The notes under the pieces are model-generated. The model did no database searches. It worked only from the letters and a program-made list of their open reading frames with translations, and was not told where the DNA came from. Below are positions 1-64,000 of a stretch of 64,000 nucleotides of DNA, piece after piece. Where the stretch lies: contig SBGR01000012.1 of NCBI GenBank assembly GCA_006226545.1, positions 38,156 through 102,155 on the forward strand, in the 5' to 3' direction. Numbering within the stretch: the stretch's first letter is position 1; the number at the start of each line of letters is the position of its first letter. The DNA is from Bacteroidota bacterium. Lineage in GTDB: Bacteria > Bacteroidota > Bacteroidia > UBA8524. The position numbers were made by a program, and so were the translations under genes.

Positions 1-188
1 GTTTGGATGATGAGCTCGCACACTCTTCTTTGCGTTTCGGATTGAGTCGCTTTACTACAGAAGAGGAAATTGACTACGCTATTGATCACGTGAAAGTGGC
101 GGTAGAGAAGTTGAGAGACATGAGTCCGCTTTGGGAGATGTTCAAAGAAGGCATCGATTTAAAATCGATTGAATGGCAGGACCATTAA
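1..188 (+). CDS. iscS: cysteine desulfurase IscS/NifS family, C-terminal 61 codons only (5' end lies upstream of window; reading frame begins at nt 3)
   Basis: Translation ...[54 protein letters not shown] matches the conserved IscS C-terminus (…IDLxSIEWxxH). Followed by iscU and iscA. The first M in the track is a TTG inside a longer ORF. Confidence 0.75.
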
Positions 189-249
189 TAATTAGGGATT
201 AAGGATAGAAAATAAAGCGTCGCGAGGCGCAGTATAAAATTTTAGAAAT

Positions 250-654
250 ATGGCTTACTCAGAGAAAGTAATTGATCATTATACTAACCCGAGAAACATC
301 GGAACGCTTGATAAAGGCAAAAACACCGTAGGTACAGGCCTGGTAGGTGCGCCTGAGTGTGGCGACGTGATGCGTCTGCAGATTGAAGTAGGTGAGGATG
401 GCGTTATCCAAGATGCGAAGTTTAAAACCTTCGGATGTGGATCAGCTATCGCTTCTTCTTCTTTGGCTACCGAGTGGTTGAAAGGAAAAAGCATCGATGA
501 TGCGATGAAAATTGACAATATGGACATCGTTGAAGAATTGGCATTGCCACCGGTAAAAATCCATTGCTCTGTTTTGGCAGAGGATGCGATCAAAGCCGCT
601 ATCAACGACTACCGCACTAAAAACGGCCTTCCAGCATTGGAAGAAATTAAATAA
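250..654 (+). CDS. iscU: Fe-S cluster assembly scaffold IscU
   Basis: 134 aa with IscU signatures (APECGDVMRLQI, FKTFGCGSAIASSS, KIHCSVLAEDAIKAAINDY). ATG start at 250. Confidence 0.9.
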   Translation: MAYSEKVIDHYTNPRNIGTLDKGKNTVGTGLVGAPECGDVMRLQIEVGEDGVIQDAKFKTFGCGSAIASSSLATEWLKGKSIDDAMKIDNMDIVEELALPPVKIHCSVLAEDAIKAAINDYRTKNGLPALEEIK

Positions 655-820
655 GAAACATTTCTGCTTGCATTGAAACTTTGGATTAGAAGTTCCAAAA
701 ACCAAATAACAAGCTCCAATGGGTGATTCTCTCGTTTGAGATTTGGAATTTGGCTCTTGGAAAATGATTATTTTGGATTCAATAGCAGCTTAATAAATTA
801 TAGCATTAAAGTAAACGCTT

Positions 821-1147
821 ATGATTACCGCAACACCAAAAGCAGCACTACGCGTAGCTGAGCTTCGTCAAGAAGCAGAACTGGACAACCAGTACTTCAT
901 CCGCGTGGCCGTGGAAGGCGGAGGTTGCTCCGGTTTATCGTATAAACTGGATTTCGACAACGAAGAACGTCAAGGCGATCAAGCATTTGAAAGCAATGGC
1001 GTGAAAATCGTGGTTGACATGAAGAGCTTTCTTTACCTCTGTGGAACCGAGCTGGACTTTACAGACGGACTCAATGGTAAAGGATTTAACTTCATCAATC
1101 CGAACGCAACCCGCACCTGCGGCTGTGGCGAAAGCTTCGCAGTGTAA
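821..1147 (+). CDS. iscA: A-type Fe-S cluster carrier (IscA/HesB family)
   Basis: 108 aa with the C-terminal CGCGESF motif typical of IscA/ErpA/HesB. ATG at 821. Confidence 0.8.
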   Translation: MITATPKAALRVAELRQEAELDNQYFIRVAVEGGGCSGLSYKLDFDNEERQGDQAFESNGVKIVVDMKSFLYLCGTELDFTDGLNGKGFNFINPNATRTCGCGESFAV

Positions 1148-1241
1148 GAGAGGTTTTATGTTTTAAGAGTTAAGTTTTAAGAACGCTTCTCCTATTGATT
1201 AAGTTCACTTAACACTTTAAACGAAACACTTTAAACTTATA

Positions 1242-1273
1242 GGCCACCTTTAGATTTGAGGGTGGTTTTTTTT
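1242..1273 (+). terminator. rho-independent terminator (ccacc…ggtgg stem + T8)
   Basis: ggCCACCtttagatttgagGGTGGtttttttt immediately after the iscA stop. Confidence 0.6.
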
Positions 1274-1310
1274 ATGGCCTATAGATTCGAGTTTGAATAG
1301 ATTTGTGAAA

Positions 1311-1982
1311 ATGAACTTGTCCCGAATTCTTCTTATTCAATGTCTGGTTATATTTCTGGTTGCCTGTTCTGGTGGTAATAGAAATAGAAGTATTTGTCGC
1401 TCAGACATTCTCTTGGATACAATTGAGGGAGCGCTATCGGATAGAGTTGCTTTGTCTCAAATTGATTGTATAGCGCCATTTTCAAATTCTGAATTCATAG
1501 GGAAGCTGCCAAGCGTTATAGCGTATCAAGATGTCACGGATAGCTTTTATTGGTATGCCAAAGGAATAATTGAGGAGTTTGATGTGCCTGAGCAGGAGTG
1601 GTTCAGTCAAGAGTTTGCCAAATTGGATTCGGTGCGCTTAGGTCTTGATTATTCCTATATGTGGTTAACTTATCCTTCTGATTATCTTTTTTACACATTG
1701 ACAGATGATTGGCAGGATATACATGGGTTTCCATTGCCTTTTCCTGAACTTCAAAGAAAAGAATTTGAAGCCTTAGCGGGTAGAATGCATTTGCTCCATG
1801 TTGCCATGAGAACCGAAGTAAATCAACTTTTTGATCCATCGAAAGATTTAGTGAGGGACTTTGGAGTAGATCTGCATCTTCTAATTTCAAATAGAAATGA
1901 AGAGTCGGAGCTAATTGGTATTCTGTATTGGCAGAAGGGTTGGACCGTGAAATATAAAAGTGAGGTGCGAACTCTGTATTAA
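1311..1982 (+). CDS. hypothetical lipoprotein (signal peptide with lipobox LVAC), no recognisable family
   Basis: The ORF track starts at a TTG (1293). The first ATG at 1311 gives MNLSRILLIQCLVIFLVAC-SGG, a classic lipoprotein signal. The gene is visibly AT-richer than its neighbours. Confidence 0.55.
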   Translation: MNLSRILLIQCLVIFLVACSGGNRNRSICRSDILLDTIEGALSDRVALSQIDCIAPFSNSEFIGKLPSVIAYQDVTDSFYWYAKGIIEEFDVPEQEWFSQEFAKLDSVRLGLDYSYMWLTYPSDYLFYTLTDDWQDIHGFPLPFPELQRKEFEALAGRMHLLHVAMRTEVNQLFDPSKDLVRDFGVDLHLLISNRNEESELIGILYWQKGWTVKYKSEVRTLY

Positions 1983-2031
1983 GCTTTCGTATGCTTCATT
2001 TCAGGGACTTAACTCTTAAAACTTAACACTT

Positions 2032-2062
2032 AAAACCACCTATAAAAGGGTGGTTTTTTTTT
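2032..2062 (+). terminator. rho-independent terminator (aaaaccacc…gggtgg stem + T9), near-duplicate of the one at 1242
   Basis: aaaaCCACCtataaaaGGGTGGttttttttt after the lipoprotein gene stop. Confidence 0.6.
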
Positions 2063-2223
2063 ATGCCTTCTAGCGAAGCAATTTCCAGTTTCAAAAACAG
2101 GTCTGTCCCATTTTCTTTCAAAATAGCCAATTCATCTCCCACAATTTCCCACCTAGATTATCCGTTGGAAATACAGTGTTTTTGGTGCTTGGATTGGGGT
2201 GTGGAAAACTAAAGTAGCGATAT

Positions 2224-2250
2224 GGTGTCGTAAAGTGGGTAAAAGTGTCG
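2224..2250 (+). promoter_or_regulatory. three direct repeats GTGTCG/GTGGGT/GTGTCG at exactly 10-bp spacing ~40 nt upstream of mraZ; candidate MraZ operator
   Basis: tgGTGTCGta aaGTGGGTaa aaGTGTCGtg. MraZ proteins are known to bind direct GTG(G)-type repeats spaced by one helical turn in their own promoters. Assignment is by position and pattern only. Confidence 0.35.
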
Positions 2251-2287
2251 TGAAATACCCTAATTTTACACTTTGAAAGGGTATACC

Positions 2288-2752
2288 ATGTCCCATTTTA
2301 TCGGAGAATACGAGTGTAAAATCGACGCGAAAGGCCGTATCAGCCTACCGTCCAGCCTTCGGAGGCAGATTCCGGAAGAGGCTGGCGATCGCCTCGTCGT
2401 GAACCGTGGCTTCGATAAATGTTTGGTTTTGTATACCCGCCAAGAGTGGCAAGTGGAGACTCAGAAATTGAGTCACCTCAATGCCTTCAACAAACGGGAT
2501 CGGATGTTTATACGCCTCTTCAACAATGGGGCAACCGAAATCCAGGTAGACGGTGCTTCGCGGGTTAATATCCCGAAGAAACTACTGGAATATGCGGGTA
2601 TAGGCGCTGAAGCCGTGCTCTTTGCGTACGGAAATAGAATCGAGATTTGGTCGCGTGAAGAATACGATGATCAGCTGAAGATCGATCCGGACGATTTCGC
2701 TTCGTTGGCAGAAGAAGTTATGTCGGGCACTAATCGGGAGGACAATGAGTAA
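2288..2752 (+). CDS. mraZ: transcriptional regulator MraZ
   Basis: MSHFIGEYECKIDAKGRISLPSSLRRQ… has the duplicated MraZ/SpoVT-AbrB fold signature. Track start 2273 is TTG; the first ATG is 2288. The stop overlaps the rsmH start (ATGAGTAA). Confidence 0.9.
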   Translation: MSHFIGEYECKIDAKGRISLPSSLRRQIPEEAGDRLVVNRGFDKCLVLYTRQEWQVETQKLSHLNAFNKRDRMFIRLFNNGATEIQVDGASRVNIPKKLLEYAGIGAEAVLFAYGNRIEIWSREEYDDQLKIDPDDFASLAEEVMSGTNREDNE

Positions 2753-3644
2753 TTATCACATCCCCGTGATGCTCACAGAATGCTTAGAAGCACTTAACAT
2801 ATCATCCAATGGACTTTTTGTCGACGTAACCTTCGGGGGCGGCGGGCATTCGCGTGCTCTCCTGTCTCGTCTCGGAGCGGGCGGTCGGCTAATCGCTTTT
2901 GACCAGGATGATGATGCTTTGGCCAATGTTCCGGACGACCCTCGCTTTCAGCTGGCGCACCACAATTTCCGCTTCCTCCAGCGCTTTTTGCGCTATTACG
3001 ATGCCTTGCCTATCGATGGGCTGCTTGCCGATTTAGGCATCTCTTCGCATCAGATTGACGAGGCGGAAAGAGGTTTCGCGCATCGCTTTGATGCAGAACT
3101 CGATATGCGCATGAACCGCGACTCCGATCTGAGTGCCTACGAATGGGTGAATGAAACGGAAGTGCCGGCCATGATGAGGGTATTCCGTGAATACGGTGAA
3201 CTCAACAATGCGCCGGGCATCGCTAAAGCCATCGACTCCGAAAGAGCGAAGGCGGCCATTCGAACCACGGGCGATTTGAAGCTGGCCTTGCAACGCTTCG
3301 CTCCACGCGGCAAAGAGAATCAGTTCTACTCGCAGGTGTTTCAAGCCATTCGCATTGAAGTGAACGGTGAGTTGGATGCGCTTAAAGAAATGTTGACCCA
3401 GTGTATCGACGTGATCCGTCCGGGCGGACGCCTCGTAGTGATGTCGTACCACAGCTTGGAAGACAGGCTGGTGAAGAATTTTATACAGACCGGCGATTTC
3501 TCCGGCAAAGCGAACAAGGACCTCTTCGGGAACTTGATTCGTCCTTTTGCACCGGTAGGGAAAGCCATAAAAGCAAGCGATGAAGAGATTGCCGTCAACT
3601 CTAGGGCGCGCAGTGCCAGACTTCGCATAGCAGAAAGAATATGA
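2745..3644 (+). CDS. rsmH: 16S rRNA (cytosine1402-N4)-methyltransferase RsmH (MraW)
   Basis: 299 aa starting MSNYHIPVML…DVTFGGGGHS, the SAM-binding motif of RsmH. Second gene of the dcw cluster. Confidence 0.92.
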   Translation: MSNYHIPVMLTECLEALNISSNGLFVDVTFGGGGHSRALLSRLGAGGRLIAFDQDDDALANVPDDPRFQLAHHNFRFLQRFLRYYDALPIDGLLADLGISSHQIDEAERGFAHRFDAELDMRMNRDSDLSAYEWVNETEVPAMMRVFREYGELNNAPGIAKAIDSERAKAAIRTTGDLKLALQRFAPRGKENQFYSQVFQAIRIEVNGELDALKEMLTQCIDVIRPGGRLVVMSYHSLEDRLVKNFIQTGDFSGKANKDLFGNLIRPFAPVGKAIKASDEEIAVNSRARSARLRIAERI

Positions 3645-4033
3645 ATCAGCTGAGGACAGAAAAGACACAGCAAGAAGAAGAAAAGCAGACCGAGGAGACC
3701 CCAAAAAAGGGCCTCCTAATTCGCTTTACGGAGATGGCCGGATTGGGCGACAAAGCTGAAGTCGCGCAGTTCATGCCTTTCGTATTCTTCCTGAGCTTCC
3801 TCACGCTGGTCTACATCTACAATTCGCACCAAGCCATTAAAGTGGTGAGGCAGATTGATGAACTAAACAAAGAGATAAAGGAATACCGTGCGGAATACAT
3901 CAGTGTGAAGTCGGATTTCATGTATAAAAGTAAACAGTCGCAAGTAGCGAAACGCCTGGAGGGAACGGGTTTGAAAGAACTTACTCAGCCGCCGGTTAAA
4001 CTTACTTACGACCCGGATAAAGATTTAAAATGA
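3641..4033 (+). CDS. ftsL: FtsL-like cell division protein (small bitopic membrane protein)
   Basis: 130 aa with one TM helix (FMPFVFFLSFLTLVYIY) followed by a coiled-coil-like segment. Sits between rsmH and ftsI, and its stop overlaps the ftsI ATG (ATGA). Assignment is positional. Confidence 0.55.
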   Translation: MNQLRTEKTQQEEEKQTEETPKKGLLIRFTEMAGLGDKAEVAQFMPFVFFLSFLTLVYIYNSHQAIKVVRQIDELNKEIKEYRAEYISVKSDFMYKSKQSQVAKRLEGTGLKELTQPPVKLTYDPDKDLK

Positions 4034-6132
4034 ATGTAAAACGCGACATACTTTGGAGGGTCTACGTGGCCTTCTTCGCGGTGGCACTGTTTGGTGTCAT
4101 GGTGGTGGTGTATGCCGTGCGCATTCAGTTTGTAGAAGGCGAGCACTGGCGCAAAATGGCCGAAGAGCTAACTACCGATTACCAAACCATCGAAGCAGTT
4201 CGTGGGAATATCTATGCTGCCGATGGAAGCTTACTCGCTACCTCGGTGCCTATCTACGAGTTACGCATGGACTTCAAAGCCGGTGGTTTGAGCGATGAGG
4301 TTTTCAATGTAGAAGTGGATTCGCTAGCCTACCATTTCGCTCAGATGTTCAAGGATAAGTCGCAAGCCGATTACCTCCGTGAATTCAAAGAAGCACGTAA
4401 AAAAGGCAGTCGCTACCATTTGCTAAAACGAAAGCTGAGCTTCTCCCAAGTGAAGGAGATGCGCACCTGGCCAATCTTGCGCAGAGGTCAGCATAAAGGT
4501 GGACTCATCATTTTAGAAAAAGACCGCAGACAGAAGCCATTTCAACTCTTAGCATTCCGTACCATTGGCTATAGCCAAGAAGGCGTGGCGCCGGTGGGAT
4601 TGGAAGGAGCTTACAACACTGAATTGGCCGGTGTTTCGGGAAAACGCCTGATGCAAAAAGTGGCCGGTGGCGTCTGGATTCCGGTGAATGCCGATAACGA
4701 GATTGAGCCGGAGAACGGCAAAGACGTATACACCACTATCGATGTGAATTTGCAAGACGTAGCGGAAAACGCACTCTACGAAACCTTGGTAAAACACGAT
4801 GCGCTGAACGGTTGTGCCATCCTCATGGAGGTAGAAACCGGGCACATCAAAGCCATCGCTAACCTTGCACGCAAGAGCGAAGGCGTATACGGAGAAGAAT
4901 ACAATTTCGCGGTGGGTGAAAGCGAAGAGCCGGGCTCCACCATCAAATTGGCTTCCCTAATTGCGCTTTTGGAAGAAGGTATTTCGCTCGAAGACTCTGT
5001 GGATGTGGAATTGGGTCAAACCAAATTCTTTGATCGTACCATGAAAGACTCTGAGCCGGGTCACTACCAAATGCTGTCGCTGCAGCAGGCGTTTGAGAAG
5101 TCCAGTAACGTGGGTATCTCCAAGCTGGTTTACAAACAGTTTAAAGAGCAGCCTCAGAAGTTCATCGACTACTTCTCTCAGATGGGTCTTGATAAGCCTT
5201 TGAACCTGCAGATTACCGGAGAAGGAAAGCCAAGAATTAAAAACCCGAAAGACAACGACTGGTATGGAACAACCCTGCCGTGGATGTCTATAGGCTACGA
5301 GACGCAGTTTACACCACTCAAGATTTTAACCTTGTACAATGCCATCGCTAACCAGGGCCGCATGGTAAAACCTATTCTGGTTACCGAGGTAAGGCAGACC
5401 GGTAAGCTGGTGCATAAATACGAAACCGAAGACATCGCGAAGAGTGTTTGCAGCAAAGAGACCTTGAAAAAGGTGCGTCAGGCATTGGAAGGTGTGGTGC
5501 AAAACGGTACCGCACGTAACCTGAAAAACGACAATTACCGCATTGCCGGAAAAACGGGAACCACGCAGATGGCCCGCGGGGGCAAGTATACCAAGTCGTT
5601 CTACAAAAGCTCTTTTGCCGGTTATTTCCCGGCCGATAATCCGAAGTATGCCTGCATCGTCTCCATCAACGGAGCAAGCAAAGGCATTTACTACGGCTCT
5701 GCAGTGGCAGGTCCGGTTTTCTTGGAAATAGCGAATAAGGTATACGCCAGCAGCCTTCACATGCACAAAGACATTAGCGAAACGGCTCATACGCCTGAAA
5801 TCGCCACGCCGCGCAATTTCTCAGGTAAGTTGAAAGACATCCGCGACGTGATGAATCGCTTGAACATCGCTCACAAAGTGGGTGAGGCGAATGAAGAAAT
5901 TGAATGGACTACCACGGCTCGCATGGAACGCAACATGAGGCTGGAGCAACGTAAGATCATCCAAAACCTAGTACCGAACGTAAGCGGCATGAGTCTACAA
6001 GATGCCCTATTCCTCTTGGAGAACAGAGGGCTGAAAGTAGTGGTGAGCGGAAAAGGTAATGTATACCGACAAAGCATGAATCCGGGAACGGCCGTATACA
6101 AGGGAGCAACAATCGTAATTGAACTAAGGTGA
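4030..6132 (+). CDS. ftsI: penicillin-binding protein 3 / FtsI transpeptidase
   Basis: 700 aa with an N-terminal TM helix, a PBP dimerisation region, and transpeptidase motifs STIK (GSTIKLASL), SSN (KSSNVG) and KTGT (AGKTGTTQ). Confidence 0.9.
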   Translation: MNVKRDILWRVYVAFFAVALFGVMVVVYAVRIQFVEGEHWRKMAEELTTDYQTIEAVRGNIYAADGSLLATSVPIYELRMDFKAGGLSDEVFNVEVDSLAYHFAQMFKDKSQADYLREFKEARKKGSRYHLLKRKLSFSQVKEMRTWPILRRGQHKGGLIILEKDRRQKPFQLLAFRTIGYSQEGVAPVGLEGAYNTELAGVSGKRLMQKVAGGVWIPVNADNEIEPENGKDVYTTIDVNLQDVAENALYETLVKHDALNGCAILMEVETGHIKAIANLARKSEGVYGEEYNFAVGESEEPGSTIKLASLIALLEEGISLEDSVDVELGQTKFFDRTMKDSEPGHYQMLSLQQAFEKSSNVGISKLVYKQFKEQPQKFIDYFSQMGLDKPLNLQITGEGKPRIKNPKDNDWYGTTLPWMSIGYETQFTPLKILTLYNAIANQGRMVKPILVTEVRQTGKLVHKYETEDIAKSVCSKETLKKVRQALEGVVQNGTARNLKNDNYRIAGKTGTTQMARGGKYTKSFYKSSFAGYFPADNPKYACIVSINGASKGIYYGSAVAGPVFLEIANKVYASSLHMHKDISETAHTPEIATPRNFSGKLKDIRDVMNRLNIAHKVGEANEEIEWTTTARMERNMRLEQRKIIQNLVPNVSGMSLQDALFLLENRGLKVVVSGKGNVYRQSMNPGTAVYKGATIVIELR

Positions 6133-7580
6133 AGCAACTCGAACATATAACGCAAGAGCTGAATCTAATTCAGGGTAGCCTTCCGAAAGGAGAGGTGAAA
6201 GGCCTCACCATGGATTCGCGCAAGGTGGAGCCGGGTTATGTGTTCATTGCGGTAAAAGGCACACGCGTAGACGGTCATGACTTTGTTGATGAAGTGCTCG
6301 CTAAAGGAGCTTTGGCTGTGGTGGGCGATCAGGCGATGCCGGGCAAAGAAGGCTATATCCAAGTACCCGATTCATCTGACGCTTTAGGTAAGATGGCTGC
6401 CGCTTTCTACGACTATCCTTCCCGCGAAATCAAAGTGGTGGGCGTTACCGGAACCAACGGCAAAACCACGGTTTCTACTTTACTCTACGAGCTTTTTGTT
6501 CGTTTGGGTTACCGCGTTGGTTTGCTTTCCACGGTACGTAACCGCATCCACGATAAGATCCTCGACTCAACGCATACCACACCCGACGCCATCAGCATTC
6601 AATCGCTTTTGAGAAGAATGCGCGACGACGGCTGCGACTTCTGTTTTATGGAAGTGAGCTCGCATGCTATTCACCAAAAACGCATTGCCGGCATCGAGTT
6701 TACAGGTGGCATTTTCACCAATATCACCCACGATCACCTCGATTACCACGGCACCTTCGACAATTATTTAAAAGCGAAAAAGGCCTTCTTCGACCAATTG
6801 CCGGATGAAGCCTTTGCCCTCACCAATAAAGACGACCGCAATGGTGCGGTGATGCTGCAGAACACCAAGGCTACACGCTACTCTTATAGCCTAAGCGCTA
6901 TGAGCGATTTCAAGGCGCGTATCCTGGAGCACGACTTCAATGGCATGTTGTTGCGCGTAGACAATGAGCCGGAAGCCTGGTTTAGACTGATTGGTAAGTT
7001 CAATGCGTACAACCTTTTGGCAGTTTACGGAACAGCCATTCTGTTGGGCATCAGCCGAGGCGAAACCTTGCATCACCTGACGCAGCTAGGCAGCGTGGCC
7101 GGTCGCTTTGATTACCTGCGTGAAGCCGGAATCACCGGTATTGTTGACTATGCCCATACCCCGGATGCTTTGCAGAATATCCTGGAGGTAATCAACGAAG
7201 TGCGCACGCGTAATGAAGAGCTAATCACCGTAGTAGGCTGTGGTGGCGATCGCGACAAAGCGAAGCGCCCGATTATGGCTGAGATCGCGACCAAGCTAAG
7301 CACCAAGGTGGTGTTTACCGCCGACAATCCGAGAAGCGAAGACCCGGAAGAAATATTAAATGAGATGGAGGCTGGTGTGCCGGCTACCGACTATAAAAAG
7401 ACCATGCGCATCACGGATCGCAAAGAGGCCATTAAGGCTGCCGTGAACTTGGCTAAACCCGGTGACATCATCCTGATTGCCGGCAAAGGCCACGAGACCT
7501 ACCAAGATATTAAGGGCGTAAAACACCCATTTGATGATAAAGCGATACTGCAGGAGATGTTAATCAAACTTAAATCCTAA
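6129..7580 (+). CDS. murE: UDP-N-acetylmuramoyl-L-alanyl-D-glutamate--2,6-diaminopimelate (or lysine) ligase MurE
   Basis: GTG start overlapping the ftsI stop (GTGA). Mur ligase P-loop [10 protein letters not shown], the MurE DNPR motif ([10 protein letters not shown]), and C-terminal GKGHE. Confidence 0.9.
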
Positions 7581-7584
7581 GGCT

Positions 7585-8841
7585 ATGTTGTACTACCTCT
7601 TTGAATACCTCGATAAGCACTTTAACCTGGCCGGAGCCGGTGTATTTCAATACATCTCCTTCCGTACGGCTGCGGCTATCATTACCTCGCTCATCATCTC
7701 CTTGCTGTTTGGCAAGCGTTTGATCGACTGGTTGCGCGGACAACAAGTGGCAGATGAGATTCGCGACTTAGGTTTAGACGGTGAGAAGCAGAAGAAAGGT
7801 ACGCCTACCATGGGTGGTATCATCATCTTGGGGGCTATCATTATTCCAACCCTGCTTTTCGCTCGCTTAGAAAACCTCTACGTCATCTTGATTTTGGTGG
7901 CCACCATCTGGTTGGGCTTCATCGGCTTCTTAGACGATTATATCAAAGTATTCAAAAAGGATAAAGCGGGCCTAGCCGGCCGATTTAAAATCTTGGGTCA
8001 GGTTGGTCTAGGGCTCATTGTGGGTAGCACCTTGTATTTCCATGAAACGGTGAAGGTGAGAGAGTATATCGCCCCTGCAGAGTATACGGCCATGGAAGAC
8101 CAATCTGCGGTGAAAACCTTTGTAACCAACGAGGGAGATACTTTATACTACCAAGACAGTAAATCGCTTTCAACCACCATTCCTTTTGTGAAGGAAAATG
8201 AGTTTAGCTACGCCTCCATCACACGCGCTTTGGGCGATACCGAGGGCAAGCTCAACTGGCTGCTTTATGTGTTGGTGGTGACCTTCATTATTACGGCGGT
8301 TTCCAACGGAGCGAATATCACAGACGGCATTGATGGATTGGCTGCAGGTGTATCGGGTATCATCGGTGTGATTTTGGGCATTTTCGCCTACCTCTCCGGT
8401 AACATACTATTCTCCAGCTACCTCAACATCATGTATATCCCGCACTTGGGTGAGCTGGTGATTTTCTCGGGAGCCTTTGTGGGAGCATGTATCGGCTTCT
8501 TGTGGTACAACAGTTTTCCGGCGCAGGTCTTTATGGGCGATACCGGCAGCTTAGCCTTGGGTGGGGTTATCGCAACCCTGGCTATCATGGTGCGTAAAGA
8601 ATTGTTGATTCCGATTCTCTGCGGCATTTTCCTCGTAGAGAACCTGAGTGTGATGATTCAGGTAGCCTACTTCAAGTATACCAAGAAGAAGTATGGCGAA
8701 GGACGAAGAGTCTTCTTGATGTCGCCATTACACCACCACTACCAAAAGAAAGGCTACCACGAAAGCAAAATTGTGACTCGCTTCTGGATCATCGGAATCT
8801 TCTTGGCCATCCTCACCGTAATCACCCTAAAACTGAGATAA
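7585..8841 (+). CDS. mraY: phospho-N-acetylmuramoyl-pentapeptide-transferase MraY (long Bacteroidota-type form with internal insertion)
   Basis: 418 aa polytopic membrane protein with MraY motifs ([39 protein letters not shown]). Confidence 0.92.
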
Positions 8842-8845
8842 GCAC

Positions 8846-10192
8846 TTGAACAAGAAACTGGTCATATTAGGTGCAGGCGAAAGCGGAACAGGCTCAGCCA
8901 TCCTCGGAAAACTTCGGGGCTGGGAAGTCTTTGTCTCTGATAAGGGAGAAATCAAAGAGCAGTACCGCCAGGAGCTGGATGAGGCCGGTATCGAATGGGA
9001 AAGCGGTCAACACAGCGAAGAGCGCATTCTTGCTGCCGATGAGGTGATTAAAAGTCCGGGCATTCCGGATAAAGCACCGCTGATTCAATCGCTTAAAAAG
9101 CAGGGAACACCGATCATCTCGGAGATTGAGTTTGCCGCACGCTATACCACAGCCAAGCTAATTGGCATTACCGGTACCAACGGTAAAACAACCACCACAT
9201 CGCTTTGCTACCACATCTTTCAAAAGGCAGGATTGCGAGTAGGCTTAGGCGGTAACATCGGTAAAAGCTTTGCACGCCAAGTGGCCTTAGACGACCAAGA
9301 TTACTACGTATTGGAAATATCCAGCTTCCAGCTGGACGATACCTATACCACGCGATTCCATGCGGCGGCATTGATCAATATCACGCCGGATCATTTGGAT
9401 CGCTACAACTACGAACTCAAGAATTACATCGATTCCAAATTTCGGATTACCCGCTCACAAACGGCAGAAGACCTCTTCGTGTACTGTGGCGACGATCCGA
9501 TTACGATGGAGCATATCGCCGACTATACCATCCTCGCTCAACGCTTTCCATTTACGATTGACGCAGAGCACAGCAGTCCGGGTGCATGGGTGAAAGACGG
9601 CGAGCTGCACATTGAAACCAAACAAACAGAAAACAACTTTACCATGGCAATACAAGAACTCTCCCTTCGGGGCAAACACAACAACTACAACTCCATGGCG
9701 GCGGCCGTTATTGCGAATGCATTCAATATTCGCAAGGAGGTTATCCGCGAAAGCTTAAGCGATTTCCAAAACGTAGAACACCGTTTGGAAAGTGTGGGCA
9801 AAGTGCGCGGAGTGGAATTTATCAATGATTCCAAAGCGACCAACGTAAACTCCAGCTGGTATGCCCTAGAAAGCATGGATCGTCCGGTGATCTGGATTGC
9901 CGGTGGGGTAGACAAAGGCAACGACTACAATTTGCTGAAGCAGTTGGTAAAAGACAAGGTGCGCATCATCGTGTGCTTGGGACTTGACAACCGCAAAATC
10001 CACGAAGCTTTTTCCAAAGACGTGGACATGATTCTGAATACCACTTCCATGCAAGAAGCCGTAAAGGTAGCCTACCACATGGCCGATAAGGAAGATGCGG
10101 TATTGTTGTCGCCAGCCTGCGCCAGCTTCGATTTGTTTGAAAACTACGAAGACCGCGGTCGCCAATTTAAGAAGTACGTTAAAAACCTCTAA
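8846..10192 (+). CDS. murD: UDP-N-acetylmuramoylalanine--D-glutamate ligase MurD
   Basis: TTG start (only start codon after the mraY stop). N-terminal Rossmann motif LVILGAGESG, Mur ligase P-loop [11 protein letters not shown], and C-terminal domain. Confidence 0.88.
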   Translation: MNKKLVILGAGESGTGSAILGKLRGWEVFVSDKGEIKEQYRQELDEAGIEWESGQHSEERILAADEVIKSPGIPDKAPLIQSLKKQGTPIISEIEFAARYTTAKLIGITGTNGKTTTTSLCYHIFQKAGLRVGLGGNIGKSFARQVALDDQDYYVLEISSFQLDDTYTTRFHAAALINITPDHLDRYNYELKNYIDSKFRITRSQTAEDLFVYCGDDPITMEHIADYTILAQRFPFTIDAEHSSPGAWVKDGELHIETKQTENNFTMAIQELSLRGKHNNYNSMAAAVIANAFNIRKEVIRESLSDFQNVEHRLESVGKVRGVEFINDSKATNVNSSWYALESMDRPVIWIAGGVDKGNDYNLLKQLVKDKVRIIVCLGLDNRKIHEAFSKDVDMILNTTSMQEAVKVAYHMADKEDAVLLSPACASFDLFENYEDRGRQFKKYVKNL

Positions 10193-10195
10193 GCG

Positions 10196-11383
10196 ATGTA
10201 CAACTGGCTGTTATCAAAAGTTAAAGGTGATACGGTGATCTGGACCATCGTAGTGCTACTCTCTGTGGGTGGCCTGCTGGCGGTATACAGCTCAACCGGT
10301 TCATTGGCCTTTAAACAACAGGGTGGTAATACCGAGTTCTACCTCCTGAAGCAGCTGGTCTTTATCCTTTTGGGTTTTGGGTTTATGTGGCTTTGTCACC
10401 TTTTAGACTACCGCTACTATTCCCGACTCTCTCAGTTGTTCTTGTATTTGTCTTATCCTCTGCTCCTCTATACCTTGTTGTTTGGGGTGGAGATCAACGA
10501 TGCCCGCCGGTGGATTGCCATACCGGGTACGGGCCTCACGTTCCAGACGTCCGACTTAGCCAAGCTCGCGCTTATTATGTACGTAGCGAGGTTCTTGTCG
10601 AAACGCCAGGAAAACATCAAAGACTTCAAAGGTGCCTTTTTACCGATATTGATTTCGGTATCCGTTATCTGTGTTCTGATAGCGCCGGCTAACCTTTCTA
10701 CAGCCTTAGTTATCTTTTCTACTTGTTTGCTTCTGATGTTCATCGGACGTATTCCGATTAAGTATATCCTTGCCGTGGTGGCAGCAGGTGTGGTAACCTT
10801 TGCTTTAGCCGCTTCGCTGGTATTTAATATGCCGGATGAGAAACTGGAAAACATCGCGCGTTTGCGCACTTGGAAAGCACGTATTGAAAACTTCATGGCT
10901 GATAATCCGGAAACGGGTGGAGGTAATTTTCAGAACGTACAAGCCAAGATTGCCATTGCAGGCGGTGGCTTAACAGGAAAAGGTCCGGGTAATAGCACCC
11001 AACGTAATTTCTTGCCTTCACCTTATGCGGATTTCATCTTCGCTATCATCTTGGAAGAATACGGGCTGATGGGAGGCGTAGCGCTTATTTTCCTGTATTT
11101 GCTTTTACTCTTCCGATCGATACGGATTGTGATAAAGAGTCCGAAAGCCTTTGGCGCCCTGCTGGCCGTCGGACTGAGTTTCAGCCTGGTAATCCAGGCA
11201 TTCATCAACATGGGCGTAGCGGTCAATATTTTCCCTGTTACCGGATTGGCTTTGCCGCTGGTGAGCATGGGGGGTACGTCTACCATCTTTACCAGTTTAG
11301 CCTTCGGTATCATTCTTAGTGTAAGCCGAACGATTGAGCAAGAGGGTGGTGAGGTAAATGAAAGTGAGGTGGCCCATGCGTAA
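10196..11383 (+). CDS. ftsW: peptidoglycan glycosyltransferase FtsW (SEDS family)
   Basis: 395 aa with ~10 TM segments and SEDS motifs (…IPGTGLTFQTSDLAKL…, SMGGTS). Positioned between murD and murG. Confidence 0.88.
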   Translation: MYNWLLSKVKGDTVIWTIVVLLSVGGLLAVYSSTGSLAFKQQGGNTEFYLLKQLVFILLGFGFMWLCHLLDYRYYSRLSQLFLYLSYPLLLYTLLFGVEINDARRWIAIPGTGLTFQTSDLAKLALIMYVARFLSKRQENIKDFKGAFLPILISVSVICVLIAPANLSTALVIFSTCLLLMFIGRIPIKYILAVVAAGVVTFALAASLVFNMPDEKLENIARLRTWKARIENFMADNPETGGGNFQNVQAKIAIAGGGLTGKGPGNSTQRNFLPSPYADFIFAIILEEYGLMGGVALIFLYLLLLFRSIRIVIKSPKAFGALLAVGLSFSLVIQAFINMGVAVNIFPVTGLALPLVSMGGTSTIFTSLAFGIILSVSRTIEQEGGEVNESEVAHA

Positions 11384-12455
11384 AGTGATTATTTCTGGAG
11401 GAGGTACCGGCGGACATATTTTCCCGGCTGTAGCGATAGCCAATGAGATAAAGTCGCGCTACCCGGATTGTGAGATTCTCTTCATCGGAGCGAAAGGCCG
11501 CATGGAGATGCAGAAAGTGCCGCAGGCCGGATACCAAATCGAAGGATTGGATATTGCCGGATTGCAGCGCAAGCTAGATCCGAAGAATTTGTTGTTGCCG
11601 TTTAAGGTGATTAAAAGTTTGCTTCAAGCGAGAAGTATCATCAAGCGATTTAAACCTGAGGTGGCTGTGGGGGTTGGAGGTTATGCTTCAGCGCCTATGT
11701 TGTTCATGGCTCAGATGGCGGGCATCCCGACACTGATTCAAGAGCAGAACAGTTTTGCCGGTTTAACAAACCGCATCCTCGCTAAACGTGCGAAAAAGAT
11801 TTGTGTTGCCTATCCAAATATGGATCAGGTATTCCAGGCAGAGAAGATTGTTTTAACCGGGAATCCGGTAAGAAAAGACATCGCTTCCGGTCAAGCCAGT
11901 AGAGAAGAAGCATTGAAGTTCTTTGGCTTGGAAAGCGATAAGCCGGTGCTTTTAGCGATAGGCGGAAGTCTGGGGGCTAGAACCATCAATACTGCCTTGA
12001 AAGAAGGCGCAGAACAAGTTTCCAAGGCGGGTATTCAGCTGCTTTGGCAATGTGGTAAATCGGCTTACCCGAATTTGAAAGACATCAACCAAGGTGGTAT
12101 TCAGGTACATGAGTTTATCCAAAGAATGGACCTGGCTTATGCAGCTGCGGATGTGGTGATTTCCAGGGCCGGTGCTTTATCGGTTAGTGAGCTTTGTTTG
12201 GTTGCGAAGCCTTCCATCTTGGTGCCATCGCCACACGTGGCAGAAGACCACCAAACCAAGAATGCCAAAGTATTGGCCGATGCCGGCGCCGCTATTCTTG
12301 TGAAGGACAGCGAGGCAGGTCAGATCTTGGTAGATGAAGCTATTAGCCTGACCAAACGCGCCGATTTGAAAACGAAACTAAGTAATGCCGTCCGGGGATT
12401 AGCGTATCCTGAGGCTGATAAAAAGATTGTAGACTGTTTAGAAGGTTTGCTATGA
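11376..12455 (+). CDS. murG: undecaprenyldiphospho-muramoylpentapeptide beta-N-acetylglucosaminyltransferase MurG
   Basis: Contains ISGGGTGGHIFPA (the MurG G-loop). The track ORF begins at ATG 11358, but the second ATG at 11376 gives the usual short N-terminus (MRKVIISGGGTGGH). Either start overlaps the ftsW end. Confidence 0.88.
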   Translation: MRKVIISGGGTGGHIFPAVAIANEIKSRYPDCEILFIGAKGRMEMQKVPQAGYQIEGLDIAGLQRKLDPKNLLLPFKVIKSLLQARSIIKRFKPEVAVGVGGYASAPMLFMAQMAGIPTLIQEQNSFAGLTNRILAKRAKKICVAYPNMDQVFQAEKIVLTGNPVRKDIASGQASREEALKFFGLESDKPVLLAIGGSLGARTINTALKEGAEQVSKAGIQLLWQCGKSAYPNLKDINQGGIQVHEFIQRMDLAYAAADVVISRAGALSVSELCLVAKPSILVPSPHVAEDHQTKNAKVLADAGAAILVKDSEAGQILVDEAISLTKRADLKTKLSNAVRGLAYPEADKKIVDCLEGLL

Positions 12456-13810
12456 TAGCTGCGAAACTGAAAGAAGTGTATTTCCTTGGTATTGGAGGCA
12501 TTGGCATGAGCGCCATTGCACGGTATTTCCATGCCCAGGGCATTCGCGTTTCGGGTTACGACAAAACGCCTTCTCCCTTAACCGACGCGCTGATTGCCTC
12601 AGGTATGAAAGTCAGCTTTGATGAATCGGTAGAGGCCTTGCCTGAATCAGTTAAACAAGCTAGCGATGAGGTGCTGCTGGTGTATACACCTGCCATTCCG
12701 GCACAGCACGCGCAGAAAAAGTATTTTGAAGCGCAAGGACGTCGCTTATACAAACGTTCTGAAGTGCTGGGGTTAATTACCCAAAGCAATCCAACTTTGG
12801 CTGTTGCCGGCACACATGGCAAAACAACCACTTCCACCTTGCTTACCCATTTGATGGTGAAGGCAGGTGTAGATTCCACTGCTTTCTTGGGTGGTATCGC
12901 CGTGAATTACGGTAGCAATTATATCCAAGCGAATAACCCGGCTACTGCGCCTGTGATTGTAGAAGCCGATGAATACGATCGCTCTTTCTTAACGCTGCAT
13001 CCCCACATGGCCCTCATCAGTTCCATGGATGCGGATCACTTAGACATCTACGGCGAAAGCAGTGCCTTTGAAGAAGGCTTCAGGCAGTTTGCTTCGCAAG
13101 TGAAAGGGAAGCTTTTTGTAAGGGAAGGTTTAAATCCAGGCAGAACCGATTTCTATACCTACGGAATTAGCGAAACGGCTGATTACTGTGCACTGAACGT
13201 GCGCATTGAAAACGGTGCCTACGTCTTTGATTTGAAGACGCCGGTACAGTTAATTGAAAACCTGAGCTGCGGATTACCTGGAAGGCATAATGTTGAGAAT
13301 GCAGTGGGCGCTTCGGCAATCGCTTTGGAATACGGCATTACGCCGGAACAGCTAAGAGAAGCACTAGCTTCTTACCGAGGTGTGAAGCGAAGGTTTGAGT
13401 ATATCGTTAAAGAAACCGGTAAGGTGTATATCGATGATTATGCTCATCACCCAACTGAGCTTTCTGCCTTTATACAGTCGGCAAAAGAACTCTTTCCAAA
13501 TAAGCCATTGCTGGGCGTGTTTCAGCCGCACTTGTTTACCCGCACCCGCGATTTTATGGAGGGCTTTGCGGAGAGCTTGAGTATGTTGGATACGCTGGTT
13601 TTGATGGACATCTACCCGGCCAGGGAAGAACCCATTGAAGGGATAAACTCATCGGCTTTGCTGGCCCAAGTGAGCATAGCGGATAAGCACTTATTGCCAA
13701 AAGAAGCCATTGTTGATTTTGTAAAAGAAAGAAATCCGGAAATACTCCTAACCATGGGAGCCGGTGATATAGATAGGCTTGTGCCTCAATTGAAGGAGGT
13801 GATGCAATGA
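12452..13810 (+). CDS. murC: UDP-N-acetylmuramate--L-alanine ligase MurC
   Basis: 452 aa with FLGIGGIGMSAIARY (MurC N-terminal) and P-loop GTHGKTTTS. Start overlaps the murG stop (ATGA). Confidence 0.9.
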   Translation: MIAAKLKEVYFLGIGGIGMSAIARYFHAQGIRVSGYDKTPSPLTDALIASGMKVSFDESVEALPESVKQASDEVLLVYTPAIPAQHAQKKYFEAQGRRLYKRSEVLGLITQSNPTLAVAGTHGKTTTSTLLTHLMVKAGVDSTAFLGGIAVNYGSNYIQANNPATAPVIVEADEYDRSFLTLHPHMALISSMDADHLDIYGESSAFEEGFRQFASQVKGKLFVREGLNPGRTDFYTYGISETADYCALNVRIENGAYVFDLKTPVQLIENLSCGLPGRHNVENAVGASAIALEYGITPEQLREALASYRGVKRRFEYIVKETGKVYIDDYAHHPTELSAFIQSAKELFPNKPLLGVFQPHLFTRTRDFMEGFAESLSMLDTLVLMDIYPAREEPIEGINSSALLAQVSIADKHLLPKEAIVDFVKERNPEILLTMGAGDIDRLVPQLKEVMQ

Positions 13811-14583
13811 AGAAATGGTCGATGGTGAAATTGGCGCATCTGATTTTCTGGAGCTTGGCAATTCTAGGTCTTGTCTTAAGCATGGCCTACGTGTCGGGTG
13901 AGGAAAAAGCGCAGCAATGCAGAGATGTGGAGATTCGGATAATGCCGGAGTTGGAAACACATTTTGCAGACCGCGATGATGTGGCTAAGCTGATCAATGG
14001 AAGTGGCAATATGGCGGCCTTGGTGGGCAAGCCTATGCGTACTTTAGACGTTAGCGATATTGAGCGAAACTTGGAAACGAGTCCGTATATACGCAATGCC
14101 GAAGTTTTTGCTGACCTGGATGGTTCGCTCCGGATTGAAGTAGAGCAGAAGAAGCCAATTTTGCGGGTGTTTATGCAACACTCCAAAGGGTTCTATATTG
14201 ATGCGGATGGACATAAGATGCCTTTGTCTACCAAGTACTCTGCTAGGGTACTTACGGTTACCGGTCACGTGAAGGAGGTTTACGGACAAACGGATTCGCT
14301 CAAGATGGATCAGACCGAAGATCTGTATCGCTTGGCACTGTTTATTTCGGAAGACGATTTTTGGAGCAAACAGATCCAAGGAATCTACATTCGGCAAAAT
14401 GGCGATTTCGAGTTATTGCCCTTGGTGGGTGATCAAATTATCCTTTTCGGTGGTGTAGATCGAATGGAAGAAAAGTTTAAAAATCTGTGGTTGTTCTACC
14501 GCAAGGCCATGAACCTGGTAGGGTGGGACACCTATAAAGTGATTAATTTAAAGTACAGTGGTCAGGTAGTGTGCGAAAAATGA
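13807..14583 (+). CDS. ftsQ: cell division protein FtsQ (POTRA-containing)
   Basis: 258 aa with a single N-terminal TM helix (LAHLIFWSLAILGLVLSMAYV) and a periplasmic POTRA-like region. Positioned between murC and ftsA. Start overlaps the murC stop. Confidence 0.75.
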   Translation: MKKWSMVKLAHLIFWSLAILGLVLSMAYVSGEEKAQQCRDVEIRIMPELETHFADRDDVAKLINGSGNMAALVGKPMRTLDVSDIERNLETSPYIRNAEVFADLDGSLRIEVEQKKPILRVFMQHSKGFYIDADGHKMPLSTKYSARVLTVTGHVKEVYGQTDSLKMDQTEDLYRLALFISEDDFWSKQIQGIYIRQNGDFELLPLVGDQIILFGGVDRMEEKFKNLWLFYRKAMNLVGWDTYKVINLKYSGQVVCEK

Positions 14584-14623
14584 GTAAAACTGCTTGACTT
14601 AAACAAGTATTATTGAGATAGGT

Positions 14624-15958
14624 ATGCAAAACGGGAAAATCATCGTAGGCCTCGACATCGGTACCACCAAGGTATGTGCAATCGTAGGTCGCTACAACGA
14701 ATTTGGAAAGGTAGACGTGCTGGGCATGGGCCGCGCGGATTCTCATGGGGTTTCCCGTGGGGTAGTGGCGAACATTGCCAAGACCGTTGAGGCCATCAAC
14801 AAGGCAGTGGAAGAAGCTGCTGAAAAGTCGAGCGTTGACATCGCTAGAGTGCATGTTGGAATAGCCGGACAGCATATCCGCAGCCTTCAGCACCGAGGTA
14901 TCATTGCCCGCAGCGATGTGGATAACGAGATTAATCAGTCGGATTTGGACAAATTGGAAGCAGACATGCACAAATTGGCCATTGCCCCGGGTGATGAAAT
15001 TTTGCACGTTTTGCCGCAAGAATATACCGTAGACAATGAGCCGGGTATCAAAGACCCAATCGGCATGAGCGGAATCCGTTTGGAAGGAAACTTCCATGTG
15101 ATTACAGCTTCCATGGCGGCGGCTAAAAACATTTATAAATGTGTTACTCAAGGCGGACTAGAAGTAGAAGACCTGATCTTAGAACCTTTGGCTTCGGCTG
15201 ATGCGGTTTTGAGTCAGGAGGAAATGGAAGCCGGTGTTGCTTTGGTTGACATAGGTGGTGGTACCACAGACATTGCCATTTTCCACGAAGGCATCATTCG
15301 CCATACTGCCGTTATCCCGTACGGTGGTAATGTGATTACAGATGACATCAAAGAAGGATGCAATGTGCTGCGTGACCATGCCGAACTCTTGAAAGTGAAA
15401 TTTGGTTCTGCCTTGGCAGATGAAACCAAGCCAAATGAGATTATCACCATTCCGGGTTTGCGTGGAAGAGAGCCAAAAGAAATCAAAGTGCGCACCTTAG
15501 CGAATATCATCCAAGCTAGGGTAGAAGAGATCTTTGAACTGGTTTACTGTGAGATCAAAAACTCCGGATTGGAGAAAAAGTTAATAGGTGGTATTGTAAT
15601 CACCGGTGGTGGTGCTCAACTGAAGCACGTTACTCACTTGGTAGAATACATTACCGGACTGGATGCACGTATCGGTTACCCGAACGAGCATTTAGCGAAA
15701 GGCATGGTTGAAGAAGTGAAGAGCCCGATGTATGCAACAGCCATTGGTTTGTTGATGAAAGGGTTGAAAGCAACCGATAAGCCGAATAAGTTTAATGGTA
15801 CTAGCAGTAACTCAGTCGGACGTGGTAAGTCGGCTGAGGACACTCGCTTGGACCGTGATGAGAAAATGAAACAAGAGTCGAGCAATTACCTGAGCAAACT
15901 CAAAAGCAAGTTTGATACATGGTTGCGTAGCGATTCAGATTTTGAAGACTATAATTAA
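14624..15958 (+). CDS. ftsA: cell division protein FtsA (actin-like ATPase)
   Basis: MQNGKIIVGLDIGTTKVCAIVG (phosphate-1 motif) and VDIGGGTTDIAIF (phosphate-2). 444 aa. Confidence 0.92.
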   Translation: MQNGKIIVGLDIGTTKVCAIVGRYNEFGKVDVLGMGRADSHGVSRGVVANIAKTVEAINKAVEEAAEKSSVDIARVHVGIAGQHIRSLQHRGIIARSDVDNEINQSDLDKLEADMHKLAIAPGDEILHVLPQEYTVDNEPGIKDPIGMSGIRLEGNFHVITASMAAAKNIYKCVTQGGLEVEDLILEPLASADAVLSQEEMEAGVALVDIGGGTTDIAIFHEGIIRHTAVIPYGGNVITDDIKEGCNVLRDHAELLKVKFGSALADETKPNEIITIPGLRGREPKEIKVRTLANIIQARVEEIFELVYCEIKNSGLEKKLIGGIVITGGGAQLKHVTHLVEYITGLDARIGYPNEHLAKGMVEEVKSPMYATAIGLLMKGLKATDKPNKFNGTSSNSVGRGKSAEDTRLDRDEKMKQESSNYLSKLKSKFDTWLRSDSDFEDYN

Positions 15959-15973
15959 TTAAAGACCCATAGT

Positions 15974-17398
15974 ATGAGCAGAGAACCTAAATTTATCGTC
16001 GACCTGCCTAAAGACCGTTCCTCTATTATTAAGGTAATCGGTGTAGGTGGTGGCGGAAGCAATGCGGTGAACCACATGTTCCGTCAAGGTATTGCCGGTG
16101 TCGACTTCTTCGTATGCAATACCGATGGTCAGGCTCTGGATTTATCTCCGGTGCCGAATAAGATTGCCATAGGCAGTAACTTAACAGAAGGACTTGGAGC
16201 GGGCAGCGAACCGGAAATCGGTAAGAAAGCCGCTTTAGAAAGTATAGAAGACATCATCGACAGATTGGGTGTGAACACCAAAATGTTGTTTGTAACAGCA
16301 GGTCTTGGTGGTGGTACCGGAACGGGTGCTGCACCGGTGGTAGCTAAAACAGCAAAGGAACTTGGCATTCTGACTGTAGCCATCGTTACTACGCCTTTTG
16401 GCTTTGAAGGAAAGAAAAGGATAGATCAAGCGATGAACGGATTGGAAGAAATCCGCCGTTGCGTTGATGCCTTATTGATTATCTCCAACGATAAGTTGAA
16501 AGAGATGTACGGCAATCTATCGCTAAGCAATGCATTTAACCATGCAGATAACGTCTTGACCATTGCGGCCAAGGGTATCGCTGAGATCATTACTTTAAAA
16601 GGTATAATGAACGTCGATTTTGCCGACGTGAAAACAGCCATGACCGATAGCGGTGTTGCTATCATGGGTAGTGGAATGGCAGAAGGAGAAGATCGTGCTA
16701 TCAAAGCAGCAAGAATGGCATTGGAATCGCCTTTGCTCGACGAGAACCAAATTCGCGGTGCGAAGAATATCCTTTTGAACATTACGTATGGCTCTGAAGA
16801 AATCTTGATGGAAGAAGCAGCTCGCATCAACGAGTTCTTCCAGGAAGAGGCAGGCATGACAGCGAACTTGAAGTGGGGCTACTGCAAAGATGAATCGTTA
16901 GGTAAAAAGCTTTCGGTTACGATTATCGCTACAGGTTTTGAGGCGAGAGAAAATACCTTACGTACTCCGGAGATGGATGCGATTAAGTTTCCATTGAAAG
17001 AGGAACAAGCAGAGGAAATAGAAGATACTGTTGCTCCTGAGCCAAATGTCCAGCCTAGACTCTTTGATGAGACGGAGATGGCCAAGCGCGAAGAAGAGCG
17101 TCACCATAAGATTTTGGAGGAGCGTATCGCGCAAGAAGAACAAGAGCTTGAAGCAGATCGTATTCGAAGAATCAAAGAACGCATGCAGCAATTGCGTAAT
17201 ATCTCCAGTATTTACAATACTGCTGAAGGCGTAAATGAGCTTCATGATCAGCCGGCTTACCAGCGTAGAAACGTGAAGTTGGATGAGCCTACACCCTCAG
17301 ATGAAAGTGGTGTGAGCAAATACTCTCTCTTTGAAGACGAGGAGAAGAAGCCGGAGATTCGGAAGAATAACTCCTTTTTCCATGATAATGTGGATTAG
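15974..17398 (+). CDS. ftsZ: cell division GTPase FtsZ with a long charged C-terminal linker
   Basis: GVGGGGSNAVN and the tubulin signature GGGTGTGAAP. The long E/R-rich C-terminal region is typical of Bacteroidota FtsZ. Confidence 0.95.
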   Translation: MSREPKFIVDLPKDRSSIIKVIGVGGGGSNAVNHMFRQGIAGVDFFVCNTDGQALDLSPVPNKIAIGSNLTEGLGAGSEPEIGKKAALESIEDIIDRLGVNTKMLFVTAGLGGGTGTGAAPVVAKTAKELGILTVAIVTTPFGFEGKKRIDQAMNGLEEIRRCVDALLIISNDKLKEMYGNLSLSNAFNHADNVLTIAAKGIAEIITLKGIMNVDFADVKTAMTDSGVAIMGSGMAEGEDRAIKAARMALESPLLDENQIRGAKNILLNITYGSEEILMEEAARINEFFQEEAGMTANLKWGYCKDESLGKKLSVTIIATGFEARENTLRTPEMDAIKFPLKEEQAEEIEDTVAPEPNVQPRLFDETEMAKREEERHHKILEERIAQEEQELEADRIRRIKERMQQLRNISSIYNTAEGVNELHDQPAYQRRNVKLDEPTPSDESGVSKYSLFEDEEKKPEIRKNNSFFHDNVD

Positions 17399-17694
17399 CC
17401 TTGTGAATTATACGTCATTCTCTATTGATTAGACGTCAACTATTTTTCTAATAATATTGCATAAAGAGCTGTTAATCAATGATTAATGGCTCTTTTGGTA
17501 AATAGGTATTTGTAACTATAAATTTAGTAGTTATGGTTTAGCGATTGTTATTTCTAAACTTTGGAATACGGAATGTAGAATTGTGCTTTCCGTCATGAAG
17601 ATTGGACTTACAGTTTGATTTTTATGCTGCACATGTATCTCTACAGGATGTAGATTTGGTTTGATAAGTCCCTTTCAGGGATACGTTCTTTATG

Positions 17695-17724
17695 AACCCC
17701 GTCCACATAGGCGGGGTTTTTTTG
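17695..17724 (+). terminator. rho-independent terminator ~300 nt downstream of the ftsZ stop
   Basis: aaCCCCGtccacataggCGGGGttttttt. Confidence 0.6.
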
Positions 17725-17938
17725 TTTCTAGACACTCACCATTAATCTTTACCTATAATACTAGTTTTAATATTGAGTTTAGGAATGACTTAAAGGCCAG
17801 ATATACAATGGGTTATGAGTGAATGGTAGATTTGAACTTGTAAGTGTAAAAAGCTGTAAATCAGTACTATAAAGAACTAATCGATAAATGAGGGTAGATA
17901 ACTATGCTGTTTTATAGGAAATGTAAAAAAGTTACACA

Positions 17939-17946
17939 TAAATTTG
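17939..17946 (+). promoter_or_regulatory. candidate Bacteroidota sigma-A -7 element (TAnnTTTG consensus) upstream of giant gene A
   Basis: TAAATTTG lies ~150 nt upstream of ATG 18095. No convincing -33 TTG was found. The consensus is taken from established Bacteroides promoter studies. Weak. Confidence 0.2.
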
Positions 17947-18094
17947 AGTTTATCTCAAGCCAGAGAGACTCTTCGAAAATTGAATGTGCTTTGCTTATTC
18001 CTAGGAATTTGGGAGGCATGGTGTTCTGAATTTTATTTACGCGCAAGGCTTCGAAGTCTTTTTGGTTTGTGTAAACCCCAATCACAAATCGAAA

Positions 18095-21000
18095 ATGAAA
18101 GTACAACAACGAAGACTATCTTTTCTCAAACAATTAAAGCTGCACCACATTTGGTTGCTGGCTGTATTAATTGTTAATCCGGTTCTGCTGCATGGGCAGA
18201 ATTACTGTGTGCCTACCGTGGTCAATCAAGCCAATTACAACCTCGGTATTGCCAATGTATCCCTAGGGAGTATTTCCAATAATACTGGAACTCCAAATCC
18301 TAACAATTATTATGTTGATTATTCTCAGACGCACATTACAACTGCGAATCCGGGTGCATTTATCAACTACACCTTAACAGCGGGTAATTCAAACAATACC
18401 CGTTTTTCCATTTTTGTCGACTGGAACCAGGATGGCACTTTTGGCGTTGGTAACTCAGAGCAGGTTATGCTCTCAGGAACAATCAATCCCAATCAGAGTA
18501 CCTCGGGTTCTTTTCAGGTTCCTGTTTCACAAACAGCAGGAGTTTACCGCATTAGAATTGTGGGCGACTTGGGTAGTCAGACGATCAATCCGTGTGTATT
18601 GAATTATACCGGTGACATTGAAGACTATACCTTAATCGTAACTTCTCCGGCTGTAGACATAGTTGGTGTAAGTTCACCTACGGTTCCATCTTTAGGAAAC
18701 GCGGCCGTTGAGTTAAAGGTGGCGAACATTTCAAATGGTACTGTAATTAATACCTATGAAATTGGGTATCGTTTGGACAATGGTACACCGGTAACTGAGA
18801 ACTTGAACACGCAGAACTTGGCTCCTGCTTCTTTGAGGGATCATACCTTCGGTACTTTATTAAACATTACAACTCCGGGTACTTATACTTTAAAGGTATG
18901 GGCAAGAAACCCGAATGGCTTAGGTTCAGGTACTGCATCAAATGATACGGTATACAAAACCTTTAAGTTGTGCTATCCAATCAGTGGTAATTTCACCATT
19001 AACCCAAATGGGGTTGGCCCAAATAACTTCACCTCATTTACAGATGCGGTGAACCAAATTGTGGATTGTGGTATCAATGGTCCGGTACACTTCGCTGTTG
19101 CTGCCGGAACTTACAATGAGCAAATCACAATTCCATTTATCAATGGTTCTTCTGCAACGAATACAGTAACCTTTGATGGTGGAGCCGGAAATTACCTAAC
19201 GCGTGTATTGTCTTTCAATACGGTTGATATTAACAACAGACACGTTGTGCGTATTGATGGGGCGGCTTATGTTAGCTTCAGAAACTTAAGTATCAGATCA
19301 ACAGGTGCCAGCTACGGATGGCCAGTTCACATTAAAGCGAACTCGCAACATGTCACTTTCGCTCGAAATCTGATTCAATCTGCCGATTACAATACAAGCA
19401 CAGGTAGCACGAACTTTATTCCTGTATGTATCTCAGGCTCTAATACATCGTATTCAAGTCCAGCCTCAAACACCAACAATGTTCGTATCGATAGTAATAT
19501 CATCCAAGGAGGTTATTTCAACTTTACCATGTGGGGTGGTGGAACTAGCACCAATAACTACGATATCTGGGTGAGAAGAAACATCCATGAAGCATTTTAC
19601 TACTATGGTTTATATGCGGTAAACTTGAGTAATATCCATATTCAGTGGAACCAATTCACTCAACGGGCAACCACTACTACAGGCGGATACGGTATTAGCC
19701 TATCAAGCATTAACTCTTCAGGTAACTTGATTACAGAGATTGAAGGAAACGACATTAGACGTAGCCATCAATACGGTATCTACCTTTCAAGTGTAAACAA
19801 CAATGGACAACGTGGAAAGTTGATTAACAACATGGCGGGTGCCGGTGCGGTTAGCACAGCTGCTATTACATGTTACATGACAAGCTCAAGCAACTTCGAC
19901 GTTTGGCACAATACCTTTGTCAACCCATCTGCAACAACAGGTACTAACAATGCTGCTTTGTATATCAATAGCAGTAACAATGCTTCGGTATTAAACAATA
20001 TCTTTAATCCAAGTTCAGTTGGTTCTTCAGCGTATGCCGTGTATGCAACGAGTACAACGCAATTTGCAGCCTTTGATTACAATAACTTCTACAAAGAGGG
20101 GTCAGATGTAAGTACTCCATTAATTTGGATGAACAACGTATTGCTTAATGCAAAATCGCTTGTTGGTGCTTCCGGATTTAACGTAAACAGTATTTCCGAG
20201 TCTCCATTGTTTATCTCCAATACAAACTACAGACTGAGCGCCAATGGTCAATCACCATTTGGTTCAGGAAACCTTGGCTTAACGGAAGACATCGATGGTG
20301 ACGTTAGATGTACTTTATTCCCATCTATTGGTGCGGATGAGTCGCCGTTTTCTGTTGCAAACCAGCCGAACATCATCATGCCGGATACGGTTTATGTTAA
20401 TTCACCAACCCCAATCTATAACTCGGCTAGCGCAGGTGAAGCGAAAAACCACGTTTGGACAATCAACGGTGGTGCCGCTGTATTTAATTCAGTGCACGTC
20501 AACTATACTTTCAATCTAGTTGGACTTTATGATGTTAAGTTAAGCACGGAGTCATGCTCCGGTACAGATACCGCATACAAGCAAGTGGTTGCTGTGGTTC
20601 CAACTCAGGCCCCTGTTTCTGCTTTCTTGGCAGATCAGAACGAAGCGGATCAAGGTTACCCTGTTCAATTCACGGATCAGAGCACCGGCGGTCCTTCTAG
20701 CTGGGTTTGGTCTATTACTCCGGCTACCGGCGTACAATTCTTAGGTTCTTCTAACGACCAAAATCCTAGCGTTGTTTTCAACCAAGTAGGTGAGTATGAA
20801 GTTTGTTTAATCGCTTCAAATATTGCTGGTCAGGGCAACCAACTTTGCCGCACCGCTTATATCCGTGTGGGTGAAGCCAATAATATGTGCGACCAAAAGA
20901 CGGTAAGTAAATCGCCTACAGGTAAGATCTTTGATACAGGCGGACGTAATGGCGACTATGCTAACGGAAGCAACTGTGGATTTTTGATCGATCCTTGTGC

Positions 21001-23644
21001 AAGCTCAGTTACATTGAGATTCTCAGCATTCAATTTGGATGCAGGTGATTACCTCCGTGTATTTGACGGTGCAGATGACATGGGTACTCCGTTGTATACT
21101 GGTGCCGGATTTACCGGTAGCATTGTTCCAACCGACTTAACTGCGTCAACCGGTAAAATGTATTTGCAGTTTATCAGTAACGGATCCGGTACACTTTCTG
21201 GATTTGAAGCAGCTTGGACATCCACAGCGAAAAATTTCGCTGCACCAGTAGCTGCATTCCGTGCTCCGGATACCCTTTATGTAGGAACAACCTTTACCTT
21301 CTTGAGTAACTCAACCGGTATTGATCCGGAGTTGAGATGGGATTTTGATAACGACGGTAATATTGATGCTACCGGAAGAACAGCTTCTCATACATTCACT
21401 ACCATCGGAACCCAATTGGTTCGTTTGACCATTGAAGATTGCGGTGGCCTTGACGGTGCTGTTAAAGCGATTACTGTTATTGCTCCTACAGCTGCTCCTT
21501 CACCTGATTTTGTGAGCGATTTCCGTACCATTACCTCAGGTCAAACGGTACGTTTCTACGATCGTTCTACTCAAGCTCCAGATTCTTGGGAGTGGATTTT
21601 TGCTCCAAACAAAGTAACCTTCATGGAAGGTACGGATATGTATTCTCAGAATCCTGTTGTTCGCTTTGATAGCGTTGCCAGCTACGATGTTACCTTAAAT
21701 GCATCGAATAGCTTCGGTACAGGAACTATTACAAAGAATGCAGCAATTCGTTCTGTTCAATATTGCTACCCTGGTGCAGGTTTGAATACCGACCTAGGTA
21801 TCACACGTGTAACATTTGCCGGTATCGACCAAGTATCACTTGTTGGTCCGGCTACCTATAGCGATTACTCTTTGAGCGTGGCTCCTGCTGCGGTACAAAA
21901 AGGATCTAGATATCCGATCATCATTGAAAGAGCAACTGCTAATGAAGACATGAGTCGTAAGGTATGGATCGACTTTAACGGTGATGGTGTATTTGGCCCA
22001 ACTGAAGAAGTAGCTTCTCATACTGCTGACAAATCATTGATGTGGATGGATTCCATTACCATTCCGGTAAGTGCGCAAGAAGGTTCTACCAGAATGCGTA
22101 TCGGAACAAGTTACGGTATCACGAATAACAGCGCTTGTGGTGTAAACCCTTACGGTGAGTTTGAAGACTATACTATTAACATCTACGAAAACTTAACCAG
22201 ACCGGTAATTACCTTGAATGGTTCTTCCGTGGTTTCGATTGAAGTAGGTTCAAACTACAACGACTCAGGTGCTACAGCTATGGATGATGTAGACGGTAAC
22301 TTATCGGCCTTCATCATTACAACTACCAACTTGAATACTCAGGTAGTTGGTACTTACTATGTTCGCTACAATGTTTCCGATAACAACGGTAACAGTGCGG
22401 AAGTTGAGCGTACGGTATACGTTACACCAGATATCACTCCTCCAGTGGTAACCTTGAATGGAACTACGCCAATGGCAGTGGTTGTTGGTACTCAATTTAT
22501 TGACCCAGGTGTTAATGCAATTGATTCTTACGACGGTGTAATTCCGGCTAGCGGAATCCAAGTATTCGGAACAGTGAACTCTTTGCAATTGGGTCAATAC
22601 ACTTTGACTTATACTGCAACGGATCAGGCCGGTAACATGGCCAGCGTTGTACGTATTGTGAATGTGGGTGATACCACCGTTCCACAGTTGTACTTGAAAG
22701 GTGCTGATACCATTGTAATCGCACTTGGACAAACCTTTGTAGATCCGGGTATTGTCGTATTAGACAATAACTCAAGCAACCTACCATTCAATGTAGACTA
22801 TACTGTTATTGACAATAGCGTAGTAGGTGATTATACTTTGACCTATACAGCAGTAGACAGTTCAGGTAATGTGGCTGTTCCGGTTTACCGTGTGGTTGCA
22901 GTGAGAGACTTAACGGCGCCTGTATTGAGCCTGGTAGGTGATACCGTTATCATCGAAGTGCATACTGCATTTGTTGATCCGGGTTACCATGTTAGCGATA
23001 ACTACGACCAAACTGTTCCAGTAAATGTTAATGGAGCTGTTGACACGGCCAAAACAGGTTTGTATGTGCTTTTCTACCAAGCAACAGACCAAGGTGGAAA
23101 CAACTCGGCTTTGCTTTACAGAATCGTACAAGTTCGTGATACGAAAGCGCCGGTTATCTCTTTGAATGGCGACAAATTCGTTACCCTCTGCCGTTGGGAA
23201 AGTTATACTGATCCGGGTTATACCGTGAGCGATAACTATGACCTAACTATTGAGGTAGAAGTTGAAAGCAGCTTGAAAGTGGAAACTGAAGGCTTGTACA
23301 GCATTCGCTATACAGCGCGCGATAAGGCGGGTAACGTAGCGATTGCAGCTGAACGCTTGATTAGAGTTATCGCTTGTGTAAACGGTGTAGCTCAGGCAAG
23401 TGAAAATCAAATTGAAGTTTATCCTAACCCAGGCCGCGGTGTATTCACCGTTCGCTTGAATGATGTAGCGACTCCAAGCGAAGTTAAAATCAGTGATTTG
23501 ACAGGTAAGATTTTGGATATCGCAGTTCAGCCAAGTACTGAAGGTGCGCAATTCGACATGACGCAGTTGCCTGCCGGTACCTACATGGTGATGGTGAACA
23601 CTTCAACAGGTCTAATCACTAAACGCATTCAAGTTATTCACTAA
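18095..23644 (+). CDS. giant secreted surface protein A (~1850 aa): signal peptide, GEVED, CARDB/Ig-like, beta-helix, PKD x2, CUB-like, PKD x2, GEVED, DUF5011/HYR-like x~6, T9SS type-A C-terminal sorting domain
   Basis: Track start 18062 is TTG; ATG 18095 gives the signal peptide MKVQQRRLSFLKQLKLHHIWLLAVLIVNPVLLHG-QN. Motifs seen include GDIEDYTLIV and GEFEDYTINIY (GEVED ends), IGADE (end of beta-helix), WDFDNDG (PKD), and repeated P.VITLNG…DPG…DNYD units. The C-terminus IEVYPNPGRGVFTVRL…GTYMVMVNTSTGLITKRIQVIH is a T9SS CTD. Confidence 0.9.
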   Translation: MKVQQRRLSFLKQLKLHHIWLLAVLIVNPVLLHGQNYCVPTVVNQANYNLGIANVSLGSISNNTGTPNPNNYYVDYSQTHITTANPGAFINYTLTAGNSNNTRFSIFVDWNQDGTFGVGNSEQVMLSGTINPNQSTSGSFQVPVSQTAGVYRIRIVGDLGSQTINPCVLNYTGDIEDYTLIVTSPAVDIVGVSSPTVPSLGNAAVELKVANISNGTVINTYEIGYRLDNGTPVTENLNTQNLAPASLRDHTFGTLLNITTPGTYTLKVWARNPNGLGSGTASNDTVYKTFKLCYPISGNFTINPNGVGPNNFTSFTDAVNQIVDCGINGPVHFAVAAGTYNEQITIPFINGSSATNTVTFDGGAGNYLTRVLSFNTVDINNRHVVRIDGAAYVSFRNLSIRSTGASYGWPVHIKANSQHVTFARNLIQSADYNTSTGSTNFIPVCISGSNTSYSSPASNTNNVRIDSNIIQGGYFNFTMWGGGTSTNNYDIWVRRNIHEAFYYYGLYAVNLSNIHIQWNQFTQRATTTTGGYGISLSSINSSGNLITEIEGNDIRRSHQYGIYLSSVNNNGQRGKLINNMAGAGAVSTAAITCYMTSSSNFDVWHNTFVNPSATTGTNNAALYINSSNNASVLNNIFNPSSVGSSAYAVYATSTTQFAAFDYNNFYKEGSDVSTPLIWMNNVLLNAKSLVGASGFNVNSISESPLFISNTNYRLSANGQSPFGSGNLGLTEDIDGDVRCTLFPSIGADESPFSVANQPNIIMPDTVYVNSPTPIYNSASAGEAKNHVWTINGGAAVFNSVHVNYTFNLVGLYDVKLSTESCSGTDTAYKQVVAVVPTQAPVSAFLADQNEADQGYPVQFTDQSTGGPSSWVWSITPATGVQFLGSSNDQNPSVVFNQVGEYEVCLIASNIAGQGNQLCRTAYIRVGEANNMCDQKTVSKSPTGKIFDTGGRNGDYANGSNCGFLIDPCASSVTLRFSAFNLDAGDYLRVFDGADDMGTPLYTGAGFTGSIVPTDLTASTGKMYLQFISNGSGTLSGFEAAWTSTAKNFAAPVAAFRAPDTLYVGTTFTFLSNSTGIDPELRWDFDNDGNIDATGRTASHTFTTIGTQLVRLTIEDCGGLDGAVKAITVIAPTAAPSPDFVSDFRTITSGQTVRFYDRSTQAPDSWEWIFAPNKVTFMEGTDMYSQNPVVRFDSVASYDVTLNASNSFGTGTITKNAAIRSVQYCYPGAGLNTDLGITRVTFAGIDQVSLVGPATYSDYSLSVAPAAVQKGSRYPIIIERATANEDMSRKVWIDFNGDGVFGPTEEVASHTADKSLMWMDSITIPVSAQEGSTRMRIGTSYGITNNSACGVNPYGEFEDYTINIYENLTRPVITLNGSSVVSIEVGSNYNDSGATAMDDVDGNLSAFIITTTNLNTQVVGTYYVRYNVSDNNGNSAEVERTVYVTPDITPPVVTLNGTTPMAVVVGTQFIDPGVNAIDSYDGVIPASGIQVFGTVNSLQLGQYTLTYTATDQAGNMASVVRIVNVGDTTVPQLYLKGADTIVIALGQTFVDPGIVVLDNNSSNLPFNVDYTVIDNSVVGDYTLTYTAVDSSGNVAVPVYRVVAVRDLTAPVLSLVGDTVIIEVHTAFVDPGYHVSDNYDQTVPVNVNGAVDTAKTGLYVLFYQATDQGGNNSALLYRIVQVRDTKAPVISLNGDKFVTLCRWESYTDPGYTVSDNYDLTIEVEVESSLKVETEGLYSIRYTARDKAGNVAIAAERLIRVIACVNGVAQASENQIEVYPNPGRGVFTVRLNDVATPSEVKISDLTGKILDIAVQPSTEGAQFDMTQLPAGTYMVMVNTSTGLITKRIQVIH
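20882..21233 (+). other. CUB-like domain inside gene A
   Basis: NMCDQKTVSKSPTGKIFDTGGRNGDYANGSNCGFLIDPCASSVTLRFSAFNLDAGDYLRVFDGADDMGTPLYTG…TGKMYLQFISNGSGTLSGFEAAWTS. The Cys spacing and the G.I.S..YP..Y..N..C.W.I / …F.LE….DYL.V.DG / GF.A.W pattern resemble CUB domains. Confidence 0.5.
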
Positions 23645-23660
23645 AAAAAAATAGCGTCGG

Positions 23661-23678
23661 GCGACACCTCGGTGTCGC
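23661..23678 (+). terminator. GC hairpin after gene A (no U-tract)
   Basis: GCGACACCtcGGTGTCGC immediately 3' of the stop. Confidence 0.3.
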
Positions 23679-23711
23679 TCGATTATATCCAAGAACATTA
23701 CAAAAGAAGAA

Positions 23712-26700
23712 ATGAAAGCTAGTAATATACGTAAGCTTATGCTCTGGATGCTAGGACTGGCATGGTCAGGACTGGCGCAGGCACAAACATACTGTTCGCC
23801 TGGAGCCACAAACGTTGCGAATTACGGATGTGGTATGCAGGAGGTGACGGTAGGGTCCATGACAAATTCGACTGGACAACCCAATTACCTTAATTACTAT
23901 TCCGATTATTCCTCACAGTTAGGAGCATCTGCAACAGCAGGTGCAATCGTGAACGTATCACTTCGCGCCGGTACCGGTAACTCTTCAAGATTTGGTATCT
24001 ACATCGACTGGAACAAAGACGGGGTCTTTGATGCCTCGGAGCAATTACTCTTAACAGGTACGGTTGGTGCTGGTTCTACTTACAATGGTAACATTACTGT
24101 GCCGGCTGCTCAGTCTACCGGTCTTTACAGAATGCGTATCGTAGGGGATATCAGTTTTGCCACAATTGACCCATGCGCATTGCAGTATACAGGTGAAATT
24201 GAAGACTACAGCTTTAGCGTTGTTGGTGCAAGCCTAGACGTTGCGGCAGTGGCAGGAACCAATTCATTAACTATTGGTAACAATACCCTAGCCTTGAATG
24301 TGGTTAACTTAACCTCGGCAACTACCCTTACCTCTCTTGATTTTGGTTACCGTTTAGATAATAATACTCCGGTTACCGAATCAGTAAATGGTTTGAACAT
24401 TGCCGGTGGTGGTTTCCACGAAAGAATCTTCAATACGGCATTGAATATTTCTACTCCGGGTATTTATACCTTGAAGATGTGGGTTCGTAACCCAAATGGT
24501 AACGGCGCCGGTATTGCCGGTAACGATACTGTAACCTATACTATTCAGGCTTGTTATCCTTTGAATGGTACTTATACCATCGACCCGAACGGATCTGGTG
24601 GTTCAAACTTTACCAGCTTCGCCGATGCGGTGAACTCACTTTCAATTTGTGGTATCAATGGTCCGGTTACGTTTAACGTAGCGGCAACCACATTTACAGA
24701 ACAAGTCAGCATTCCGTTTATTAGCGGCGTATCGTCTACCAATACCATCAACTTTGTTGGTGCCGGTAAGAACGCTACAACTTTAACTTATGGTAGCCAG
24801 ACTACAGATAGTCGCCATACCTTGCGTTTCGATGGTGCTGCTTTTGTGCAGTTCCGCGACATGACAGTTCGCTCAACCAATGGTTCATTTGGTTGGACCA
24901 TTCACCATACCGGTTCAGGTGGTGCGCAAAGCATCTTATTGAACAACTTGTCTATTGAATGTGCCGGCGGTGGCGCTAATACTACTAGCACTAACTTTAT
25001 AGGTGTAGTATACAGTGGTACAAACACAAGCTATACTTCAAACCTATTGGCATTCAATAACCGTGTTGATTCATGCGAAATTGATGGTGGTTACTTCAGT
25101 ATCAGTTTCTATGGTAACACAAGCACAAACGCTAACTATGGTAACTACTTTACTCACAATACCCTTACCAATGCCTACTACTACGGTTTCTATGCAAACT
25201 ACTTGAGTGAAATCAAGATTAAGAACAATACCGTTACTACCCGTACTTCAGGTACCACTACTACGGCTTCTTACGGTATGTATATCGTGAACAGCAATAA
25301 CAGCTATCCTTACCTTCATGAAATTGTAGGTAACAGAATCTACGATTGCGGTCGCTACGGTATTTACTTGAGCTCTACCAGTGGTTCAGTTGGTTCTAAA
25401 GGTATTATGGCCAATAACTTTATTGGTGGTAATTTTAGAAACACAAGTTTGGTAAACGCCATCTACATGAGCTATAGCAGCTGGTGGAATGTTTACTTCA
25501 ACAGTATTCACGTAGACAATAATGTAAACGGTGACGCTATTGGTATTTATGTAAACGGTAGTACAAATACCTTCACGTTGGACGTGCGTAATAACATGAT
25601 CCAAGTAACCGGTAACTCTACTAATCCACTAGCGGTTTATGCAAACTCTCATACACTCTTCTCTGAATTGGACTACAATAACTACTGGGTTACGAATTCT
25701 AGTAACCTGCTATTTGTAGGACAGACTTTGAATAAGAATGGTTTTGTTGGGGTGAATAATATGGACAATAACTCCAAAAATCTAGATGCACCTTACCAAA
25801 GCGCTACCAACCTTCGTTATACCAACGGTTGTATCAGTGGTATCTCTGTATCACAAGTAACCAAAGACATCGATGGTGATAACCGCACAAGCACACCAAA
25901 CATTGGAGCTGATGAGTTTATCAATACTTCAACCAATGATATTGGTATTGCTAAAATCTTAGAACCGGGTTCTCCAGTAACTACGGGTCAGCAAAATGTA
26001 GTTGTTCGTGTTAAAAATTACGGAACAAACACCATCAACTCAGCACAAGTTTCTTATACCTTAAACGGTGGTCAACCGGTAACCATTTCGTGGACCGGTA
26101 CACTATTGCCATGTGGTGAAATTGATGTAACCTTCAGCGGTGCTAATGCTGTGACTATCGGTCCTGGTGTTAATAGAATCAATGCTTACACAGCTCTTCC
26201 AGGTGGTAACTTGGATAACTTCCCTTCAAACGATGAATTGGAATTGACTGTTTGTCCTGCCATGAGCGGAACCTTCAGCATTGATGCAAACGGACAAGGC
26301 GCTAATAACTTCCGCAGCTTCACTGATGCGGTTGATGCCTTATCCTGCAGTGGCTTGAATGGTCCGGTAGTATTAAACGTGGCTCCAGGTACATACATTG
26401 AGCAGATTGCATTGAGAAACATCAACGGTGTTTCGGCTCAGAACAGCATTACCATTCAAGGACAAAGCGGACAAGCAGCTAGCACAGTATTGGGTTATAG
26501 CTCAGTGGTAAGTGCAGCACGTCACACACTATTATTGGATAACATGCAATATGTTACCATTAAAAACTTGACAATTCGCACACTCGGCACTAGCTATGGT
26601 TGGGCCCTCCATTTGATGGGAACAAGCTCAGATATCGCTATTGACTCTTGTAATATTGAAGTATTAGGTGGTGGTTCAACTTCTACCAGTACCAATTTTA

Positions 26701-29700
26701 TTGCGTTGATTCTGAACAATGATCCAATGAATACTGGATATGCTATTCAGTTTACCAATATCAGCGTTAAGAACTCAACCATCCGCAACGGATACTATGG
26801 TATTTATACCACAGGTAATGGTACCGGTAGTACAAATCTCTTGTTGGAGGACAACAAAATCTTGACGCCATACTACTATGGTATTTACCACAACAATTCG
26901 AATGCAGTTACCTTCTTAAATAATGAGGTAAACATGCGTATGAATAACGCCAACAGCTACGGTATGTACATTATCAATACCAACGCAAACTCGAATTACT
27001 ATTCACAAATCAACAATAATAAGGTTGTGAATGCGGGTCGTTATGGTATCTACTTCAGCTCGGCTAATAACACTACTTCATTCAGAGGTGAATTAATCAA
27101 TAACATGATTGGTGGAGGTTTTACCTCAACTTCATCTAGAGGACTTGCTTTATTGTCTTCTAACTACTGGAATGTATGGCATAACAGTGTAAATGTTGAT
27201 TACCAGCAGACCAGCACTACCGCTGCTGCTTTCTATACATCCGGTGCAAGCTACTTGGACGTACGTAACAACAATTTTGCCTTGACTCACCCTAACCAGA
27301 ATAGCGGTAGCATTTATCCGGTTTACATGAACGGATCTACCGGTTTGGTTTGTGACTACAACAACTACTTCAAAAATGGAAGCACTTCGAACTTTGTTCG
27401 TATCAGTGGTGTGAACTACAACGTCAACAACTTCAGAGGCGGTGGCGGATTTAACGTGAATTCATACTTCAGCGAACCTGGTTTCGTATCAGCTCAAGAT
27501 TTGCACGCTGGTAGTGGCTGTATGATCGCACCTCGTCTTACTCAGGTTACTGAAGACTTTGATGGCGATACACGTAATCCAAGTACCACAATTGGTGCAG
27601 ACGAAGGAATTGAGTTAGATGCATTGGTGAATGGACTTTTATCACCTTCCGGTACCAATATTTCAGGTACTCAAGATGTAGAGTTCTATGTGAAGAATGG
27701 TGGACAATCTACCGTTACTAGCTTCACTGCCGGTTACATGGTAAATGGTGCGAATACCGTAACCACGAACTGGTCAGGTGTTTTGAATCCATGTGATTCC
27801 GTACTTATCAGCTTTACAGGTGGTCAGGCGGCTACCATTCCAAATTCAGGCTTGGTTTCTATCGCCGGATTTATCGGTAATGTTAACGGAACAGGTGATG
27901 ATAACCTTCTAAATGATACAACAGCTGGAACATTCTGCAACGGTCCATTGGATGGTGTTTATACCTTGAACGCAACCAGTGCAGCTCCGCGTAACTTTAG
28001 TGATGTTACGAGCATGATGGCTGTATTGAATTCTTGCGGTATGAGCGGTAATGTTGAGGTGCAGGTAGCAGCTGGTGTTTATTCCGGTCAAATCTTCTTG
28101 AACCCGGCAACTATCAGCGGCTTAGGTACCTATACGTTTGCAATGCACGGTATAGATTCAGCTAGCTCTGTGATTACTTACAATGGCGGCGGTTATACCT
28201 TGCGCTTGAATGGCGTAAGTAACTCAGTATTCACAAACCTAGGTTTTGAGAATACGGCTACCAGCAGTGCCTTTACGGTTCACTTGACCAATGGTTCTGA
28301 TAATAACTTGTTCAGCCATTGCGATATCAGCGCTCCGTCAGTGAGTAACTCTTCAGTTATTGCTTACGGTGTTTTCGGACCGAGCTCTTATTCTCAGACA
28401 GGTTCAAACTGGGGTAATAACAATATCTTGGAATACTCTACTGTTCGCGGTGGATGGATTGGAACCAACTTCTACGGTTCAGGTAATACCAGCATCATGT
28501 CGCAAGGCAATACGGTAAGAAACTGTGTGATTACAGATGCTTACTACTATGGTGCATACAACTACTTCCAGCAAGGTTCGGTTTATACCGATAACAGAAT
28601 GGATATTCCATCTACAGCTTCAGGTGTGATTTACTTCTCTTACTGTCCTGAAGTGGATGTTCAACGTAATATTCTACTTGGTGGTAGTACCTACGGTATC
28701 TACATGAACCAGGTGAGCCCAAGCAGCGGTTCGGGTCAGTCTAATATCATCAACAACATGATTGGTGGTATGTACACTACCGGTACTTCTTACGGTATTT
28801 ACAATATCAATACCTACAATACTCGCTTCTATCACAATACGGTTTATGTGAGTAATACAAGCAATACCGGACGTGCATTCTACAATAGCAGTGGTAGCGG
28901 TAACCAATTGGTGAACAATACCTTCATCTCAGACGCACCAAACGGTTATGCGATGTACTTGAGCACCAACAATACCTTCACTACCATCAACTACAATAAC
29001 CTCGTTTCAGCAAGTACAAACTTGGCTTATACTTGGGGTAGTACTTATTTCGACTTGCCATCATTGCAAGCTTCGAATACCACCTACAACGTGAATTCGG
29101 TATCAACCATGCCTCAATTCATCTCTCAAACGAATGTCACACCAGACCTTCACATCAACCAAAACTGGCAAGCACCTTACGGTGACAATACCTTGGGTGT
29201 AACTGTGGATGTTGACGGTGACTTCCGTTGTGCAAGTGCCAAAACAATTGGTGCGGATGAGTCTGGTTTTATCGATCCGGTAAGCGTTCAGTTTACAGTT
29301 AATGATACTGTATTCGTAAACAGCCCGTTCACGGCTATCAATGCTGATCTTCCAGGTTCACTTCGTTCATACGAGTGGGATTTCAATAACGACGGTAGTG
29401 TTGAATTCACTACCCTGAATGCAACTTATACTTACAATAGTCCTGGTGTGAAGCAAATTAAGCTGACCAGCCGCTCTTGTAACGGTGGCGACAGTGTTAT
29501 TAAAAATGTAGTGGTTGTTACTCCGACGGCTGCTCCTGAAGCAGACTTTATCGCCGACATGTATTCTGCAGCTCCGTTTGACGAGGTGCGTTTGCAAGAC
29601 TTGAGTACCAATGGTCCTATCGGTTGGATTTGGGAAATTACCCCTGATCCGAACAGCTTGATCTTCTATGATCCATACGATCAGAACCCTACAGTATTCT

Positions 29701-32591
29701 TTGGTGAGCCAGGTGTTTACGATGTTTGTTTGACTGCTCAGAATGCTTTGGGTAGCTCAACTAAAAAATGTAAAACAGCTTACATCACTATCCGCGACGT
29801 AAACAACATGTGTATCGGTAACCAATCATCTTCTGCTACCAGCGGAGAGATTTACGATTCAGGTGGACCGAATGCTTCTTATGGTAACAATGAAAATTGC
29901 GACTTCTTAATTGAGCCTTGCGCAAGCAGCGTAAACTTGAAGTTCACAGAATTCAGCCTTGCTAACGCAGCTCACGTATTGCGCGTTTACGATGGTAGAG
30001 ATGCTACTGGAACCCTGTTAGGTACTTTCTCTAGCACATCAGGATTGCCAGGTGGTACTAACGGTTTGACTGCGAACAGCGGTGCTATGTACTTAGCATG
30101 GCAAACAAGTGCAACTGGTACAGCTAGCGGTTTTGCAGCTCGTTGGACTAGCGTTGCCGATACCAGCAATACTTTGACTGCAGGATTTACTGTACAAGAC
30201 ACTGCTTTTGAGCAAGAGACTGTGCCGTTTAACAATACTTCAGTAGGAAGTGGATTGACCTACAGCTGGGATTTCGATATGGACAGTAACGAAGACAGCC
30301 AAATTGAAGATCCAAGCTTCCAGTATACTGCTGCAGGTACTTACTATCCAGAATTGACTGTAGCGGATGCTTGCGGCCATAGCCAAACAATCAACGATAC
30401 CATCGTTATCGTTACGCCTTCTTCTTCTCCAATCGTAGATTTTGAAGCTGACGCTAAATTGGTATCAACTACCGATGTGGTTTACATCACAGATAAAACT
30501 ACCAATGGTCCGATTGCTTGGACTTATACTTTCTCCCCTAATACGGTGAACATTGTAGGTGGTACAGGTAGAAATCCACAGGTGAGCTTTACTGATACAG
30601 GTTGGTACTCTATTACCTTAGATGCAACCAACGCTGCAGGTACAGCTTCAGCTACAAAAACTTCGTATATCCACGTGGTTGAGCTTTGTGATCCATCTGT
30701 AAACTTGCTTGTACCGGATTTGGGTATCAACCGAGTTACCTTGAATAACATGTCTAACAACTCCAATTCTGGTATCCAAGGTTTCACTAGCTACTTTAAC
30801 TCTACCACAGTTCCGGCTGCTCAACTTGATGCCGGTGGTAACTACAACTTAACTGTTGGACGTAGCAGCACCTTGAACAGAATGAACCGTAAGGCGTGGA
30901 TCGACTTCAATGGCGATGGCGACTTTAACGATGCCGGAGAATTGGTGGGTCATGAAACAGCAGCTTTAACAGCTAGCTGGACTGTAAACTTCACTGTTCC
31001 GGTAACTTCTACAAGAGGTGCGGTACGCATGCGTATCGGTGTTGCTTTTGCAGATTCAACCAACGAACCATGTGGTACAAACTTCTATGGTGAAGTTGAA
31101 GAGTACAGAGTTCAAATCAACGAAGACATCACTGCCCCAGTTATTACTTTGGTGGGATTGAATCCGGTTACCATTGAGCTAGGACAAACCTATGCTGATT
31201 CAGGCGCAACAGCTTTTGATGCGGTTGACGGTAACTTGACAGGTCAGATTATTACTACGAATAACCTGAACATCAACGCTGCAGGTACTTACCAGTACTT
31301 CTACAATGTGAGCGATGCAGCTGGTAATGCTGCTGAGCAGGTAACTAGAACGATCATTGTTCGTCCTGATAATACGCCTCCTGTTCTTCAGTTGAATACT
31401 CCACTTGTAATCACTATTCCTTTGTTGAGCACTTTCACTGAGCCAGGCTGGACCGCTATCGATGCGATCTCAGGTAATGTGAGTGGTACTGTTCAAGTTG
31501 ACAAATCAACTTTCGATAGCACAACTGTAGGTAGCTACAGAGTGGCTTACATCGCTACTGATGGTTTCGCAAATACCGATACGCAATACCGTGTGATTAA
31601 CGTAGTAGACGTTACCGCTCCGGTTATTACGTTGAACGGTGTTAGCCCAATGGATGTTGAAGTATTTACTGCCTTCAATGATCCGGGTGTTAGCGTAACC
31701 GATAACTACGATCCTATTGTGATTGCTCAAGTAAGCAGCAATGTGAACTTGAATGCATTGGGAACTTATACTATCCAATATGCTGCAGAAGATGCTAGCG
31801 GAAACGTAAGCAGCTTGACTAGAACAGTGAATGTGGTAGACAATACCGCTCCAACATTGCAAGTATTCGGTGCCGATACCCTGGTGGTTGAAGTATTTGG
31901 ATCAGTAGCAATGCCTCAGGTATCTGCTAGCGATAACTACGATCAGCATGTTCAAGTGACCATGTCTGGCAACTACGACCTTACTACTTTGGGAGTTTAC
32001 CAAGTAAGCTTTATGGCTGAAGATGCTTCAGGCAATCAATCGGCTTCTGTAAGCCGATTCGTAAAAGTAGTGGATACGGAAATTCCTGTAATTACCTTGA
32101 ATGGTTCATACCTCATCACGGTTGACCGTTGGGGAACATTTACAGATCCAGGTGTAACCATTACAGATAACTACTATACCGGCTTGGTAGCAACCCTTGG
32201 TGGTAACTATGTTGATACAGACGAAGAAGGCTTGTTCTACATCACTTACGATGCGGTGGATAGCTCAGGTAACGTAGCGGCTCAAGTAACAAGAGCAATC
32301 AACGTGGTTTACAACCCAACTTCTGTAGGCTCTAAGGTAGCTGGCGCTAAGTTTAGTCTTTACCCTAACCCGGCAAGAGACTTCGCTGTAATCGATTTCA
32401 ACGACGACTTAAACGAAGAAGTTAGCCTTGAAGTGATGAACGGAATTGGTCAGCAAGTGATCAAGTCAACTGTTCAACTCCAGGGAGGTAAATACACCCT
32501 AAATACCGATGCATTGAAACCGGGTACTTATATCATACTCGTGAACATGAACGGTAGAGTTCGTACTCAAAAATTAATTGTCAACAAGTAA
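23712..32591 (+). CDS. giant secreted surface protein B (2959 aa): same grammar as A but with three consecutive CARDB + beta-helix modules, then PKD x2, CUB-like, PKD x2, GEVED, DUF5011 x~7, T9SS type-A CTD
   Basis: ATG 23712 with signal peptide MKASNIRKLMLWMLGLAWSGLAQA-QT. GEIEDYSFSVV and NFYGEVEEYRVQINE are GEVED ends. Three IGADE(F/G/S) helix ends lie near 25915, 27605 and 29262. The C-terminus FSLYPNPARDFAVIDF…GTYIILVNMNGRVRTQKLIVNK is a T9SS CTD. Confidence 0.9.
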   Translation: MKASNIRKLMLWMLGLAWSGLAQAQTYCSPGATNVANYGCGMQEVTVGSMTNSTGQPNYLNYYSDYSSQLGASATAGAIVNVSLRAGTGNSSRFGIYIDWNKDGVFDASEQLLLTGTVGAGSTYNGNITVPAAQSTGLYRMRIVGDISFATIDPCALQYTGEIEDYSFSVVGASLDVAAVAGTNSLTIGNNTLALNVVNLTSATTLTSLDFGYRLDNNTPVTESVNGLNIAGGGFHERIFNTALNISTPGIYTLKMWVRNPNGNGAGIAGNDTVTYTIQACYPLNGTYTIDPNGSGGSNFTSFADAVNSLSICGINGPVTFNVAATTFTEQVSIPFISGVSSTNTINFVGAGKNATTLTYGSQTTDSRHTLRFDGAAFVQFRDMTVRSTNGSFGWTIHHTGSGGAQSILLNNLSIECAGGGANTTSTNFIGVVYSGTNTSYTSNLLAFNNRVDSCEIDGGYFSISFYGNTSTNANYGNYFTHNTLTNAYYYGFYANYLSEIKIKNNTVTTRTSGTTTTASYGMYIVNSNNSYPYLHEIVGNRIYDCGRYGIYLSSTSGSVGSKGIMANNFIGGNFRNTSLVNAIYMSYSSWWNVYFNSIHVDNNVNGDAIGIYVNGSTNTFTLDVRNNMIQVTGNSTNPLAVYANSHTLFSELDYNNYWVTNSSNLLFVGQTLNKNGFVGVNNMDNNSKNLDAPYQSATNLRYTNGCISGISVSQVTKDIDGDNRTSTPNIGADEFINTSTNDIGIAKILEPGSPVTTGQQNVVVRVKNYGTNTINSAQVSYTLNGGQPVTISWTGTLLPCGEIDVTFSGANAVTIGPGVNRINAYTALPGGNLDNFPSNDELELTVCPAMSGTFSIDANGQGANNFRSFTDAVDALSCSGLNGPVVLNVAPGTYIEQIALRNINGVSAQNSITIQGQSGQAASTVLGYSSVVSAARHTLLLDNMQYVTIKNLTIRTLGTSYGWALHLMGTSSDIAIDSCNIEVLGGGSTSTSTNFIALILNNDPMNTGYAIQFTNISVKNSTIRNGYYGIYTTGNGTGSTNLLLEDNKILTPYYYGIYHNNSNAVTFLNNEVNMRMNNANSYGMYIINTNANSNYYSQINNNKVVNAGRYGIYFSSANNTTSFRGELINNMIGGGFTSTSSRGLALLSSNYWNVWHNSVNVDYQQTSTTAAAFYTSGASYLDVRNNNFALTHPNQNSGSIYPVYMNGSTGLVCDYNNYFKNGSTSNFVRISGVNYNVNNFRGGGGFNVNSYFSEPGFVSAQDLHAGSGCMIAPRLTQVTEDFDGDTRNPSTTIGADEGIELDALVNGLLSPSGTNISGTQDVEFYVKNGGQSTVTSFTAGYMVNGANTVTTNWSGVLNPCDSVLISFTGGQAATIPNSGLVSIAGFIGNVNGTGDDNLLNDTTAGTFCNGPLDGVYTLNATSAAPRNFSDVTSMMAVLNSCGMSGNVEVQVAAGVYSGQIFLNPATISGLGTYTFAMHGIDSASSVITYNGGGYTLRLNGVSNSVFTNLGFENTATSSAFTVHLTNGSDNNLFSHCDISAPSVSNSSVIAYGVFGPSSYSQTGSNWGNNNILEYSTVRGGWIGTNFYGSGNTSIMSQGNTVRNCVITDAYYYGAYNYFQQGSVYTDNRMDIPSTASGVIYFSYCPEVDVQRNILLGGSTYGIYMNQVSPSSGSGQSNIINNMIGGMYTTGTSYGIYNINTYNTRFYHNTVYVSNTSNTGRAFYNSSGSGNQLVNNTFISDAPNGYAMYLSTNNTFTTINYNNLVSASTNLAYTWGSTYFDLPSLQASNTTYNVNSVSTMPQFISQTNVTPDLHINQNWQAPYGDNTLGVTVDVDGDFRCASAKTIGADESGFIDPVSVQFTVNDTVFVNSPFTAINADLPGSLRSYEWDFNNDGSVEFTTLNATYTYNSPGVKQIKLTSRSCNGGDSVIKNVVVVTPTAAPEADFIADMYSAAPFDEVRLQDLSTNGPIGWIWEITPDPNSLIFYDPYDQNPTVFFGEPGVYDVCLTAQNALGSSTKKCKTAYITIRDVNNMCIGNQSSSATSGEIYDSGGPNASYGNNENCDFLIEPCASSVNLKFTEFSLANAAHVLRVYDGRDATGTLLGTFSSTSGLPGGTNGLTANSGAMYLAWQTSATGTASGFAARWTSVADTSNTLTAGFTVQDTAFEQETVPFNNTSVGSGLTYSWDFDMDSNEDSQIEDPSFQYTAAGTYYPELTVADACGHSQTINDTIVIVTPSSSPIVDFEADAKLVSTTDVVYITDKTTNGPIAWTYTFSPNTVNIVGGTGRNPQVSFTDTGWYSITLDATNAAGTASATKTSYIHVVELCDPSVNLLVPDLGINRVTLNNMSNNSNSGIQGFTSYFNSTTVPAAQLDAGGNYNLTVGRSSTLNRMNRKAWIDFNGDGDFNDAGELVGHETAALTASWTVNFTVPVTSTRGAVRMRIGVAFADSTNEPCGTNFYGEVEEYRVQINEDITAPVITLVGLNPVTIELGQTYADSGATAFDAVDGNLTGQIITTNNLNINAAGTYQYFYNVSDAAGNAAEQVTRTIIVRPDNTPPVLQLNTPLVITIPLLSTFTEPGWTAIDAISGNVSGTVQVDKSTFDSTTVGSYRVAYIATDGFANTDTQYRVINVVDVTAPVITLNGVSPMDVEVFTAFNDPGVSVTDNYDPIVIAQVSSNVNLNALGTYTIQYAAEDASGNVSSLTRTVNVVDNTAPTLQVFGADTLVVEVFGSVAMPQVSASDNYDQHVQVTMSGNYDLTTLGVYQVSFMAEDASGNQSASVSRFVKVVDTEIPVITLNGSYLITVDRWGTFTDPGVTITDNYYTGLVATLGGNYVDTDEEGLFYITYDAVDSSGNVAAQVTRAINVVYNPTSVGSKVAGAKFSLYPNPARDFAVIDFNDDLNEEVSLEVMNGIGQQVIKSTVQLQGGKYTLNTDALKPGTYIILVNMNGRVRTQKLIVNK
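29805..30151 (+). other. CUB-like domain inside gene B
   Basis: NNMCIGNQSSSATSGEIYDSGGPNASYGNNENCDFLIEPCASSVNLKFTEFSLANAAHVLRVYDGRDATGTLLGTF…ANSGAMYLAWQTSATGTASGFAARWTS. Collinear with the gene A copy. Confidence 0.5.
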
Positions 32592-32602
32592 AAGCAAACG
32601 AT

Positions 32603-32628
32603 AGCCGCGACTTCGGTCGCGGCTGTTT
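32603..32628 (+). terminator. rho-independent terminator after gene B
   Basis: AGCCGCGACttcgGTCGCGGCTgttt. Confidence 0.55.
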
Positions 32629-32640
32629 AAATCGAATCTT

Positions 32641-35600
32641 ATGAAATTTATATCATACCTGAAATCGAAAGGCCTGAGTACCTTCAAGCTCATGGTGGCC
32701 GGAGGTCTGATGACCGTTCCGTTTGCTGCTTCAGCTCAGTACACATCTTCCGATGCAATCCAGAATACTCTCGAGGTATTTCCGGGAATGAATAATACAG
32801 CCATTCTTGAGGTGCAGGTGGTAACAGGTGGTAATGCTTCGGTATTGACCGCTATGACCTTCTCTACCTCTGGAACTACGAGTGCTGCTGATATTGAAAA
32901 TGCCAAGTTGATCTACGACAATAACGGATCATTTAATGCTTCATTGAGCTTAGCGAATCAAGTAGGTTCAACCGTTACTTCGCCGAATGGTAACTTTACC
33001 TTCACCGGACTTAACATTGGCTTGGCAAGCGGTACCAACCGTTTCTTCTTGGTTTACGACCTGCCTTATTCTGCCGATACCAATAATGTGGTAGACGCAG
33101 AATGTTTGTCGGTGGTAGTAGATGCCAATACTGAAACACCATCTAATACTGCTCCTACCGGCGATAGAGCCATAGTAGGTAATGCCTTTTTTAACTACTG
33201 TCTCTATCCGGCAACCAATCCGCTCAACTACCAAATCGGTATTAGCCGTTTGCAAATTGGCACTAGGGTAATTACCAATGCTATCGCGGTGGCAGGAACG
33301 GTACAAACCAATACCACAGACATCATTGATCTAGTAAAAGACGTAACCTATGATTTCAATTACAATGGTGGTAGCGGCAATCCTCAGAATGAAAGAATCT
33401 ACATCGACTTGAACAACGATGGTTTCTTTGATGCTTCTGAAATTGTATTCTCAGGTTCAACTCCGGCAAGTACCCGTACATACGGTTCATTGCCTGTAGA
33501 TTGTGGCCTAGAAAGCGGATTGCACCGAGTTCGTATTGCTACTGACCTTGGTGTACCTACCAGTGCTTGCGGTCCGAATGGATACGGAACAGCATACGAA
33601 ATCACGGTTAACTTTATGGATGCTCCTGCACCTGTAGCGGACTTCACCGTAAACGATACAGTATACACCGGTTCTTATGTTGATTTCACTAATACATCTT
33701 CTGGTTTAGGGTATACCTATTCTTGGGACTTTGAAAACGATGGTAATGTTGATGCCAATACTACCAACGCTAGAACACAATACAATACTGCCGGTTCAAG
33801 AACAGTAAAATTGAAAATGGAGCGCATCAGCTGCGGTAGCCCGTTGGCAGATAGCATCACTAAAACGGTGGTAGTTCAAAACCCAACCGGTGTTCCATCT
33901 TCTGAATTCATTGCTAACCGTAACATCACCAACCAAACACTCATCGTAACCTTAACGGATTTGAGTACCAACGGTGCAAACAAATGGCACTGGAAGATTA
34001 CACCTGAGTACGTGAACGGTCAGCAAGCCTATATCTACGCAAACGGTACCGACTCAACTTCACAAAATCCGGAGATCCTTTTCTCAGAATTGGGTGAATA
34101 CAATGTTGAGTTCTACTCTGAAAACATCCTCGGTGCAGGTAATTATGTTACCAAGCCTACCTATATCCGCAATATTGATGTTATCAATTTCTGCTCTATT
34201 AACGGTACAACTGCTGAAGCTGGCTTTATCGCTGATGAAGGGGGTGTTTTTGCAAACTACCCGAACTATGCAGGAACTGGTAAATTGTGTGGATTCCTTA
34301 TCCAGCCGGCATGTGCTGCTGATATTACCTTTAACTTCCTCGACTTTGATATGAGCTCATATCAGGTTACCGGATGTTTTATCCCGGGTTCTAATCCGCA
34401 AACATTGCAGCCATTTGACCATGTTAAGATCTACGATGGAACCGATAATACTGGTATTCCTTTGCACGTAGCTGCCGGTTTCCCTAACGGTTTCTCCAAT
34501 GGTCCGGCAAATACTCCTTTGGCTCAATTGCCACCATCAGTAACAGCTTCTTCTGGAAGTATGTTTATTGAATACTCCGTAAACTGTGCTTTCAACGGTA
34601 GAGGTTTCTTAGGTGAGTGGAGCAGTACACCAAAAGTATTGCCTACTCCAATGGCTTCTTTCACCGGTGTTGATAGTGCATACATCAACTCTCCTGAAAT
34701 ATTTACGAATACAACTTCAGGTATCTATGACCAATCAAGCTGGGATTTTAATAACGACGGTTTGAATGACTATAGCGGTATTGATGCTGAAATTACCTTC
34801 ACTACTCCAGGTACACAAACAGTGAAGCTTACTGCTTCACGTTGCGGTAATGGTAACAGCTTTACAAAAGACGTTGTTGTTAGAGCTCCATCTTCAGCTC
34901 CGGTTGTAGATTTTACAGCTAGCCGTACAGAGATCATTGTATTGGATACTGTGAGATTCTCAGACAAGAGCTTAGAGGGTCCTACCCAATGGCGTTGGAC
35001 AATCACACCGTCTCAAAATGCTCAGTTTGTAGATGGTACTACTTCAACTTCACGTAACCCTCGCGTTCAGTTTACAAGAACAGGTTCGTATACTGTTAAG
35101 CTTTGGGCTTTGAATAACCTTGGTCAAGACAGTTTGACTAAAACCACCTATGTTAATGTATTTGCTTACTGTACTCCAAGTGCAGTTAACCTATCTGCTG
35201 ATATAGGAATTAGTGAAGTGAACTTTGGAGGTATTAACAGAACGTCTAATACAGGTGTTACAGGTTATACTTCTTACATGGATTGGACTGAAGTGCAAGT
35301 GGGTGCAACTTACCCAATCACAATTTCTCGTCCGAGCAGCTACAATCAGGTTAATTACAAAGTATGGATCGATTTCAACAAAAACGGAACATTCAATGAT
35401 CCGGGTGAAGAAGTGGCCAGCTCAGGAACTATTGCAGGTTTGAGCTTTAATGCTTCAATCAGAATTCCTAAAAATGCAACCGAAGGCACTACTAGAATGC
35501 GTATCGGTGCAAGTTCTGAAAGCAACCCTAACTTCTCATGTGGTCCGAACCAATTTGGTGAATTTGAAGACTACCGCATCTTTATTACCGAAGACAATAC

Positions 35601-37056
35601 AAAACCGGTGATTACGCTTAACGGTAGCAATCCGTTCTATATTGAACAAGGCTATAGCTTTACTGATCCAGGCGCTGTTGCATGGGATAACGGTGATGGT
35701 GACATCAGCCAGTTTATTCTAACCAATTCCAATTTTGACAGCTCTGTTGTAGGTGAATACTTCGTAAGCTACAACGTTACAGACTCGGCTGGTAACAAAG
35801 CAGATTCAGTAACACGCTACATCATTGTTGAAGAAGATGGTTCAGGTCCACACATCACATTACAAGGTGGAGATACCATTTTCCATCCAGTAAACACTAC
35901 TTGGAATGAGCCTGGTTATTCAGCCATCGATTTCGTAGACGGTGTTATCAACAACGTAACTACAGTTGGTACTGTAGACGATGCTCAATTGGGTGTTTAT
36001 TTCATCACTTACAATGCACTCGATTTGCAAGGCAACAGCTCTTCTGTTCAACGTGTGGTGAAAGTGGTAGATCAAATTGCTCCTTTGCTTGCTTTGAATG
36101 GCGCTGATCCTTTGATTGTTAACTTTGGAGATGCATTCCCTGATCCGGGCGTATCAATTACTGATAACTACTATACTAGCTTGGCTTACCAAGTGAGTGG
36201 AAGCGTGAACACCAAAGTATTGGGTAATTATATCCTTACCTATACTTCAGTTGATCCTTCAGGTAATGCGGCTGCACCGCTTACGCGTACTGTAATTGTA
36301 CAAGATACTGAAGAGCCTAGCATTGATTTGATTGGCTTGGATACCTTGTACCTTGATGTATTCACTAAATATGTGGAGTCTGGTGCTGTGGTTACAGATA
36401 ATCACACTAAAGGTTTAACCTATACAATCACCGGATCTGTAAATAATGCAGCCCTTGGTGAGTATGTATTGACTTACAATGCAACCGATTCTTCAGGTAA
36501 TGCTGGTTCTGTTGCTCGTGTAGTAAGAGTGGTTGACCGTGAAGCTCCGGTTATTACCTTGAAAGGTTCTAGCTTGATTAACATGAAGCGCTTTGGTTCA
36601 CTCAATGATCCAGGTGTGACTTTAAGCGATAACTACGATACGGAAGTTGAATTGCAAGCTAACTTGATCGTTGTGGATTCAGTGGTATACCACCAAGAAG
36701 GAGTATACCAATACTGCTACCGTTTAACTGATAACTCAGGTAACAAAGCAGCTGAAGTATGCCGCATCGTGCAAGTAGGTCCTGCTGATCCTAACGGAAT
36801 TGAAACAGCAGAGCTTGAAATCAATGTTTTCCCTAACCCATCTAGAAACGTATTCAATATTGACTTGTCAGGATTGAATGGTTTGCAATCGATGAAAGTT
36901 TACAATATCCAGGGTAGCCTAGTACAAGAGATTGCCATCGAATCAGGTAAGACACTATACAGTCTTGATTTGGGTGAGAAATCTCCGGGTATCTACTACG
37001 TAACTCTGAACATTAACAATACTTACCACAGTGTGAAACTGTTGTTATTAGATTAG
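32641..37056 (+). CDS. giant secreted surface protein C (1471 aa): signal peptide, unknown N-domain, GEVED, PKD x2, CUB-like, PKD x2, GEVED, DUF5011 x~6, T9SS type-A CTD
   Basis: ATG 32641 with signal peptide ending …FAASA-QY. YGTAYEITVNF and GEFEDYRIFITE are GEVED ends. WDFENDG and WDFNNDG mark PKD domains. The C-terminus INVFPNPSRNVFNIDLSGL…GIYYVTLNINNTYHSVKLLLLD is a T9SS CTD. Confidence 0.9.
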   Translation: MKFISYLKSKGLSTFKLMVAGGLMTVPFAASAQYTSSDAIQNTLEVFPGMNNTAILEVQVVTGGNASVLTAMTFSTSGTTSAADIENAKLIYDNNGSFNASLSLANQVGSTVTSPNGNFTFTGLNIGLASGTNRFFLVYDLPYSADTNNVVDAECLSVVVDANTETPSNTAPTGDRAIVGNAFFNYCLYPATNPLNYQIGISRLQIGTRVITNAIAVAGTVQTNTTDIIDLVKDVTYDFNYNGGSGNPQNERIYIDLNNDGFFDASEIVFSGSTPASTRTYGSLPVDCGLESGLHRVRIATDLGVPTSACGPNGYGTAYEITVNFMDAPAPVADFTVNDTVYTGSYVDFTNTSSGLGYTYSWDFENDGNVDANTTNARTQYNTAGSRTVKLKMERISCGSPLADSITKTVVVQNPTGVPSSEFIANRNITNQTLIVTLTDLSTNGANKWHWKITPEYVNGQQAYIYANGTDSTSQNPEILFSELGEYNVEFYSENILGAGNYVTKPTYIRNIDVINFCSINGTTAEAGFIADEGGVFANYPNYAGTGKLCGFLIQPACAADITFNFLDFDMSSYQVTGCFIPGSNPQTLQPFDHVKIYDGTDNTGIPLHVAAGFPNGFSNGPANTPLAQLPPSVTASSGSMFIEYSVNCAFNGRGFLGEWSSTPKVLPTPMASFTGVDSAYINSPEIFTNTTSGIYDQSSWDFNNDGLNDYSGIDAEITFTTPGTQTVKLTASRCGNGNSFTKDVVVRAPSSAPVVDFTASRTEIIVLDTVRFSDKSLEGPTQWRWTITPSQNAQFVDGTTSTSRNPRVQFTRTGSYTVKLWALNNLGQDSLTKTTYVNVFAYCTPSAVNLSADIGISEVNFGGINRTSNTGVTGYTSYMDWTEVQVGATYPITISRPSSYNQVNYKVWIDFNKNGTFNDPGEEVASSGTIAGLSFNASIRIPKNATEGTTRMRIGASSESNPNFSCGPNQFGEFEDYRIFITEDNTKPVITLNGSNPFYIEQGYSFTDPGAVAWDNGDGDISQFILTNSNFDSSVVGEYFVSYNVTDSAGNKADSVTRYIIVEEDGSGPHITLQGGDTIFHPVNTTWNEPGYSAIDFVDGVINNVTTVGTVDDAQLGVYFITYNALDLQGNSSSVQRVVKVVDQIAPLLALNGADPLIVNFGDAFPDPGVSITDNYYTSLAYQVSGSVNTKVLGNYILTYTSVDPSGNAAAPLTRTVIVQDTEEPSIDLIGLDTLYLDVFTKYVESGAVVTDNHTKGLTYTITGSVNNAALGEYVLTYNATDSSGNAGSVARVVRVVDREAPVITLKGSSLINMKRFGSLNDPGVTLSDNYDTEVELQANLIVVDSVVYHQEGVYQYCYRLTDNSGNKAAEVCRIVQVGPADPNGIETAELEINVFPNPSRNVFNIDLSGLNGLQSMKVYNIQGSLVQEIAIESGKTLYSLDLGEKSPGIYYVTLNINNTYHSVKLLLLD
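34186..34626 (+). other. CUB-like domain inside gene C (with an internal insertion)
   Basis: NFCSINGTTAEAGFIADEGGVFANYPNYAGTGKLCGFLIQPACAADITFNFLDFDMSS…DHVKIYDGTDNTGIPLHVAAGF…ASSGSMFIEYSVNCAFNGRGFLGEWSS. Confidence 0.45.
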
Positions 37057-37129
37057 AAAACCTTGGTTTGGTAGAAGTCAAAGATGTCGGTCCGAAAGGT
37101 CGGCATCTTTTGGCGTTTATAGCCACTTG

Positions 37130-40100
37130 ATGAAATGGTCCCTCAAAATAGCTTTTGCCTTGTTCTGCGTTTTAACGTGGGCAGGAGAACTTATGGGACA
37201 AAGACTCAATTGGTCTAGCATAGATGAAAATCAAAGTCACTTTGGCTTTGTAGGTTACCAGGGCGGTCGAAAGAACGCATGTACCGACCGCTCCGGTAAC
37301 TTAATTTACTGTTCGCCGTTTGCCAATTTCATTCACGTAGACAGCCAGCAGCATACCGCCAATTTTGAAACGCTTATTGTCAAGCGAGACAAAGACGGTC
37401 ATGTGCTTTGGTCTAGGACCTTATCCGGTACTGGATTCAAATCCGGACATTCCATTCATGCCGACTCGCTCGGAAATATTTACCTCTTAGGCTGGTACTA
37501 TGGTAATTCCAGTATCAATGGGGTGAATTTGTATTCCTATGGCAACTACGATTGTTTCGTTGTGAAGCTGAGTAGTGCAGGTCAAATTCTGTATACCAGA
37601 ACCTTTGGTGGGGCAGGGTACGATTATCCTTTTGCGCTTACTACAGATTGGCAGGGGAATGCCTATATCGCAGGCAAGTTTAGTTTTACCATTCAAAGCG
37701 GGGCCTTAAGCGCTGCTGGAGGAGCCAATAGCCATTTTCTGCTGAAACTTCTGCCCAATGGTAACGTAAGTTATATCCGCAATACCTGTACAAGTGGGGC
37801 AGGCGATTGGGGAAAAGGAGATTTAGCGATGGGCAAAGACGGAAAATTGTACCTGGTCTCCAATTACTTTAATACTAGTGTGCTGGATACGGTGCAGCTC
37901 CAAAATACCGGTGCTGGAGGCTATTTAGCGAAAATTGAACCTGCCACGGGAAGAGTTGAAAAGGCCACGAAAGCCGGTTCCGAAGCTTGTTTGATCGATG
38001 TTGGACTTTCAGGTGAATTGATTATTGGTGGTTGGCATCGAAGTAACTTAGATTCTATTGCCTCTTCACGGTTGCCAAATCTAACAGGTGCTTCAGAATA
38101 TTATTTAGCGAGGCTCACACCTCAAATGAACTTAGTTCAAAGCACTTTAATCAAACGAAATGCAAGCGGATTAACGGGGCAGGAAGATTTCAGGCAATTG
38201 CATATTGGTACTTCCGGGCAGTTGTTTCTATCCGGAGACTTGGTAGGCGATTTCCAAGTGGGAAATCAACCCGTTCAGCTGATAGGTTATACCAATGGCT
38301 CGGCCACACAGGGAGCCTTAATCAAGCTGGAAGAAAATTTGAGCTTGGCTTGGTCGGCAAGTGTTTCTTCACAAGATACCTTGGGCGTACCTAATCCTGA
38401 TTTCGGCTGTGGCATCGCTACCGACTTACAAGGAAATATCTTTTGGCTCACATCCAATTTCGCTAACTCTGTTCAAGACACGCGACTTTACCTTAATCAA
38501 GATACGACAGCGGCCGACACCTTGAAGTCGCGCTACAAGGCATACGGAATCCACATTTGGAGTCTATCGGAACCTTATATCGCAACTCAAAATACATCGC
38601 CTTTGGTTGTTTGCCCTGGCGATAGTTTGCCTGTCAATTTTCTAAAATACGGCATTTTTGATCCGGGGAATGTCTTTCAGGTGGAGCTCTCAGACAGTAA
38701 CGGGAGTTTTGAGTTTGCTCGCGTATTAGGGCAACTTGCAGATACAGCTGCAGACACCATTCACGTGGAGGTGCCTTTCGATTTACATCCCGGCCAATAC
38801 CATTTCAGGGTCAATGGAAGTAATCCACGGGTGAAGGGATCGGCTACAGAGCTACCAATACAAGTTAGAGGCAAGCCGAATGCCTTCGCCGGTAACGACG
38901 TTTTCTTCTGTTTGGGCGATACGGTTGAATTAGGGGCTAGTGGAGGCGGATCTTACGATTGGTCTGGAACCGCTCCACTCTTAGATTCGTTTCAAGCGCA
39001 AGTGAGGGCATTGCCTGGACAAGACGCTAGTTTTATGGTTAAGGTTACAGATTCCTTGAGCTCTTGCTATAACCTCGATACGGTTGAATACCGTTACAGA
39101 CGCCAAGTATTTACACAAGCCATAGCCGATACAGTATTGTGTGCTGGACAGGTTTTGGTAGCGAAAATTCACCTTCTGGATGGGGATAGTGCCAAGCTAA
39201 CCAGTCTTTGGAAGGATGAAAATGGACAGGTGCTCAGTACGGCAGATAGTTTAGTTTTAGTTCCAAATAGGAGCATGCGGATTTTTGTGGAGGTTTGGGA
39301 TAGCTGTTCCCTGTTATCCGATACGCAATCGTTTCATATTACTTTGCGAGATCCCTTAAGTATTGAACTTGTTAGCGATACGTTGTTATGTCAGAATCAG
39401 GCTTCAACTTTGATTCCTCGGTTTGAAGGAGGTGATAGTCTAAACTATGCTTATGAATGGAGAGACAGTGCTTCCGGGCAACAACTATCCTTGAATGCTG
39501 TATTGCAGTCGTCGTTTAGCTCAGCGCAAACCTTGCAGGTAAAGCTTAGCGATGCATGCACAGTTCAACCTGACTCAGTTTATATTCATGTGGTTGTTCC
39601 TGATCCGCTTCAGGTGAGTTTGCTTGACAGTCTTTGGCTGTGTCCGGGCGATTCCGTTTTACTTAACGCTAGTACACAAGGCGGCTACCCGAATTCATTG
39701 CTTTACCAATGGGGGGCACAATCGCCGGTGATAGACAGTCAATATTGGTGGAAGCCGACTAGTACGTCTGGCTTAAAACTAAAGCTCAGCGATTACTGTC
39801 AAACGGCAGATTCAGCTGAGGTTTTTGCCACTTTACGAACACCAAAATCGCTACTGCTTAGAGCAGACACCTTGATTTGCCAAGGCGAAACGGTACTCGC
39901 ATGGCTTACAGGTTTTGAATCGGATACGGCGCAGTATTCCTTTCAATGGGATGGTTTCGCTTGGGGCCAGACGCAAGTATTCTATACCCCCGATTCAAGT
40001 TTTTACCCGCGTCTAAGGATACGCGATAACTGTTCCTTGCAAGCCTTTTATGATTCCTTTTTCATTGATGTTAGGCCGGAGCTACACTTGCAAGTGCCGG

Positions 40101-41566
40101 TAGCTAATCCTTATTGCTATGGGGAGCAGGTAACATTGAATGCATTGCCTTCAGGCGGACTTCCTGCGCAATACCAATTGGCTTGGTATGATGAAAATGG
40201 CGCCGTAGCGACTCAAGGTTTATCCTGGAGTATCAGGGTTAGGGATTCGCTTAAGGCCTATGTGGTTTTGGAAGATTTATGTTCACGAGATGCAGATACA
40301 GCCTTCATTCATTTAACCACGCATCCGCCGTTGAGTTGGAGCCAGGTGGCAGATACTCAATTGTGCTTTGGGCAGTTTCTCGCTTTAACCCCGGTATTAA
40401 GCGGAGGTTTAGGTACTAATTACAGCTGGTCGCTTTCTGCTCCGGATAGCTTGACCTTGGTTCAAGGTCAGGCCTATGCTCAAAGTCGTTTGGTGGAAAT
40501 TATTGGCCGAGATGGGTGTAGTGATGAGGATACTTTGCAATTTTTAATTCAGGTAAGTGAGCCTTTGCATTTTGACAAAATCAGTGATACACTTTTGTGT
40601 TATGGTTCAGACATCACTTTAACGGCTGTCCCTGAAGGCGGGTTGCCGTTAAGTTATACGTTCACTTGGCAGGGTTTAGTTGGCACAAACACAAAGCAAA
40701 TTAATAATTTGTTGAGCGATACAAGTCTTACGCTTTGTTTAGGCGATGGTTGTTCTGTTCCGTATTGCGATAGCGTTCAGTTGACTTTATTTGATAGGAA
40801 CCTGGCCCGGATAGAAGGGGATACCCAATCCTGTTTTCCAGATCCGCTTAGTTGGGCAGCAGAGTACAAGCAGGGGGGAGGATCTTGGCGCTGGGTAATA
40901 CCAGGTCAATTGGATACGGTGAGTCAGCTTCCAGGTTTTAGCTGGAATGTTCCCAAATCTGGCGATTATCAATTGCTCCTTACACAAATAGACCAGAATG
41001 GTTGCGATGAACAGTCGGGTATGCGACGGTTGCGTAGTAGTCCTAAGCCCAATGCTTATTTCTATTCCAAAGTGGATTTTGTTGTGCCGGGACAAAAGAT
41101 TGAATTGCTTAGCGATGATCAGTCGGTGGTAAGCCATCGTTGGGAAGGGGGTGCAATTCCTGTGATGATCGGTTCTCAACGCTTTGAAGTTGAGTTTCCG
41201 GATTCAGGTCGGTTTGACTTGATGCATATAGCCCTAAATAGAGAAGGCTGTGCAGATAGTTTTTCCGTTTCCTTCGACGTAAAAGACTCGTTAAAATGTT
41301 GGCTGCCCAATGCCTTCATTCCTAAGGCAGATGGTGCAGGATTATTTTATGCCCCAGTTTGTACAGAATTAGCGGATATGTCGTGGCAGATTTACAACCG
41401 CTGGGGTCAACTTATTTTTGAAGCCGAGGGCGAAGAGTTGAAGTGGAATGCCCAATCACAAGACGGAACTCCGCTTCCAATTGGAGTATACGTTTACCGT
41501 TTTCAAGCAAGCAATCAACGTGGGGAGCGCGTAATTTATTCAGGGATAATTAATTTAATCCGATAG
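37130..41566 (+). CDS. giant secreted protein D (~1478 aa): signal peptide, SBBP-type beta-propeller repeats, ~10 Cys-containing Ig-like (SprB-repeat-like) modules, T9SS type-B (gliding-motility-associated) C-terminal domain
   Basis: Track start 37127 is TTG followed directly by ATG. Propeller-type motifs include DSLGNIYLLGWYYG, TDWQGNAYIAGKF and TDLQGNIFWLTSNF. There are repeated LC.GD…L…GG blocks. The C-terminus CWLPNAFIPKADGAGLFYAPV…YNRWGQLIFEAEG…GVYVYRF is the TIGR04131-like type B CTD. Confidence 0.88.
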   Translation: MKWSLKIAFALFCVLTWAGELMGQRLNWSSIDENQSHFGFVGYQGGRKNACTDRSGNLIYCSPFANFIHVDSQQHTANFETLIVKRDKDGHVLWSRTLSGTGFKSGHSIHADSLGNIYLLGWYYGNSSINGVNLYSYGNYDCFVVKLSSAGQILYTRTFGGAGYDYPFALTTDWQGNAYIAGKFSFTIQSGALSAAGGANSHFLLKLLPNGNVSYIRNTCTSGAGDWGKGDLAMGKDGKLYLVSNYFNTSVLDTVQLQNTGAGGYLAKIEPATGRVEKATKAGSEACLIDVGLSGELIIGGWHRSNLDSIASSRLPNLTGASEYYLARLTPQMNLVQSTLIKRNASGLTGQEDFRQLHIGTSGQLFLSGDLVGDFQVGNQPVQLIGYTNGSATQGALIKLEENLSLAWSASVSSQDTLGVPNPDFGCGIATDLQGNIFWLTSNFANSVQDTRLYLNQDTTAADTLKSRYKAYGIHIWSLSEPYIATQNTSPLVVCPGDSLPVNFLKYGIFDPGNVFQVELSDSNGSFEFARVLGQLADTAADTIHVEVPFDLHPGQYHFRVNGSNPRVKGSATELPIQVRGKPNAFAGNDVFFCLGDTVELGASGGGSYDWSGTAPLLDSFQAQVRALPGQDASFMVKVTDSLSSCYNLDTVEYRYRRQVFTQAIADTVLCAGQVLVAKIHLLDGDSAKLTSLWKDENGQVLSTADSLVLVPNRSMRIFVEVWDSCSLLSDTQSFHITLRDPLSIELVSDTLLCQNQASTLIPRFEGGDSLNYAYEWRDSASGQQLSLNAVLQSSFSSAQTLQVKLSDACTVQPDSVYIHVVVPDPLQVSLLDSLWLCPGDSVLLNASTQGGYPNSLLYQWGAQSPVIDSQYWWKPTSTSGLKLKLSDYCQTADSAEVFATLRTPKSLLLRADTLICQGETVLAWLTGFESDTAQYSFQWDGFAWGQTQVFYTPDSSFYPRLRIRDNCSLQAFYDSFFIDVRPELHLQVPVANPYCYGEQVTLNALPSGGLPAQYQLAWYDENGAVATQGLSWSIRVRDSLKAYVVLEDLCSRDADTAFIHLTTHPPLSWSQVADTQLCFGQFLALTPVLSGGLGTNYSWSLSAPDSLTLVQGQAYAQSRLVEIIGRDGCSDEDTLQFLIQVSEPLHFDKISDTLLCYGSDITLTAVPEGGLPLSYTFTWQGLVGTNTKQINNLLSDTSLTLCLGDGCSVPYCDSVQLTLFDRNLARIEGDTQSCFPDPLSWAAEYKQGGGSWRWVIPGQLDTVSQLPGFSWNVPKSGDYQLLLTQIDQNGCDEQSGMRRLRSSPKPNAYFYSKVDFVVPGQKIELLSDDQSVVSHRWEGGAIPVMIGSQRFEVEFPDSGRFDLMHIALNREGCADSFSVSFDVKDSLKCWLPNAFIPKADGAGLFYAPVCTELADMSWQIYNRWGQLIFEAEGEELKWNAQSQDGTPLPIGVYVYRFQASNQRGERVIYSGIINLIR

Positions 41567-41650
41567 CCTTAGTTATAGATAACTATAAAATTAGGAGATT
41601 ATTTGCAATTCAGAAGTTGAAATTAACCACTCGTCTGGCTATAAAATAAA

Positions 41651-41675
41651 GTACCCTCGTGGAGTGCGAGGGTAC
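41651..41675 (+). terminator. 9-bp-stem hairpin after gene D (no U-tract)
   Basis: GTACCCTCGtggagtgCGAGGGTAC. Confidence 0.3.
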
Positions 41676-41817
41676 ATGGAATTTCTTCCAAACCAAAACT
41701 CTATGAAGAGTAATGAGTAGATGTAGATAACTAGAAGAACGTTGCCTGAGTTTTTAGAAAAAATGAAAAGTTTTTAAGAATGAATGTCAATTCTTCCACA
41801 ATGGCTAATTTTCAGGT

Positions 41818-42375
41818 ATGATAGATTGGTCATTGTTTCAAGCTTCTCAGGGTGATTTTCTCCTTTCCGAACCTACATTATCAGATGAGAATTTTGCTCG
41901 AACCGTTGTTTTGTTGGTGAGCAAAGACGAAGAAGGTGTGTTAGGATTCATTATGAACAGGCCCTTACAGCTAAAGTTCGCTGATTTGGGCGAGGATTTT
42001 CAATCATTCGATGCACAGGTGTTTGAAGGCGGGCCGGTGGAGACCAATACGCTTCACTATGTACATGCCTTTGCGGATTTGCCGGGTGCACAGCCACTAT
42101 TAGAGGGTGTATTTTGGGGAGGCGATTTTGAAATGCTCAAATCCCGACATGCTGAATGGTCGCCAAACACAGTACGGTTTTTTTTAGGTTATAGTGGATG
42201 GGGTGTTGAACAGCTCGAACGTGAAATAGCTGAGCGCACCTGGGTGGTAGCCCGAGGGCATAAACAGGCTGTCTACTATCCTAATCCAGAGCGCTTATGG
42301 TCGCATTTAATTCGGAGTCAGGGTGGCGAGATTGCAGCCTTAGCGAATTATCCTCAAGATCCCAGCTGGAACTAA
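41818..42375 (+). CDS. yqgE: YqgE/AlgH family protein (UPF0301/DUF179)
   Basis: 185 aa with the SEPTLSDENFARTVVLLVSKDEEGVLGFIMNRP…FEGGPVE…GYSGWGVEQLEREI pattern typical of YqgE/AlgH. Confidence 0.8.
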   Translation: MIDWSLFQASQGDFLLSEPTLSDENFARTVVLLVSKDEEGVLGFIMNRPLQLKFADLGEDFQSFDAQVFEGGPVETNTLHYVHAFADLPGAQPLLEGVFWGGDFEMLKSRHAEWSPNTVRFFLGYSGWGVEQLEREIAERTWVVARGHKQAVYYPNPERLWSHLIRSQGGEIAALANYPQDPSWN

Positions 42376-42376
42376 C

Positions 42377-43384
42377 TTATCGATTTAGTTGTAATTGGTA
42401 ACAGTCAGACGCAAAGGCTTGTAAAACCTGCCGTTGCTTGTCGATATTTCTGCCTTTGGTCATTACGCTCAAGATAAAAGGTCGGCCTGCTACGTAAATA
42501 ATTCCTGTTTCATGCAATTGTATTGGAAAGCCATTAGCAGGGGCGTTTTGATTGATGCGGATGCCGTGTTTGTGCGCAAGTTGCACAGTCGCTGGAATCG
42601 CTTTTTTAAAGCCCGCTTTGTACTGGCTATTGGAAAGCATCTTGAGGGCCATTTCTGAATGTTCGTAATTCAAAAAGTTATGGTTGTACAAGGCATTGTA
42701 GATGCCGCTCAAGTGTGTCACTAGAATGATATCTTCCGTATTGGTGGCGGAATTGGGAATTTTAGCTTGAAGTTGATCTTCGGTTTCCTCCAGAAAGCCC
42801 GGTTGTTTTCCATCGATATAATACAATATTGCCAGGGTGGCTCGGTTATCAGAAAAGCGCACCATAATATCGGCTAGCTCGGCCAAAGAATAAGGTCTGT
42901 TCTGCCATTGTTGGTAAACCTCGTTTTCTTCCCAATTCATGTAATCATGAATGTCTTCAACATGAGGCACGTCTGTTAGGTCTGATAAATTTGCTTTGTT
43001 GGCCTCCACTAGCTTAAGCAGTCCAACAAGTGTTGGGACCTTCAGCAGCGATGCCGGAATAAATTTCTGTTCCGGGTGAATGCTCACACGGGTATTTGTG
43101 TTTAAGTCGCAGTAGTGAACGGCAATAGCTTGAATGTCTTCCTGAGCTTCATAGTGGTTGACAATCGAGTCTAATGTTTGATTTAGCATTTCCAGCCAAG
43201 CATGTGTTAAGCTAGAATCTGAATCTGACAGTGTTTCACGGGTATACCTGTAGGGGGTCTCTTTCACGGTAGATTGAGCCGAGGTAGTTTCCTTTTTTGC
43301 TTTTTCGGGTGAACAACCGAAGACGGAAACGAGGGAAAAAGAGAACAGCCAAAAGCTGTTTGAACAATAAAATCGAACTGGCAT
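42377..43384 (-). CDS. class A beta-lactamase-related serine hydrolase, lipoprotein
   Basis: 335 aa with a lipoprotein signal (…FSLVSVFGC-SP). Has an S-x-x-K motif (ASLLK), an SDN motif (RFSDNRAT), and a KTG-box analogue that reads KHG. Has a ~60-aa N-terminal extension relative to typical class A enzymes. Confidence 0.55.
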   Translation of the reverse strand: MPVRFYCSNSFWLFSFSLVSVFGCSPEKAKKETTSAQSTVKETPYRYTRETLSDSDSSLTHAWLEMLNQTLDSIVNHYEAQEDIQAIAVHYCDLNTNTRVSIHPEQKFIPASLLKVPTLVGLLKLVEANKANLSDLTDVPHVEDIHDYMNWEENEVYQQWQNRPYSLAELADIMVRFSDNRATLAILYYIDGKQPGFLEETEDQLQAKIPNSATNTEDIILVTHLSGIYNALYNHNFLNYEHSEMALKMLSNSQYKAGFKKAIPATVQLAHKHGIRINQNAPANGFPIQLHETGIIYVAGRPFILSVMTKGRNIDKQRQVLQAFASDCYQLQLNR

Positions 43385-43795
43385 TTGATAACAAACTTAC
43401 CCCTGCGCTCACCCCGATTCCATATTATTTCATCGAAATTAATGCTAGAAAAAAGTCGAATGCCGGGTAGCTGAAAAATGTTTTTAAGTATCTAATATTC
43501 AATGATTCAGAGTTGATTTCTCGACGCGTATTGAAGTTTGAGAATGAGCATAGAACATGGTTGCGTATAACTATGTGTTTCGTAAATGGGCAATTAATTT
43601 CTAATTTTGAATCTATTAGTCCTAAGCCAGGGATTATATTTCATAGTTCAAAAACCAAACTCACTTTGCGGATTTCGCGTGGTCAGTTTGTGCTATCCTA
43701 GTTAGGACTTGGAATGTTTCTGTGCGTCGGATTAAGATTGTCCGACAACCCCAGCCCGGACTCTTATTAATGGGGGGAAACACATATAAGTCAGA

Positions 43796-46700
43796 ATGAT
43801 TAAACATTACTTTCAAACCAAGCTGTGGCTAGTTTTAGTCACACTATGTTCGGCTGTGGGGTTAAATGCTCAGTCATTTACATTCACTCCAGCTGGCGCA
43901 ACGGGGCAAAATGGCCCAACCCAAGCTCAAATTAACATTGCCTACCAAGGGGGGAGCCTTGATGGAAATGTACTCTCAGTAAGCGGTATCCAATACTGGA
44001 TAGTGCCTATTACAGGAATTTACCGTATTGAAACAACAGGTGCACAGGGCTACGGTCCTTTCGGTGGACGTGGTGCGAAAATGACGGGTGAATTTTTCTT
44101 AAACGCAGGTGATACCTTGAAAATGGCTGTAGGCCAAGCAGGTGGAGCCCCGGTTGGTGCTGGTACTAATCAGTACGGCGGCGGCGGTGGTACATTTGTA
44201 ACCAAATTCGATAATACACCATTGATTATCGCCGGTGGCGGTGGAGGATCTTGGGCTTCTGCCTACAATTCAACCACCGATGCAAATATTGGAACTTCGG
44301 GTAACGATGGTGTTAACGGACCTGCTAACAATGGCGTAGGTGGAATAAATGGAAATGGCGGAAATGGCTTAAGCAATGCCGGCGCTGGTGCAGGATTACT
44401 CTCAGATGCAACCGGAGATGTTTCCGGTGGTGATGCGTTTGTCAATGGTGCAGTTGGCGGTAGAGCAGCTACCAATGGTGGCGAAGGTGGTTTTGGTGGA
44501 GGCGGTGGCGCTTCCAGTTACAACAACCGTCGTTCCGGTGGTGGTGGTGGATACTCTGGTGGAGGTAGCTCCGCTGCAAGTAGCGCTACAGCTGGCTTTC
44601 CGGAAGGCGGCGGCGGTGGATCTTACAACGCCGGCGACAGACAAAACAACGTTGCTTCTGTAGGTTATGGCGATGGTGAAATCGTTATCACAATCTTGTC
44701 TACTGGTGCTTACAACGATGCAGGTGCTATCTCAGTTGATGAGCCTAAAGTATTTTGTTCTGGTCTGAACGACGTCATTGTTTCGGTAAGAAACTTTGGA
44801 GCCAACAGAATGGACAGTGTTCGCATCAACTGGATGATTGACACATTGCTTCAGCCTTCCTTTACCTATGTAGGTACTTTAGATACTATCGGTGGTACCG
44901 GTAGCAATACAGTTCAAGTAAACCTTGGCGCATTTAACTTTGGATCTGGTCCGTATGCAATAAAAGTATGGACAAGCCATCCGGGTGGTGGTATCGATAC
45001 AGTTAACGTGAACGATACGGTACGTGTAGTTAGACAAGCTAACCTGCCACCTCCAACTAATCTTTCAACTTCTAACATTACCACAAGTTCAGCAAACCTT
45101 AAATGGGAAGGCGGTAATTCACTAAATACTTGGGCATATGTGCTTTCTACATCAGCTAGTACGCCGGTTGGCCCGGGAACAATTGTGAGTGTAGATAGCG
45201 TTGTGTTTAACAACTTGGCAAGCCGCAGAACCTATTACTTCTACGTTCGCGAAATCTGTGCTTCAGGCGATAGTAGTGTTTGGGAAGGCCCAATTTCGTT
45301 TAGAACGGATTGTGGTAGCCCATTGGCCGGTACGTATACGCTTGACAAAAACCAAGCGGCTTCAACTACCAACTTTGTTTCATTTGAAGATGCTGCCTTG
45401 GCGCTTGCAGGATGCGGTGTAAATGGTCCGGTAGATATTTATGTTTCTGCAGATACCTATACCGAAAGAATTGAATTACCTGCAATTTCAGGTGCTTCAA
45501 GTGCTAATTTGATTCGCTTCATTGGTGCAGGGATTGGTCAAACCATCCTGACTTACAATGCCTCAAGTACTGCTGACCATGCAACGTGGACTTTTGACGG
45601 AGCTGACTTTGTTGAACTTCGCGATATGACCATCGGTGCTACGAATGCTACCAATGCCATTGGTGTTATGTTTACCAATCAAGCTGATAGCAATGCTATT
45701 CGCAATGTGAATATTGAGGTAAGTACTTCTGCTACGGGTACCGGAATCTTTGGTGTTGTCTTTTCTGGAGATAAAACGAGCGGAACCGCTTACGGTCGGA
45801 ATGGTGATTACAACCACCTAGACAGTGTGAACATCACAGGTGGTTACTATGCTATTCGCTTAAATGGTGAATCTGCCAACTATACCATTGAAAACCGTTT
45901 CACCAACATGTCGATTACGAATTTCTACATGTATGGTATCTATGCTTATTACAACAAGTTAACGGTTATCGATAATTCAACGATTCAAACTACTAGAAAT
46001 ACGGGTTCTGATGGTATTTATACCTTCTATTTGGCCAACCCAACCATTACGAATAATACAATCGTAGTTCCTGATTACGGTATCTATTTTAGCAACCTAA
46101 ACCCGGCGGCTAACTACGATAGCGGCATTCCTAGTTTAGTAGCGAATAACAAAATCATCAGTACAGGCGATTACGGGGTTTACCAGATTAGCAACGGCGG
46201 TGCTTTGCGTTTTGTGCACAATAGTGTGAACGTAAACTCTGGCTACGCAGTTCGCTTGAATGGCGGATCTAGAATGGTGGTAGCCAATAACCACATGCGT
46301 AATTACCGCACTACAGCTGCATCTTACGCTTTCTATACAACTGGTAGCTTCGATACATTAGACTACAATAACTACTTCAGCTTAGGTAGTGGCGACTTCT
46401 TATACGACGGCACAGCCTATAGCGATTTTGCTCGCTGGAAGTCGGATCATGCTCTTGTTGGACAAGAATTGTTTAGCTATAACGTTGATCCTAACTTTAT
46501 CAGCAATACCGATTTGCATATTGATCAAACCGTTCAGAACCTTCGTGGTATCGACTTCGGAATGACCTTGGATGCTGACGGAGATGTGCGTTGTGAGTTT
46601 GCTCCAACATTGGGTGCGGATGAGTCTAATTTTGCTACTCCAATTCCAACTGCACAAGTGGTTAGCGAAGATTCAATCTACGTGAACTCACCAAGCGGTT

Positions 46701-49700
46701 TCTACTCTGCATACCAACCATTGCAAAATGTACTTTGGGATTATACTTGGTACGTTAACGGTTCGCAAGAAAGTAAGTCGGTCGACTTCACTAAAACATT
46801 TGGATCAACAGGTACCTACCAATTGATTCTACGTGCAAGAAGCTGCTCAGGGGCTGATAGAGATACCTTGATGGTCAATGTAATCAACCCATCTCGCGTT
46901 CCGGCTACAGACTTCACAGCAAGCAAGCTTATCTTGAATCCATTGGAAGAGACCAAACTTTCTGATCTTTCAGAGTACGGTGCAACACAATGGGAATGGA
47001 CGGTTGTTCCTTCTACTAATGCATTCTTTGATAACCCTTACAGCAATGAGCCAACTTTGACAATCTTTGATCCGGGATCCTATGAAATTTGCCTTCAAAC
47101 AGCAAACTCAGTAGGTCAAGGAAACAAATTGTGCAAACGTGCTTATATCTCTGTAAACGATGATCGTGCAATGTGTGCTTCCAACAGAACTACCAATAGC
47201 GCAGGTCGTCTTACTGACGAAAACGGAGTATTGGGTAACTATACCCCAAATACCAACTGTAACTTCACCATTAACCCATGTGCCGGTCAAGTAGTACTTC
47301 GCTTCACAGAATGGGGAGTAAACGATGCAAACGATAAACTTTACCTATACAACGGTTTAGATGCAAACGCACCTTTGCTTGGTGTATTTGATGGAACTTC
47401 ATCTTTACCGGGTGGTGTTAACGGTATCGTTGCCAACAGTGGTAAAATGCACGTTGTTTGGACTACCGATGGTGCAGGACAGGGAACCGGTTTCGTAGCA
47501 TACTGGTCTTCTATTGCAGATACCACTACAAGTGCTCCAGTTGCCGATTTCAATGTACCTGATTCAATTTTTGTGGATCAAATTGTAGAATTTACCAGCA
47601 CAAGCCAAGGTCAGTCTCTGAACTACGTTTGGGATTTTGACCTTCCTAATTTGGAAGCAGGGCTCGACGGTGGAACCGGAATGAGCGATCGCTACAGCTG
47701 GAATGCAGGCGGACAATATCCTGTTCGTTTGATGGTTTCTAACTGTGGTGGTGTTGATACCATGGATAAAATGGTTGACGTAATTGCACCAACTAGCGCT
47801 CCGGTACCAGGGTTTACTGCCAGCCGTTTGCGTTTGCCGGTATTGAGTACATTAACCTTAACCGATACTAGCCGTCAAGGACCAGCTACTTGGAACTGGG
47901 AAATTACGCCTGCTGCTACCGTAAATATCTTGAGCAAAGATCAAGGACCTCAAATGCAAGTAGCATTTATGAAGAGCGGTTTGTACACCGTGAAATTGAA
48001 AGTAAGCAACAGTGTAGGTGTGGATAGCGTAGTTCGTGTTGATTACATTGAGGTATTCGATTACTGTGCACCTGTTGTAGGAAATATTAGCTCGGATGTA
48101 GCTATTAGCCGTGTTCAGTTTGGTGGTATCGACAACTACAGCAGTGTTGGTGTAGATAAATACACTAGCTATATCAACGACTTCAATGCTGAAGTACTTC
48201 CTAGAAGAAGCACATTCGATATTCGCTTAGAGCGCATGAATACCCAAGATCCAATGAATAGAAAAGTTTGGATCGATTGGAACAATGACGGTGACTTCAA
48301 TGATTCACTTGAACTTGTTGCGTATGAAGCTTCTGCTAATACCCAATCTTATACTGCTACAGTTACAGTTCCTGATTTTGCAGTTCCAGCCTTTACCCTA
48401 CTACGTGTAGGTGTAAGCTACGGTGCTGATCAGAACAGAGCTTGCGGTATTAACCCAACAGGTGAGTTTGAAGATTATCCGGTACAAATTATAATCGATA
48501 ATGAAGGTCCGGTAATTACCATGCTTGGACAGGATACTGTTTACGTAGAACAAGGTTACCAATACACCGATGCCGGTGCAACAGCATTAGACAACGTAGA
48601 TGGAAACCGTACTTCCTTCATTACCTTAAACAATACCGTTGATACTTCAATGGTTGGAAACTACTTCGTGAAATACAATGTGTTAGACGTTGATGGAAAT
48701 GCGGCAGTAGAACAAACTCGTGTGGTGATTGTAACGCCGGATGTTACAGCTCCGGTAATTACCTTGACGGGCGCGAACTCTGTTAATGTAACCGTGTTAA
48801 CCACTTATACAGACGACGGTGCAACTGCTAGCGATTACTTCCAACAGAACTTGAACAATAGCTTGAGTTTTAGCGATAACATCGACATGACTCAATTGGG
48901 TACTTACCACTACTGGTACACTGTTCAGGATGCTGCAGGTAACTACGACTCCGTTGCCAGAGAAGTAAATGTAATTGACGATGTAAATCCGGTGGTTATT
49001 GTTGCTAACGCAGGTCCAATTGTGATTGACGTTTACGAAGACATCAATGCTCCAGCATTTAACATCACCGATAACTTTGATCCAAATCCGGTAGTTGTCA
49101 TTGACAGCAGCGCGGTAGATAAAACAATGCCGGGTATTTACGACATGGTTTATACCGGTATGGATGGATCAGGTAATACAAGTAGTGTAATTGTTCAGGT
49201 TGAAGTGAAAGACCTCACTTTGCCAGTTATTACCTTGATTGGTAGCGATACCGTGATTGTTGATGTATACGATAGCTACAATGAACAAGGTGCTCAGGTA
49301 ACGGATAACTACTGCAACGGTTTAACCTGGTCTGTAATGAATCAGCCGATGACCTCTGTTCTTGGAGATTATGTATTGAGCTATAACGCTGTGGATTGCC
49401 AAGGTAATGCGGCACTCACTGTGAATCGTGTTGTGCGCGTTGTAGACCGTGAAGCTCCGGTTGTGGAGTTGAATGGATTTGCAGTTAGCACCATTATTCG
49501 CTGGCAAGGTTTCAACGATCCGGGAGTAACCATCGTTGACAACTACTACGACAATGCACAATTGCAAGATTCAGTGAAAATTACCAGCAACTTGGATCCA
49601 AATACAGTAGGTGTGTACAGCATGTGCTACCGTGTAACCGACTTGTCTGGAAACACTTCATCAAGCGTTTGTAGAACAGTAAACGTGGTTGAGAACTTGA

Positions 49701-49966
49701 CTTCGGTTTCGCCATTGTCGAATACTCAAATCAAAGTTTACCCTAACCCAAGTGCTGGACAGTTCAACCTTGAGTTTGCAGAAGCATTGAATGCAAATGC
49801 AACGATTCAGGTATACGACATGACCGGTAAATTGGTGATGGAAACAACTGCAAAAGCAGGTGTGAGCCAAATGCAATTGAACTTGAATGCTAATCCGGGT
49901 ATGTACCATGTACGTATCAGCGATGCACATTCAAACACAAGCTTGAAATTGGAAATTATCCGATAA
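43796..49966 (+). CDS. giant secreted surface protein E (2056 aa): signal peptide, ~270-aa glycine-rich domain, CARDB-like, FN3-like, beta-helix, PKD x2, CUB-like, PKD x2, GEVED, DUF5011 x~6, T9SS type-A CTD
   Basis: ATG 43796 with signal peptide MIKHYFQTKLWLVLVTLCSAVGLNA-QS. GGGGGTFVT…GGGGASSYNNRRSGGGGGYSGGGS is the Gly-rich block. PPPTNLSTSNITTSSANLKWEG…YYFYVREIC is the FN3-like region. GEFEDYPVQII is a GEVED end. The C-terminus IKVYPNPSAGQFNLEF…GMYHVRISDAHSNTSLKLEIIR is a T9SS CTD. Confidence 0.9.
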   Translation: MIKHYFQTKLWLVLVTLCSAVGLNAQSFTFTPAGATGQNGPTQAQINIAYQGGSLDGNVLSVSGIQYWIVPITGIYRIETTGAQGYGPFGGRGAKMTGEFFLNAGDTLKMAVGQAGGAPVGAGTNQYGGGGGTFVTKFDNTPLIIAGGGGGSWASAYNSTTDANIGTSGNDGVNGPANNGVGGINGNGGNGLSNAGAGAGLLSDATGDVSGGDAFVNGAVGGRAATNGGEGGFGGGGGASSYNNRRSGGGGGYSGGGSSAASSATAGFPEGGGGGSYNAGDRQNNVASVGYGDGEIVITILSTGAYNDAGAISVDEPKVFCSGLNDVIVSVRNFGANRMDSVRINWMIDTLLQPSFTYVGTLDTIGGTGSNTVQVNLGAFNFGSGPYAIKVWTSHPGGGIDTVNVNDTVRVVRQANLPPPTNLSTSNITTSSANLKWEGGNSLNTWAYVLSTSASTPVGPGTIVSVDSVVFNNLASRRTYYFYVREICASGDSSVWEGPISFRTDCGSPLAGTYTLDKNQAASTTNFVSFEDAALALAGCGVNGPVDIYVSADTYTERIELPAISGASSANLIRFIGAGIGQTILTYNASSTADHATWTFDGADFVELRDMTIGATNATNAIGVMFTNQADSNAIRNVNIEVSTSATGTGIFGVVFSGDKTSGTAYGRNGDYNHLDSVNITGGYYAIRLNGESANYTIENRFTNMSITNFYMYGIYAYYNKLTVIDNSTIQTTRNTGSDGIYTFYLANPTITNNTIVVPDYGIYFSNLNPAANYDSGIPSLVANNKIISTGDYGVYQISNGGALRFVHNSVNVNSGYAVRLNGGSRMVVANNHMRNYRTTAASYAFYTTGSFDTLDYNNYFSLGSGDFLYDGTAYSDFARWKSDHALVGQELFSYNVDPNFISNTDLHIDQTVQNLRGIDFGMTLDADGDVRCEFAPTLGADESNFATPIPTAQVVSEDSIYVNSPSGFYSAYQPLQNVLWDYTWYVNGSQESKSVDFTKTFGSTGTYQLILRARSCSGADRDTLMVNVINPSRVPATDFTASKLILNPLEETKLSDLSEYGATQWEWTVVPSTNAFFDNPYSNEPTLTIFDPGSYEICLQTANSVGQGNKLCKRAYISVNDDRAMCASNRTTNSAGRLTDENGVLGNYTPNTNCNFTINPCAGQVVLRFTEWGVNDANDKLYLYNGLDANAPLLGVFDGTSSLPGGVNGIVANSGKMHVVWTTDGAGQGTGFVAYWSSIADTTTSAPVADFNVPDSIFVDQIVEFTSTSQGQSLNYVWDFDLPNLEAGLDGGTGMSDRYSWNAGGQYPVRLMVSNCGGVDTMDKMVDVIAPTSAPVPGFTASRLRLPVLSTLTLTDTSRQGPATWNWEITPAATVNILSKDQGPQMQVAFMKSGLYTVKLKVSNSVGVDSVVRVDYIEVFDYCAPVVGNISSDVAISRVQFGGIDNYSSVGVDKYTSYINDFNAEVLPRRSTFDIRLERMNTQDPMNRKVWIDWNNDGDFNDSLELVAYEASANTQSYTATVTVPDFAVPAFTLLRVGVSYGADQNRACGINPTGEFEDYPVQIIIDNEGPVITMLGQDTVYVEQGYQYTDAGATALDNVDGNRTSFITLNNTVDTSMVGNYFVKYNVLDVDGNAAVEQTRVVIVTPDVTAPVITLTGANSVNVTVLTTYTDDGATASDYFQQNLNNSLSFSDNIDMTQLGTYHYWYTVQDAAGNYDSVAREVNVIDDVNPVVIVANAGPIVIDVYEDINAPAFNITDNFDPNPVVVIDSSAVDKTMPGIYDMVYTGMDGSGNTSSVIVQVEVKDLTLPVITLIGSDTVIVDVYDSYNEQGAQVTDNYCNGLTWSVMNQPMTSVLGDYVLSYNAVDCQGNAALTVNRVVRVVDREAPVVELNGFAVSTIIRWQGFNDPGVTIVDNYYDNAQLQDSVKITSNLDPNTVGVYSMCYRVTDLSGNTSSSVCRTVNVVENLTSVSPLSNTQIKVYPNPSAGQFNLEFAEALNANATIQVYDMTGKLVMETTAKAGVSQMQLNLNANPGMYHVRISDAHSNTSLKLEIIR
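47171..47512 (+). other. CUB-like domain inside gene E
   Basis: RAMCASNRTTNSAGRLTDENGVLGNYTPNTNCNFTINPCAGQVVLRFTEWGVNDANDKLYLYNGLDANAPLLGVFDG…ANSGKMHVVWTTDGAGQGTGFVAYWSS. Confidence 0.5.
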
Positions 49967-49990
49967 GAAGCAATAGTAATTAATTGGAAA

Positions 49991-50017
49991 AGGGAACCTT
50001 CGGGTTCCCTTTTTTGT
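49991..50017 (+). terminator. rho-independent terminator after gene E
   Basis: aaGGGAACCttcgGGTTCCCtttttt. Confidence 0.65.
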
Positions 50018-50087
50018 TAATAATTCAAAAGGAAAGGTGCCGCAGGTATTTAGGCATTTGCCTATTTTCGGAATTCTAAATTCAATT

Positions 50088-50918
50088 ATGATGAAAAGAA
50101 TTATTCCTATGGCCCTTGTTGGTTTGAGCATCGTCGGACTAGCTTGGACCCTAGCGCCGAACAAAGCGCTAACCGATTTAGAAGTGTATACCGAGAAAGG
50201 TAAAACCTATTTCCGTGGTGTTTGGACCAAAGGCACCAACGCACAATCGCTAAAAGCCTATGATAGTCCTGAAGACTTTGAAAACGCTTGGGAAGAAATG
50301 GGCAAGACAGGCTTCTCGCTTCGCGATATTGCCATCGATGAAAAAGAAGACGCTGTAAAGGTATACGCGGTTTACGAGAAACTGGCCGACAAAACCACGC
50401 CGGTGAAATTTAATACCTGGGCTGAGTTTGAAACAGACTGGAAAGCCAAAGAAAAGGCAGGTCAGGAATTGGTAGACTTTGACTATTACTACCTCTACGG
50501 TGAAGAAGTATTCTACGGTGTTTACGGTGGCTCAGGTAAAAAGATTCACCTCTTTAAAACCAAAACTTGGGGCGACATGGAAAATACCATCAAAGAATAC
50601 GGAACTAAGAAAAGAGAGCTTAAAGACTTAGATAGAGCGAAAATTGATGGCGATTGGAACTACATTGGTTTCTTTACAGAAGGCGACAAAGCGCTTACTT
50701 ACAAAGCCTTTAAAGTATCGAGCAACGAAGCCGTTGAGCGCCAAGCCGGAGCAAATGCGAAAAAAGGTGAAATCCTTATCGAAGCAGACGGTTTTGAGCA
50801 AGGTAACGCCATTACACACATCACCGTTTACGTGAAACAGCCTCAGCCAAATGCTTTGTTTAGCTCCACTTCATGGACAGACTTTGAAGCGAAGTTTAAA
50901 GAATTAAGTCCGCAGTAA
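50088..50918 (+). CDS. hypothetical secreted protein with ~5 internal ~45-aa W/F/Y-rich repeats
   Basis: Track start 50037 is GTG. ATG 50088 gives the signal peptide MMKRIIPMALVGLSIVGLAWTLA. Repeats such as FENAWEEMGKTGF, FNTWAEFETDWKAKEKAG, TKTWGDMENTIKEYG and STSWTDFEAKFKEL. No family recognised. Confidence 0.5.
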   Translation: MMKRIIPMALVGLSIVGLAWTLAPNKALTDLEVYTEKGKTYFRGVWTKGTNAQSLKAYDSPEDFENAWEEMGKTGFSLRDIAIDEKEDAVKVYAVYEKLADKTTPVKFNTWAEFETDWKAKEKAGQELVDFDYYYLYGEEVFYGVYGGSGKKIHLFKTKTWGDMENTIKEYGTKKRELKDLDRAKIDGDWNYIGFFTEGDKALTYKAFKVSSNEAVERQAGANAKKGEILIEADGFEQGNAITHITVYVKQPQPNALFSSTSWTDFEAKFKELSPQ

Positions 50919-50943
50919 GTCGGGAAATAATACCAAAGCAAGG

Positions 50944-50992
50944 AAGCGGTAATTGGGTGGTCAAAGCCTGATTGCCGCTTCTTTCTTTTAAA
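50944..50992 (+). terminator. hairpin plus T-rich tract after the repeat-protein gene
   Basis: GAAGCGGtaattgggtggtcaaagcctgattgCCGCTTCtttctttt. Confidence 0.35.
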
Positions 50993-51013
50993 TGCTAGTC
51001 CTAATTTGCGGGC

Positions 51014-52720
51014 ATGCAAAAGAATTGGAGGGCAAAGCCGATACCCACACCCGAAGTGGTCAATCACTTGAAGTCTGTATTGGGTATTGGCGATATACTT
51101 GCTATCCTTTTAGCGCAGCGTGGCATTCAAACCTTTGATGAGGCCAAACACTTTTTTCGACCCGATAAATCCTTTCTCCATGATCCATTTTTAATGCCCG
51201 ATATGCAGGCCGCAGTGAACCGCATTGAAGTGGCGCTAAAAAAAGGGGAGAAGGTTCTCTTATTTGGAGATTACGACGTAGACGGCACCACATCCGTAAG
51301 CTTGATGTACCTTTTCTTAAAACCGCACCATGATCAATTGGAATTTTATATCCCCGATCGTTTTCTGGAAGGGTACGGAATTTCCCAAGCAGGCATCGAC
51401 TATGCAGCAAACGAAGGATTCTCCTTGGTCATATCCTTAGATTGTGGGGTGAAGTCGGTAGAGCTGATTGCTCAGGCCAAAGAACGCGGTATTGATTTCA
51501 TCGTTTGCGACCACCACGAGCCAGGGGAAGTTCTTCCGCCTGCCATTGCGGTATTAGACGCCAAAAGAAAAGATTCCAACTACCCTTATACAGAGCTTTC
51601 GGGCTGCGGGGTTGGTTTCAAATTGGCTCAAGCCTTAACACAGTACTTTGTTTGGCCTGAGGATGATTTGTGGGCGTTGATGGATTTTGTAGCCGTTAGC
51701 ATTGCTTGCGATATTGTTCAGATGGATGGTGAAAACCGGGCTTTGAGTTATTTAGGTATGCAAAAGCTCAATGCCAATCCGCATCCAGGAATCAAAGTAC
51801 TCTTAAAGAAGGCTTTTGAGAAAAACCCGAAGAAGGTCTATGATATTAGCGACGTGCTTTTTTATGCCGGTCCACGCATCAATGCAGCAGGCCGACTCTA
51901 TCACGCCAAAGGCGCTGTTGAATTACTTATTGAGCAATCAGAAGACAAGGCTTGGGAGTTTGCTCAAGCGCTTCACCTGCACAATGAGCAGCGACGAAAC
52001 CTAGAGCAAGAAATCAGCAAGCAAGCCGAATCCGAATTAGAGGCAATGCCGGATTTTGCTAAGTCCAAATCAACCGTAGCTTATAATCCGGAATGGAATA
52101 AAGGGGTTATCGGTATCGTAGCCTCACGCTTGGTAGAGAAATACTATAGGCCAACCATTGTTCTCACTCGATCTGAAGGGAAATTGGCGGGTTCAGCACG
52201 CTCAGTAGGTAACTTTGATATTCATTCGGCTATTGAGGCCTGCTCAGAACATTTATTGCAGTTTGGAGGTCATACCCATGCGGCGGGATTAACCTTGAAA
52301 GAAGAGAATCTAGTGGCGTTTAAAGCGGCTTTTGAAAAGGTGGTGACTGAGCGAATCCATCCGGATGATCTTCAGCCTAGCTTGGAATACGACTTGGAAA
52401 TTCCTTTGAACCTAATCCACGACAAGTGGGTTGATAAGTTGATGCAAATGAACCCATTCGGGCCCGGTAATATGAATCCGATTTTTATGTCGAGAAAAGT
52501 TCGCGATACGGGCATGCCGAAAGCCTATGGAGAACACCTATCGCTAAACCTTTGGGCCGGTGAGCAAGTGATTGGCGCGATGGCATTTTCGCAAGCTGTA
52601 AATCTAAATGCTGTAAAGCAGGGCAAACTTTTTGATATTTGCTACCACATTGATCGTTCAGAATTCAATGGCAAAACACGATTGCAGTTGCGAATTCTGG
52701 ACATGAAGCCTTCGGAATAA
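51014..52720 (+). CDS. recJ: single-stranded-DNA-specific exonuclease RecJ
   Basis: 568 aa with DHH phosphoesterase motifs ([21 protein letters not shown]) and a DHHA1 region (GGHTHAAGL). Confidence 0.9.
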
Positions 52721-53460
52721 TGATCTTAAGAACTGAAAATCTCCTCAAACAATACCGTCACCGTAAAGTGGTAAACGATGTGTCCATACAAGTGGAACAA
52801 GGAGAAATTGTTGGATTGCTTGGTCCGAATGGCGCCGGTAAAACCACTACCTTTTACATGACAGTGGGTTTGGTGAGTGCAGATGACGGCAGAATCTTTC
52901 TCGACGATGAAGACATCACCAAACTTCCAATGTACAAAAGAGCCCAAAAGGGTATTGGATACTTACCACAAGAAGCTTCTGTTTTTAGAAAGCTCACGGT
53001 AGAAGACAATATCTTGGCGGTTCTAGAGATGACCAACTTGAGCAAAGCCGATCGAAAGGCAAAGCTGGAAGAGCTGATAGAAGAATTCAGTTTGCACAAG
53101 GTGAGAAAGAATCTTGGTCAAGTACTTAGTGGTGGTGAGCGAAGAAGGACGGAAATAGCCCGAGCCTTGGCTACTGATCCGAAGTTTATCTTGTTGGATG
53201 AGCCGTTTGCCGGTGTTGACCCAATTGCGGTAGAAGACATTCAAGGCATCATTCATACGCTTAAAAAGAAAAATATCGGTGTACTAATCACGGATCATAA
53301 CGTGGACGAAACACTCGGAATCACAGACCGTGCTTATTTACTTTTTGAAGGAAAGCTGCTCAAAGAAGGTACCCCGGAAGAATTGGCTGAAGATGAAATG
53401 GTGCGCCGTGTCTACCTCGGTAAGAACTTCGTCTTGCGAAAAGCTTTCGCAGGAAGATAG
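52720..53460 (+). CDS. lptB: LPS export ABC transporter ATP-binding protein LptB
   Basis: 246 aa with Walker [14 protein letters not shown], the LptB-typical [15 protein letters not shown], signature LSGGERRR and Walker [10 protein letters not shown]. Start overlaps the recJ stop. Confidence 0.85.
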
Positions 53461-53482
53461 GGTGCAAATTATAATTTCTGTT

Positions 53483-53503
53483 GGGACGCCACGCTTGGCG
53501 TCC
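53483..53503. repeat. REP-like palindrome copy 1 (GGACGCCAcgctTGGCGTCC core)
   Basis: 7-8 bp stem with a 4-nt loop. The identical 25-nt sequence tgt(t/g)gggacgccacgcttggcgtcc recurs at 53655-53676 and, inverted, at 53995-54020. Confidence 0.6.
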
Positions 53504-53654
53504 GTCGGGAAGATAGGGTGCAAATTATAATTTCTGTGGGGACGCTGGAATATAGAGTGTGAAATGTTATTTCTGTGGGGACGCTGTAAGATAGAGTGTG
53601 AAATATTATTTCTATGGGGACTCTGGAATATAGAGTGTAAATTGTTATTTCTGT

Positions 53655-53676
53655 GGGGACGCCACGCTTGGCGTCC
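53655..53676. repeat. REP-like palindrome copy 2
   Basis: ggggacgccacgcttggcgtcc at the end of the 39-nt array, ~40 nt from the 3' end of the RAYT gene. Confidence 0.6.
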
Positions 53677-53715
53677 GTCCTTCCTTCCTAATAGCAGAGC
53701 TAACAGCTTTTTAAA

Positions 53716-54393
53716 TCATTTCCCTTTCCAGTTTTCTGGATTCTTTTTGATATACCAGCTGATGGTCTCAAATGATTCTTGATCTCGGACAATATGCTCG
53801 TAGAAACGACTTTGCCAAGCAAAATCAGGTTCGATATTTCGAGCTCTAGTTGTTACTGCTGATTTAAATCCTCTCATGATGGAAGCCAAATTATTGGATT
53901 GAGGACCAAATTGATTTTGAGGACTTTCACTCAAGTTTTGGAAAGGATTGATAACAGGAATGTCGTGGGGTAGTTTTGAGCTGTTCTCCGCATTGGGGAC
54001 GCCAAGCGTGGCGTCCCAACATTGAATTGAATCCTCAACCTTATGAGGGTCTCCTTCAATTATCTTGGCATCTCTTATTTCATTGTAATCAAGATTAGTT
54101 GCAGTATACTGCAGGTTACCTGAATTGTCGCCGATGCCAATCAAAGCATGAAAGTGGTTAGGCATCACTATGAATTCTCCCCTGAATAAGTTCAAATAGC
54201 TCCTGATTTCGAACGTTTTTATCCATTCATCTTGGACAATTTTACCAATTGAACTTAGCTGAATTTTAGAGTCTATAAATTCTCCAAAATGGCATAGTCG
54301 GTTTTTTGTAATCAACGTAATGAAATACAATCCAGAATTGGCATAATTCCAATGCTGTATCCTTAGCGATTCACCATAATATCGTTTAGTCAT
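53716..54393 (-). CDS. REP-associated tyrosine transposase (RAYT; IS200/IS605-like Y1 HUH transposase family)
   Basis: 225 aa with an N-terminal YFITLITKNR… strand, the HUH motif MPNHFHALIG, and a conserved SIMRGFKSAVTTRARN…FAWQSRFYEHIVRD block with the catalytic Tyr. The HUH-to-Tyr spacing is ~45 aa longer than usual because of the REP-containing insert. Confidence 0.7.
   Translation of the reverse strand: MTKRYYGESLRIQHWNYANSGLYFITLITKNRLCHFGEFIDSKIQLSSIGKIVQDEWIKTFEIRSYLNLFRGEFIVMPNHFHALIGIGDNSGNLQYTATNLDYNEIRDAKIIEGDPHKVEDSIQCWDATLGVPNAENSSKLPHDIPVINPFQNLSESPQNQFGPQSNNLASIMRGFKSAVTTRARNIEPDFAWQSRFYEHIVRDQESFETISWYIKKNPENWKGK
53995..54020. repeat. REP-like palindrome copy 3, inverted orientation, inside the RAYT coding sequence
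   Basis: ggggacgccaagcgtggcgtcccaac is the reverse complement of copies 1 and 2 including flanks. It encodes …CWDATLGVPNAE… in the transposase frame. Confidence 0.6.
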
Positions 54394-54510
54394 AAGTATA
54401 CAGATAAAGGTAGCTTGTTGTTAACTAACTGATTTCATTAAAGTTTCATCTTTTGGTTGAGGGCATGTATCTTTTTAAACTTTCGACGTTATAGTGTCAA
54501 TTGACCGCCT

Positions 54511-56286
54511 ATGAAACGTCTCCTTTTTGTCCTTGCTCTCGCTGCGACCTCGCTACTTTTTCTCATTCCTGGTTCGAAAGAATCTGTTGAAAAACCGGAG
54601 TCACTTTCTCAGGATTTACCCTCTGATATCACTGACCTTCCTTATGTTGGAGACTTTGAATCAGAACCCACTTCAATGCGCTGGGTGTCTTTTTCTAGCG
54701 AAACACTACCAATCCTTAATCCTCCTTCATTTGCTCTACCGGAGCAATTAGCAGATTCTTTGCAGTGCGACTTGCCTCTTTTAGAAAGTCCCCAAACTTT
54801 GGGTTCCTTTCAATTCAAGGAGGTAAAAAATGTAAATCCGCCATTTCCGACTATTCAGGTTCCACATGAAGTAATTACCGTCTCGGCCGCTGACTTGAAA
54901 TATGTGCAGAAACTGAAATTCATGGATGGAACGGTTTTAAATATTCCGGCAAATGCCCTCTGCATGAAAGACGGCAGCGACGTTAAAGATCCTATTCAAG
55001 TTGCTTATATGCCGCTGGATAATGCCTTTGATGTAATGTTGAGTGGTATACCAATGACCTACGATAGCGCAGGGGGACAAAGTCTTTTCCAAACCGCAGG
55101 TATGTTTCGCTTAGAAGCAAAAACAAATAAGGGTGAAGAGGTGGTTTTGAAGGACGGAAAAGCCATGAATATAGCCATGCCGACGGTAGATACCGGTGGG
55201 CGGTACAACGACTATCGATTTGATGAGCAAAGCGGAATATGGAAGTTTCAGGAGACATCTGTATCGGCTTATAATTCCTTTGTGAGAGTGGAGAATTCTA
55301 AAGAATCAGAAAGTCTAGACTACTTGTTTTTCAACAAAGACTATGCATATACCTATTCGACGGAAAACCGATTGACGCCCACCAACCTTTGTGTAAATCA
55401 TTCTCGTAAGCATAACTCCTGCCGCATACATGAGCCTTATAACATTAAGCCCAGCAGAATAAAAACCATTTACTTCAAAACACAGACGGTACGAAACGCC
55501 GAAGACAAAACGAAGAGTATCTACTTTACAGCAGAAAAACCTGATTACTATTGGGCTTTCAATCCGGAATGGAGAGTGTTCAACAACTGGAAATTTAAGT
55601 CCATCGATTATACCGAATCCAAAGAATTTAGGTTAGCCTACAAGGGTGGTAAGCGGTATAACGACATGCGTTTGATTTGGGATGGAAAAAGCAATGATGT
55701 GCTTTTATTGTTAAAACATGGTGGAGGAATGGATAGTCTCCATGCAGAAGCTTGGGACCTGAACGATAGAAAGGCATTTCAATTGCGTCGAACTTTCGCT
55801 AGAAAATACCGTCGTTACCAACGTGAATTGAACAAAAGAGAAGAGTGCCATAGAGCCAACATGCGGAGATTTCAGACTCAAACTGATCGGATGAAATTGG
55901 TGCAAACCAGACCGATGGTGCTCCCGGGTTTCGGAATTTACAACTGTGATCGAACCTACCTAATGGCAAGTCCACGCAGGTATACAAAGCTAGAATACAC
56001 AACGGCTGAAGGTCTATTGATAATGCCTTCTCAGATCATTGTTTTGGACGAGAAAGCTAGAGGTGCATTTTTCCTTAATTCAATGAGTTTTAATGCATGT
56101 ACAAAGGGTACCGTGGCGGTTTTAACATCGGATACTTCTGGGAATATGCTAGCCTGTTCAGGCAAACATTTAGCGCAATATGGAAGTTACAAAGGAGGCA
56201 AAAGGCTTAGCTTTCAAGTTGTGCCGGATGAAGTTAAAGAATACACAGCATTGCAGAATTGGCTGGAGAGTTTGAGTGAAGAATAA
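54511..56286 (+). CDS. hypothetical secreted protein, 591 aa, no recognisable domain
   Basis: ATG 54511 with signal peptide MKRLLFVLALAATSLLFLIPG. Long uninterrupted ORF with Cys-poor, Lys/Arg-rich composition in its second half. No motif recognised. Confidence 0.5.
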   Translation: MKRLLFVLALAATSLLFLIPGSKESVEKPESLSQDLPSDITDLPYVGDFESEPTSMRWVSFSSETLPILNPPSFALPEQLADSLQCDLPLLESPQTLGSFQFKEVKNVNPPFPTIQVPHEVITVSAADLKYVQKLKFMDGTVLNIPANALCMKDGSDVKDPIQVAYMPLDNAFDVMLSGIPMTYDSAGGQSLFQTAGMFRLEAKTNKGEEVVLKDGKAMNIAMPTVDTGGRYNDYRFDEQSGIWKFQETSVSAYNSFVRVENSKESESLDYLFFNKDYAYTYSTENRLTPTNLCVNHSRKHNSCRIHEPYNIKPSRIKTIYFKTQTVRNAEDKTKSIYFTAEKPDYYWAFNPEWRVFNNWKFKSIDYTESKEFRLAYKGGKRYNDMRLIWDGKSNDVLLLLKHGGGMDSLHAEAWDLNDRKAFQLRRTFARKYRRYQRELNKREECHRANMRRFQTQTDRMKLVQTRPMVLPGFGIYNCDRTYLMASPRRYTKLEYTTAEGLLIMPSQIIVLDEKARGAFFLNSMSFNACTKGTVAVLTSDTSGNMLACSGKHLAQYGSYKGGKRLSFQVVPDEVKEYTALQNWLESLSEE

Positions 56287-56303
56287 TCTGCATCTTTGCT
56301 TTT

Positions 56304-56954
56304 ATGAACGCTGTGAAAAAAATGCTACTCCTGGGTTTTTTAGCCTTTGGTGTACTTCAGGTGAATGCTCAAGGCTTGACCGATGCAGAAGAATCTACTG
56401 GTTATTCAACCCTTGGTAGACACAGTATAAGTTTTCATTATGGCATCCCGTCTGTTCAGAAGATGGTAGCCAATACAGTCAATAATATTGTCGATTTTCA
56501 ATTCAGAGAAACGGGCCCATTCCATGTGAAATACCAATACAGAGCCGGGCGAGTTTTTGAATGGGGACTAATGCTGAATTACCAGGAGTCTTCGTTCAAT
56601 TGGACAGATAGCCTGGAGTCCAATCGGGTGGATGCACAGATAGGTGCCGATGTTTCCAGCTTTAATGCCATCGCTCGAATGAACCTGCATTTTTTAAAGT
56701 CGGGGATGCACAACTTCTACCTCGGTATGGGACTGGGTTTTTCGTATTGGAAAGTGAATCCTATTGGAGGTATTGTGATAGATGATGAAGTCAATTTGGC
56801 CATCCCTAATTTTCTCAGCCTAAAAGGTGTATTACCGGCAGGTGAGTTTGTTTTAGGCTATAGAGGCTTCCTCAATAAGCAGGTAGGCATAAGCGCAGAA
56901 CTTGGCCTGACAAAGTCAATCTTTCAAGCAGGCCTAACCTACCGATTCAACTAA
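56304..56954 (+). CDS. small outer-membrane beta-barrel protein (OmpW/OmpA-like porin family)
   Basis: Signal peptide MNAVKKMLLLGFLAFGVLQVNA-QG, alternating hydrophobic beta-strand pattern, and C-terminal …GLTYRFN with a terminal aromatic residue. Confidence 0.5.
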   Translation: MNAVKKMLLLGFLAFGVLQVNAQGLTDAEESTGYSTLGRHSISFHYGIPSVQKMVANTVNNIVDFQFRETGPFHVKYQYRAGRVFEWGLMLNYQESSFNWTDSLESNRVDAQIGADVSSFNAIARMNLHFLKSGMHNFYLGMGLGFSYWKVNPIGGIVIDDEVNLAIPNFLSLKGVLPAGEFVLGYRGFLNKQVGISAELGLTKSIFQAGLTYRFN

Positions 56955-56958
56955 TTGC

Positions 56959-58851
56959 TTAATAAGCTCTTTCGTGGATGCCTTCCATGTAGTTAACAAA
57001 TGCTTTGTTCACTACGCGGTAACCGCCCGGAGTAGGGTAGTTGCCTGAGAAGTACCAGTCGCCTTTGTCGTGTGGACAAGCTATGTGAAGGTCTTCAATG
57101 GATTGGTAGATGATTTCTACTTCTGCGTCAATGTCTTCCGGAGTTAGGATCTGAGCAATCTTCTCGGAGATTTGCTCATCGCTAAACAAGGCGTAAACCT
57201 CTTGCAATGGGTTATTCATCTCCTCGTCTTTCAAAGTCAATTGGTGTTTTGCTTTTTGGTAAGCTTCATCCAACTTATGCTCCAGATTATGCTCTTCCAA
57301 GAGTTTCAACAAGCCTTGGAATGCAGCGAAATCCTTCATCTTACTCATATCGATACCATAACAATCCGGGTAGCGAATTTGGGGCGCAGAGCTCACTACC
57401 ACTATTTTCTTTGGTCCTAAGCGATCGAGGATACGCAGGATGCTCAACTTCAAAGTCGTTCCACGTACAATGGAATCATCGATAACAACCAGGTTATCTT
57501 GGCCTTTTCTAATTAAGCCGTAGGTTACGTCGTAAACGTGTCCTACCATGTCATCGCGGTGTGTATCTGCGGTAATGAAGGTTCTTAGCTTAACGTCTTT
57601 GATGGCAATCTTTTCACGACGTGGGCGTAATGCCAAGATACGCTCAAGCTCTTGTTCAGAAAGCTCATGACCACGTGTCATGATTTGCTCTTTCTTGTAT
57701 CCGTTCAACCAGTCATTCATGCCGTCAATCATGCCGTAGAATGAGGTGGAAGCGGTATTCGGAATATACGAGAATACAGTGTTTTCGAAATCGTAATTGA
57801 TGCTCTTCATCACTTGTTTTGCAACGAGTTTACCGAGGTCTTTACGTTCTGTATAGATGTCGGCATCGTTACCGCGGCTGAAGTAGATGCGTTCAAAAGA
57901 ACACGATAAACGTTCGGTAGCCGGAAGGATGTTTTCCTCGTACAATTCGCCGTTGCGTTTGATGAGGAGGGCATTACCCGGTTGGATTTCTTTGATGGAT
58001 TCGAGCGGAACGTTAAAGGCCGTTTGAATAGCCGGACGTTCACTGGTAACTACGATAACTTCATCGTCTTCGTAGTAGAAAGCCGGACGAATACCTGAAG
58101 GGTCACGCATTACAAAGGCATCACCTTGTCCGATCATTCCCACCATAGCATATCCGCCGTCGATGTTTTTGAATGAACGTTTCAAGATGCGAGTCACATC
58201 TAAGTTATCGGCAATCTTTGCGCTGATATCGGCGCTGTCCATGCCGGACTGGTGGTATTCGTTGAAGAGACGTTGGTTTTCATCGTCCAAGAAATGGCCG
58301 ATTTTCTCCATCATCAATACAGAATCCGATTTCTCTTTCGGATGCTGTCCTATCTCAAGCAGTTGCTTGAACAGCTCGTCTACATTGGTCAGGTTAAAGT
58401 TACCGGCCAAAACCAAGTTGCGGTTTTGCCAGTTATTCTGACGTAAAAATGGATGGCAGTTTTCGATGGTGTTTTTGGCATAAGTGCCATAACGCAAATG
58501 ACCTAAGATGAGTTCGCCGGTAAATGGAATCTGCTCCTTAAGGTACTTGACGTTTTTACGTTGCTCCGGACTCAGCTCATTGAAGTGTTTGTTCACTTCT
58601 TTGAAAATGCTCACAATCGGGTTATCCGAGTTGGAGCGCTGACGGCTGATATACCGCTGTCCCGGGTCTACATTCAATTTGATAGTCGCTAAACCGGCAC
58701 CGTCCTGCCCACGGTTGACCTGCTTGAGCATTAACAGGTTCATTTTTTTAATTCCGTAGAAGGCGCTATTGTACTTTTCGAGGTAGTATTCGAGAGGTTT
58801 GCGGAGGCGGATGAATGCGATGCCGCATTCGTGTTTAATTGAATCGCTCAT
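56959..58851 (-). CDS. purF: amidophosphoribosyltransferase (PurF, class II glutamine amidotransferase + PRTase), long Bacteroidota type with short propeptide
   Basis: N-terminus MSDSIKHE-CGIAFIRL (Ntn Cys after an 8-aa propeptide), GHLRYGT, and the type I PRTase motif VIDDSIVRGTT. Confidence 0.7.
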   Translation of the reverse strand: MSDSIKHECGIAFIRLRKPLEYYLEKYNSAFYGIKKMNLLMLKQVNRGQDGAGLATIKLNVDPGQRYISRQRSNSDNPIVSIFKEVNKHFNELSPEQRKNVKYLKEQIPFTGELILGHLRYGTYAKNTIENCHPFLRQNNWQNRNLVLAGNFNLTNVDELFKQLLEIGQHPKEKSDSVLMMEKIGHFLDDENQRLFNEYHQSGMDSADISAKIADNLDVTRILKRSFKNIDGGYAMVGMIGQGDAFVMRDPSGIRPAFYYEDDEVIVVTSERPAIQTAFNVPLESIKEIQPGNALLIKRNGELYEENILPATERLSCSFERIYFSRGNDADIYTERKDLGKLVAKQVMKSINYDFENTVFSYIPNTASTSFYGMIDGMNDWLNGYKKEQIMTRGHELSEQELERILALRPRREKIAIKDVKLRTFITADTHRDDMVGHVYDVTYGLIRKGQDNLVVIDDSIVRGTTLKLSILRILDRLGPKKIVVVSSAPQIRYPDCYGIDMSKMKDFAAFQGLLKLLEEHNLEHKLDEAYQKAKHQLTLKDEEMNNPLQEVYALFSDEQISEKIAQILTPEDIDAEVEIIYQSIEDLHIACPHDKGDWYFSGNYPTPGGYRVVNKAFVNYMEGIHERAY

Positions 58852-58993
58852 TGTAGTGGTGCAAAGTTAATGTTTCCTTAACCGTTCTTCCAATCATTGT
58901 CTATACATCTAATCAGCTTTTATGCCAGAATGAATTTTGCATTAAATGGCTGAAAGCGACAGATTATCAAGACAAAGAGCGTACTTTGTATAC

Positions 58994-59413
58994 ATGAAGT
59001 GCATCGGGATAATAAATGGTCCAAACCTAAACCTTTTAGGCAAGCGTGAGCCTGGTATCTACGGGAACAAAAGCTTTGAAGAGTTTTTAAATCACTTGAA
59101 AGAGTCTTACCCCGATGTTGAACTGCGTTATTTCCAAAGTAATGTGGAAGGTGAATTGATTAACAAACTCCACGAATGGGGTTTTGTTTGCGATGGCATC
59201 ATCTTAAACGGTGGAGGTTATACCCATACATCCGTTGCCTTAGGCGATGCTATTTCCTCAATTGATACGCCGGTGGTGGAGGTGCACTTATCCAATATCT
59301 TAGCGAGAGAAGAGTTTAGGCATGTGGATCACATCGCTCGATCATGTAAAGGATCCATTATGGGATTCGGAATGGAGTCGTATCGTTTGGCATTAATCTC
59401 CTTGCTGCACTAA
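58994..59413 (+). CDS. aroQ: 3-dehydroquinate dehydratase, type II
   Basis: MKCIGIINGPNLNLLGKREPGIYG…HLSNILAREEFRH is the type II DHQase signature. The track ORF starts at the upstream ATG 58946, but the conserved N-terminus begins at ATG 58994. Confidence 0.88.
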   Translation: MKCIGIINGPNLNLLGKREPGIYGNKSFEEFLNHLKESYPDVELRYFQSNVEGELINKLHEWGFVCDGIILNGGGYTHTSVALGDAISSIDTPVVEVHLSNILAREEFRHVDHIARSCKGSIMGFGMESYRLALISLLH

Positions 59414-59422
59414 TTTGCAGGC

Positions 59423-60247
59423 TTGGAAACTTTCACCTTAGCACATTTTCAAGAATCGGCTGATTTCATTCGCCGTCATACACAAATTCAGTTCAAAACA
59501 GCCATTATCCTGGGTACCGGTTTAGGTAATTTAGTAGATCAGGTGGAGGTTGATGCAGTTTTAGACTACAGCGATATTCCTCATTTTCCGCTCAGCACGG
59601 TAGAAACGCATAGCGGGAAGTTGATTGCAGGTTACCTCGACAAAGTGCCTGTTTTAGTGATGCAGGGACGCTTTCACTATTACGAAGGCTACAGCATGAA
59701 GCAGGTTACTTACCCGGTTCGGGTGATGAAACTTTTGGGAATCGAGAACCTTTTCATCAGCAATATTGCCGGGGGCATCAACGCTCAGTTTGAATTGGCC
59801 GATCTGATGATTCTCGAAGACCATATCAATCTGCAACCCGATAATCCGCTCCTTGGGAAAAACATCAACGAGATAGGTCCACGTTGGCCGGATATGTTTG
59901 AGCCGTACAAACGCAGCTGGATAGATGAAGCATTGGCTTTTGGTCAGGCACAGGGTTACCGTATTCGCGAGGGAGTCTATGCCAGCGTAGCCGGTCCTAA
60001 CCTTGAAACCCGTGCCGAATACCGATACCTAGCCGGCATAGGTGCAGATGCTGTTGGCATGTCGACCGTGCCGGAAGTGATTGTAGCCAATCACATGGGC
60101 ATGAAGGTTTTTGCTATTTCAGCCATCTCCGATCTATGCTATGAGCCTAAGTTGAAACCGGCTGATATCACTGAACTACTTCAGGCAGCAGCCGATGCAC
60201 AGCCTAAAATGACCGCTATTTTTCGCCATCTATTAGGTAAGGTTTGA
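59423..60247 (+). CDS. purine nucleoside phosphorylase (PNP/MTAP family, trimeric PunA/XapA type)
   Basis: TTG start. Contains AIILGTGLGNLVD, SGKLIAGYLDKVPVLVMQGRFHYYEGY and AVGMSTVPEVIVANHMGMKV. Confidence 0.85.
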   Translation: METFTLAHFQESADFIRRHTQIQFKTAIILGTGLGNLVDQVEVDAVLDYSDIPHFPLSTVETHSGKLIAGYLDKVPVLVMQGRFHYYEGYSMKQVTYPVRVMKLLGIENLFISNIAGGINAQFELADLMILEDHINLQPDNPLLGKNINEIGPRWPDMFEPYKRSWIDEALAFGQAQGYRIREGVYASVAGPNLETRAEYRYLAGIGADAVGMSTVPEVIVANHMGMKVFAISAISDLCYEPKLKPADITELLQAAADAQPKMTAIFRHLLGKV

Positions 60248-60362
60248 ACTTAAAACATGACATTGTTCTGCCGGAAGCATGACTTAAGGTGCACGTATCG
60301 ATTTAGCGCCAAGTCAGTTTAATTTTGAGTTTGGTTTAAACAGTCATGTTCACAATTGGGGC

Positions 60363-60635
60363 TTGTTCGGCAACGAATCCACAACGTCTTTTCTCCATGT
60401 TAAGGCCGGATATGATTTTATCCTTTCCCCAAACTATATGCTCAATCTAAATTTGGGCTTAGGAGGCGGCATTTACGAATGGCACGAGAAACCCAGTCCT
60501 TTCTTATTCCCGTATTTCGGATTGCATGGCAATGCTAAAATTGGTAAACATATATCGCTCGGAATATGGTCGAACATGTCTGTAATAGGTCAGCGAGGAT
60601 ACCTCGACAATCGAATAGGGTTTCTACTTCACTAA
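60363..60635 (+). pseudogene. N-terminally truncated paralog fragment of the OM beta-barrel gene at 56304-56954
   Basis: The 90-aa translation aligns with the C-terminal half of the 216-aa OMP: LGLGGGIYEW vs LGMGLGFSYWK, FPYFGLHGNAKIGKHISLGIW vs FLSLKGVLPAGEFVLGY, and …IGFLLH vs …LTYRFN. Only 113 nt separate it from the upstream gene, and it has a TTG start. Confidence 0.25.
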
Positions 60636-61474
60636 AAACGAACCTTCCAACTTAGGCTTTTCTTTTCGCCGGATTGCAGGATTTGAATGCCGGCTTTCGA
60701 TTCAATGGATTGGTTGAAGCCAACATAGTCTGCATGTCCTAACCAGGGCTCTAAACAGATAAAATCGCGGCAACCGGCCTTGGTCCAGATACCAAAGTGA
60801 GGAAATCCTTCGAATTCCATTTTAAGCACGTTTTTATTTCCTTGCTTTAGAACCACTTCATCGCTCTCCAGATTCATGTAGACGATGGCATCTTTTTCAA
60901 AGTCTTGCAGTTTAAGGGCTAATTCACCTTCAACCAAAGAGGCTTCTTTTCTTTTATCGAAACAGCCATCGCGCAGCAAATGCCTGTCGGCGTTTTCTTT
61001 CACGTTGAACTCCAATGTGTATTCAGTCCAATCCTTGTCTTCCAATACAAAGCCGGGGTGTGCACCAATGCTGAAGGGAAGGGGTTTGCCATTCGGATTG
61101 AAAATATCGTATTCCACCTGAAAGCCATCGGCTAAAAGGCTGTATCCAATGCTAAGCTCAAAAGCAAATGGATAGTGTTTGCGGGTCGCTTCTGAATCTT
61201 TAAGTGTCAACTTCAAGCCATCTAATCGCTCAACCACTTCAAACTCCATATCGCGCGCAAAGCCGTGTTGGCTCATAGGCTGGCGTTGACCATTGATGCG
61301 CAATTGGTCTTCAAAGCAACGCCCCACCACCGGAAACAATACCGGCGAACTGCGTTGCCAAGGTTCATTTCCTGCCCATAATCTCTCTTTATCATGCGCA
61401 ACAACGCGCTTCAATTCGGCACCGAGGCTGCTAACCTCCAGTCGAATTGCTTCATTTTCTAATATGTGCATCAA
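60632..61474 (-). CDS. aldose 1-epimerase family protein (galactose mutarotase-like)
   Basis: 280 aa with the VLFPVVGR…G..Y…QHGFAR… and …GAHPGF patterns of the aldose epimerase superfamily. Confidence 0.7.
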   Translation of the reverse strand: MMHILENEAIRLEVSSLGAELKRVVAHDKERLWAGNEPWQRSSPVLFPVVGRCFEDQLRINGQRQPMSQHGFARDMEFEVVERLDGLKLTLKDSEATRKHYPFAFELSIGYSLLADGFQVEYDIFNPNGKPLPFSIGAHPGFVLEDKDWTEYTLEFNVKENADRHLLRDGCFDKRKEASLVEGELALKLQDFEKDAIVYMNLESDEVVLKQGNKNVLKMEFEGFPHFGIWTKAGCRDFICLEPWLGHADYVGFNQSIESKAGIQILQSGEKKSLSWKVRF

Positions 61475-62486
61475 GTTGATCGAAACGAGTTTTTCTACGA
61501 ATAAAATAGGCGAATACGACAGATCCTGTCATCTTCCCTACTTGATTGAAATCTTGTACTCCTCTGGCTTCTTTTCTTTTGCCCAGCCAGTAGAAGAATC
61601 CTTTGTAAAAAAGGAAATGGGCGCGGATAATGGCCAAGGTATTAGACCATTGTCCGGTGAGGAAAAAGCGAATTCCCGCGATGCCGTCTAGAACGAGCTT
61701 CGCCGGAATCTTCCAGATCAGCTCCCCTGCTCCCATGTTTTTAAGCATGGTCACCAGCGCATTTCTAAAGTTCAATAAGGTCTTCCTCGGACTTTCACGT
61801 GTCAGGGTTCCGCCTCCCACATGGTAAACCACCGACTCCGGCACAACCATAATTTTATACCCGCGGTTTTTCAAACGCCAGCACAGGTCAATTTCTTCCA
61901 TGTGAGCGAAGTAATCGGCATCTAAGCCACCTACCTCATTCCAGATGCTGCTACGCACAAACATAGCTGCTCCGCTAGCCCAGAACACTTCGCGGGTCTC
62001 ATTGTACTGTCCGTGGTCTTGCTCGCAATGGTCAAAGACCCTTCCTCTGCAAAATGGAAAAGCCAAGCTATCGATAAATCCGCCGGAGGCTCCAGCGTAT
62101 TCAAAGAGGTGCCCTTCGCGGTATGATCTAATTTTCGGCTGTGCTGCTGCTATCTTCTGATCGGCTTCCATTACTTCGATAATAGGGCTTACCCATTGGG
62201 GCGTTACCTCCACATCGCTATTCAACAAGATGAAATAATCAGCAGATACCTGCTTTAGGCCTTCATTGTATCCTCCGGCAAAGCCGAAGTTTTTCTCCAA
62301 TACAATAAGCTGAATTTCCGGGTAACTCTCTTGCATGAAAGCTACCGAGTCATCGGTGCTGGCATTGTCTATCACCACAACCTTGAAATTGCTGTAGCTG
62401 GTATGCAAAACAGCAGGTAGAAACTTCTCCAAGAAGTTCCGGGTATTGTAGTTAAGTATGACAGCGGCTACCGATTTATCAGCCAT
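61452..62486 (-). CDS. family 2 glycosyltransferase
   Basis: Internal ATG 62486 gives MADKSVAAVILNYNTRNFLEKFL…VIDNASTDDS (GT2 N-terminal motif), with DxD-like DSD and FFAHMEEIDLCWR. The track ORF extends to an upstream non-ATG codon. Confidence 0.75.
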   Translation of the reverse strand: MADKSVAAVILNYNTRNFLEKFLPAVLHTSYSNFKVVVIDNASTDDSVAFMQESYPEIQLIVLEKNFGFAGGYNEGLKQVSADYFILLNSDVEVTPQWVSPIIEVMEADQKIAAAQPKIRSYREGHLFEYAGASGGFIDSLAFPFCRGRVFDHCEQDHGQYNETREVFWASGAAMFVRSSIWNEVGGLDADYFAHMEEIDLCWRLKNRGYKIMVVPESVVYHVGGGTLTRESPRKTLLNFRNALVTMLKNMGAGELIWKIPAKLVLDGIAGIRFFLTGQWSNTLAIIRAHFLFYKGFFYWLGKRKEARGVQDFNQVGKMTGSVVFAYFIRRKTRFDQLDAHIRK

Positions 62487-62856
62487 TGTTAGGGGTATTG
62501 CTTTTGTACGGTATGAAAACGAAGTTGGCACTGGTTCGGTAAACCACAAAAAGACAGATGAACTGCTTCGGGTCTTTGTAGTTGCTAATGAATACCGACT
62601 TTTTATCGCCCGGTATCAGTCCTTTTTCTTCAAATTCTTCCAAGGTAGAAGCACTGATGCTCCACGTGGTGGCAATGTCTGCCTTGTCTAAAATCACTTC
62701 TCCAATCTTTACATCATCTTGGTGAGCGATGAAAATTGGGTATTCAGAGTATCCTTCATTAATGATGTCGACGGAGGTTTCTTTGATGGACTCCTTCAGC
62801 AGGATTAATTCCCCGCGAAGTTGCTCCAACATCACTTCCCATTCCTTGTCAATCAT
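62479..62856 (-). CDS. hypothetical protein, 125 aa
   Basis: ORF packed between rlmD and the GT2 gene with 4-8 nt overlaps at both ends, which is operon-like. No family recognised. Confidence 0.4.
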   Translation of the reverse strand: MIDKEWEVMLEQLRGELILLKESIKETSVDIINEGYSEYPIFIAHQDDVKIGEVILDKADIATTWSISASTLEEFEEKGLIPGDKKSVFISNYKDPKQFICLFVVYRTSANFVFIPYKSNTPNNG

Positions 62857-64000
62857 GGCTTCAAAGTTAGTAAAACAACGTTTTCTACGTGGTGCGTATG
62901 CGGGAACATATCTACCGGCTGCACCTTTTCAATGGTATAATGGTCGCGCATCAGACCTAAATCGCGCGCTTGTGTGGCCGCATTGCAGCTCACATAAACC
63001 ACTTTAGGCGCTCTGAGCTTCAGAAGCATTTCAACAACTTCCATATCCATGCCCGCTCTTGGAGGGTCAGTGATGATTACGTCAGGCTTGCCTTCTTTCG
63101 CTACAAATGCATCGTTTAAGACTTCTTTCATGTTGCCGGCATAAAATGAAACATGCTCTATGCTGTTTAAGGCCGCATTCTTTTTAGCGTCTTCTATGGC
63201 TTGTTCAACATATTCTACACCAACCACCTTGCGTGCTTTATCGGCTACGTAAAGTGCGATGCTTCCTGTTCCGGTATACAAATCGTAAACGAGCTCATGG
63301 CCTTCCAATCCGGCGAAGTCCTTGGCTACTTGGTAAAGCACTTCCGCCTGACGGCTATTGGTTTGGAAGAAAGACTTTGGACCGATCATGAACTTGCAAT
63401 CGCCCAATTGCTCCAGCATGTGGTCTTTACCATGGTAGGTTTGGATTTCTAGGTCGTAGATGGTTTCGTTTTTCTTTGGGTTGATGGTGAAGAGCAAAGA
63501 AGTAATTTCCGGGAACTCCGCTTTGAGCGATGCCAAAAGTTCCAAGTTGCGGTCGTCTTCTAGCGCGAAGGCTAGGATCACCATGCACTCGTTTAAGGTA
63601 GAAGTGCGGATGATCAGGGAACGCATGATGCCTTTGTGGTTCTTCAAATCGTAGAAAGGCAAGCCCAGCTCTAGCGATTTTTTTCTGGTGAAGAGGCGGA
63701 TGCGGTTGGAGAGCTCACCTTGAAGGTGGCATTTTTTTACATCCAAAATTTTATCAAAACGTCCCGGGATATGAAACCCTAAGCCTTCCAGTCCTTCCGG
63801 GTGTTCTTTGCCCATCTCTTCTTTCAAGAGGTAGCGCTGATGTGAAAATCCGAAGTCGAGGCGGTTTCTATAATCGAATATCGACTGAGAACCTAAAATC
63901 GGGAGCATCTCATTGTATTCTAAGTGCCCGATGCGGTCGAAGTTCTCTTTTACCTGGTTCTGTTTGTTGGCAATTTGTGCTTCGTAAGTAAGGTGTTGCC
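62853..64000 (-). CDS. rlmD: 23S rRNA (uracil-5)-methyltransferase RlmD/RumA family, 3' ~380 codons (5' end beyond window)
   Basis: Contains DLYTGTGSIALYVA (SAM-binding), DPPRAGM, and the YVSCNAATQARD nucleophile motif. The reading frame stays open upstream of the track's internal Met through nt 64000 (…QHLTYEAQIANKQNQVKENFDRIGHLEYNE-MLPILG). Confidence 0.8.
   Translation of the reverse strand, partial: QHLTYEAQIANKQNQVKENFDRIGHLEYNEMLPILGSQSIFDYRNRLDFGFSHQRYLLKEEMGKEHPEGLEGLGFHIPGRFDKILDVKKCHLQGELSNRIRLFTRKKSLELGLPFYDLKNHKGIMRSLIIRTSTLNECMVILAFALEDDRNLELLASLKAEFPEITSLLFTINPKKNETIYDLEIQTYHGKDHMLEQLGDCKFMIGPKSFFQTNSRQAEVLYQVAKDFAGLEGHELVYDLYTGTGSIALYVADKARKVVGVEYVEQAIEDAKKNAALNSIEHVSFYAGNMKEVLNDAFVAKEGKPDVIITDPPRAGMDMEVVEMLLKLRAPKVVYVSCNAATQARDLGLMRDHYTIEKVQPVDMFPHTHHVENVVLLTLKP

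What the first reader, a model, noticed from the sequence alone, without database searches (positions are those of the whole stretch)
18095..49966. Tandem family of five giant T9SS-cargo genes, four sharing one ordered domain grammar, placed directly downstream of ftsZ
Seen in sequence: ORFs 18095-23644, 23712-32591, 32641-37056 and 43796-49966 are collinear paralogs. Each encodes a signal peptide and a GEVED-like domain ending in G(D/E)(I/V)E(D/E)Y. A CARDB/Ig-like module and a long Asn/Gly/Thr-rich right-handed beta-helix-like segment ending in IGADE follow in genes A, B and E; gene C instead has a ~150-aa unrecognised N-terminal region before its first GEVED. Then come two PKD-like modules (WDFDNDG), a CUB-like module, two more PKD-like modules, and a second GEVED (YGEFEDY / YGEVEEY). 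The proteins finish with 5-8 repeats of a ~75-aa DUF5011/HYR-like unit (P.VITLNG…DPG…DNYD…G.Y.ltY.a.D.sGN) and an ~80-aa T9SS type-A C-terminal sorting domain. The fifth gene (37130-41566) has a different architecture. With it the array totals ~9,800 codons, about half of a window that is otherwise core housekeeping. By established knowledge these families mark Bacteroidota cell-surface adhesins and gliding or surface proteins. Having four-plus-one in a head-to-tail array abutting the division cluster is unusual. It suggests recent expansion and diversification of one modular surface protein, and inter-paralog recombination would be possible.
Basis: partly seen in the sequence, partly recalled or inferred. 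Interest (0 to 1): 0.6.

Follow-up and report, generated by a model that had tools for sequence, protein, structure and literature searches.

The report
Conserved array of T9SS surface fibrils
Five very large neighbouring genes in an uncultured Bacteroidia bacterium encode secreted cell-surface fibre proteins, four built on one fixed 12-domain stalk with different tips (one resembling the ligand-binding domain of the human ALK receptor); the array is old and conserved, not a recent expansion, and belongs to a known class of proteins.

Summary
The five giant ORFs exist as described, and A, B, C and E are collinear paralogues. All four end in the same 12-domain cassette: PKD2-CUB-PKD2-GEVED-5x Bact_surface_Ig-like-type A T9SS CTD. 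D is unrelated and carries a type B (CHU_C) CTD.

- Each protein has exactly five Ig-like repeats, not 5-8.
- E has no N-terminal GEVED. Its tip is an ALK/LTK-type TNF-like/glycine-rich domain (E=7e-16 to human ALK, confirmed by modelling).
- C's "unrecognised" N-terminus is BNR_assoc_N-like.
- B carries three Ig+beta-helix units.
- Two unrelated genes separate D from E.
- A 696-bp spacer with a terminator-like hairpin separates ftsZ from A.

"Recent expansion" is not supported. Paralogues are 32-40% identical and share no DNA word longer than 21 nt. Each has a 54-68% identical orthologue in sister species, one of which carries B-C-D-DUF179-bla-E-hyp-recJ in the same order with almost the same lengths. 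The E-only relatives look like secondary losses.

The stalk cassette recurs in at least 47 protein clusters with heads of 39-1862 aa.

Best reading: T9SS-exported fibrillar adhesin-like proteins, a fixed stalk carrying exchangeable, probably glycan-binding, tips. They are new members of a known kind; interest is modest.

The parts
15974..17398 (+). ftsZ, last gene of the dcw cluster (context, not part of the system)
   Evidence: TIGR00065 375.8 bits, cut-off 295
17694..17727 (+). Terminator-like hairpin (CCCCGTCC-loop-GGCGGGG followed by T7) between ftsZ and gene A
   Evidence: Top + strand terminator-like site in the scan. Folds at -26.1 kcal/mol with z=-2.95 in its 91-nt context. L003 has an equivalent hairpin.
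17800..17990 (+). Upstream block of gene A conserved across three species, containing TAnnTTTG motifs at 17827 and 17939 and the invariant word CAAGCCAGA (CAAGCCAGAGAG in the window and L002); probable promoter or leader
   Evidence: Alignment A4; motif scan; no Rfam match and no consensus fold
18095..23644 (+). Gene A, 1849 aa. Signal peptide; GEVED tip (aa 105-181; nt 18407-18637); Ig-like (182-292; 18638-18970); beta-helix ending in IGADE (293-754; 18971-20356); stalk PKD2-CUB-PKD2-GEVED-5xIg (755-1758; 20357-23368); type A CTD (1775-1846; 23417-23632)
23712..32591 (+). Gene B, 2959 aa. Signal peptide; GEVED tip (aa 95-169; nt 23994-24218); three tandem Ig+beta-helix units, each ending in IGADE (170-1854; 24219-29273); the same stalk (1855-2865; 29274-32306); type A CTD (2883-2956; 32358-32579)
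32641..37056 (+). Gene C, 1471 aa. Signal peptide; BNR_assoc_N-like tip (aa 43-162; nt 32767-33126); GEVED (252-324; 33394-33612); no beta-helix; the same stalk (329-1379; 33625-36777); type A CTD (1396-1468; 36826-37044)
37130..41566 (+). Gene D, 1478 aa (a gene caller starts it at 37193). Signal peptide; SBBP beta-propeller (about aa 49-480); roughly 95-aa Cys-containing repeats (about 581-1390); type B CTD CHU_C (1392-1474; nt 41303-41551)
41818..42375 (+). DUF179/AlgH-like gene interrupting the array (resident neighbour, probably unrelated)
   Evidence: PF02622 139.9 bits. Follows ftsZ directly in L004.
42377..43384 (-). Class A beta-lactamase-like gene on the opposite strand (resident neighbour, probably unrelated)
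   Evidence: PF13354 98 bits. Conserved next to E in L001, L071, L072 and L074.
43796..49966 (+). Gene E, 2056 aa. Signal peptide; ALK/LTK-type TNF-like plus glycine-rich tip (aa 25-301; nt 43868-44698); Ig-like (303-415; 44702-45040); fn3/Ig (420-506; 45053-45313); beta-helix ending in LGADE (507-948; 45314-46639); the same stalk (949-1964; 46640-49687); type A CTD (1981-2053; 49736-49954)
50037..50918 (+). Conserved hypothetical protein (293 aa ORF, about 275 aa as called) that always lies between E and recJ in relatives; no family hit
51014..52720 (+). recJ, downstream boundary of the interval (context)
   Evidence: TIGR00644 497.7 bits

Best explanation
A, B, C and E are Sec-exported, T9SS-translocated proteins that stand on the outer surface as long fibrils.

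Architecture. Each fibril has three parts:
- A C-terminal type A sorting domain that directs export. By analogy with studied T9SS cargo, it is removed on attachment to the cell surface.
- An invariant stalk of 11 beta-sandwich domains: PKD-PKD-CUB-PKD-PKD-GEVED-5 Ig-like.
- A variable head made of 0-3 [Ig + right-handed beta-helix] units, capped by a small tip module.

Tip modules:
- A and B: a GEVED-type module.
- C: a BNR_assoc_N-like sugar-binding-type module.
- E: an ALK-type polyglycine-rich module.

Function. The tips, and possibly a tyrosine-lined face of the beta-helices, bind external ligands, most likely glycans or particles. The stalk holds them at a set distance from the membrane. 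D is a fifth, unrelated fibril-like protein (beta-propeller, Cys-repeats, type B sorting domain).

Transcription and evolution. A-D appear to form one transcription unit with its own promoter, insulated from ftsZ. E has a separate promoter. The locus is an old, vertically inherited set of non-redundant paralogues in one uncultured Bacteroidia clade. Evolution has acted by whole-gene duplication long ago, by changes in the number of head units, and by replacement of tips.

Shown: domain content and order, paralogy and orthology, conservation of the array, the folds of two heads, and the absence of gene conversion.
Inferred: export, surface anchoring, ligand binding and co-transcription.
For: - Sorting domains: PF18962 passes its cut-off in A, B, C and E, and PF13585 in D. 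TIGR04183 passes in A, C and E. N-terminal signal-peptide-like sequences are seen in all five.
- Stalk: the 12-domain C-terminal grammar is identical in all four, with exactly 5 Ig repeats each.
- Stalk family: the same grammar is found in 47 of the best 150 representatives in a 1.84-billion-protein library, with heads of 39-1862 aa built as [tip]-[Ig-beta-helix]0-3.
- Published framework: fibrillar adhesins are defined by head, stalk and anchor, with Por_Secre_tail and CHU_C listed as anchors (PMC8286594). GEVED was defined in the adhesin CshA (PMC10952558).
- A head: model pLDDT 87, pTM 0.85, a beta-sandwich plus beta-helix. The fold is shared with carbohydrate-active proteins and with the adhesin PfbA. 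Conserved residues in the helix body are only Asn, Gly and Tyr, with no shared acid/base pair.
- E tip: phmmer E=7e-16 to human ALK. The model is confident over residues 1-280, and all 21 significant PDB hits are ALK, LTK or SCD-2.
- Tip replacement: at the position orthologous to E, sister species carry either this tip or a DUF7402/galactose-binding-like tip on the same scaffold.
- Conservation: orthologues are 54-68% identical, against RecJ at 62%, with conserved lengths and order. The CUB domain (A, C) and the glycine-rich tip (E) are the best conserved parts.
- Transcription: intergenic gaps A-B, B-C and C-D are 49-136 bp with no + strand terminator-like site. A strong hairpin and TAnnTTTG motifs lie in the ftsZ-A spacer.
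Against: - No experiment exists and the organism is uncultured. The window comes from a Logan assembly of SRR8389942.
- No T9SS machinery gene lies in the 64 kb.
- None of the heads is on the published list of proven adhesive domains.
- The closest solved structures to the beta-helix are mostly enzymes: AlgE4 epimerase, PL6 lyases, GH87 and phage depolymerases.
- Type A cargo can be released rather than anchored.
- D scores below the NCBIfam cut-off for TIGR04131 (26.4 against 35). It has no PorP/SprF-like gene beside it, here or in relatives.
- Pfam itself did not report PF12810 on E. That assignment rests on PDB homology and on the PF12810 labels of homologues.
- Terminator and promoter calls are consensus matches only, and the total number of terminator-like sites is not above the shuffled expectation.
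Confidence: 0.7

Rival explanations
1. The proteins are surface-tethered or secreted polysaccharide-active enzymes. The beta-helix units would be lyase, epimerase or glycosidase catalytic modules, and the stalk and tips would serve as carbohydrate-binding and spacing modules.
For: - Pfam Beta_helix and NosD hits occur in B and E.
- Many T9SS cargoes in Bacteroidota are glycan-degrading enzymes (established knowledge).
Against: - Identity to all of these enzymes is only about 15%, and the fold is equally shared with the adhesins PfbA and Vag8.
- Across 21 aligned units, no acidic or basic residue is conserved in the helix body. Only the Asn ladder, Gly and a Tyr stack are conserved, and the invariant D, R and E lie in the C-terminal cap motif.
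- C has no beta-helix at all yet keeps the stalk and is equally conserved.
- No match to any specific CAZy-type Pfam family passes threshold.
Confidence: 0.13
2. The proteins are gliding-motility adhesins of the SprB/RemA type, carried along the cell surface by the gliding machinery.
For: - D carries a type B CTD of the kind found on SprB, plus Cys-containing repeats typical of 'gliding motility-associated C-terminal domain' proteins.
- One D relative is named 'gliding motility-associated-like protein' by its source.
- RemA-type adhesins use type A CTDs (established knowledge).
Against: - No gld/spr genes and no PorP/SprF-like partner lie next to D, here or in four related loci.
- No sequence similarity to SprB or RemA was reported by any search.
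- Whether this lineage glides at all is unknown.
Confidence: 0.08
3. This is the first reader's reading: a recently expanded and still diversifying tandem family, with inter-paralogue recombination generating new variants.
For: - Four head-to-tail paralogues share one grammar.
- One relative has an additional paralogue (L072).
- Tips differ at the orthologous E position among species.
Against: - Paralogues are 32-40% identical, with no DNA tract above 231 nt at 67% and no shared word longer than 21 nt.
- Repeats are on average more similar to the same-position repeat in another paralogue than to repeats in their own gene.
- Each paralogue has its own orthologue in species whose FtsA+FtsZ are 84-86% identical to the window's, with gene lengths kept to within a few residues.
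Confidence: 0.03

Closest known systems
Fibrillar adhesin-like proteins of Bacteroidota with Por_Secre_tail or CHU_C anchors (Monzon et al. 2021, PMC8286594)
   Same: A long multidomain protein with an N-terminal head, a stalk of repeated Ig-like domains and a C-terminal T9SS sorting domain used as anchor.
   Different: The stalk here is not a variable-number repeat. It is a fixed, ordered 12-domain cassette found in at least 47 clusters. The heads (beta-helix, GEVED, ALK-type glycine-rich, BNR_assoc_N-like) are not on the list of proven adhesive domains. No binding has been shown.
Streptococcal fibrillar adhesin CshA, source of the GEVED domain PF20009 (PMC10952558)
   Same: GEVED domains score above the Pfam cut-off, both near the tip and inside the stalk. 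That paper proposes domain shuffling of tips on stalks.
   Different: CshA is a Gram-positive, sortase-anchored protein with an NR2 ligand-binding domain upstream of GEVED. No NR2 domain was detected here, and the anchoring system is T9SS.
ALK/LTK receptor TNF-like plus glycine-rich (TG) ligand-binding domain, and the bacterial 'glycine-rich protein' family PF12810
   Same: E residues 25-301 align to human ALK at E=7e-16, including the FT..GA.G..GPTQ.Q....Y motif and the poly-Gly runs. The model's significant PDB matches are all ALK, LTK or SCD-2, at 27-30% identity. At least 1,810 clusters match this tip; most listed are unnamed or bacterial metagenome/MAG proteins, and many are about 385-aa Bacteroidota proteins with a T9SS CTD.
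   Different: Here the domain is the tip of a 2,056-aa fibril rather than part of a receptor kinase or a small stand-alone secreted protein. Its ligand is unknown. The Pfam scan did not report PF12810 on E itself.
Right-handed beta-helix (pectin-lyase fold) proteins: AlgE4, NosD, PL6 lyases, phage tailspikes, adhesin PfbA
   Different: About 15% identity, and no conserved catalytic residues. Each unit is preceded by an Ig-like domain and closed by a D.DG..R...P.IGADE cap.
Flavobacterium johnsoniae SprB/RemA gliding adhesins (established knowledge, not retrieved here)
   Same: Giant repetitive T9SS cargo. SprB uses a type B CTD, like D.
   Different: No detected sequence similarity, and no sprF/porP-like gene adjacent to D. 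The domain content is different.

Membership tests
T9SS type A cargo (A, B, C, E) | C-terminal sorting domain matching PF18962/TIGR04183 above the curated cut-off | tested here: met
   PF18962 scores 39.9-52.5 bits (cut-off 27) in all four. TIGR04183 scores 39-47 bits (cut-off 23) in A, C and E. B is not listed by NCBIfam.
T9SS type A cargo (A, B, C, E) | N-terminal Sec signal peptide | tested here: inconclusive
   A basic N-terminus, a hydrophobic stretch and an A-x-A/AQ-like site are visible in all five. No signal-peptide predictor was available.
T9SS type A cargo (A, B, C, E) | T9SS machinery present in the genome (porK/L/M/N, sprA, porU, porV) | not testable with these tools
   Only 64 kb of this organism is available, and none of these genes lies in the window.
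T9SS type B cargo (D) | C-terminal domain matching PF13585/TIGR04131 | tested here: inconclusive
   PF13585 scores 46.7 bits, above its cut-off of 27. TIGR04131 scores 26.4 bits, below its cut-off of 35.
T9SS type B cargo (D) | Cognate PorP/SprF-like outer-membrane protein encoded next to the cargo gene (usual but not universal; established knowledge) | tested here: not met
   The neighbours of D are C and DUF179 here, and C plus DUF179 or bla in L071, L072 and L074.
Fibrillar adhesin-like protein (Monzon et al. 2021) | Stalk of repeated Ig-like domains plus a recognised anchor domain | tested here: met
   Eleven beta-sandwich domains followed by Por_Secre_tail. The anchor list comes from PMC8286594.
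Fibrillar adhesin-like protein (Monzon et al. 2021) | A known adhesive domain | tested here: inconclusive
   The heads are GEVED, BNR_assoc_N-like, ALK-type glycine-rich and beta-helix. None has demonstrated adhesive function in these proteins.
ALK/LTK-type glycine-rich domain (PF12810), tip of E | Sequence homology to the ALK TG domain covering both the TNF-like and the glycine-rich parts | tested here: met
   phmmer E=7e-16, with two stretches, query 28-117 and 127-262.
ALK/LTK-type glycine-rich domain (PF12810), tip of E | Same fold | tested here: met
   AF2 pLDDT is mostly above 90 over residues 1-280. In Foldseek, ranks 1-21 are all ALK, LTK or SCD-2, with E down to 2e-15 and TM score up to 0.73.
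ALK/LTK-type glycine-rich domain (PF12810), tip of E | Direct Pfam PF12810 hit above cut-off | tested here: not met
   hmmscan of E 1-420 returned no family at E<=1. Many close homologues carry a precomputed PF12810 label. Loss to the composition filter is the likely cause (inference).
Polysaccharide lyase / epimerase / glycosidase of the beta-helix fold | Right-handed beta-helix fold | tested here: met
Polysaccharide lyase / epimerase / glycosidase of the beta-helix fold | Conserved catalytic acid/base (and Ca2+-binding) residues in the groove | tested here: not met
   No conserved D, E, K, R or H in the helix body across 21 units.
   No CARDB hit at E<=1. The model shows a generic beta-sandwich.

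The most novel reading that the evidence does not exclude
The 12-domain stalk is a fixed-length display scaffold used by a whole, so far undescribed, family in an uncultured Bacteroidia clade. Small ligand-binding tips are exchanged on this scaffold, even between orthologues. One of these tips is an ALK-type polyglycine-II domain. It would be the first case of that fold acting as the business end of a bacterial surface fibril. Bacterial versions are 40-48% identical to cnidarian ALK-like proteins, so this could bear on the origin and ancestral ligand of the metazoan ALK/LTK ligand-binding domain. The unusually conserved central CUB domain would then be a shared docking site rather than a spacer.
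Probability: 0.25. Interest if true: 0.55.

Novelty: new member of a known kind. Interest (0 to 1): 0.3.

Why it matters
Giant T9SS cargo proteins make up a large and mostly unannotated part of Bacteroidota genomes. This locus gives a clean dissection of one such family:
- An invariant stalk cassette.
- A countable head unit (Ig + beta-helix, 0-3 copies).
- Replaceable tips.

That grammar can be used to annotate dozens of 'DUF5011/PKD repeat' proteins. It also nominates specific small domains for binding studies: the tip of E at residues 25-301, of C at 43-162, and of A at 34-181.

The locus further shows that a tandem array of look-alike giant genes need not be a recent or recombining expansion.

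The ALK-type tip is a tractable bacterial model for a fold that matters in human oncology, but the domain is already known to occur in bacteria.

Tried and rejected
- Sigma-70 promoter scans found fewer sites than shuffled sequence, as expected for Bacteroidota, so they were uninformative. One scan call failed on the 20-kb limit.
- Rfam at gathering threshold found nothing in the window. A permissive Rfam search of the ftsZ-A spacer gave only chance-level hits. RNAalifold on the conserved upstream block gave no structure, -0.39 kcal/mol.
- A gene-conversion search by blastn and longest shared word found nothing. Concerted evolution of repeats was rejected.
- A literature search for bacterial ALK-type glycine-rich domains found no paper on bacterial members. 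It found only structural papers listing ALK, phage S16 gp38 and an antifreeze protein as polyglycine-II bundles.
- A CARDB assignment for the Ig module was not supported.
- hyp293 was considered as a possible PorP/SprF-like partner. It has no Pfam or NCBIfam hit and its sequence shows short repeats rich in charged residues, with nothing to suggest an outer-membrane beta-barrel (reading of the sequence only).
- The tips do not evolve uniformly faster than the stalks, so a simple 'hypervariable tip' model was dropped.
- The word-indexed homologue search with the A head returned only 19 hits and missed obvious orthologues, so family size was taken from the exhaustive search instead.

Full report
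**Observation.** The window holds five large + strand ORFs at the stated coordinates:
- A: 18095-23644, 1849 aa
- B: 23712-32591, 2959 aa
- C: 32641-37056, 1471 aa
- D: 37130-41566, 1478 aa
- E: 43796-49966, 2056 aa

Together they make 9,813 codons, 46% of the window. Upstream is a complete dcw cluster ending in ftsA and ftsZ. Downstream are a conserved hypothetical gene, recJ and lptB. Two unrelated genes sit between D and E: DUF179/AlgH (41818-42375) and a class A beta-lactamase-like gene on the opposite strand (42377-43384).

**Domain content.**
- Pfam hits pass their cut-offs in A, B, C and E for GEVED, PKD/PKD_4, Bact_surface_Ig-like (the former DUF5011) and Por_Secre_tail. CUB passes in A and E.
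- TIGR04183 passes in A, C and E.
- D has CHU_C (46.7 bits, cut-off 27) and SBBP beta-propeller repeats. Its TIGR04131 score of 26.4 is below NCBIfam's cut-off of 35.
- Pfam reports only the best stretch, so I built local HMMs and mapped every copy. All four paralogues end in the same ordered cassette: PKD-PKD-CUB-PKD-PKD-(about 70 aa + GEVED)-five Ig-like repeats-CTD. Each has exactly five repeats, not 5-8.

**Heads.** The heads differ between paralogues:
- A: GEVED tip, Ig-like domain, beta-helix.
- B: GEVED tip and three tandem Ig+beta-helix units, each closed by IGADE.
- C: a BNR_assoc_N-like module (29.9 bits, cut-off 25) and GEVED, with no beta-helix.

E residues about 25-301 match the TNF-like plus glycine-rich ligand-binding region of human ALK at E=7e-16. 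They also match LTK and C. elegans SCD-2. An AlphaFold model built on 46 homologues is confident over residues 1-280, and all 21 of its significant PDB matches are ALK, LTK or SCD-2.

This domain family (PF12810) is common among the homologues retrieved. At least 1,810 clusters match the tip, and many are about 385-aa Bacteroidota proteins with a T9SS CTD.

D consists of a beta-propeller, roughly 95-aa Cys-containing repeats and the type B CTD.

**Age of the family.**
- Paralogues are collinear but only 32-40% identical.
- At DNA level, the best inter-paralogue tract is 231 nt at 67%, and the longest shared exact word is 21 nt.
- PKD and Ig repeats resemble the repeat at the same position in another paralogue (34% and 40%) more than other repeats in their own gene (24% and 33%).

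So an already complete stalk was duplicated as a whole, long ago, and there has been no homogenisation or recent gene conversion.

**Relatives.** The window's genome is not in the species-representative collection. It matches a Logan assembly of run SRR8389942. The nearest genomes are uncultured Bacteroidia MAGs with 77-80% FtsZ identity.
- L002 and L003 have A and B orthologues directly after ftsZ, 58-59% and 56-59% identical to the window's.
- L071 lies on the same contig as L003, in GCA_041232725. It continues with B (2960 aa), C (1472), D (1499), DUF179, bla, E (2053), the hypothetical gene and recJ. This is the same order as the window, with almost the same lengths.
- L072 has B, C, D, bla, an extra paralogue and E.
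- L074 and L075 have B, C, D, DUF179, bla and an E-type gene.
- L004 has only ftsZ-DUF179-E-hyp-recJ, and L001 has ftsZ-bla-E.
- Relatives with 60% FtsZ identity or less have none of these genes after ftsZ.

FtsA+FtsZ distances place L001, L002, L004 and L005 in one tight group (90-96%). The window and L003 sit on deeper branches at 84-86%. The A-D block is therefore present on branches spanning the clade, and its absence in L001 and L004 is most simply secondary loss.

Orthologue identities are:
- A: 58-59%
- B: 56-68% (the lower values come from the N-terminal part, the higher from the C-terminal part)
- C: 61-65%
- E: 54-58%

These resemble RecJ at 62%. D is faster, at 39-46%. 'Recent expansion' and 'recombining paralogues' are therefore not supported.

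**The stalk as a family.** A profile of the four stalks was searched against 1.84 billion representatives. It found 15,816 proteins at E<=1e-30, mostly generic Ig- or PKD-repeat proteins.
- Among the best 150, 47 carry the exact 12-domain grammar at their C-terminus, and about 20 more are near variants.
- Their heads range from 39 to 1862 aa and follow one rule: [tip]-[Ig-beta-helix]n, with n = 0-3.
- Each window architecture has its own clusters, and other tips also occur.
- Source names are only generic, such as 'DUF5011 domain-containing protein' and 'PKD repeat protein', and the ten representatives looked up come from MAGs or metagenome assemblies.
- Members also occur singly among housekeeping genes in other MAGs.
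- At the position orthologous to E, sister species carry either the ALK-type tip or a DUF7402/galactose-binding-like tip on the same scaffold.
- Between orthologues the CTD is the least conserved part (26-48%). The CUB domain (71-82% in A and C) and the glycine-rich tip (68-70% in E) are the most conserved.

**Function.** The A head model (pLDDT 87, pTM 0.85) shows a beta-sandwich followed by a right-handed beta-helix.
- Across 21 aligned units, the helix body conserves only an Asn ladder, glycines and a tyrosine stack.
- The invariant charged residues lie in the C-terminal cap motif D.DG..R...P.IGADE.

This speaks against a shared catalytic site and for a structural or binding role, without excluding enzymatic activity in individual units.

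The overall layout matches the published definition of fibrillar adhesin-like proteins, which lists Por_Secre_tail and CHU_C as Bacteroidota anchors (PMC8286594). GEVED itself was defined in the fibrillar adhesin CshA, in a paper that proposes domain shuffling of tips on stalks (PMC10952558).

**Transcription (inferred).**
- The ftsZ-A spacer is 696 bp at 33% GC. It contains the strongest + strand terminator-like hairpin of the region (17694-17719 plus a T-run). Bacteroidota-type TAnnTTTG motifs follow at 17827 and 17939.
- L003 has an equivalent hairpin, and a block of about 190 nt upstream of A is conserved in three species.
- The gaps A-B, B-C and C-D are 49-136 bp, with no + strand terminator-like site.
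- E has its own 411-bp upstream region with a TAnnTTTG motif.

The position next to the division genes therefore looks like adjacency, not co-regulation.

**Verdict.** The T9SS surface-protein reading is supported, and the evolutionary reading is not. The locus is an old, conserved set of non-redundant fibrillar adhesin-like genes of a known class. Two useful additions come out of the analysis: a fixed stalk cassette with a simple head grammar, and an ALK-type glycine-rich tip on E. I rate it a new member of a known kind with modest interest.

Noticed in passing
window 43868-44698 (gene E, aa 25-301): The tip of E is homologous to the TNF-like plus glycine-rich ligand-binding domain of human ALK/LTK (E=7e-16). 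The Pfam scan gave no hit on this region, although many homologues carry PF12810.
   Followed up: yes
one search hit list (P0105, P0123, P0150): Cnidarian (coral) ALK-like or PF12810+EGF proteins are 40-48% identical to the bacterial E tip. That is much closer than human ALK at 27-30%. This could reflect horizontal transfer, slow evolution or contamination.
   Followed up: no
window 17640-17735: A TAnnTTTG motif at 17651 is followed by two hairpins, the second a strong terminator (17694-17727). This could be a roughly 70-nt small RNA, or simply the ftsZ terminator. There are no Rfam matches above chance.
   Followed up: partly
window ~17800-17990; L002 ~11560-11775; L003 ~11600-11810: A roughly 190-nt block upstream of gene A is conserved at DNA level in three species (the word CAAGCCAGA is identical in all three). 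That is unusual for intergenic DNA at this divergence. There is no consensus RNA fold.
   Followed up: partly
window 50037-50918: A hypothetical protein with four or five internal repeats of about 45-70 aa (W..FE..W...G..L.D) and no Pfam or NCBIfam hit. It always lies between the E-type gene and recJ in relatives (L004, L071).
   Followed up: partly
window 50940-50984: A 19-bp-stem hairpin followed by a T-rich tail lies between the hypothetical gene and recJ. It is the longest-stemmed (top-listed) terminator-like structure in the 36.9-53.5 kb scan.
   Followed up: no
window 37130-41566 (gene D) and L071, L072, L074: The type B CTD protein D has no PorP/SprF-like gene beside it in any of the loci. 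It evolves faster (39-46% between orthologues) than its neighbours, and it has only about 8 full-length homologues among 5.8 billion protein clusters.
   Followed up: partly
CUB domains: A aa 932-1040, B 2034-2144, C 518-659, E 1127-1236: The central CUB domain is the best conserved stalk element between orthologues of A and C (71-82%), and it is strongly conserved between paralogues. This suggests a specific role rather than a spacer.
   Followed up: partly
window 53716-54393 (- strand): A 225-aa ORF with a weak REP-associated tyrosine transposase / IS200-like match (48 bits, below the cut-off of 80).
   Followed up: no
L002, L006, L014, L017 record titles: Several MAG contigs with clearly Bacteroidia-type ftsA-ftsZ loci are titled 'uncultured Burkholderiales bacterium', 'Agrobacterium sp.' or 'Thermoplasmata archaeon'. 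These are probably mis-binned or mislabelled records.
   Followed up: no
L072 15957-21437: One relative has a sixth giant gene, an extra E-like paralogue with a DUF7402-like tip inserted before the E orthologue. It also lacks DUF179.
   Followed up: partly

Follow-up and report, generated by a model that had tools for sequence, protein, structure and literature searches.

Reviews still treat CUB as an animal domain. In the window studied here, by which we mean the whole stretch of 64,000 nt that was analysed, four genes for large cargo proteins of the type IX secretion system (T9SS), denoted A, B, C and E, each carry one module of about 120 aa on the plus strand, four in total, that a first-pass annotation had described as CUB-like. 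The locus thereby raises the question of whether these modules are genuine CUB domains and, if so, what such a domain might do in bacterial proteins of this kind.

Identity and fold of the four modules

The intervals first proposed for the modules (20882-21233, 29805-30151, 34186-34626 and 47171-47512) were all found to translate in frame with the pattern that had been claimed for them, and the motif that had been written out proved to be the consensus of the four copies when aligned. Pairwise identities among the copies were 34-48%, with 22 invariant columns in the alignment. When a hidden Markov model (HMM) of the four copies was used in a six-frame scan of the window, exactly four matches were obtained with domain E-values of 8e-52 to 6e-60, the next match being at 0.011, and a general CUB profile, derived from the sequences of 570 domains, found the same four places only. 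Over both scans the domain E-values ranged from 1e-27 to 1e-60, and since the next-best matches in the window had E-values of at least 0.01, the four CUB matches are far beyond chance. No CUB copy was found by these six-frame profile scans in gene D (37127-41566), the sorting domain of which is of type B, not type A. The final extents of the modules are given in Table 1, together with the other features of the four proteins.

Table 1. Positions, strands and supporting scores of the genes and domains of the four CUB-containing T9SS cargo proteins.
Feature	Position in window	Strand	Details
Gene A, 1860-aa T9SS cargo protein	18062..23644	+	True start probably ATG at 18095 (from ortholog)
Gene B, 2959-aa T9SS cargo protein	23712..32591	+	N-terminal GEVED and beta-helix head
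Gene C, 1471-aa T9SS cargo protein	32641..37056	+	BNR_assoc_N and GEVED head
Gene E, 2056-aa T9SS cargo protein	43796..49966	+	ALK-like TNFL/Gly-rich head, fn3, beta-helix
CUB of protein A, aa 937-1059	20870..21238	+	PF00431 40.2 bits; four-copy HMM E 3e-56
CUB of protein B, aa 2027-2151	29790..30164	+	PF00431 39.8 bits; copy used for structure model
CUB of protein C, aa 512-666	34174..34638	+	PF00431 19.8 bits; general CUB profile 81.8 bits
CUB of protein E, aa 1120-1243	47153..47524	+	PF00431 34.0 bits; four-copy HMM E 6e-60
PKD pair upstream of CUB in A, aa ~789-936	20426..20869	+	PKD_4 22.8 and 31.8 bits (segments)
PKD pair downstream of CUB in A, aa ~1060-1232	21239..21757	+	PKD_4 52.7 bits, 2 stretches
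GEVED domain of A, aa 1300-1373	21959..22180	+	PF20009 72 bits
Five Bact_surface_Ig-like repeats of A, aa ~1383-1780, presumed stalk	22208..23401	+	PF16403 243 bits, 5 stretches
Type A T9SS sorting domain of A	23417..23632	+	TIGR04183 43 bits; PF18962 39.9 bits
Type A T9SS sorting domain of B	32358..32582	+	PF18962 41.1 bits
Type A T9SS sorting domain of C	36826..37041	+	PF18962 40 bits; TIGR04183 39.1 bits
Type A T9SS sorting domain of E	49736..49951	+	PF18962 52.5 bits; TIGR04183 46.7 bits

Comparing the modules with Pfam family PF00431, for which the gathering cut-off is 21.4 bits, we found that copies A, B and E scored above the cut-off with the whole model covered (Table 1). Copy C fell slightly under it because of insertions, one of 17 residues, one of 6 and two of 4, which are located in loops L3, L5 and L7 and make this copy longer, at 155 aa, than the others; it also has one additional Ala preceding the Cys of a 'PCA' motif. 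Copy C is nonetheless tied to the other three by 34% identity and by its score against the general CUB profile. PF00431 was the top-scoring family for each of the modules, and no other family scored above its own cut-off. A profile of the four modules matched only CUB proteins among all PDB sequences, with cubilin (7e-28), neuropilin-1 and -2 (~4e-14) and PCPE-1 (1.6e-11) followed by enteropeptidase, TSG-6, Neto2, Kremen1 and the MASPs. A word-indexed homolog search with module B as the sole query gave no match.

For analysis of the fold, an AlphaFold2 model of copy B was used (mean pLDDT 82.7, pTM 0.81, all-beta). In a Foldseek comparison of this model with the PDB, the best 50 matches were all CUB domains, at TM ~0.75, so that the predicted fold is the CUB jelly roll with no competing family; neither a different fold nor a better-scoring family, the two outcomes that had been named as speaking against the assignment, was seen. 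Every solved CUB-fold match was an animal protein, with no bacterial protein among them. A CUB-type beta-sandwich is found in bacterial alpha-2-macroglobulin (PMC9848320), where it is integral to the thioester-protein machinery, a context unrelated to that of the window, and it was absent from both the sequence and the fold matches in the PDB. Judging from sequence profiles and the predicted fold, the four modules are thus genuine CUB domains of the PF00431 superfamily. The label is correct but fairly ordinary, the subtype being common in such proteins and already recognized by standard databases, and since standard annotation would label these domains the assignment by itself is of modest interest.

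The C-terminal cassette and its conservation

Identification of A, B, C and E as T9SS proteins could be upheld, as all four end in a type A sorting domain scoring above the cut-offs of 27 bits for PF18962 (39.9-52.5 bits in the four proteins) and 23 bits for TIGR04183 (39-47 bits in A, C and E). Their N-termini, by direct reading of the sequence only, are hydrophobic and end in ...HG/QNYC, ...AQA/QTYC, ...ASA/QYTS and ...LNA/QSFT. No por, gld or spr genes of the T9SS machinery were found within the 64-kb window. The placement of the CUB between pairs of PKD domains was also borne out, the order PKD-PKD-CUB-PKD-PKD being found in each of the four proteins, with several of the PKD matches below cut-off and assigned by homology to clearer copies; the upstream pair is homologous in all four. 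Pfam segments together with a four-way alignment gave a common order in which this block is followed by a linker of ~60 aa, a GEVED domain, five Bact_surface_Ig-like repeats (four of which are resolved by Pfam in protein E) and the Por_Secre_tail. The distance from the end of the CUB to the C-terminus is nearly constant, at 801, 808, 805 and 813 aa in the four proteins.

This C-terminal cassette is 33-38% identical between the paralogs, and the N-terminal parts differ. A and B start with heads containing a GEVED domain and beta-helix-like repeats, and the heads of A and C gave no match to PDB sequences. From the shared cassette combined with differing N-terminal parts it follows that the four CUBs derive from one ancestral cassette inherited through gene duplication and are not independent insertions. 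The annotation resulting for this locus is a clean one, of four tandem paralogs, predicted T9SS surface proteins that bear putative secretion signals, are multi-domain and non-enzymatic-looking, and have a conserved CUB-containing presumed stalk in common with variable heads.

Upstream of the CUB genes lies a complete division and cell-wall cluster from ftsI to ftsZ (4030-17398), and the relatives of its FtsZ are those of uncultured Bacteroidota/Bacteroidia. A contig of assembly GCA_900174595.1 has an FtsZ 95% identical to that of the window and the same gene order, with orthologs of A and B following ftsZ and with PF00431 included in the precomputed Pfam annotation. Comparing A with its ortholog there, we found the CUB to be the best-conserved segment at 88.6% aa identity, next to 88% for the GEVED region, 80-87% for the flanking PKD domains, 80% for the Ig-like repeats, 72-77% for the head and 40% for the sorting domain. 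With a dN of 0.083 and saturated synonymous sites between the two, purifying selection on the CUB is strong. A and its ortholog do not differ in loops L3 and L5, and between the paralogs L5, L7 and L9 differ most. This variability fits the general rule for CUB domains, that the odd-numbered loops vary and form the ligand site (PMC8051872). Using PKD-CUB-PKD as a single query against GTDB representatives, we obtained no more than a match in a MAG of Chitinophagales (39% identity) and a spurious archaeal PKD match.

In T9SS biology as established, the sorting domain is removed and the protein becomes anchored on the outer surface. By analogy, the four proteins would be exported by Sec and then translocated by the T9SS, whereupon the sorting domain would be cut off and the protein anchored at the outer surface, with the Ig-like repeats and PKD domains probably forming a stalk. 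We consider it fairly probable that the CUB, a domain of the single-disulfide bacterial subtype whose place in the conserved cassette is ~805 residues ahead of the C-terminus, serves such an adhesin-like surface protein for recognition or as a scaffold, without being catalytic, and that it would present its variable odd-numbered loops (L3, L5, L7 and L9) at one end of the beta-sandwich to a putative ligand. The first-pass annotation had suggested a ligand-binding cassette, which is a reasonable inference.

With regards to its position, however, in the conserved stalk and not in the variable head, a purely structural spacer fits equally well. The main alternative to a recognition or scaffold module is that the CUB is a further rigid beta-sandwich bead, comparable to the PKD and Ig-like repeats, which has no ligand and only determines how long or how rigid the stalk is; this we regard as possible if rather unlikely. 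Such a passive role would agree with the fixed distance between the CUB and the anchor, with the degenerate state of the calcium site described below, and with the bead-like strings of as many as 33 CUBs seen in other bacterial proteins. Indirect evidence against it is that the CUB is conserved above the Ig-like repeats, the obvious spacers of this protein, and has L3 and L5 identical to those of the ortholog, and that all four paralogs have retained exactly one CUB despite divergence to ~35% identity.

Cysteines and the calcium site

The cysteines of the modules had been said to match the CUB consensus, which proved to hold for the first disulfide pair only. C8 and C37, which every one of the four copies has, line up with the first-disulfide cysteines of neuropilin-1 a2, and the first canonical CUB disulfide (C1-C2, connecting the N-terminus to the 'C.W.I' strand) is hence predicted to be kept as C8-C37. 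The second canonical disulfide (C3-C4, from L5 to L7) is missing, no Cys being found at either position in any of the four copies, and an extra, non-canonical Cys has been added in the 'PCA' motif, again invariant in all four. This three-Cys 'PCA' variant is found in ~9% of related bacterial domains. The second disulfide would not seem strictly defining for a CUB, to judge by ADAMTS13, in which CUB2 also lacks it and CUB1 has an unpaired Cys (PMC8051872). The upstream PKD domain has two Cys in A, B and E and none in C, and the PKD cysteines are therefore more likely to pair together. Copy C has two extra Cys, one in the 17-residue insertion of L5 and one in L9, and since these are the loops bridged by Ca2+ in canonical CUBs, an L5-L9 disulfide may here take the place of the metal.

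Conservation of the putative Ca2+-binding acidic residues had been proposed as a check on the assignment, and it was not seen. By alignment to neuropilin-1 a2 these Glu/Asp/Asp positions correspond to profile columns 57, 61 and 106; residues Glu195 and Asp250 are named for such a site in PMC8155012, and the site of Kremen1 consists of D263, D266 and D306 (PMC5014086). The three columns were occupied by a gap (with an adjacent D), D and N in copy A, by A, H and S in copy B, where all three acidic positions are lost, by S, D and N in copy C, and by N, D and D in copy E, with a complete triad in none of the four. The Tyr of L3 (column 30) is kept in all copies and the Asp of column 61 in three. 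As the triad is incomplete throughout, the copies would, on the basis of these residues, not be filed under the Ca2+-binding CUBs (cbCUB), a subset having Glu/Asp/Asp ligands on L5 and L9 together with the L3 Tyr.

The related T9SS proteins gave another picture. Among 372 of their CUBs, the Tyr of column 30 was present in 99%, Asp61 in 98%, Glu57 in 62% and Asp106 in 61%, with Asn at the latter position in a further 32%, and a [ED]-D-[DN] triad was found in 63%. The bacterial family at large thus looks calcium-binding, and the copies of the window appear as a degenerate variant within it.

Loss of the triad takes away the one binding mechanism of CUB domains that is well understood, and as the positions are not conserved a canonical Ca2+-mediated ligand mechanism cannot be assumed. 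That the modules should nevertheless be canonical Ca2+-binding CUBs, in which Ca2+ is coordinated by a Glu/Asp/Asp triad and a protein ligand is clamped by one of its Lys or Arg residues, the mode of binding in cubilin, C1s/MASP and neuropilin, we find highly unlikely. The retained Tyr and Asp61 would be in keeping with it, as would the adjacent Asp that may be usable in copy A and the N/D/D of copy E, and with its frequent triads the bacterial family as a whole could plausibly work in this way; against it, the Glu position is not Glu in any of the copies, copy B has none of the acidic residues, and the CUBs of ADAMTS13 without Ca2+-ligand residues bind no Ca2+ and use other surfaces (PMC8051872). 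For the recognition or scaffold module that we favour, binding would then probably not follow the classical mechanism of Ca2+ plus a basic residue known from cubilin, C1s and neuropilin, and this clamp would probably be unused at least in B.

Parallels in this respect are the non-Ca2+-binding CUBs of ADAMTS13 (CUB1-2) and the spermadhesins, where the acidic calcium ligands are missing as in the window and ligand contacts are consequently made through other surfaces. There is no specific sequence relationship to these proteins beyond that of the family, and the ADAMTS13 CUBs work as a tandem pair, whereas the CUB of the window is single and isolated between PKD domains. Compared with the metazoan CUBs of PF00431 (for example neuropilin a1/a2, cubilin CUB5-8, TSG-6 CUB_C, PCPE-1 and Kremen1), the window copies lack the second disulfide, have the extra 'PCA' Cys, carry 'D-x-G-G' in place of 'SPnYP' and are incomplete in the Ca2+ triad in all four cases. 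They are also hosted by bacterial T9SS cargo with PKD and GEVED neighbours, as opposed to the EGF, Sushi and protease domains of the metazoan proteins.

Bacterial relatives and origin of the domain

The statement that bacterial copies of CUB are rare does not agree with the search made here. In an exhaustive profile search of 1.84 billion representatives, 9370 proteins were found at E<=1e-3 and 636 at E<=1e-30, and at least 78 of the best 150 cluster representatives had a T9SS sorting domain like those of the window, in a ranking made with a bacterial profile, which favours bacterial relatives in such counts. Many of these were long CUB arrays, with up to 33 CUBs in a single protein. Of the representatives with domains aligned over their full length, 73 were T9SS proteins and 19 belonged to a two-disulfide, Cys-rich and metazoan-like type, and the second disulfide was found in none of the 73. 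In the bacterial T9SS CUBs the D-x-G-G loop had its Asp in 96%, and bacterial domains scored 60-125 bits against the profile compared with 25-50 bits for the metazoan-type domains. To judge by these signatures, the modules of the window belong to a bacterial CUB subtype with a single predicted disulfide that is recurrent in T9SS-exported proteins of Bacteroidota.

Recent horizontal transfer of a eukaryote-like module from an animal host, serving to mimic or bind host matrix proteins, is extremely improbable, and both composition and the signature specific to the bacterial copies led us to reject it. In its favour, all solved relatives are metazoan, sponge-associated archaea have been said to carry CUB among their eukaryote-like domains (PMC7848895), and protein E also has an ALK-like module. 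Against it, the G+C contents of the CUB segments (43-47%) equal those of the host genes (42-46%), the bacterial copies have their own single disulfide and D-x-G-G loop, lack the metazoan second disulfide and score apart from metazoan-type domains, the paralogy of the four copies is old and orthologs exist in a second assembly, and the spread among bacteria is wide.

Other bacterial CUB proteins resemble those of the window in being of the single-disulfide subtype, in frequently pairing the CUB with PKD and GEVED domains and in having T9SS sorting domains, but most of them have several CUBs in tandem with the triad often intact, in contrast to the single copy and degenerate triad seen here. A bacterial example is found in the subtilisin-CUB protein NP_967057 of Bdellovibrio (PMC2605481). 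In literature searches we found neither a functional study of a bacterial CUB of the single-disulfide subtype nor a relevant paper that connects CUB domains to type IX secretion or to PKD domains and Bacteroidetes.

A further idea, which we regard as quite unlikely, is that single-disulfide CUBs that mostly keep the calcium site constitute a large, old and entirely uncharacterised clade of bacterial domains, with the T9SS cargo of Bacteroidota at its centre. If this were true then, taken together with the ALK-like TNF-like/glycine-rich head of E, modules regarded as hallmarks of animal extracellular matrix and receptor proteins would have been in use in bacterial surface adhesins, and animals might even have obtained their modules from bacteria and not the reverse. 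The wider point, that bacterial CUBs are abundant and unstudied, we would rate as moderate at most. Determining the structure of one bacterial CUB and screening it for ligands would close a gap that is real, if modest, and such work would help to interpret the many giant 'PKD repeat proteins' that marine and freshwater Bacteroidota possess.

Names given to the relatives at source include 'PKD repeat protein', 'Zn-dependent metalloprotease [Lentimonas sp.]' and 'CUB domain-containing protein [Bdellovibrionota bacterium]', the last being an NCBI name that already places the domain on a protein of Bdellovibrionota. Pfam scans of seven relatives revealed recurring CUB-PKD units, located behind an M4 thermolysin with GEVED, as in the M4 thermolysin-GEVED-CUB/PKD T9SS proteins, behind a Big_1/invasin-like domain, and in a protein similar to C with BNR_assoc_N.

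An ALK-like module at the N-terminus of protein E

Plain phmmer searches with the N-terminal head of protein E, one of the four paralogous giant T9SS cargo proteins A, B, C and E, gave matches to the human ALK extracellular ligand-binding region, comprising its TNF-like domain and its glycine-rich domain (7mzw_A, E 1.4e-15), as well as to LTK (5.9e-7) and to SCD-2 of C. elegans (3.7e-5). A Pfam-A search of the same segment, residues 28-262, returned no match at E<=1. The module is found as a single copy within the window. In cyanophage Pam3, the tail fibre ends in a receptor-binding tip that structurally resembles this ALK-type TNF-like/glycine-rich module (PMC9608196), so the head of protein E is probably an adhesin tip.

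N-terminal features of the paralogs and additional cysteines in the CUB of protein C

The listed start of gene A is a TTG codon at 18062 (+). This start is probably too far upstream, since the first residue of the A ortholog encoded on the syntenic contig corresponds to the window ATG at 18095 (MKVQQRRL... vs MKIQGRRL...). In all four proteins a Gln directly follows the hydrophobic N-terminal segment (HG/Q, AQA/Q, ASA/Q and LNA/Q in A, B, C and E, respectively), which fits the habit of Bacteroidota proteins to expose an N-terminal Gln once the signal peptide has been cleaved. Further downstream, the GEVED region of C shares 31-32% identity with GEVED-like domains near the N-termini of A and B, which are therefore proteins with GEVED at both ends; the A ortholog is likewise annotated with GEVED on either side of its CUB domain.

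In the CUB domain of protein C, loop L5 carries a 17-residue insertion with a Cys inside, and loop L9 has one further Cys. As L5 and L9 are bridged by Ca2+ in canonical CUB domains, these two residues might form a putative L5-L9 disulfide in place of the metal.

Protein D and the genomic neighborhood

Gene D is positioned among the four paralogs, which carry type A sorting domains, while its own product has a type B domain (CHU_C / TIGR04131); no CUB, PKD or GEVED domain was found in protein D. Genes D and E are separated by an AlgH-like gene and a Beta-lactamase2-family gene (41818-43384). The giant surface-protein genes lie directly downstream of the ftsI-to-ftsZ cluster, the order of which is conserved in GCA_900174595.1 (contig FWPV01003864.1, L003 1-10569), where ftsZ is followed by orthologs of A and B.

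Features discussed in this part, with positions counted from the window start
Feature	Position	Strand	Remarks
Division and cell-wall cluster, complete	4030-17398	+	ftsI, murE, mraY, murD, ftsW, murG, murC, ftsQ, ftsA, ftsZ
N-termini, hydrophobic segment before Gln	about 18185 (A), 23780 (B), 32735 (C), 43870 (E)		Sequence reading
GEVED-like domain near N-terminus of A	18200-18650	+	Likeness to GEVED region of C
GEVED-like domain near N-terminus of B	23790-24220	+	Likeness to GEVED region of C
CUB of protein C	34174-34638	+	L5 and L9 each with extra Cys
Protein D	37127-41566	+	1479 aa; SBBP beta-propeller repeats; type B T9SS sorting domain
AlgH-like gene	41818-42375	+	
Beta-lactamase2-family gene	42377-43384	-	
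ALK-like head of protein E	43877-44581	+	Residues 28-262; phmmer matches

Follow-up and report, generated by a model that had tools for sequence, protein, structure and literature searches.

A probable subclass 2.4 REP-associated tyrosine transposase gene from a Bacteroidota genome, with its hairpin beside the gene and in frame inside it

The stretch of DNA analysed here (the window, 64 kb from a Bacteroidota bacterium) contains a minus-strand gene, referred to below as the RAYT gene, in the order recJ-lptB-RAYT-orf591 (Table 1). The upstream neighbours are lptB and recJ; lptB and the RAYT gene have convergent 3' ends, and a hairpin array lies in the intergenic space between them. An earlier, sequence-only reading of this DNA had placed the gene between lptB and an orphan secreted-protein gene. 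The first assignment was confirmed (TIGR04406, 381 bits against a cut-off of 240), whereas the 591-aa neighbour matched no family. The same reading described the locus as AT-richer than its flanks, in agreement with a GC content of 0.36 to 0.41 over the RAYT gene and 0.43 to 0.47 on both sides of it. No tRNA genes were found.

Table 1. Position and composition of the features of the RAYT locus (coordinates of the window)
Feature	Position	Strand	Description
RAYT gene (TnpA_REP-like Y1 HUH)	53716..54393	(-)	225 aa; assigned to subclass 2.4 (Bertels Group 4); from the ORF listing, homologs and fold
HUH motif NHFH (N79-H82)	54148..54159	(-)	H80 and H82 invariant in 25/25 homologs
WQ motif (W193-Q194)	53812..53817	(-)	W in 25/25 and Q in 24/25 homologs; opens the "tyrosine block" of the sequence-only reading
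Y motif YIKKNP (Y214-P219)	53737..53754	(-)	Y214, predicted catalytic Tyr
Intragenic REP	53996..54020	(-)	Foot GTTG (54017-54020), 9-bp stem, 4-nt loop; exact 20-mer match (53997-54016)
Five-unit tandem array	53453..53680	(+)	First and last units hold the two complete 3' hairpins
Array unit U1	53453..53508	(+)	56 nt; last 8 nt of lptB with its TAG stop, spacer, foot GTTG (53480-53483), complete hairpin (53484-53503)
Array units U2-U4	53509..53625	(+)	3 x 39 nt; each with spacer, foot (GTGG, GTGG, ATGG) and first 6-7 nt of the 5' arm
Array unit U5	53626..53680	(+)	About 55 nt; spacer, foot GTGG (53653-53656), complete hairpin (53657-53676)

The open reading frame proposed to carry a HUH motif does so, with NHFH at residues 79 to 82. 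The "tyrosine block" WQSRFYEHIVRD, taken in the sequence-only reading for the catalytic tyrosine site, proved instead to be the conserved W motif (WQSRFYEH). The position of its Y198 is occupied by His in 22 of the 25 aligned homologs, and the invariant tyrosine is Y214. In the same alignment Y214, I215 and N218 of the Y motif are invariant and P219 is present in 24 sequences; the pattern Y[IV]xxN[PV] occurs in 117 of the 120 top homologs. The fourth residue of the motif is K, as against the N of YIxNNP, and close homologs also vary here (YIKNNP, YIRSNP and YIIANP).

According to its AF2 model, the RAYT product has a Y1/HUH fold. The core was predicted with pLDDT values above 85, with H80 and H82 on the strand formed by residues 80-87 (beta3) and Y214 on a helix spanning residues 205-221. 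Between beta3 and the helix of residues 169-184 (alphaC) lies an insert of about residues 88-165, whose pLDDT falls below 50 over residues 97-165 and which is variable in length in the homolog alignment (homologs of 175 to 262 aa). A Foldseek search of the PDB with this model gave as the best match 4er8_A, a TnpA_REP with a REP hairpin bound (E 4e-5), and all of the top 30 matches were either TnpA_REP or IS200, IS608, ISDra2 or Sulfolobus TnpA proteins. A PDB search with the single RAYT sequence returned noise alone and did not match 4ER8. Pfam PF01797 (Y1_Tnp), which the sequence-only reading had named as a check, reached 16.6 bits against a gathering cut-off of 23, aligning the C-terminal residues 167-217 only; judged by the refuting conditions of that reading, the case is borderline. 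The best family match, NCBIfam NF047646 (REP_Tyr_transpos), was also below threshold (48 bits against a cut-off of 80, E 1.1e-12), and was broken into two stretches by the long insert. Among 1,111 homologs retrieved, the few with a name in their source were called "transposase", "putative transposase" or "REP element-mobilizing transposase RayT". The fold, the invariant motifs and the homolog names support the proposed identity of the product as a Y1 tyrosine transposase of the REP-associated kind, with hairpins cognate to it.

The palindrome reported to accompany the gene, GGACGCCACGCTTGGCGTCC, is indeed present in three exact copies, two on the 3' side and one inverted, where 100 shuffles gave a chance expectation of 0.00. 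Every copy was predicted to fold into a hairpin with an 8-9-bp stem and a 4-nt loop (dG -10 to -12 kcal/mol, z -3.3 to -4.0), with -11.6 kcal/mol for the inverted one. The conserved 5' flank described for the palindrome corresponds to a GTKG foot, which has the canonical form GT[AG]G in one of the three complete copies (GTGG) and the non-canonical form GTTG in the other two. The gene is not, however, flanked by palindrome copies on both sides. No hairpin was found 5' of it, and the inverted copy lies in frame within the ORF, where it codes for C125-WDATLGVP-133. This intragenic REP falls inside the disordered insert, between the HUH motif and helix alphaC, and differs from flanking copy 1 in just the last of its 25 nt, the foot being identical.

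The two palindromes on the 3' side are real, but they are the outermost hairpins of a five-unit tandem array that the sequence-only reading had missed and in which the three middle units have shortened hairpins. TRF described the array with a period of 39, 3.4 copies and 87% matches, and an 18-mer scan gave 5 matches against 0.03 expected. Units U2-U4 are 17 nt shorter than U1 and cannot form the hairpin, because just the first 6-7 nt of its 5' arm are present. The last unit is separated from the RAYT stop codon by 36 nt. The junctions in U2-U4 read GACGC|TG|GAA, and deriving these units from a full one by a single deletion, with direct repeats or CT cleavage sites as its end points, gave no clean junction. 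The 39-nt unit had no match in 125 fetched loci, so this array is lineage specific; tandem arrays of REP units adjoining or inside the homolog genes were also observed at two other loci (L105 and L116).

Uniqueness of the palindrome to this locus had been named in the sequence-only reading as a refuting condition. Within the DNA searched it does appear unique to the locus: it occurs three times there, and no further copy of GGACGCCACGCTTGGCGTCC was found in the 64-kb window with up to 5 mismatches allowed. In 50 homolog loci all cognate copies lay within 1.5 kb of the gene, with none or at most 1 in 247 kb of flank farther out. A search of 185,579 species representatives, the source genome not being among them, with the 21-mer gave 44 stretches, almost all of them from Pasteurellaceae and none from Bacteroidota. 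Neither genome-wide "repetitive extragenic" dispersal of the REP nor activity in trans is demonstrated by the window and the homolog loci, and we propose that the substrate copies have built up in cis alone, near the gene.

At the orthologous locus L045 the gene order is that of the window, and LptB is 94.7% identical between the two whereas RAYT is 57.8% identical. In L045, too, one flanking REP follows the lptB stop, and another, inverted, lies inside the gene at the equivalent place, within one residue of a conserved INPF motif. The REP 25-mers are 1-2 nt apart within a genome and 4-5 nt apart between the two genomes; at the level of sequence, the internal and flanking hairpins thus co-diverge between the window and L045. 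The presence of an ortholog at the lptB-RAYT site, 58% identical, argues for vertical inheritance of RAYT. With respect to a single-copy, vertically inherited gene, we found one copy in the 64-kb window, no second copy in any of 81 homolog loci, and synteny kept in L045.

The association between gene and hairpin extends to the family. At 50 of 82 loci the linker contained a G+C-rich hairpin with a perfect stem of 7 bp or more, and 27 of these 50 had an extragenic copy of their own hairpin (permutation mean 2.1, maximum 7 in 2,000 trials). For 48 loci, the distance between RAYT proteins correlated with that between hairpin arms (Spearman 0.445), a value reached by none of 2,000 Mantel permutations.

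These features are those of a group already described. Subclass 2.4 of Quentin et al. (2018; BMC Genomics 19:475; PMC6006769), which corresponds to RAYT Group 4 of Bertels et al. (2017; GBE 9:2110), shows the motifs NH[IFV]H, WQ and YIxNNP, a variable insert between beta3 and alphaC, a canonical foot-plus-hairpin REP and, as its unique hallmark, the in-frame insertion of a REP between HuH and Y. The protein studied here shares NHFH, WQ, a YIxxNP-type Y motif and a long variable beta3-alphaC insert, and the locus shares the in-frame REP between HuH and Y, a foot and hairpin whose stem has G-C pairs at the bottom, a Bacteroidota host, a gene that appears to be single copy and low hairpin abundance. 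We provisionally assign RAYT to subclass 2.4/Group 4 on this match of motifs, variable insert and in-frame REP. Differences were also observed: YIKKNP instead of YIxNNP, the GTTG foot of two copies instead of GT[AG]G, 132 aa from HuH to Y against a reported subclass median of 88, flanking REPs on the 3' side only, and a tandem array with half-hairpin units. In contrast to classical REPtrons, the RAYT gene is not bracketed, having no 5' hairpin. The sequence-only reading had considered a clear RAYT/REP example outside Proteobacteria worth recording, but such a system is not new: subclass 2.4 was already known to be abundant in Cyanobacteria and Bacteroidetes (PMC6006769). The layout, with a hairpin beside the gene and another in frame inside it, is likewise already known for Bacteroidetes and Cyanobacteria, and this locus is an ordinary new case of it.

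The best structural match, E. coli TnpA_REP (YafM, PDB 4ER8; subclass 2.2/Group 2; TM 0.63 on the target), has in common with RAYT the HUH and Tyr catalytic residues, a 5' tetranucleotide foot and, as it appears, the condition of a domesticated single-copy gene. It is just 14% identical in sequence, however, and its gene has neither an insert after the HUH strand nor an internal REP; in the REPs of E. coli the stem is imperfect, with a bulge, and the foot strictly GTAG, and their hundreds of dispersed copies are arranged as BIMEs. The REPs of Pasteurellaceae (Actinobacillus, Glaesserella and Mannheimia), for their part, contain the identical 20-nt hairpin. Their RAYT is of the Group 4 type. 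A RAYT fragment of Glaesserella (formerly Haemophilus) parasuis, 38% identical to RAYT, has the motifs MPNHFH, WQPRFHEH and YIQNNV and is an indirect link to Haemophilus, the reference genus of Group 4 (Bertels et al. 2017). Unlike those of the window, the Pasteurellaceae REPs have the foot GTAG (GTKG here), occur on many contigs and often form inverted, REPIN-like doublets 30-52 nt apart, and the accompanying RAYT, from another phylum, has a short linker and no internal REP. A recent horizontal transfer from Pasteurellaceae as the origin of the identical hairpin was rejected, since the single RAYT fragment recovered from those loci shares 38% identity over its 84 C-terminal residues and the foot differs.

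Taken together, these results indicate that the locus is probably a "REPtron" of the RAYT subclass 2.4/Group 4 type, that is, a single-copy, vertically inherited gene for a Y1 HUH endonuclease plus its cognate hairpin. The cognate substrate would consist of a GT[G/T]G foot followed by a G+C-rich stem of 8-9 bp. By analogy with the biochemistry of the TnpA_REP proteins of E. coli, S. maltophilia and Marinomonas, RAYT would bind the folded single-stranded hairpin plus foot, would cut nearby by means of Y214, with the metal held by H80 and H82, and could rejoin strands. Two complete and three truncated copies of this hairpin make up the tandem array of the lptB-RAYT intergenic space, and one copy sits in frame in a disordered, insertion-tolerant loop, the recurrent REP landing site of subclass 2.4. 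That the hairpins inside and outside the gene stay similar to each other in one genome while changing with the enzyme is read as co-evolution or concerted evolution. RAYT would itself have made the local hairpin copies; its catalytic activity, like any benefit to the host, is inferred.

A further proposal, which we consider rather unlikely, is that subclass 2.4 REPtrons, the present one among them, are essentially self-contained, their sole substrates lying within or at most about 1.5 kb from their own gene and being kept identical by ongoing cutting and rejoining in cis or by gene conversion. Units U2-U4 would then be in-vivo scars of aberrant RAYT cleavage and strand transfer in the 5' arm of the hairpin, and the in-frame copy a maintained self-target.

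The most serious alternative to a REPtron with a REP inserted in a permissive loop, although an unlikely one, is that the intragenic hairpin is a maintained cis-acting site. RAYT would bind or cut its own gene or transcript, as autoregulation or a self-limiting switch, or the inverted pair would rearrange the 3' half of the gene. In accordance with this possibility, the internal copy has kept its near-identity to flanking copy 1 although the protein has diverged by 42% from its ortholog, the internal REP of the ortholog is equally placed and has co-diverged with the external copy, and a perfect linker hairpin is kept in 50 of the 82 family members. The orientation of the internal-hairpin foot, however, is random over the family (15 sense, 16 antisense, 13 double-footed and 6 without a foot), which also ruled out a fixed strand of the internal REP, the arrangement expected for a role in the mRNA. 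Moreover, the linker copy number ranges from 0 to 3, and in some members, for instance a homolog of 175 aa (P0012) and that of Glaesserella, the linker is short and free of REPs. Random orientation, REP-less members and variable linker copy number are in keeping with REPs having repeatedly inserted in a permissive loop, as Quentin et al. (PMC6006769) interpret it.

It is very improbable that the gene belongs to an autonomous insertion sequence of the IS200/IS605 type, with a mobile TnpA gene and subterminal hairpins, instead of being a domesticated RAYT. The Y1 fold is common to the TnpA proteins of IS200, IS608 and ISDra2, the Pfam Y1_Tnp model gives a weak match, and the GC content of the RAYT gene is below that of its neighbours; IS608 and ISDra2 TnpA also recognize single-stranded hairpins with a guide tetranucleotide 5' of the hairpin. 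Such elements are nonetheless multicopy and mobile, with hairpins at the left and right ends and often tnpB, and their Y motif is Y[IV]ENQ, whereas the motifs of RAYT are of the RAYT type (WQ, YIxxNP). The gene is present once in the window, with no hairpin at its 5' end and no tnpB-like ORF beside it in the ORF listing, and it is fixed at a syntenic site. It occupies the same site in a relative with 95% identity in LptB and only 58% in RAYT, which points to long residence and not to a recent insertion.

Equally hard to credit is the view that regulatory or structural host elements of the convergent lptB and RAYT 3' ends (for instance mRNA 3'-end stabilizers or terminators), grown by replication slippage without RAYT, account for the extragenic hairpins and the 39-nt array. 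In its favour, the hairpins directly follow the lptB stop in both genomes and have the same sense as lptB, the array units take in the 8 terminal nt of lptB as a plain tandem duplication predicts, and REPs are known to stabilize upstream mRNA (PMC3733652). Against it, the same hairpin and foot occur inside the RAYT ORF, the hairpin sequence follows the RAYT phylogeny over 48 loci, a terminator scan did not call the REP hairpins because their stems have no trailing T-tract, and Rfam gave no match at E<=1 over positions 53300-54600 and none at the gathering thresholds over the whole window.

The REPtron described here adds one more clean case, with an ortholog comparison, of a transposase-derived gene holding its own DNA substrate in frame. 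In subclass 2.4 the cognate hairpins appear to stay by the gene and not to spread, and the internal and flanking hairpins to evolve in concert, which bears on what RAYTs do and on how REPs disseminate. The picture drawn by Quentin 2018, Bertels 2017 and Corneloup 2021 is unchanged.

As regards annotation, the product of the RAYT gene, a hypothetical protein of 199 aa in the public record, can be named a subclass 2.4 (Group 4) RAYT. The start of the recorded gene appears to lie 26 codons too late. From the sequence, the likely true start is the ATG at 54393; the shorter version is disfavoured because the invariant N-terminal residues Y5-Y23 lie upstream of it.

The minus-strand ORF proposed by the sequence-only reading at 53716-54393 was present and encodes 225 amino acids. 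Its product fell below threshold with both the Pfam Y1_Tnp profile (16.6 bits; cut-off, 23) and the NCBIfam REP_Tyr_transpos profile (48 bits; cut-off, 80), and searching the PDB by sequence alone returned no match, in all cases because of its long insert. An AlphaFold model built with 25 homologs showed a confident core (pLDDT of >85 for residues 21-90 and 169-221) and low confidence for residues 97-165. The top PDB match of this model was the Escherichia coli TnpA_REP with bound REP hairpin (4er8_A; E value, 4e-5), followed by the IS200, IS608 and ISDra2 transposases. The tyrosine of WQSRFYEH (Y198), earlier taken as the tyrosine block, had to be discarded, because 22 of 25 aligned homologs have His there. 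It is Y214, within YIKKNP, that is invariant, in agreement with the Y motif defined for the TnpA_REP family.

The protein search yielded 1,111 homologs, the closest sharing 40-58% identity. Organism names accompanied few of them and were almost all from Bacteroidota, and the few source names were 'transposase', 'putative transposase' or 'REP element-mobilizing transposase RayT'. In the public record, the gene seems to be entered as a 'hypothetical protein' of 199 aa (EP332_01875) whose first residue is L27 (TTG). The 26 residues thus omitted (window 54313-54393, minus strand) include Y5, S9, R11, W15, Y17 and Y23, all invariant in the homologs, so that translation more likely begins with the ATG at 54393.

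TnpA_REP subclass 2.4, defined by Quentin et al. 2018 (PMC6006769) and corresponding to Group 4 in the scheme of Bertels et al. 2017, carries the motifs NH[IFV]H, WQ and YIxNNP, an insert of variable length from beta3 to alphaC and canonical foot-plus-hairpin REPs, its 'remarkable and unique feature' being in-frame intragenic REPs located between HuH and Y (PMC6006769). The window gene has NHFH, WQ and YIKKNP, an insert in that exact loop and an in-frame REP; judged by these sequence features, it is therefore a member of this already described kind. The motifs and the fold match to 4er8_A bore out, in broad terms, the identification of a REP-associated tyrosine transposase (RAYT) with cognate hairpins. 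The interest attributed to such a system outside Proteobacteria did not hold, since subclass 2.4 is abundant in Bacteroidetes and also in Cyanobacteria (PMC6006769).

The repeated palindrome was real, the 20-mer GGACGCCACGCTTGGCGTCC occurring at exactly three exact sites in the window, with a chance expectation of none (100 shuffles). Folded as single-stranded DNA, every copy formed a stem of 8-9 bp with a 4-nt loop (-10 to -12 kcal/mol; z-scores, -3.3 to -4.0), and each was preceded on its 5' side by a tetranucleotide foot. No fourth copy was found anywhere in the 64-kb window with up to five mismatches allowed; this absence from the 63 kb surrounding the locus speaks only against a high density. 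The third copy, previously considered a flanking element, is intragenic and supplies the codons for C125-WDATLGVP-133 in the RAYT reading frame. The two 3' copies make up the first and fifth units of an overlooked tandem array with five units in all. All units open with GAAKATAG, which in unit 1 is the final 8 nt of lptB, stop codon included, a copy of those 8 nt thus starting each unit. Units 2-4 lack 17 nt (CACGCTTGGCGTCCGTC), and with so little of the 5' arm retained the hairpin cannot form. They could not be derived from a full unit by one clean event; neither a single deletion nor any known cleavage site fits the junctions, and the truncated form was not found in the other loci searched.

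Coordinates of REP-related features in the window and in other loci
Feature	Position	Strand	Description
Array	53453-53680	+	56-nt unit, three 39-nt units, complete final unit
Array units 2-4	53509-53625	+	39 nt each; foot kept, only first 6-7 nt of 5' arm
20-mer copy 1	53484-53503	+	exact match
20-mer copy 2	53657-53676	+	exact match
20-mer copy 3	53997-54016	-	exact match
Foot GTTG	53480	+	precedes copy 1
Foot GTGG	53653	+	precedes copy 2
Foot GTTG	54017-54020	-	precedes intragenic copy
L116 arrays (homolog locus)	10276-10354, 9619-9904, 10629-10848		in linker inside gene, 2.9 copies of 27-nt unit; upstream of gene, 4.3 of 68-nt unit; downstream, 2.6 of 85-nt unit
L105 array (homolog locus)	431-531		upstream of gene, 2.5 copies of 40-nt unit
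Pasteurellaceae examples	L024 2656-3337; L013 879-956; L014 548-568 and 7616-7888		

These features were compared across 82 loci (80 metagenome homolog loci, that of the closest relative, L045, and the window). A palindrome-encoded linker peptide (e.g., RDAMHCVST, VETQCIASL or DAMPGVP) was present in nearly all aligned homologs, and a few 175-aa homologs lacked it. Perfect G+C-rich linker hairpins of at least 7 bp were found in 50 of the 82 loci, and in 27 of these 50 the core was repeated extragenically (≤1 mismatch), against a mean of 2.1 and a maximum of 7 recurrences when hairpins were permuted among loci (2,000 trials). At that stringency, all 56 extragenic cognate copies lay within 1.5 kb of the gene and none in the 247 kb of flank beyond; with ≤4 mismatches, 83 copies were near and 1 was far. 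Hairpin-arm distance correlated with RAYT protein distance (Spearman, 0.445; reached by 0 of 2,000 Mantel permutations), consistent with published evidence that RAYTs and REPs co-evolve. REP-unit tandem arrays adjoining or within the gene also occurred in two homolog loci, L105 and L116. The foot of the internal hairpin favoured neither strand (15 sense, 16 antisense, 13 double-footed and 6 without foot), and linkers held from 0 to 3 REP copies; both observations point to recurrent insertions in a permissive loop rather than to one conserved functional site.

If it works like the TnpA_REP enzymes already characterised (PMC8266576, PDB 4ER8), the RAYT would bind the folded single-stranded hairpin plus foot, cut near it via Y214, with H80/H82 holding a metal and the foot guiding the choice of cleavage site, and be capable of strand transfer. 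The clustering of cognate copies next to and within the gene suggests that it would act mainly in cis, although it could also be a product of local recombination.

L045 and the window share the gene order recJ, lptB, RAYT (convergent with lptB) and a 591-aa gene, with identities of 94.7% for LptB, 84.9% for RecJ and 57.8% for the RAYT. Retention of the site despite this divergence of the RAYT indicates long residence; it argues against an active IS, and by this comparison of sequences the RAYT behaves like a domesticated gene. The tandem array is restricted to the window's lineage, L045 having just one REP beyond the lptB stop, plus an internal inverted REP whose position agrees with that of the window within one residue relative to the conserved INPF motif. 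Within either genome, REP 25-mers including the foot differed by 1-2 nt, and comparison of the two genomes gave differences of 4-5 nt; thus, internal and external copies changed together.

In Pasteurellaceae (Actinobacillus, Glaesserella, Mannheimia, Rodentibacter and Ursidibacter; L001-L044), an identical 20-nt hairpin with a GTAG foot forms a dispersed REP. GTA preceded GGGACGCC in 63 of 65 of these copies, many of which formed inverted doublets spaced 30-52 nt, and L024 carried a 127-nt tandem array. Glaesserella parasuis (L014) holds a RAYT fragment of the same subclass (MPNHFH, WQPRFHEH and YIQNNV) without internal REP. Recent transfer would account for the shared hairpin, but this fragment is only 38% identical to the window protein and the feet differ (GTAG versus GTTG/GTGG), which argues against it. 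The identity seems to reflect slow co-evolution, or else convergence by chance, among members of the subclass.

The peculiarities of the window locus are minor, namely, the foot GTTG, the restriction of its REPs to the 3' side and the truncated-unit array. Directly downstream of recJ and lptB (51014-53460, plus strand) comes the RAYT; those two genes overlap by one base at 52720, and the pair is kept in L045. RecJ is a single-stranded DNA exonuclease (TIGR00644, 498 bits), and its position adjoining a RAYT that acts on single-stranded DNA may be coincidence. On the other side (54511-56954, plus strand) are the 591-aa gene, with a signal-peptide-like N terminus, and a 216-aa gene; neither product matched a Pfam family, nor the former an NCBIfam model. 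Both share only 53-57% identity with their L045 orthologs and thus evolve as fast as the RAYT, compared with 95% for LptB.

Follow-up and report, generated by a model that had tools for sequence, protein, structure and literature searches.

A REP hairpin in frame within the gene of its presumed cognate RAYT transposase in a Bacteroidota bacterium

In a 64,000-nucleotide stretch of genomic DNA from a Bacteroidota bacterium (assembly GCA_006226545.1, contig SBGR01000012.1; hereafter the window), a copy of the REP palindrome that flanks a RAYT transposase gene lies, in inverted orientation, inside the reading frame of that gene. This arrangement raises the question of whether the enzyme's own substrate hairpin entered the gene and left its frame open, as the original prediction proposed, or whether the gene is a decaying one whose frame persists by chance. 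Our analyses make it highly probable that the gene is an intact, vertically inherited RAYT at whose locus its own REPs gather, and that the in-gene copy persists in a disordered linker of the protein.

The RAYT gene and the REP copies at its locus

The features of the locus are summarized in Table 1. At an E-value below 1e-5, similarity searches with the encoded protein found over 1100 homologs, the majority of them in Bacteroidota, and the source names of several of them read 'REP element-mobilizing transposase RayT' or 'transposase'. Invariance was scored on an alignment of 34 sequences, one of them being the window protein, and the HUH and Tyr residues were among its invariant columns; in the Tyr helix, Y214, I215 and N218 were invariant and P219 was nearly so. 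The curated family models were matched below their cut-offs: Pfam PF01797 (Y1_Tnp) scored 16.6 bits versus a gathering cut-off of 23 and covered the C-terminal half only, and the NCBIfam equivalog NF047646 (REP_Tyr_transpos), the top match of its library, scored 48 bits (E 1.1e-12) in two stretches, yet remained under its curated cut-off of 80. These sub-threshold scores plausibly arose because the long linker of the protein splits the domain.

Table 1. Features of the RAYT locus, in window positions; invariance refers to the 34-sequence alignment
Feature	Position	Strand	Description
RAYT / TnpA_REP-type HUH-Tyr (Y1) transposase gene	53716..54393	minus	225 aa; ORF intact
HUH motif, H80-F81-H82 within PNHFH	54148..54156	minus	H80 and H82 invariant
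Hypervariable linker, about residues 93-161	53911..54117	minus	between beta-3/HUH and helix alpha-C
Internal REP copy	53995..54020	minus	translated C125-W-D-A-T-L-G-V-P133 (CWDATLGVP)
WQ motif, W193-Q194 in AWQSRFYEH	53812..53817	minus	W193 invariant, Q194 nearly so
Catalytic tyrosine codon, Y214 in WYIKKNP	53752..53754	minus	Y214 invariant
External REP copy 1	53479..53503	plus	foot GTTG, stem GGACGCCA/TGGCGTCC, loop CGCT
External REP copy 2	53652..53676	plus	foot GTGG, stem and loop as in copy 1
Tandem array, five units of 39/56 nt	53452..53680	plus	in the ABC-ATPase/RAYT spacer

In an AlphaFold2 model based on 34 homologs, pLDDT was above 90 in both core halves and below 50 at residues 93-145 and 157-162. 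A Foldseek search of the PDB with this model gave as its top match 4er8_A, the E. coli TnpA_REP with its REP hairpin (E 9.7e-5; TM 0.60, normalised to target), and ranks 2-30 were all occupied by TnpA structures of the IS200/IS605 family (IS608, ISDra2, IS200 and related). A profile search also recovered 4er8 and aligned the HUH and WQ...YIxNP blocks, AWQSRFYEH being paired with IWQPRFWEH and the Y214 region with the YIxNP tyrosine helix. The predicted structure is thus a Y1 HUH fold, with the HUH strand and the Tyr helix placed on an RRM-like beta-sheet core. The REP-encoded residues, codons 125-133, fall within the low-confidence segment 93-145, that is, in a linker outside the confidently folded HUH core.

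The public counterpart of this protein (P0001, 'hypothetical protein EP332_01875', 199 aa) has its start placed 26 codons further into the gene than the ATG at 54393. The 26 residues missing from it (MTKRYYGESLRIQHWNYANSGLYFIT, 54316-54393) align with the conserved N-terminus of the homologs, and both its deposited start and its name look wrong.

The in-gene copy reads ggggacgccaagcgtggcgtcccaac, exactly as originally quoted, and the translation contains SIQCWDATLGVPNAENSSKL across the region, which bears out the claim of an inverted REP in frame within the transposase ORF. The coding strand corresponds to the REP top strand, with a 5' GTTG foot and a CGCT loop, and the hairpin core GGGACGCCA-AGCG-TGGCGTCCC (53996-54017) comprises 22 nt with a perfect 9-bp stem and a 4-nt loop. 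It matched the reverse complement of external copy 1, 493 nt away, at 25 of 25 positions and external copy 2, likewise inverted, at 24 of 25. A degenerate REP pattern found these three sites only in the 64-kb window, all at the RAYT locus, where dinucleotide shuffles of 64 kb gave an expectation of 0.00 sites, and no left-arm half-sites were found elsewhere in the window. Folded as ssDNA, the internal copy reached -11.6 to -12.0 kcal/mol (z -3.5 to -4.1), and the three copies as a set about -10 to -12 kcal/mol (z about -3.3 to -4.1). A role of the hairpins as intrinsic terminators or known RNAs was rejected, since a 3' U-run or T-run was absent at every REP copy of the locus and none of these hairpins had an Rfam match. 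Candidates for further, decayed REPs in the gene (e.g., IRDAKIIEGDP) were also discarded, their best non-self 26-mer match (13/26) being at shuffle level.

External copies occur 3' of the RAYT gene only, copy 1 at 19 nt past the stop of the convergent ABC-ATPase gene and copy 2 at 39 nt beyond the RAYT stop codon, and the internal copy is inverted relative to both; their stem bases read GG(G)AC.../...GTC(C)C. In the tandem array that contains them, every unit opens with GGAAGATAG or a variant of it, a duplicate of the ABC gene's final 9 nt with the stop codon, and closes with the REP left arm GT[GT]GGGACGC; the whole palindrome with loop and right arm is present in units 1 and 5 only. The array is lineage-specific, because the corresponding 55-nt spacer of the closest ortholog (locus L081, described below) lacks it and has a single REP; hairpin slippage or aborted RAYT events are possible origins.

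Conservation of the locus and variability of the linker

The closest distinct homolog (P0002, 58% amino acid identity) is encoded at L081 in GCA_900174595.1. The order recJ, ABC ATPase (246 aa), RAYT and a 591-aa protein is common to window positions 51014-56286 and L081 positions 8108-13132, which identifies P0002 as the positional ortholog. This conserved gene order places the RAYT at a stable chromosomal site, where it behaves as a vertically inherited single-copy gene, and its ORF was found intact in two syntenic orthologs. Between the window gene and its ortholog, Nei-Gojobori estimates of dN/dS were 0.25/2.13 = 0.12 for the N-terminal core, 0.14/1.77 = 0.08 for the C-terminal core and 0.61/1.62 = 0.38 for the linker, with dS saturated. 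Judged by these sequence comparisons, strong purifying selection acts on the catalytic halves, while constraint on the linker, itself intact, is relaxed.

The stretch from HUH to NQFGPQS could not be aligned among the 34 sequences and was highly variable in length. Measured from the HUH motif to the FGPQ start of helix alpha-C, the linker has 79 aa in the window and a median of 45 aa (range 20-88) in 115 homologs, so that the window linker is the third longest of 116. The original prediction had put the excess at roughly 45 aa, which is of the right order of magnitude; the measured values are +34 aa relative to the median, +59 to the shortest and +16 to the syntenic ortholog. It had also taken the extra segment to be exactly the part with the REP-encoded residues; the segment does contain the REP, but the REP supplies only 9 of the roughly 35-59 extra residues. 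The 16-aa excess over the ortholog derives mainly from a 33-nt in-frame insertion at 54088-54120 (11 aa), which is absent from L081 and splits a conserved G-x-N-x-Y-N after the HUH strand. Within this insertion, the 14-nt perfect palindrome TGCAGTATACTGCA (54100-54113) was considered as another inserted element and dismissed, being unique in the window and folding no better than shuffles (z -0.96).

At L081, the hairpin occupies the same codon and frame (GGT GGC GAC GCC ATG CCT GGC GTC CCT, translated GGDAMPGVP), and the insertion therefore predates the split from this 58%-identical ortholog. Of its stem nucleotides, 17 of 18 are identical in window and L081; the rest of the aligned linker shows roughly 53% nucleotide identity, a value derived from pS and pN. 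The loops follow the genome: CGCT is found in the internal copy (coding strand) and both external copies of the window, and TGCC in the internal and the single external copy of L081. As in the window, the internal copy of L081 is inverted relative to the external one, which again lies on the gene's 3' side only. This pattern implies that internal and external copies have been homogenised, presumably by conversion, re-insertion or common selection. After a dS of about 2, stem conservation and within-genome loop identity exceed what is expected of a passive relic, and some maintenance process is thus needed. Since both available syntenic orthologs are 'filled', the insertion event in the window lineage was not directly observed.

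REPs in the linkers of homologous RAYTs

To describe the REPs in other members of the family, the 115 homologs were screened with a translated-REP peptide pattern, which was of our own making and defined post hoc. The pattern was present in the linker of 98 of the 115 (about 85%), mainly as RDAMHCVST or, in another frame, as VETQCIASL; GTAGAGACGCAATGCATTGCGTCTCTAC is open in the two frames that give these peptides and has a TAG in the remaining one. At the nucleotide level, 80 genome loci with 4-kb flanks were sampled together with L081 and the window locus, and 71 gene models were obtained. In 49 of these 71 loci the linker contained a perfect palindrome whose stem measured 8 bp or more, and palindrome density was 5.67 per kb in the linkers versus 0.71 per kb in the remaining ORF. 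In the 15 loci with flank copies, the internal variants fitted the flanks of their own locus far more often than the variants of other loci did. The number of REP copies per linker varied from 0 to 4, with shifting positions, and some copies (e.g., at L047) were partial, with half of the hairpin duplicated in lengths divisible by three nucleotides.

About 10 of the 115 homologs had no REP trace at all, and the linkers of such relatives measured 20-26 aa. An empty and a filled allele could be compared directly in the pair P0012 (empty) and P0006 (filled), which share 87% amino acid identity and downstream synteny, and which differ by a clean 81-nt in-frame indel starting exactly at the REP. By these comparisons, the linker is a dynamic site at which the cognate REP has landed or been retained repeatedly.

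The search for the insert in relatives, which the original prediction had recommended along with an alignment of homologs and a structural model, thus met with a filled ortholog, insert-free relatives and an empty/filled pair, and the alignment delimited the linker as given above. The idea of the element's own hairpin lying in frame in a gene that it did not inactivate gained support from the 25/25 identity with the flank, the low-pLDDT segment (below 50) and the recurrence among homologs. The case is not an isolated one; the internal REP is a family-wide trait and, in the window lineage, is older than the split from the 58%-identical ortholog. Equally long linkers throughout the homologs had been named as the finding that would make the feature native and the similarity coincidental. 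Long linkers are indeed common, but they bear REPs and hence do not refute the proposal: since the homologs have long linkers because they carry REPs, 'native feature' and 'REP-derived' are not alternatives.

An excess of REPs in the linker over the flanks (5.7 versus about 1.2 per kb with 400-nt flanks) was considered as an argument for selection and abandoned, because it largely vanishes when only the intergenic flank is counted, at an assumed figure of ~250 nt per locus. In 27 of the 71 loci, an internal REP was present and no REP-like palindrome occurred within 400 nt on either side. REPs on both flanks were seen at 2 of the 48 loci whose linker bears a copy versus 5 of the 23 that had none; small as they are, these numbers hint that a copy inside the gene may substitute for one in the flanks.

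Two further observations concern REPs translated outside the linker (proteins P0101, P0006, P0022 and P0102; locus L203, 3015-3062). P0101 has a REP-encoded peptide, GTDAMLCVS, in an N-terminal loop. Several database ORFs run upstream through 5'-flanking REPs (MLYFGGRDAMHCGDAMHG...), and these extensions are probably mis-called starts.

Competing explanations and known systems

The decaying pseudo-RAYT of the original prediction, a gene whose frame has survived by chance, can draw on the sub-threshold matches to curated family HMMs, on the unusually long linker (third longest of 116) and on a public annotation as a hypothetical protein with a truncated start. The 225-codon ORF is intact, however, its HUH, WQ and Tyr helix motifs are present and conserved in the 34-sequence alignment, its syntenic ortholog is intact too, the catalytic halves showing dN/dS of 0.08-0.12, and its core fold is predicted with confidence; decay is rejected as very improbable. 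Likewise contradicted, and in our estimate marginally less credible still, is a palindrome that arose as the coincidental by-product of a D-A-x-x-G/C-V motif selected at the protein level and unrelated to REPs. Although the D-A...V spacing recurs in most homologs, as such a motif would, many homologs read the same DNA palindrome in the second frame (VETQCIASL), its copies range from 0 to 4 with shifting positions and are absent in some close relatives, the residues concerned sit in a disordered segment, and the palindrome equals the non-coding flank copies nucleotide for nucleotide (25/25 in the window).

A more serious competitor, or complement, which we nevertheless hold to be unlikely, is an internal hairpin that is more than tolerated and is preserved by selection as a functional component of the REP-RAYT unit, either as a cis site whereby the enzyme or an RNA hairpin limits RAYT expression, or as an assured 'seed' REP whose inheritance along with the gene prevents enzyme and substrate from being parted. 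Such maintenance would keep the hairpin perfect and identical to the external copies, and would explain the loci whose internal copy is the only nearby REP (27/71), and it agrees with a stem conserved at 17 of 18 nt despite saturated synonymous sites, with a loop that co-varies with the external copy in each genome, and with the fact that most internal copies are perfect palindromes, up to 28 nt, in otherwise hypervariable linkers. The co-variation, however, is explained equally well by gene conversion or re-insertion, and the linker density of 5.7 per kb resembles that of the intergenic flanks (at the assumed ~250 nt per locus), as expected if both were equally permissive. Moreover, close relatives carry decayed copies (GRDEMHRVST, RDAMNCVST) and P0012 has lost its copy cleanly, with no sign of harm in either case, about 10 of the 115 homologs retain no REP trace, and the hairpin, with no U-run after it, is not an intrinsic terminator and has no Rfam match.

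We therefore favor the reading of an intact RAYT whose own REPs gather at its locus. By analogy with the 4ER8 structure and with the biochemistry of E. coli TnpA_REP, the only enzyme for which REP binding and cleavage are documented biochemically, the protein would recognise REP hairpins on ssDNA and cut at a 5' GT[AG]G foot, and REP copies would accumulate around and within the enzyme's own locus. Selection would then remove intragenic copies except those that are in frame, stop-free and located in the disordered surface linker from the HUH strand to helix alpha-C, which hairpin-promoted slippage and indels would subsequently inflate. The hairpin itself would have been placed by insertion rather than by another process, with conversion or re-insertion preserving its identity to the flanking copies. 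Further in-frame indels, such as the lineage-specific 11-aa insertion, together with expansion of low-complexity sequence near the hairpin, would account for the rest of the long linker.

The occurrence of REPs inside tnpA_REP genes has already been published, as a trait peculiar to subclass 2.4, by Quentin, Siguier, Chandler and Fichant (2018; BMC Genomics 19:475, PMC6006769). Their study equates this subclass, characterized by the signatures NH[IFV]H, WQ and YIxNNP, with RAYT group 4 of Bertels, and its structural reading of the in-gene REPs is the same as ours. The window gene in all likelihood belongs to this subclass, which is rich in Bacteroidota and Cyanobacteria. PNHFH at residues 78-82 fits NH[IFV]H, a WQ dipeptide lies upstream of the Tyr helix, and the Bacteroidota host, the long linker predicted to be disordered (79 aa) and the REP within the gene (codons 125-133) all agree with it. 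The flanking REPs agree as well: those of the subclass are long, with a GT[AG]G foot and a stem whose base consists of three G-C pairs, and are represented in the window by the GTGG copy at 53652-53676. The Tyr motif departs slightly from YIxNNP, which is also the consensus among the 34 homologs: YIKKNP in the window and YIKTNP in the ortholog keep Y, I, the second N and P but have the first N replaced. Further differences are the GTTG foot in two of the three copies, GTGG being confined to one full copy and to three of the array's four truncated units (half-REPs), the stem GGGACGCCA with a CGCT loop in place of the common GAGACGCAATGCATTGCGTCTC, and a linker that is among the longest seen. 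The repeats that flank group 4 RAYTs are modest in number, about 14 per replicon (Bertels et al., 2017), which fits the lack of further REPs in the 64-kb window.

E. coli TnpA_REP (4ER8; Ton-Hoang 2012, Messing 2012), the best structural match, resembles the window protein in combining the HUH motif with one catalytic Tyr; its substrate is a REP hairpin bearing a 5' GTAG foot, and its gene has REPs at its flanks. Sequence identity is only about 14%, however, and the E. coli enzyme belongs to subclass 2.2, not 2.4, has a short connection from HUH to helix alpha-C and carries no REP in its gene. A study of the recognition determinants of TnpA_REP (Corneloup et al., 2021) does not mention in-gene REPs. 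With the TnpA of IS200/IS605 elements, the window protein shares the HUH/Y1 fold and, by analogy, ssDNA hairpin substrates, but the hairpins of those elements lie outside the transposase ORF and define the mobile ends, whereas one of the window hairpins lies within the ORF, and the window RAYT, unlike IS200/IS605, is single-copy at a conserved syntenic site. In-frame insertion of palindromic repeats into other genes was described for GTAG-tagged REPs and likened to the Rickettsia RPEs (Di Nocera et al., 2013; BMC Genomics 14:522). There, as in the window, a palindromic repeat lies in coding sequence with the frame kept, and the protein gains from a few residues to some tens, presumably in loops. 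The host genes in those cases are unrelated to the repeat (e.g., DNA repair or replication), whereas the host in the window is the repeat's cognate enzyme and the site recurs across a whole subfamily.

As an instance of the phenomenon, the window case is thus a rediscovery and an ordinary one, and its value is confirmatory; it offers a clean, well-delimited example of a mobile-element substrate within the gene of its own enzyme. What it adds to the published account is a hairpin kept at one codon position through saturating divergence with a loop that co-varies with the flanks, together with an empty/filled allele pair in a related clade. These additions sharpen the question of whether internal REPs are tolerated or are kept for regulation or co-inheritance.

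In a metagenome scan with GGGACGCCANNNNTGGCGTCC, none of the 80 stretches inspected (L082-L161), out of at least 120, had the CGCT loop, and none lay within a RAYT-like ORF, a result that has no bearing on the source genome. These 80 stretches represent a related, abundant family of GTAG-footed REPs with TATA, TACA or TAAT loops, which has the stem GGGACGCCA/TGGCGTCCC in common with the window REP. About half of their copies were located in stop-free stretches of at least 100 codons, and copies of this family might frequently lie within ORFs.
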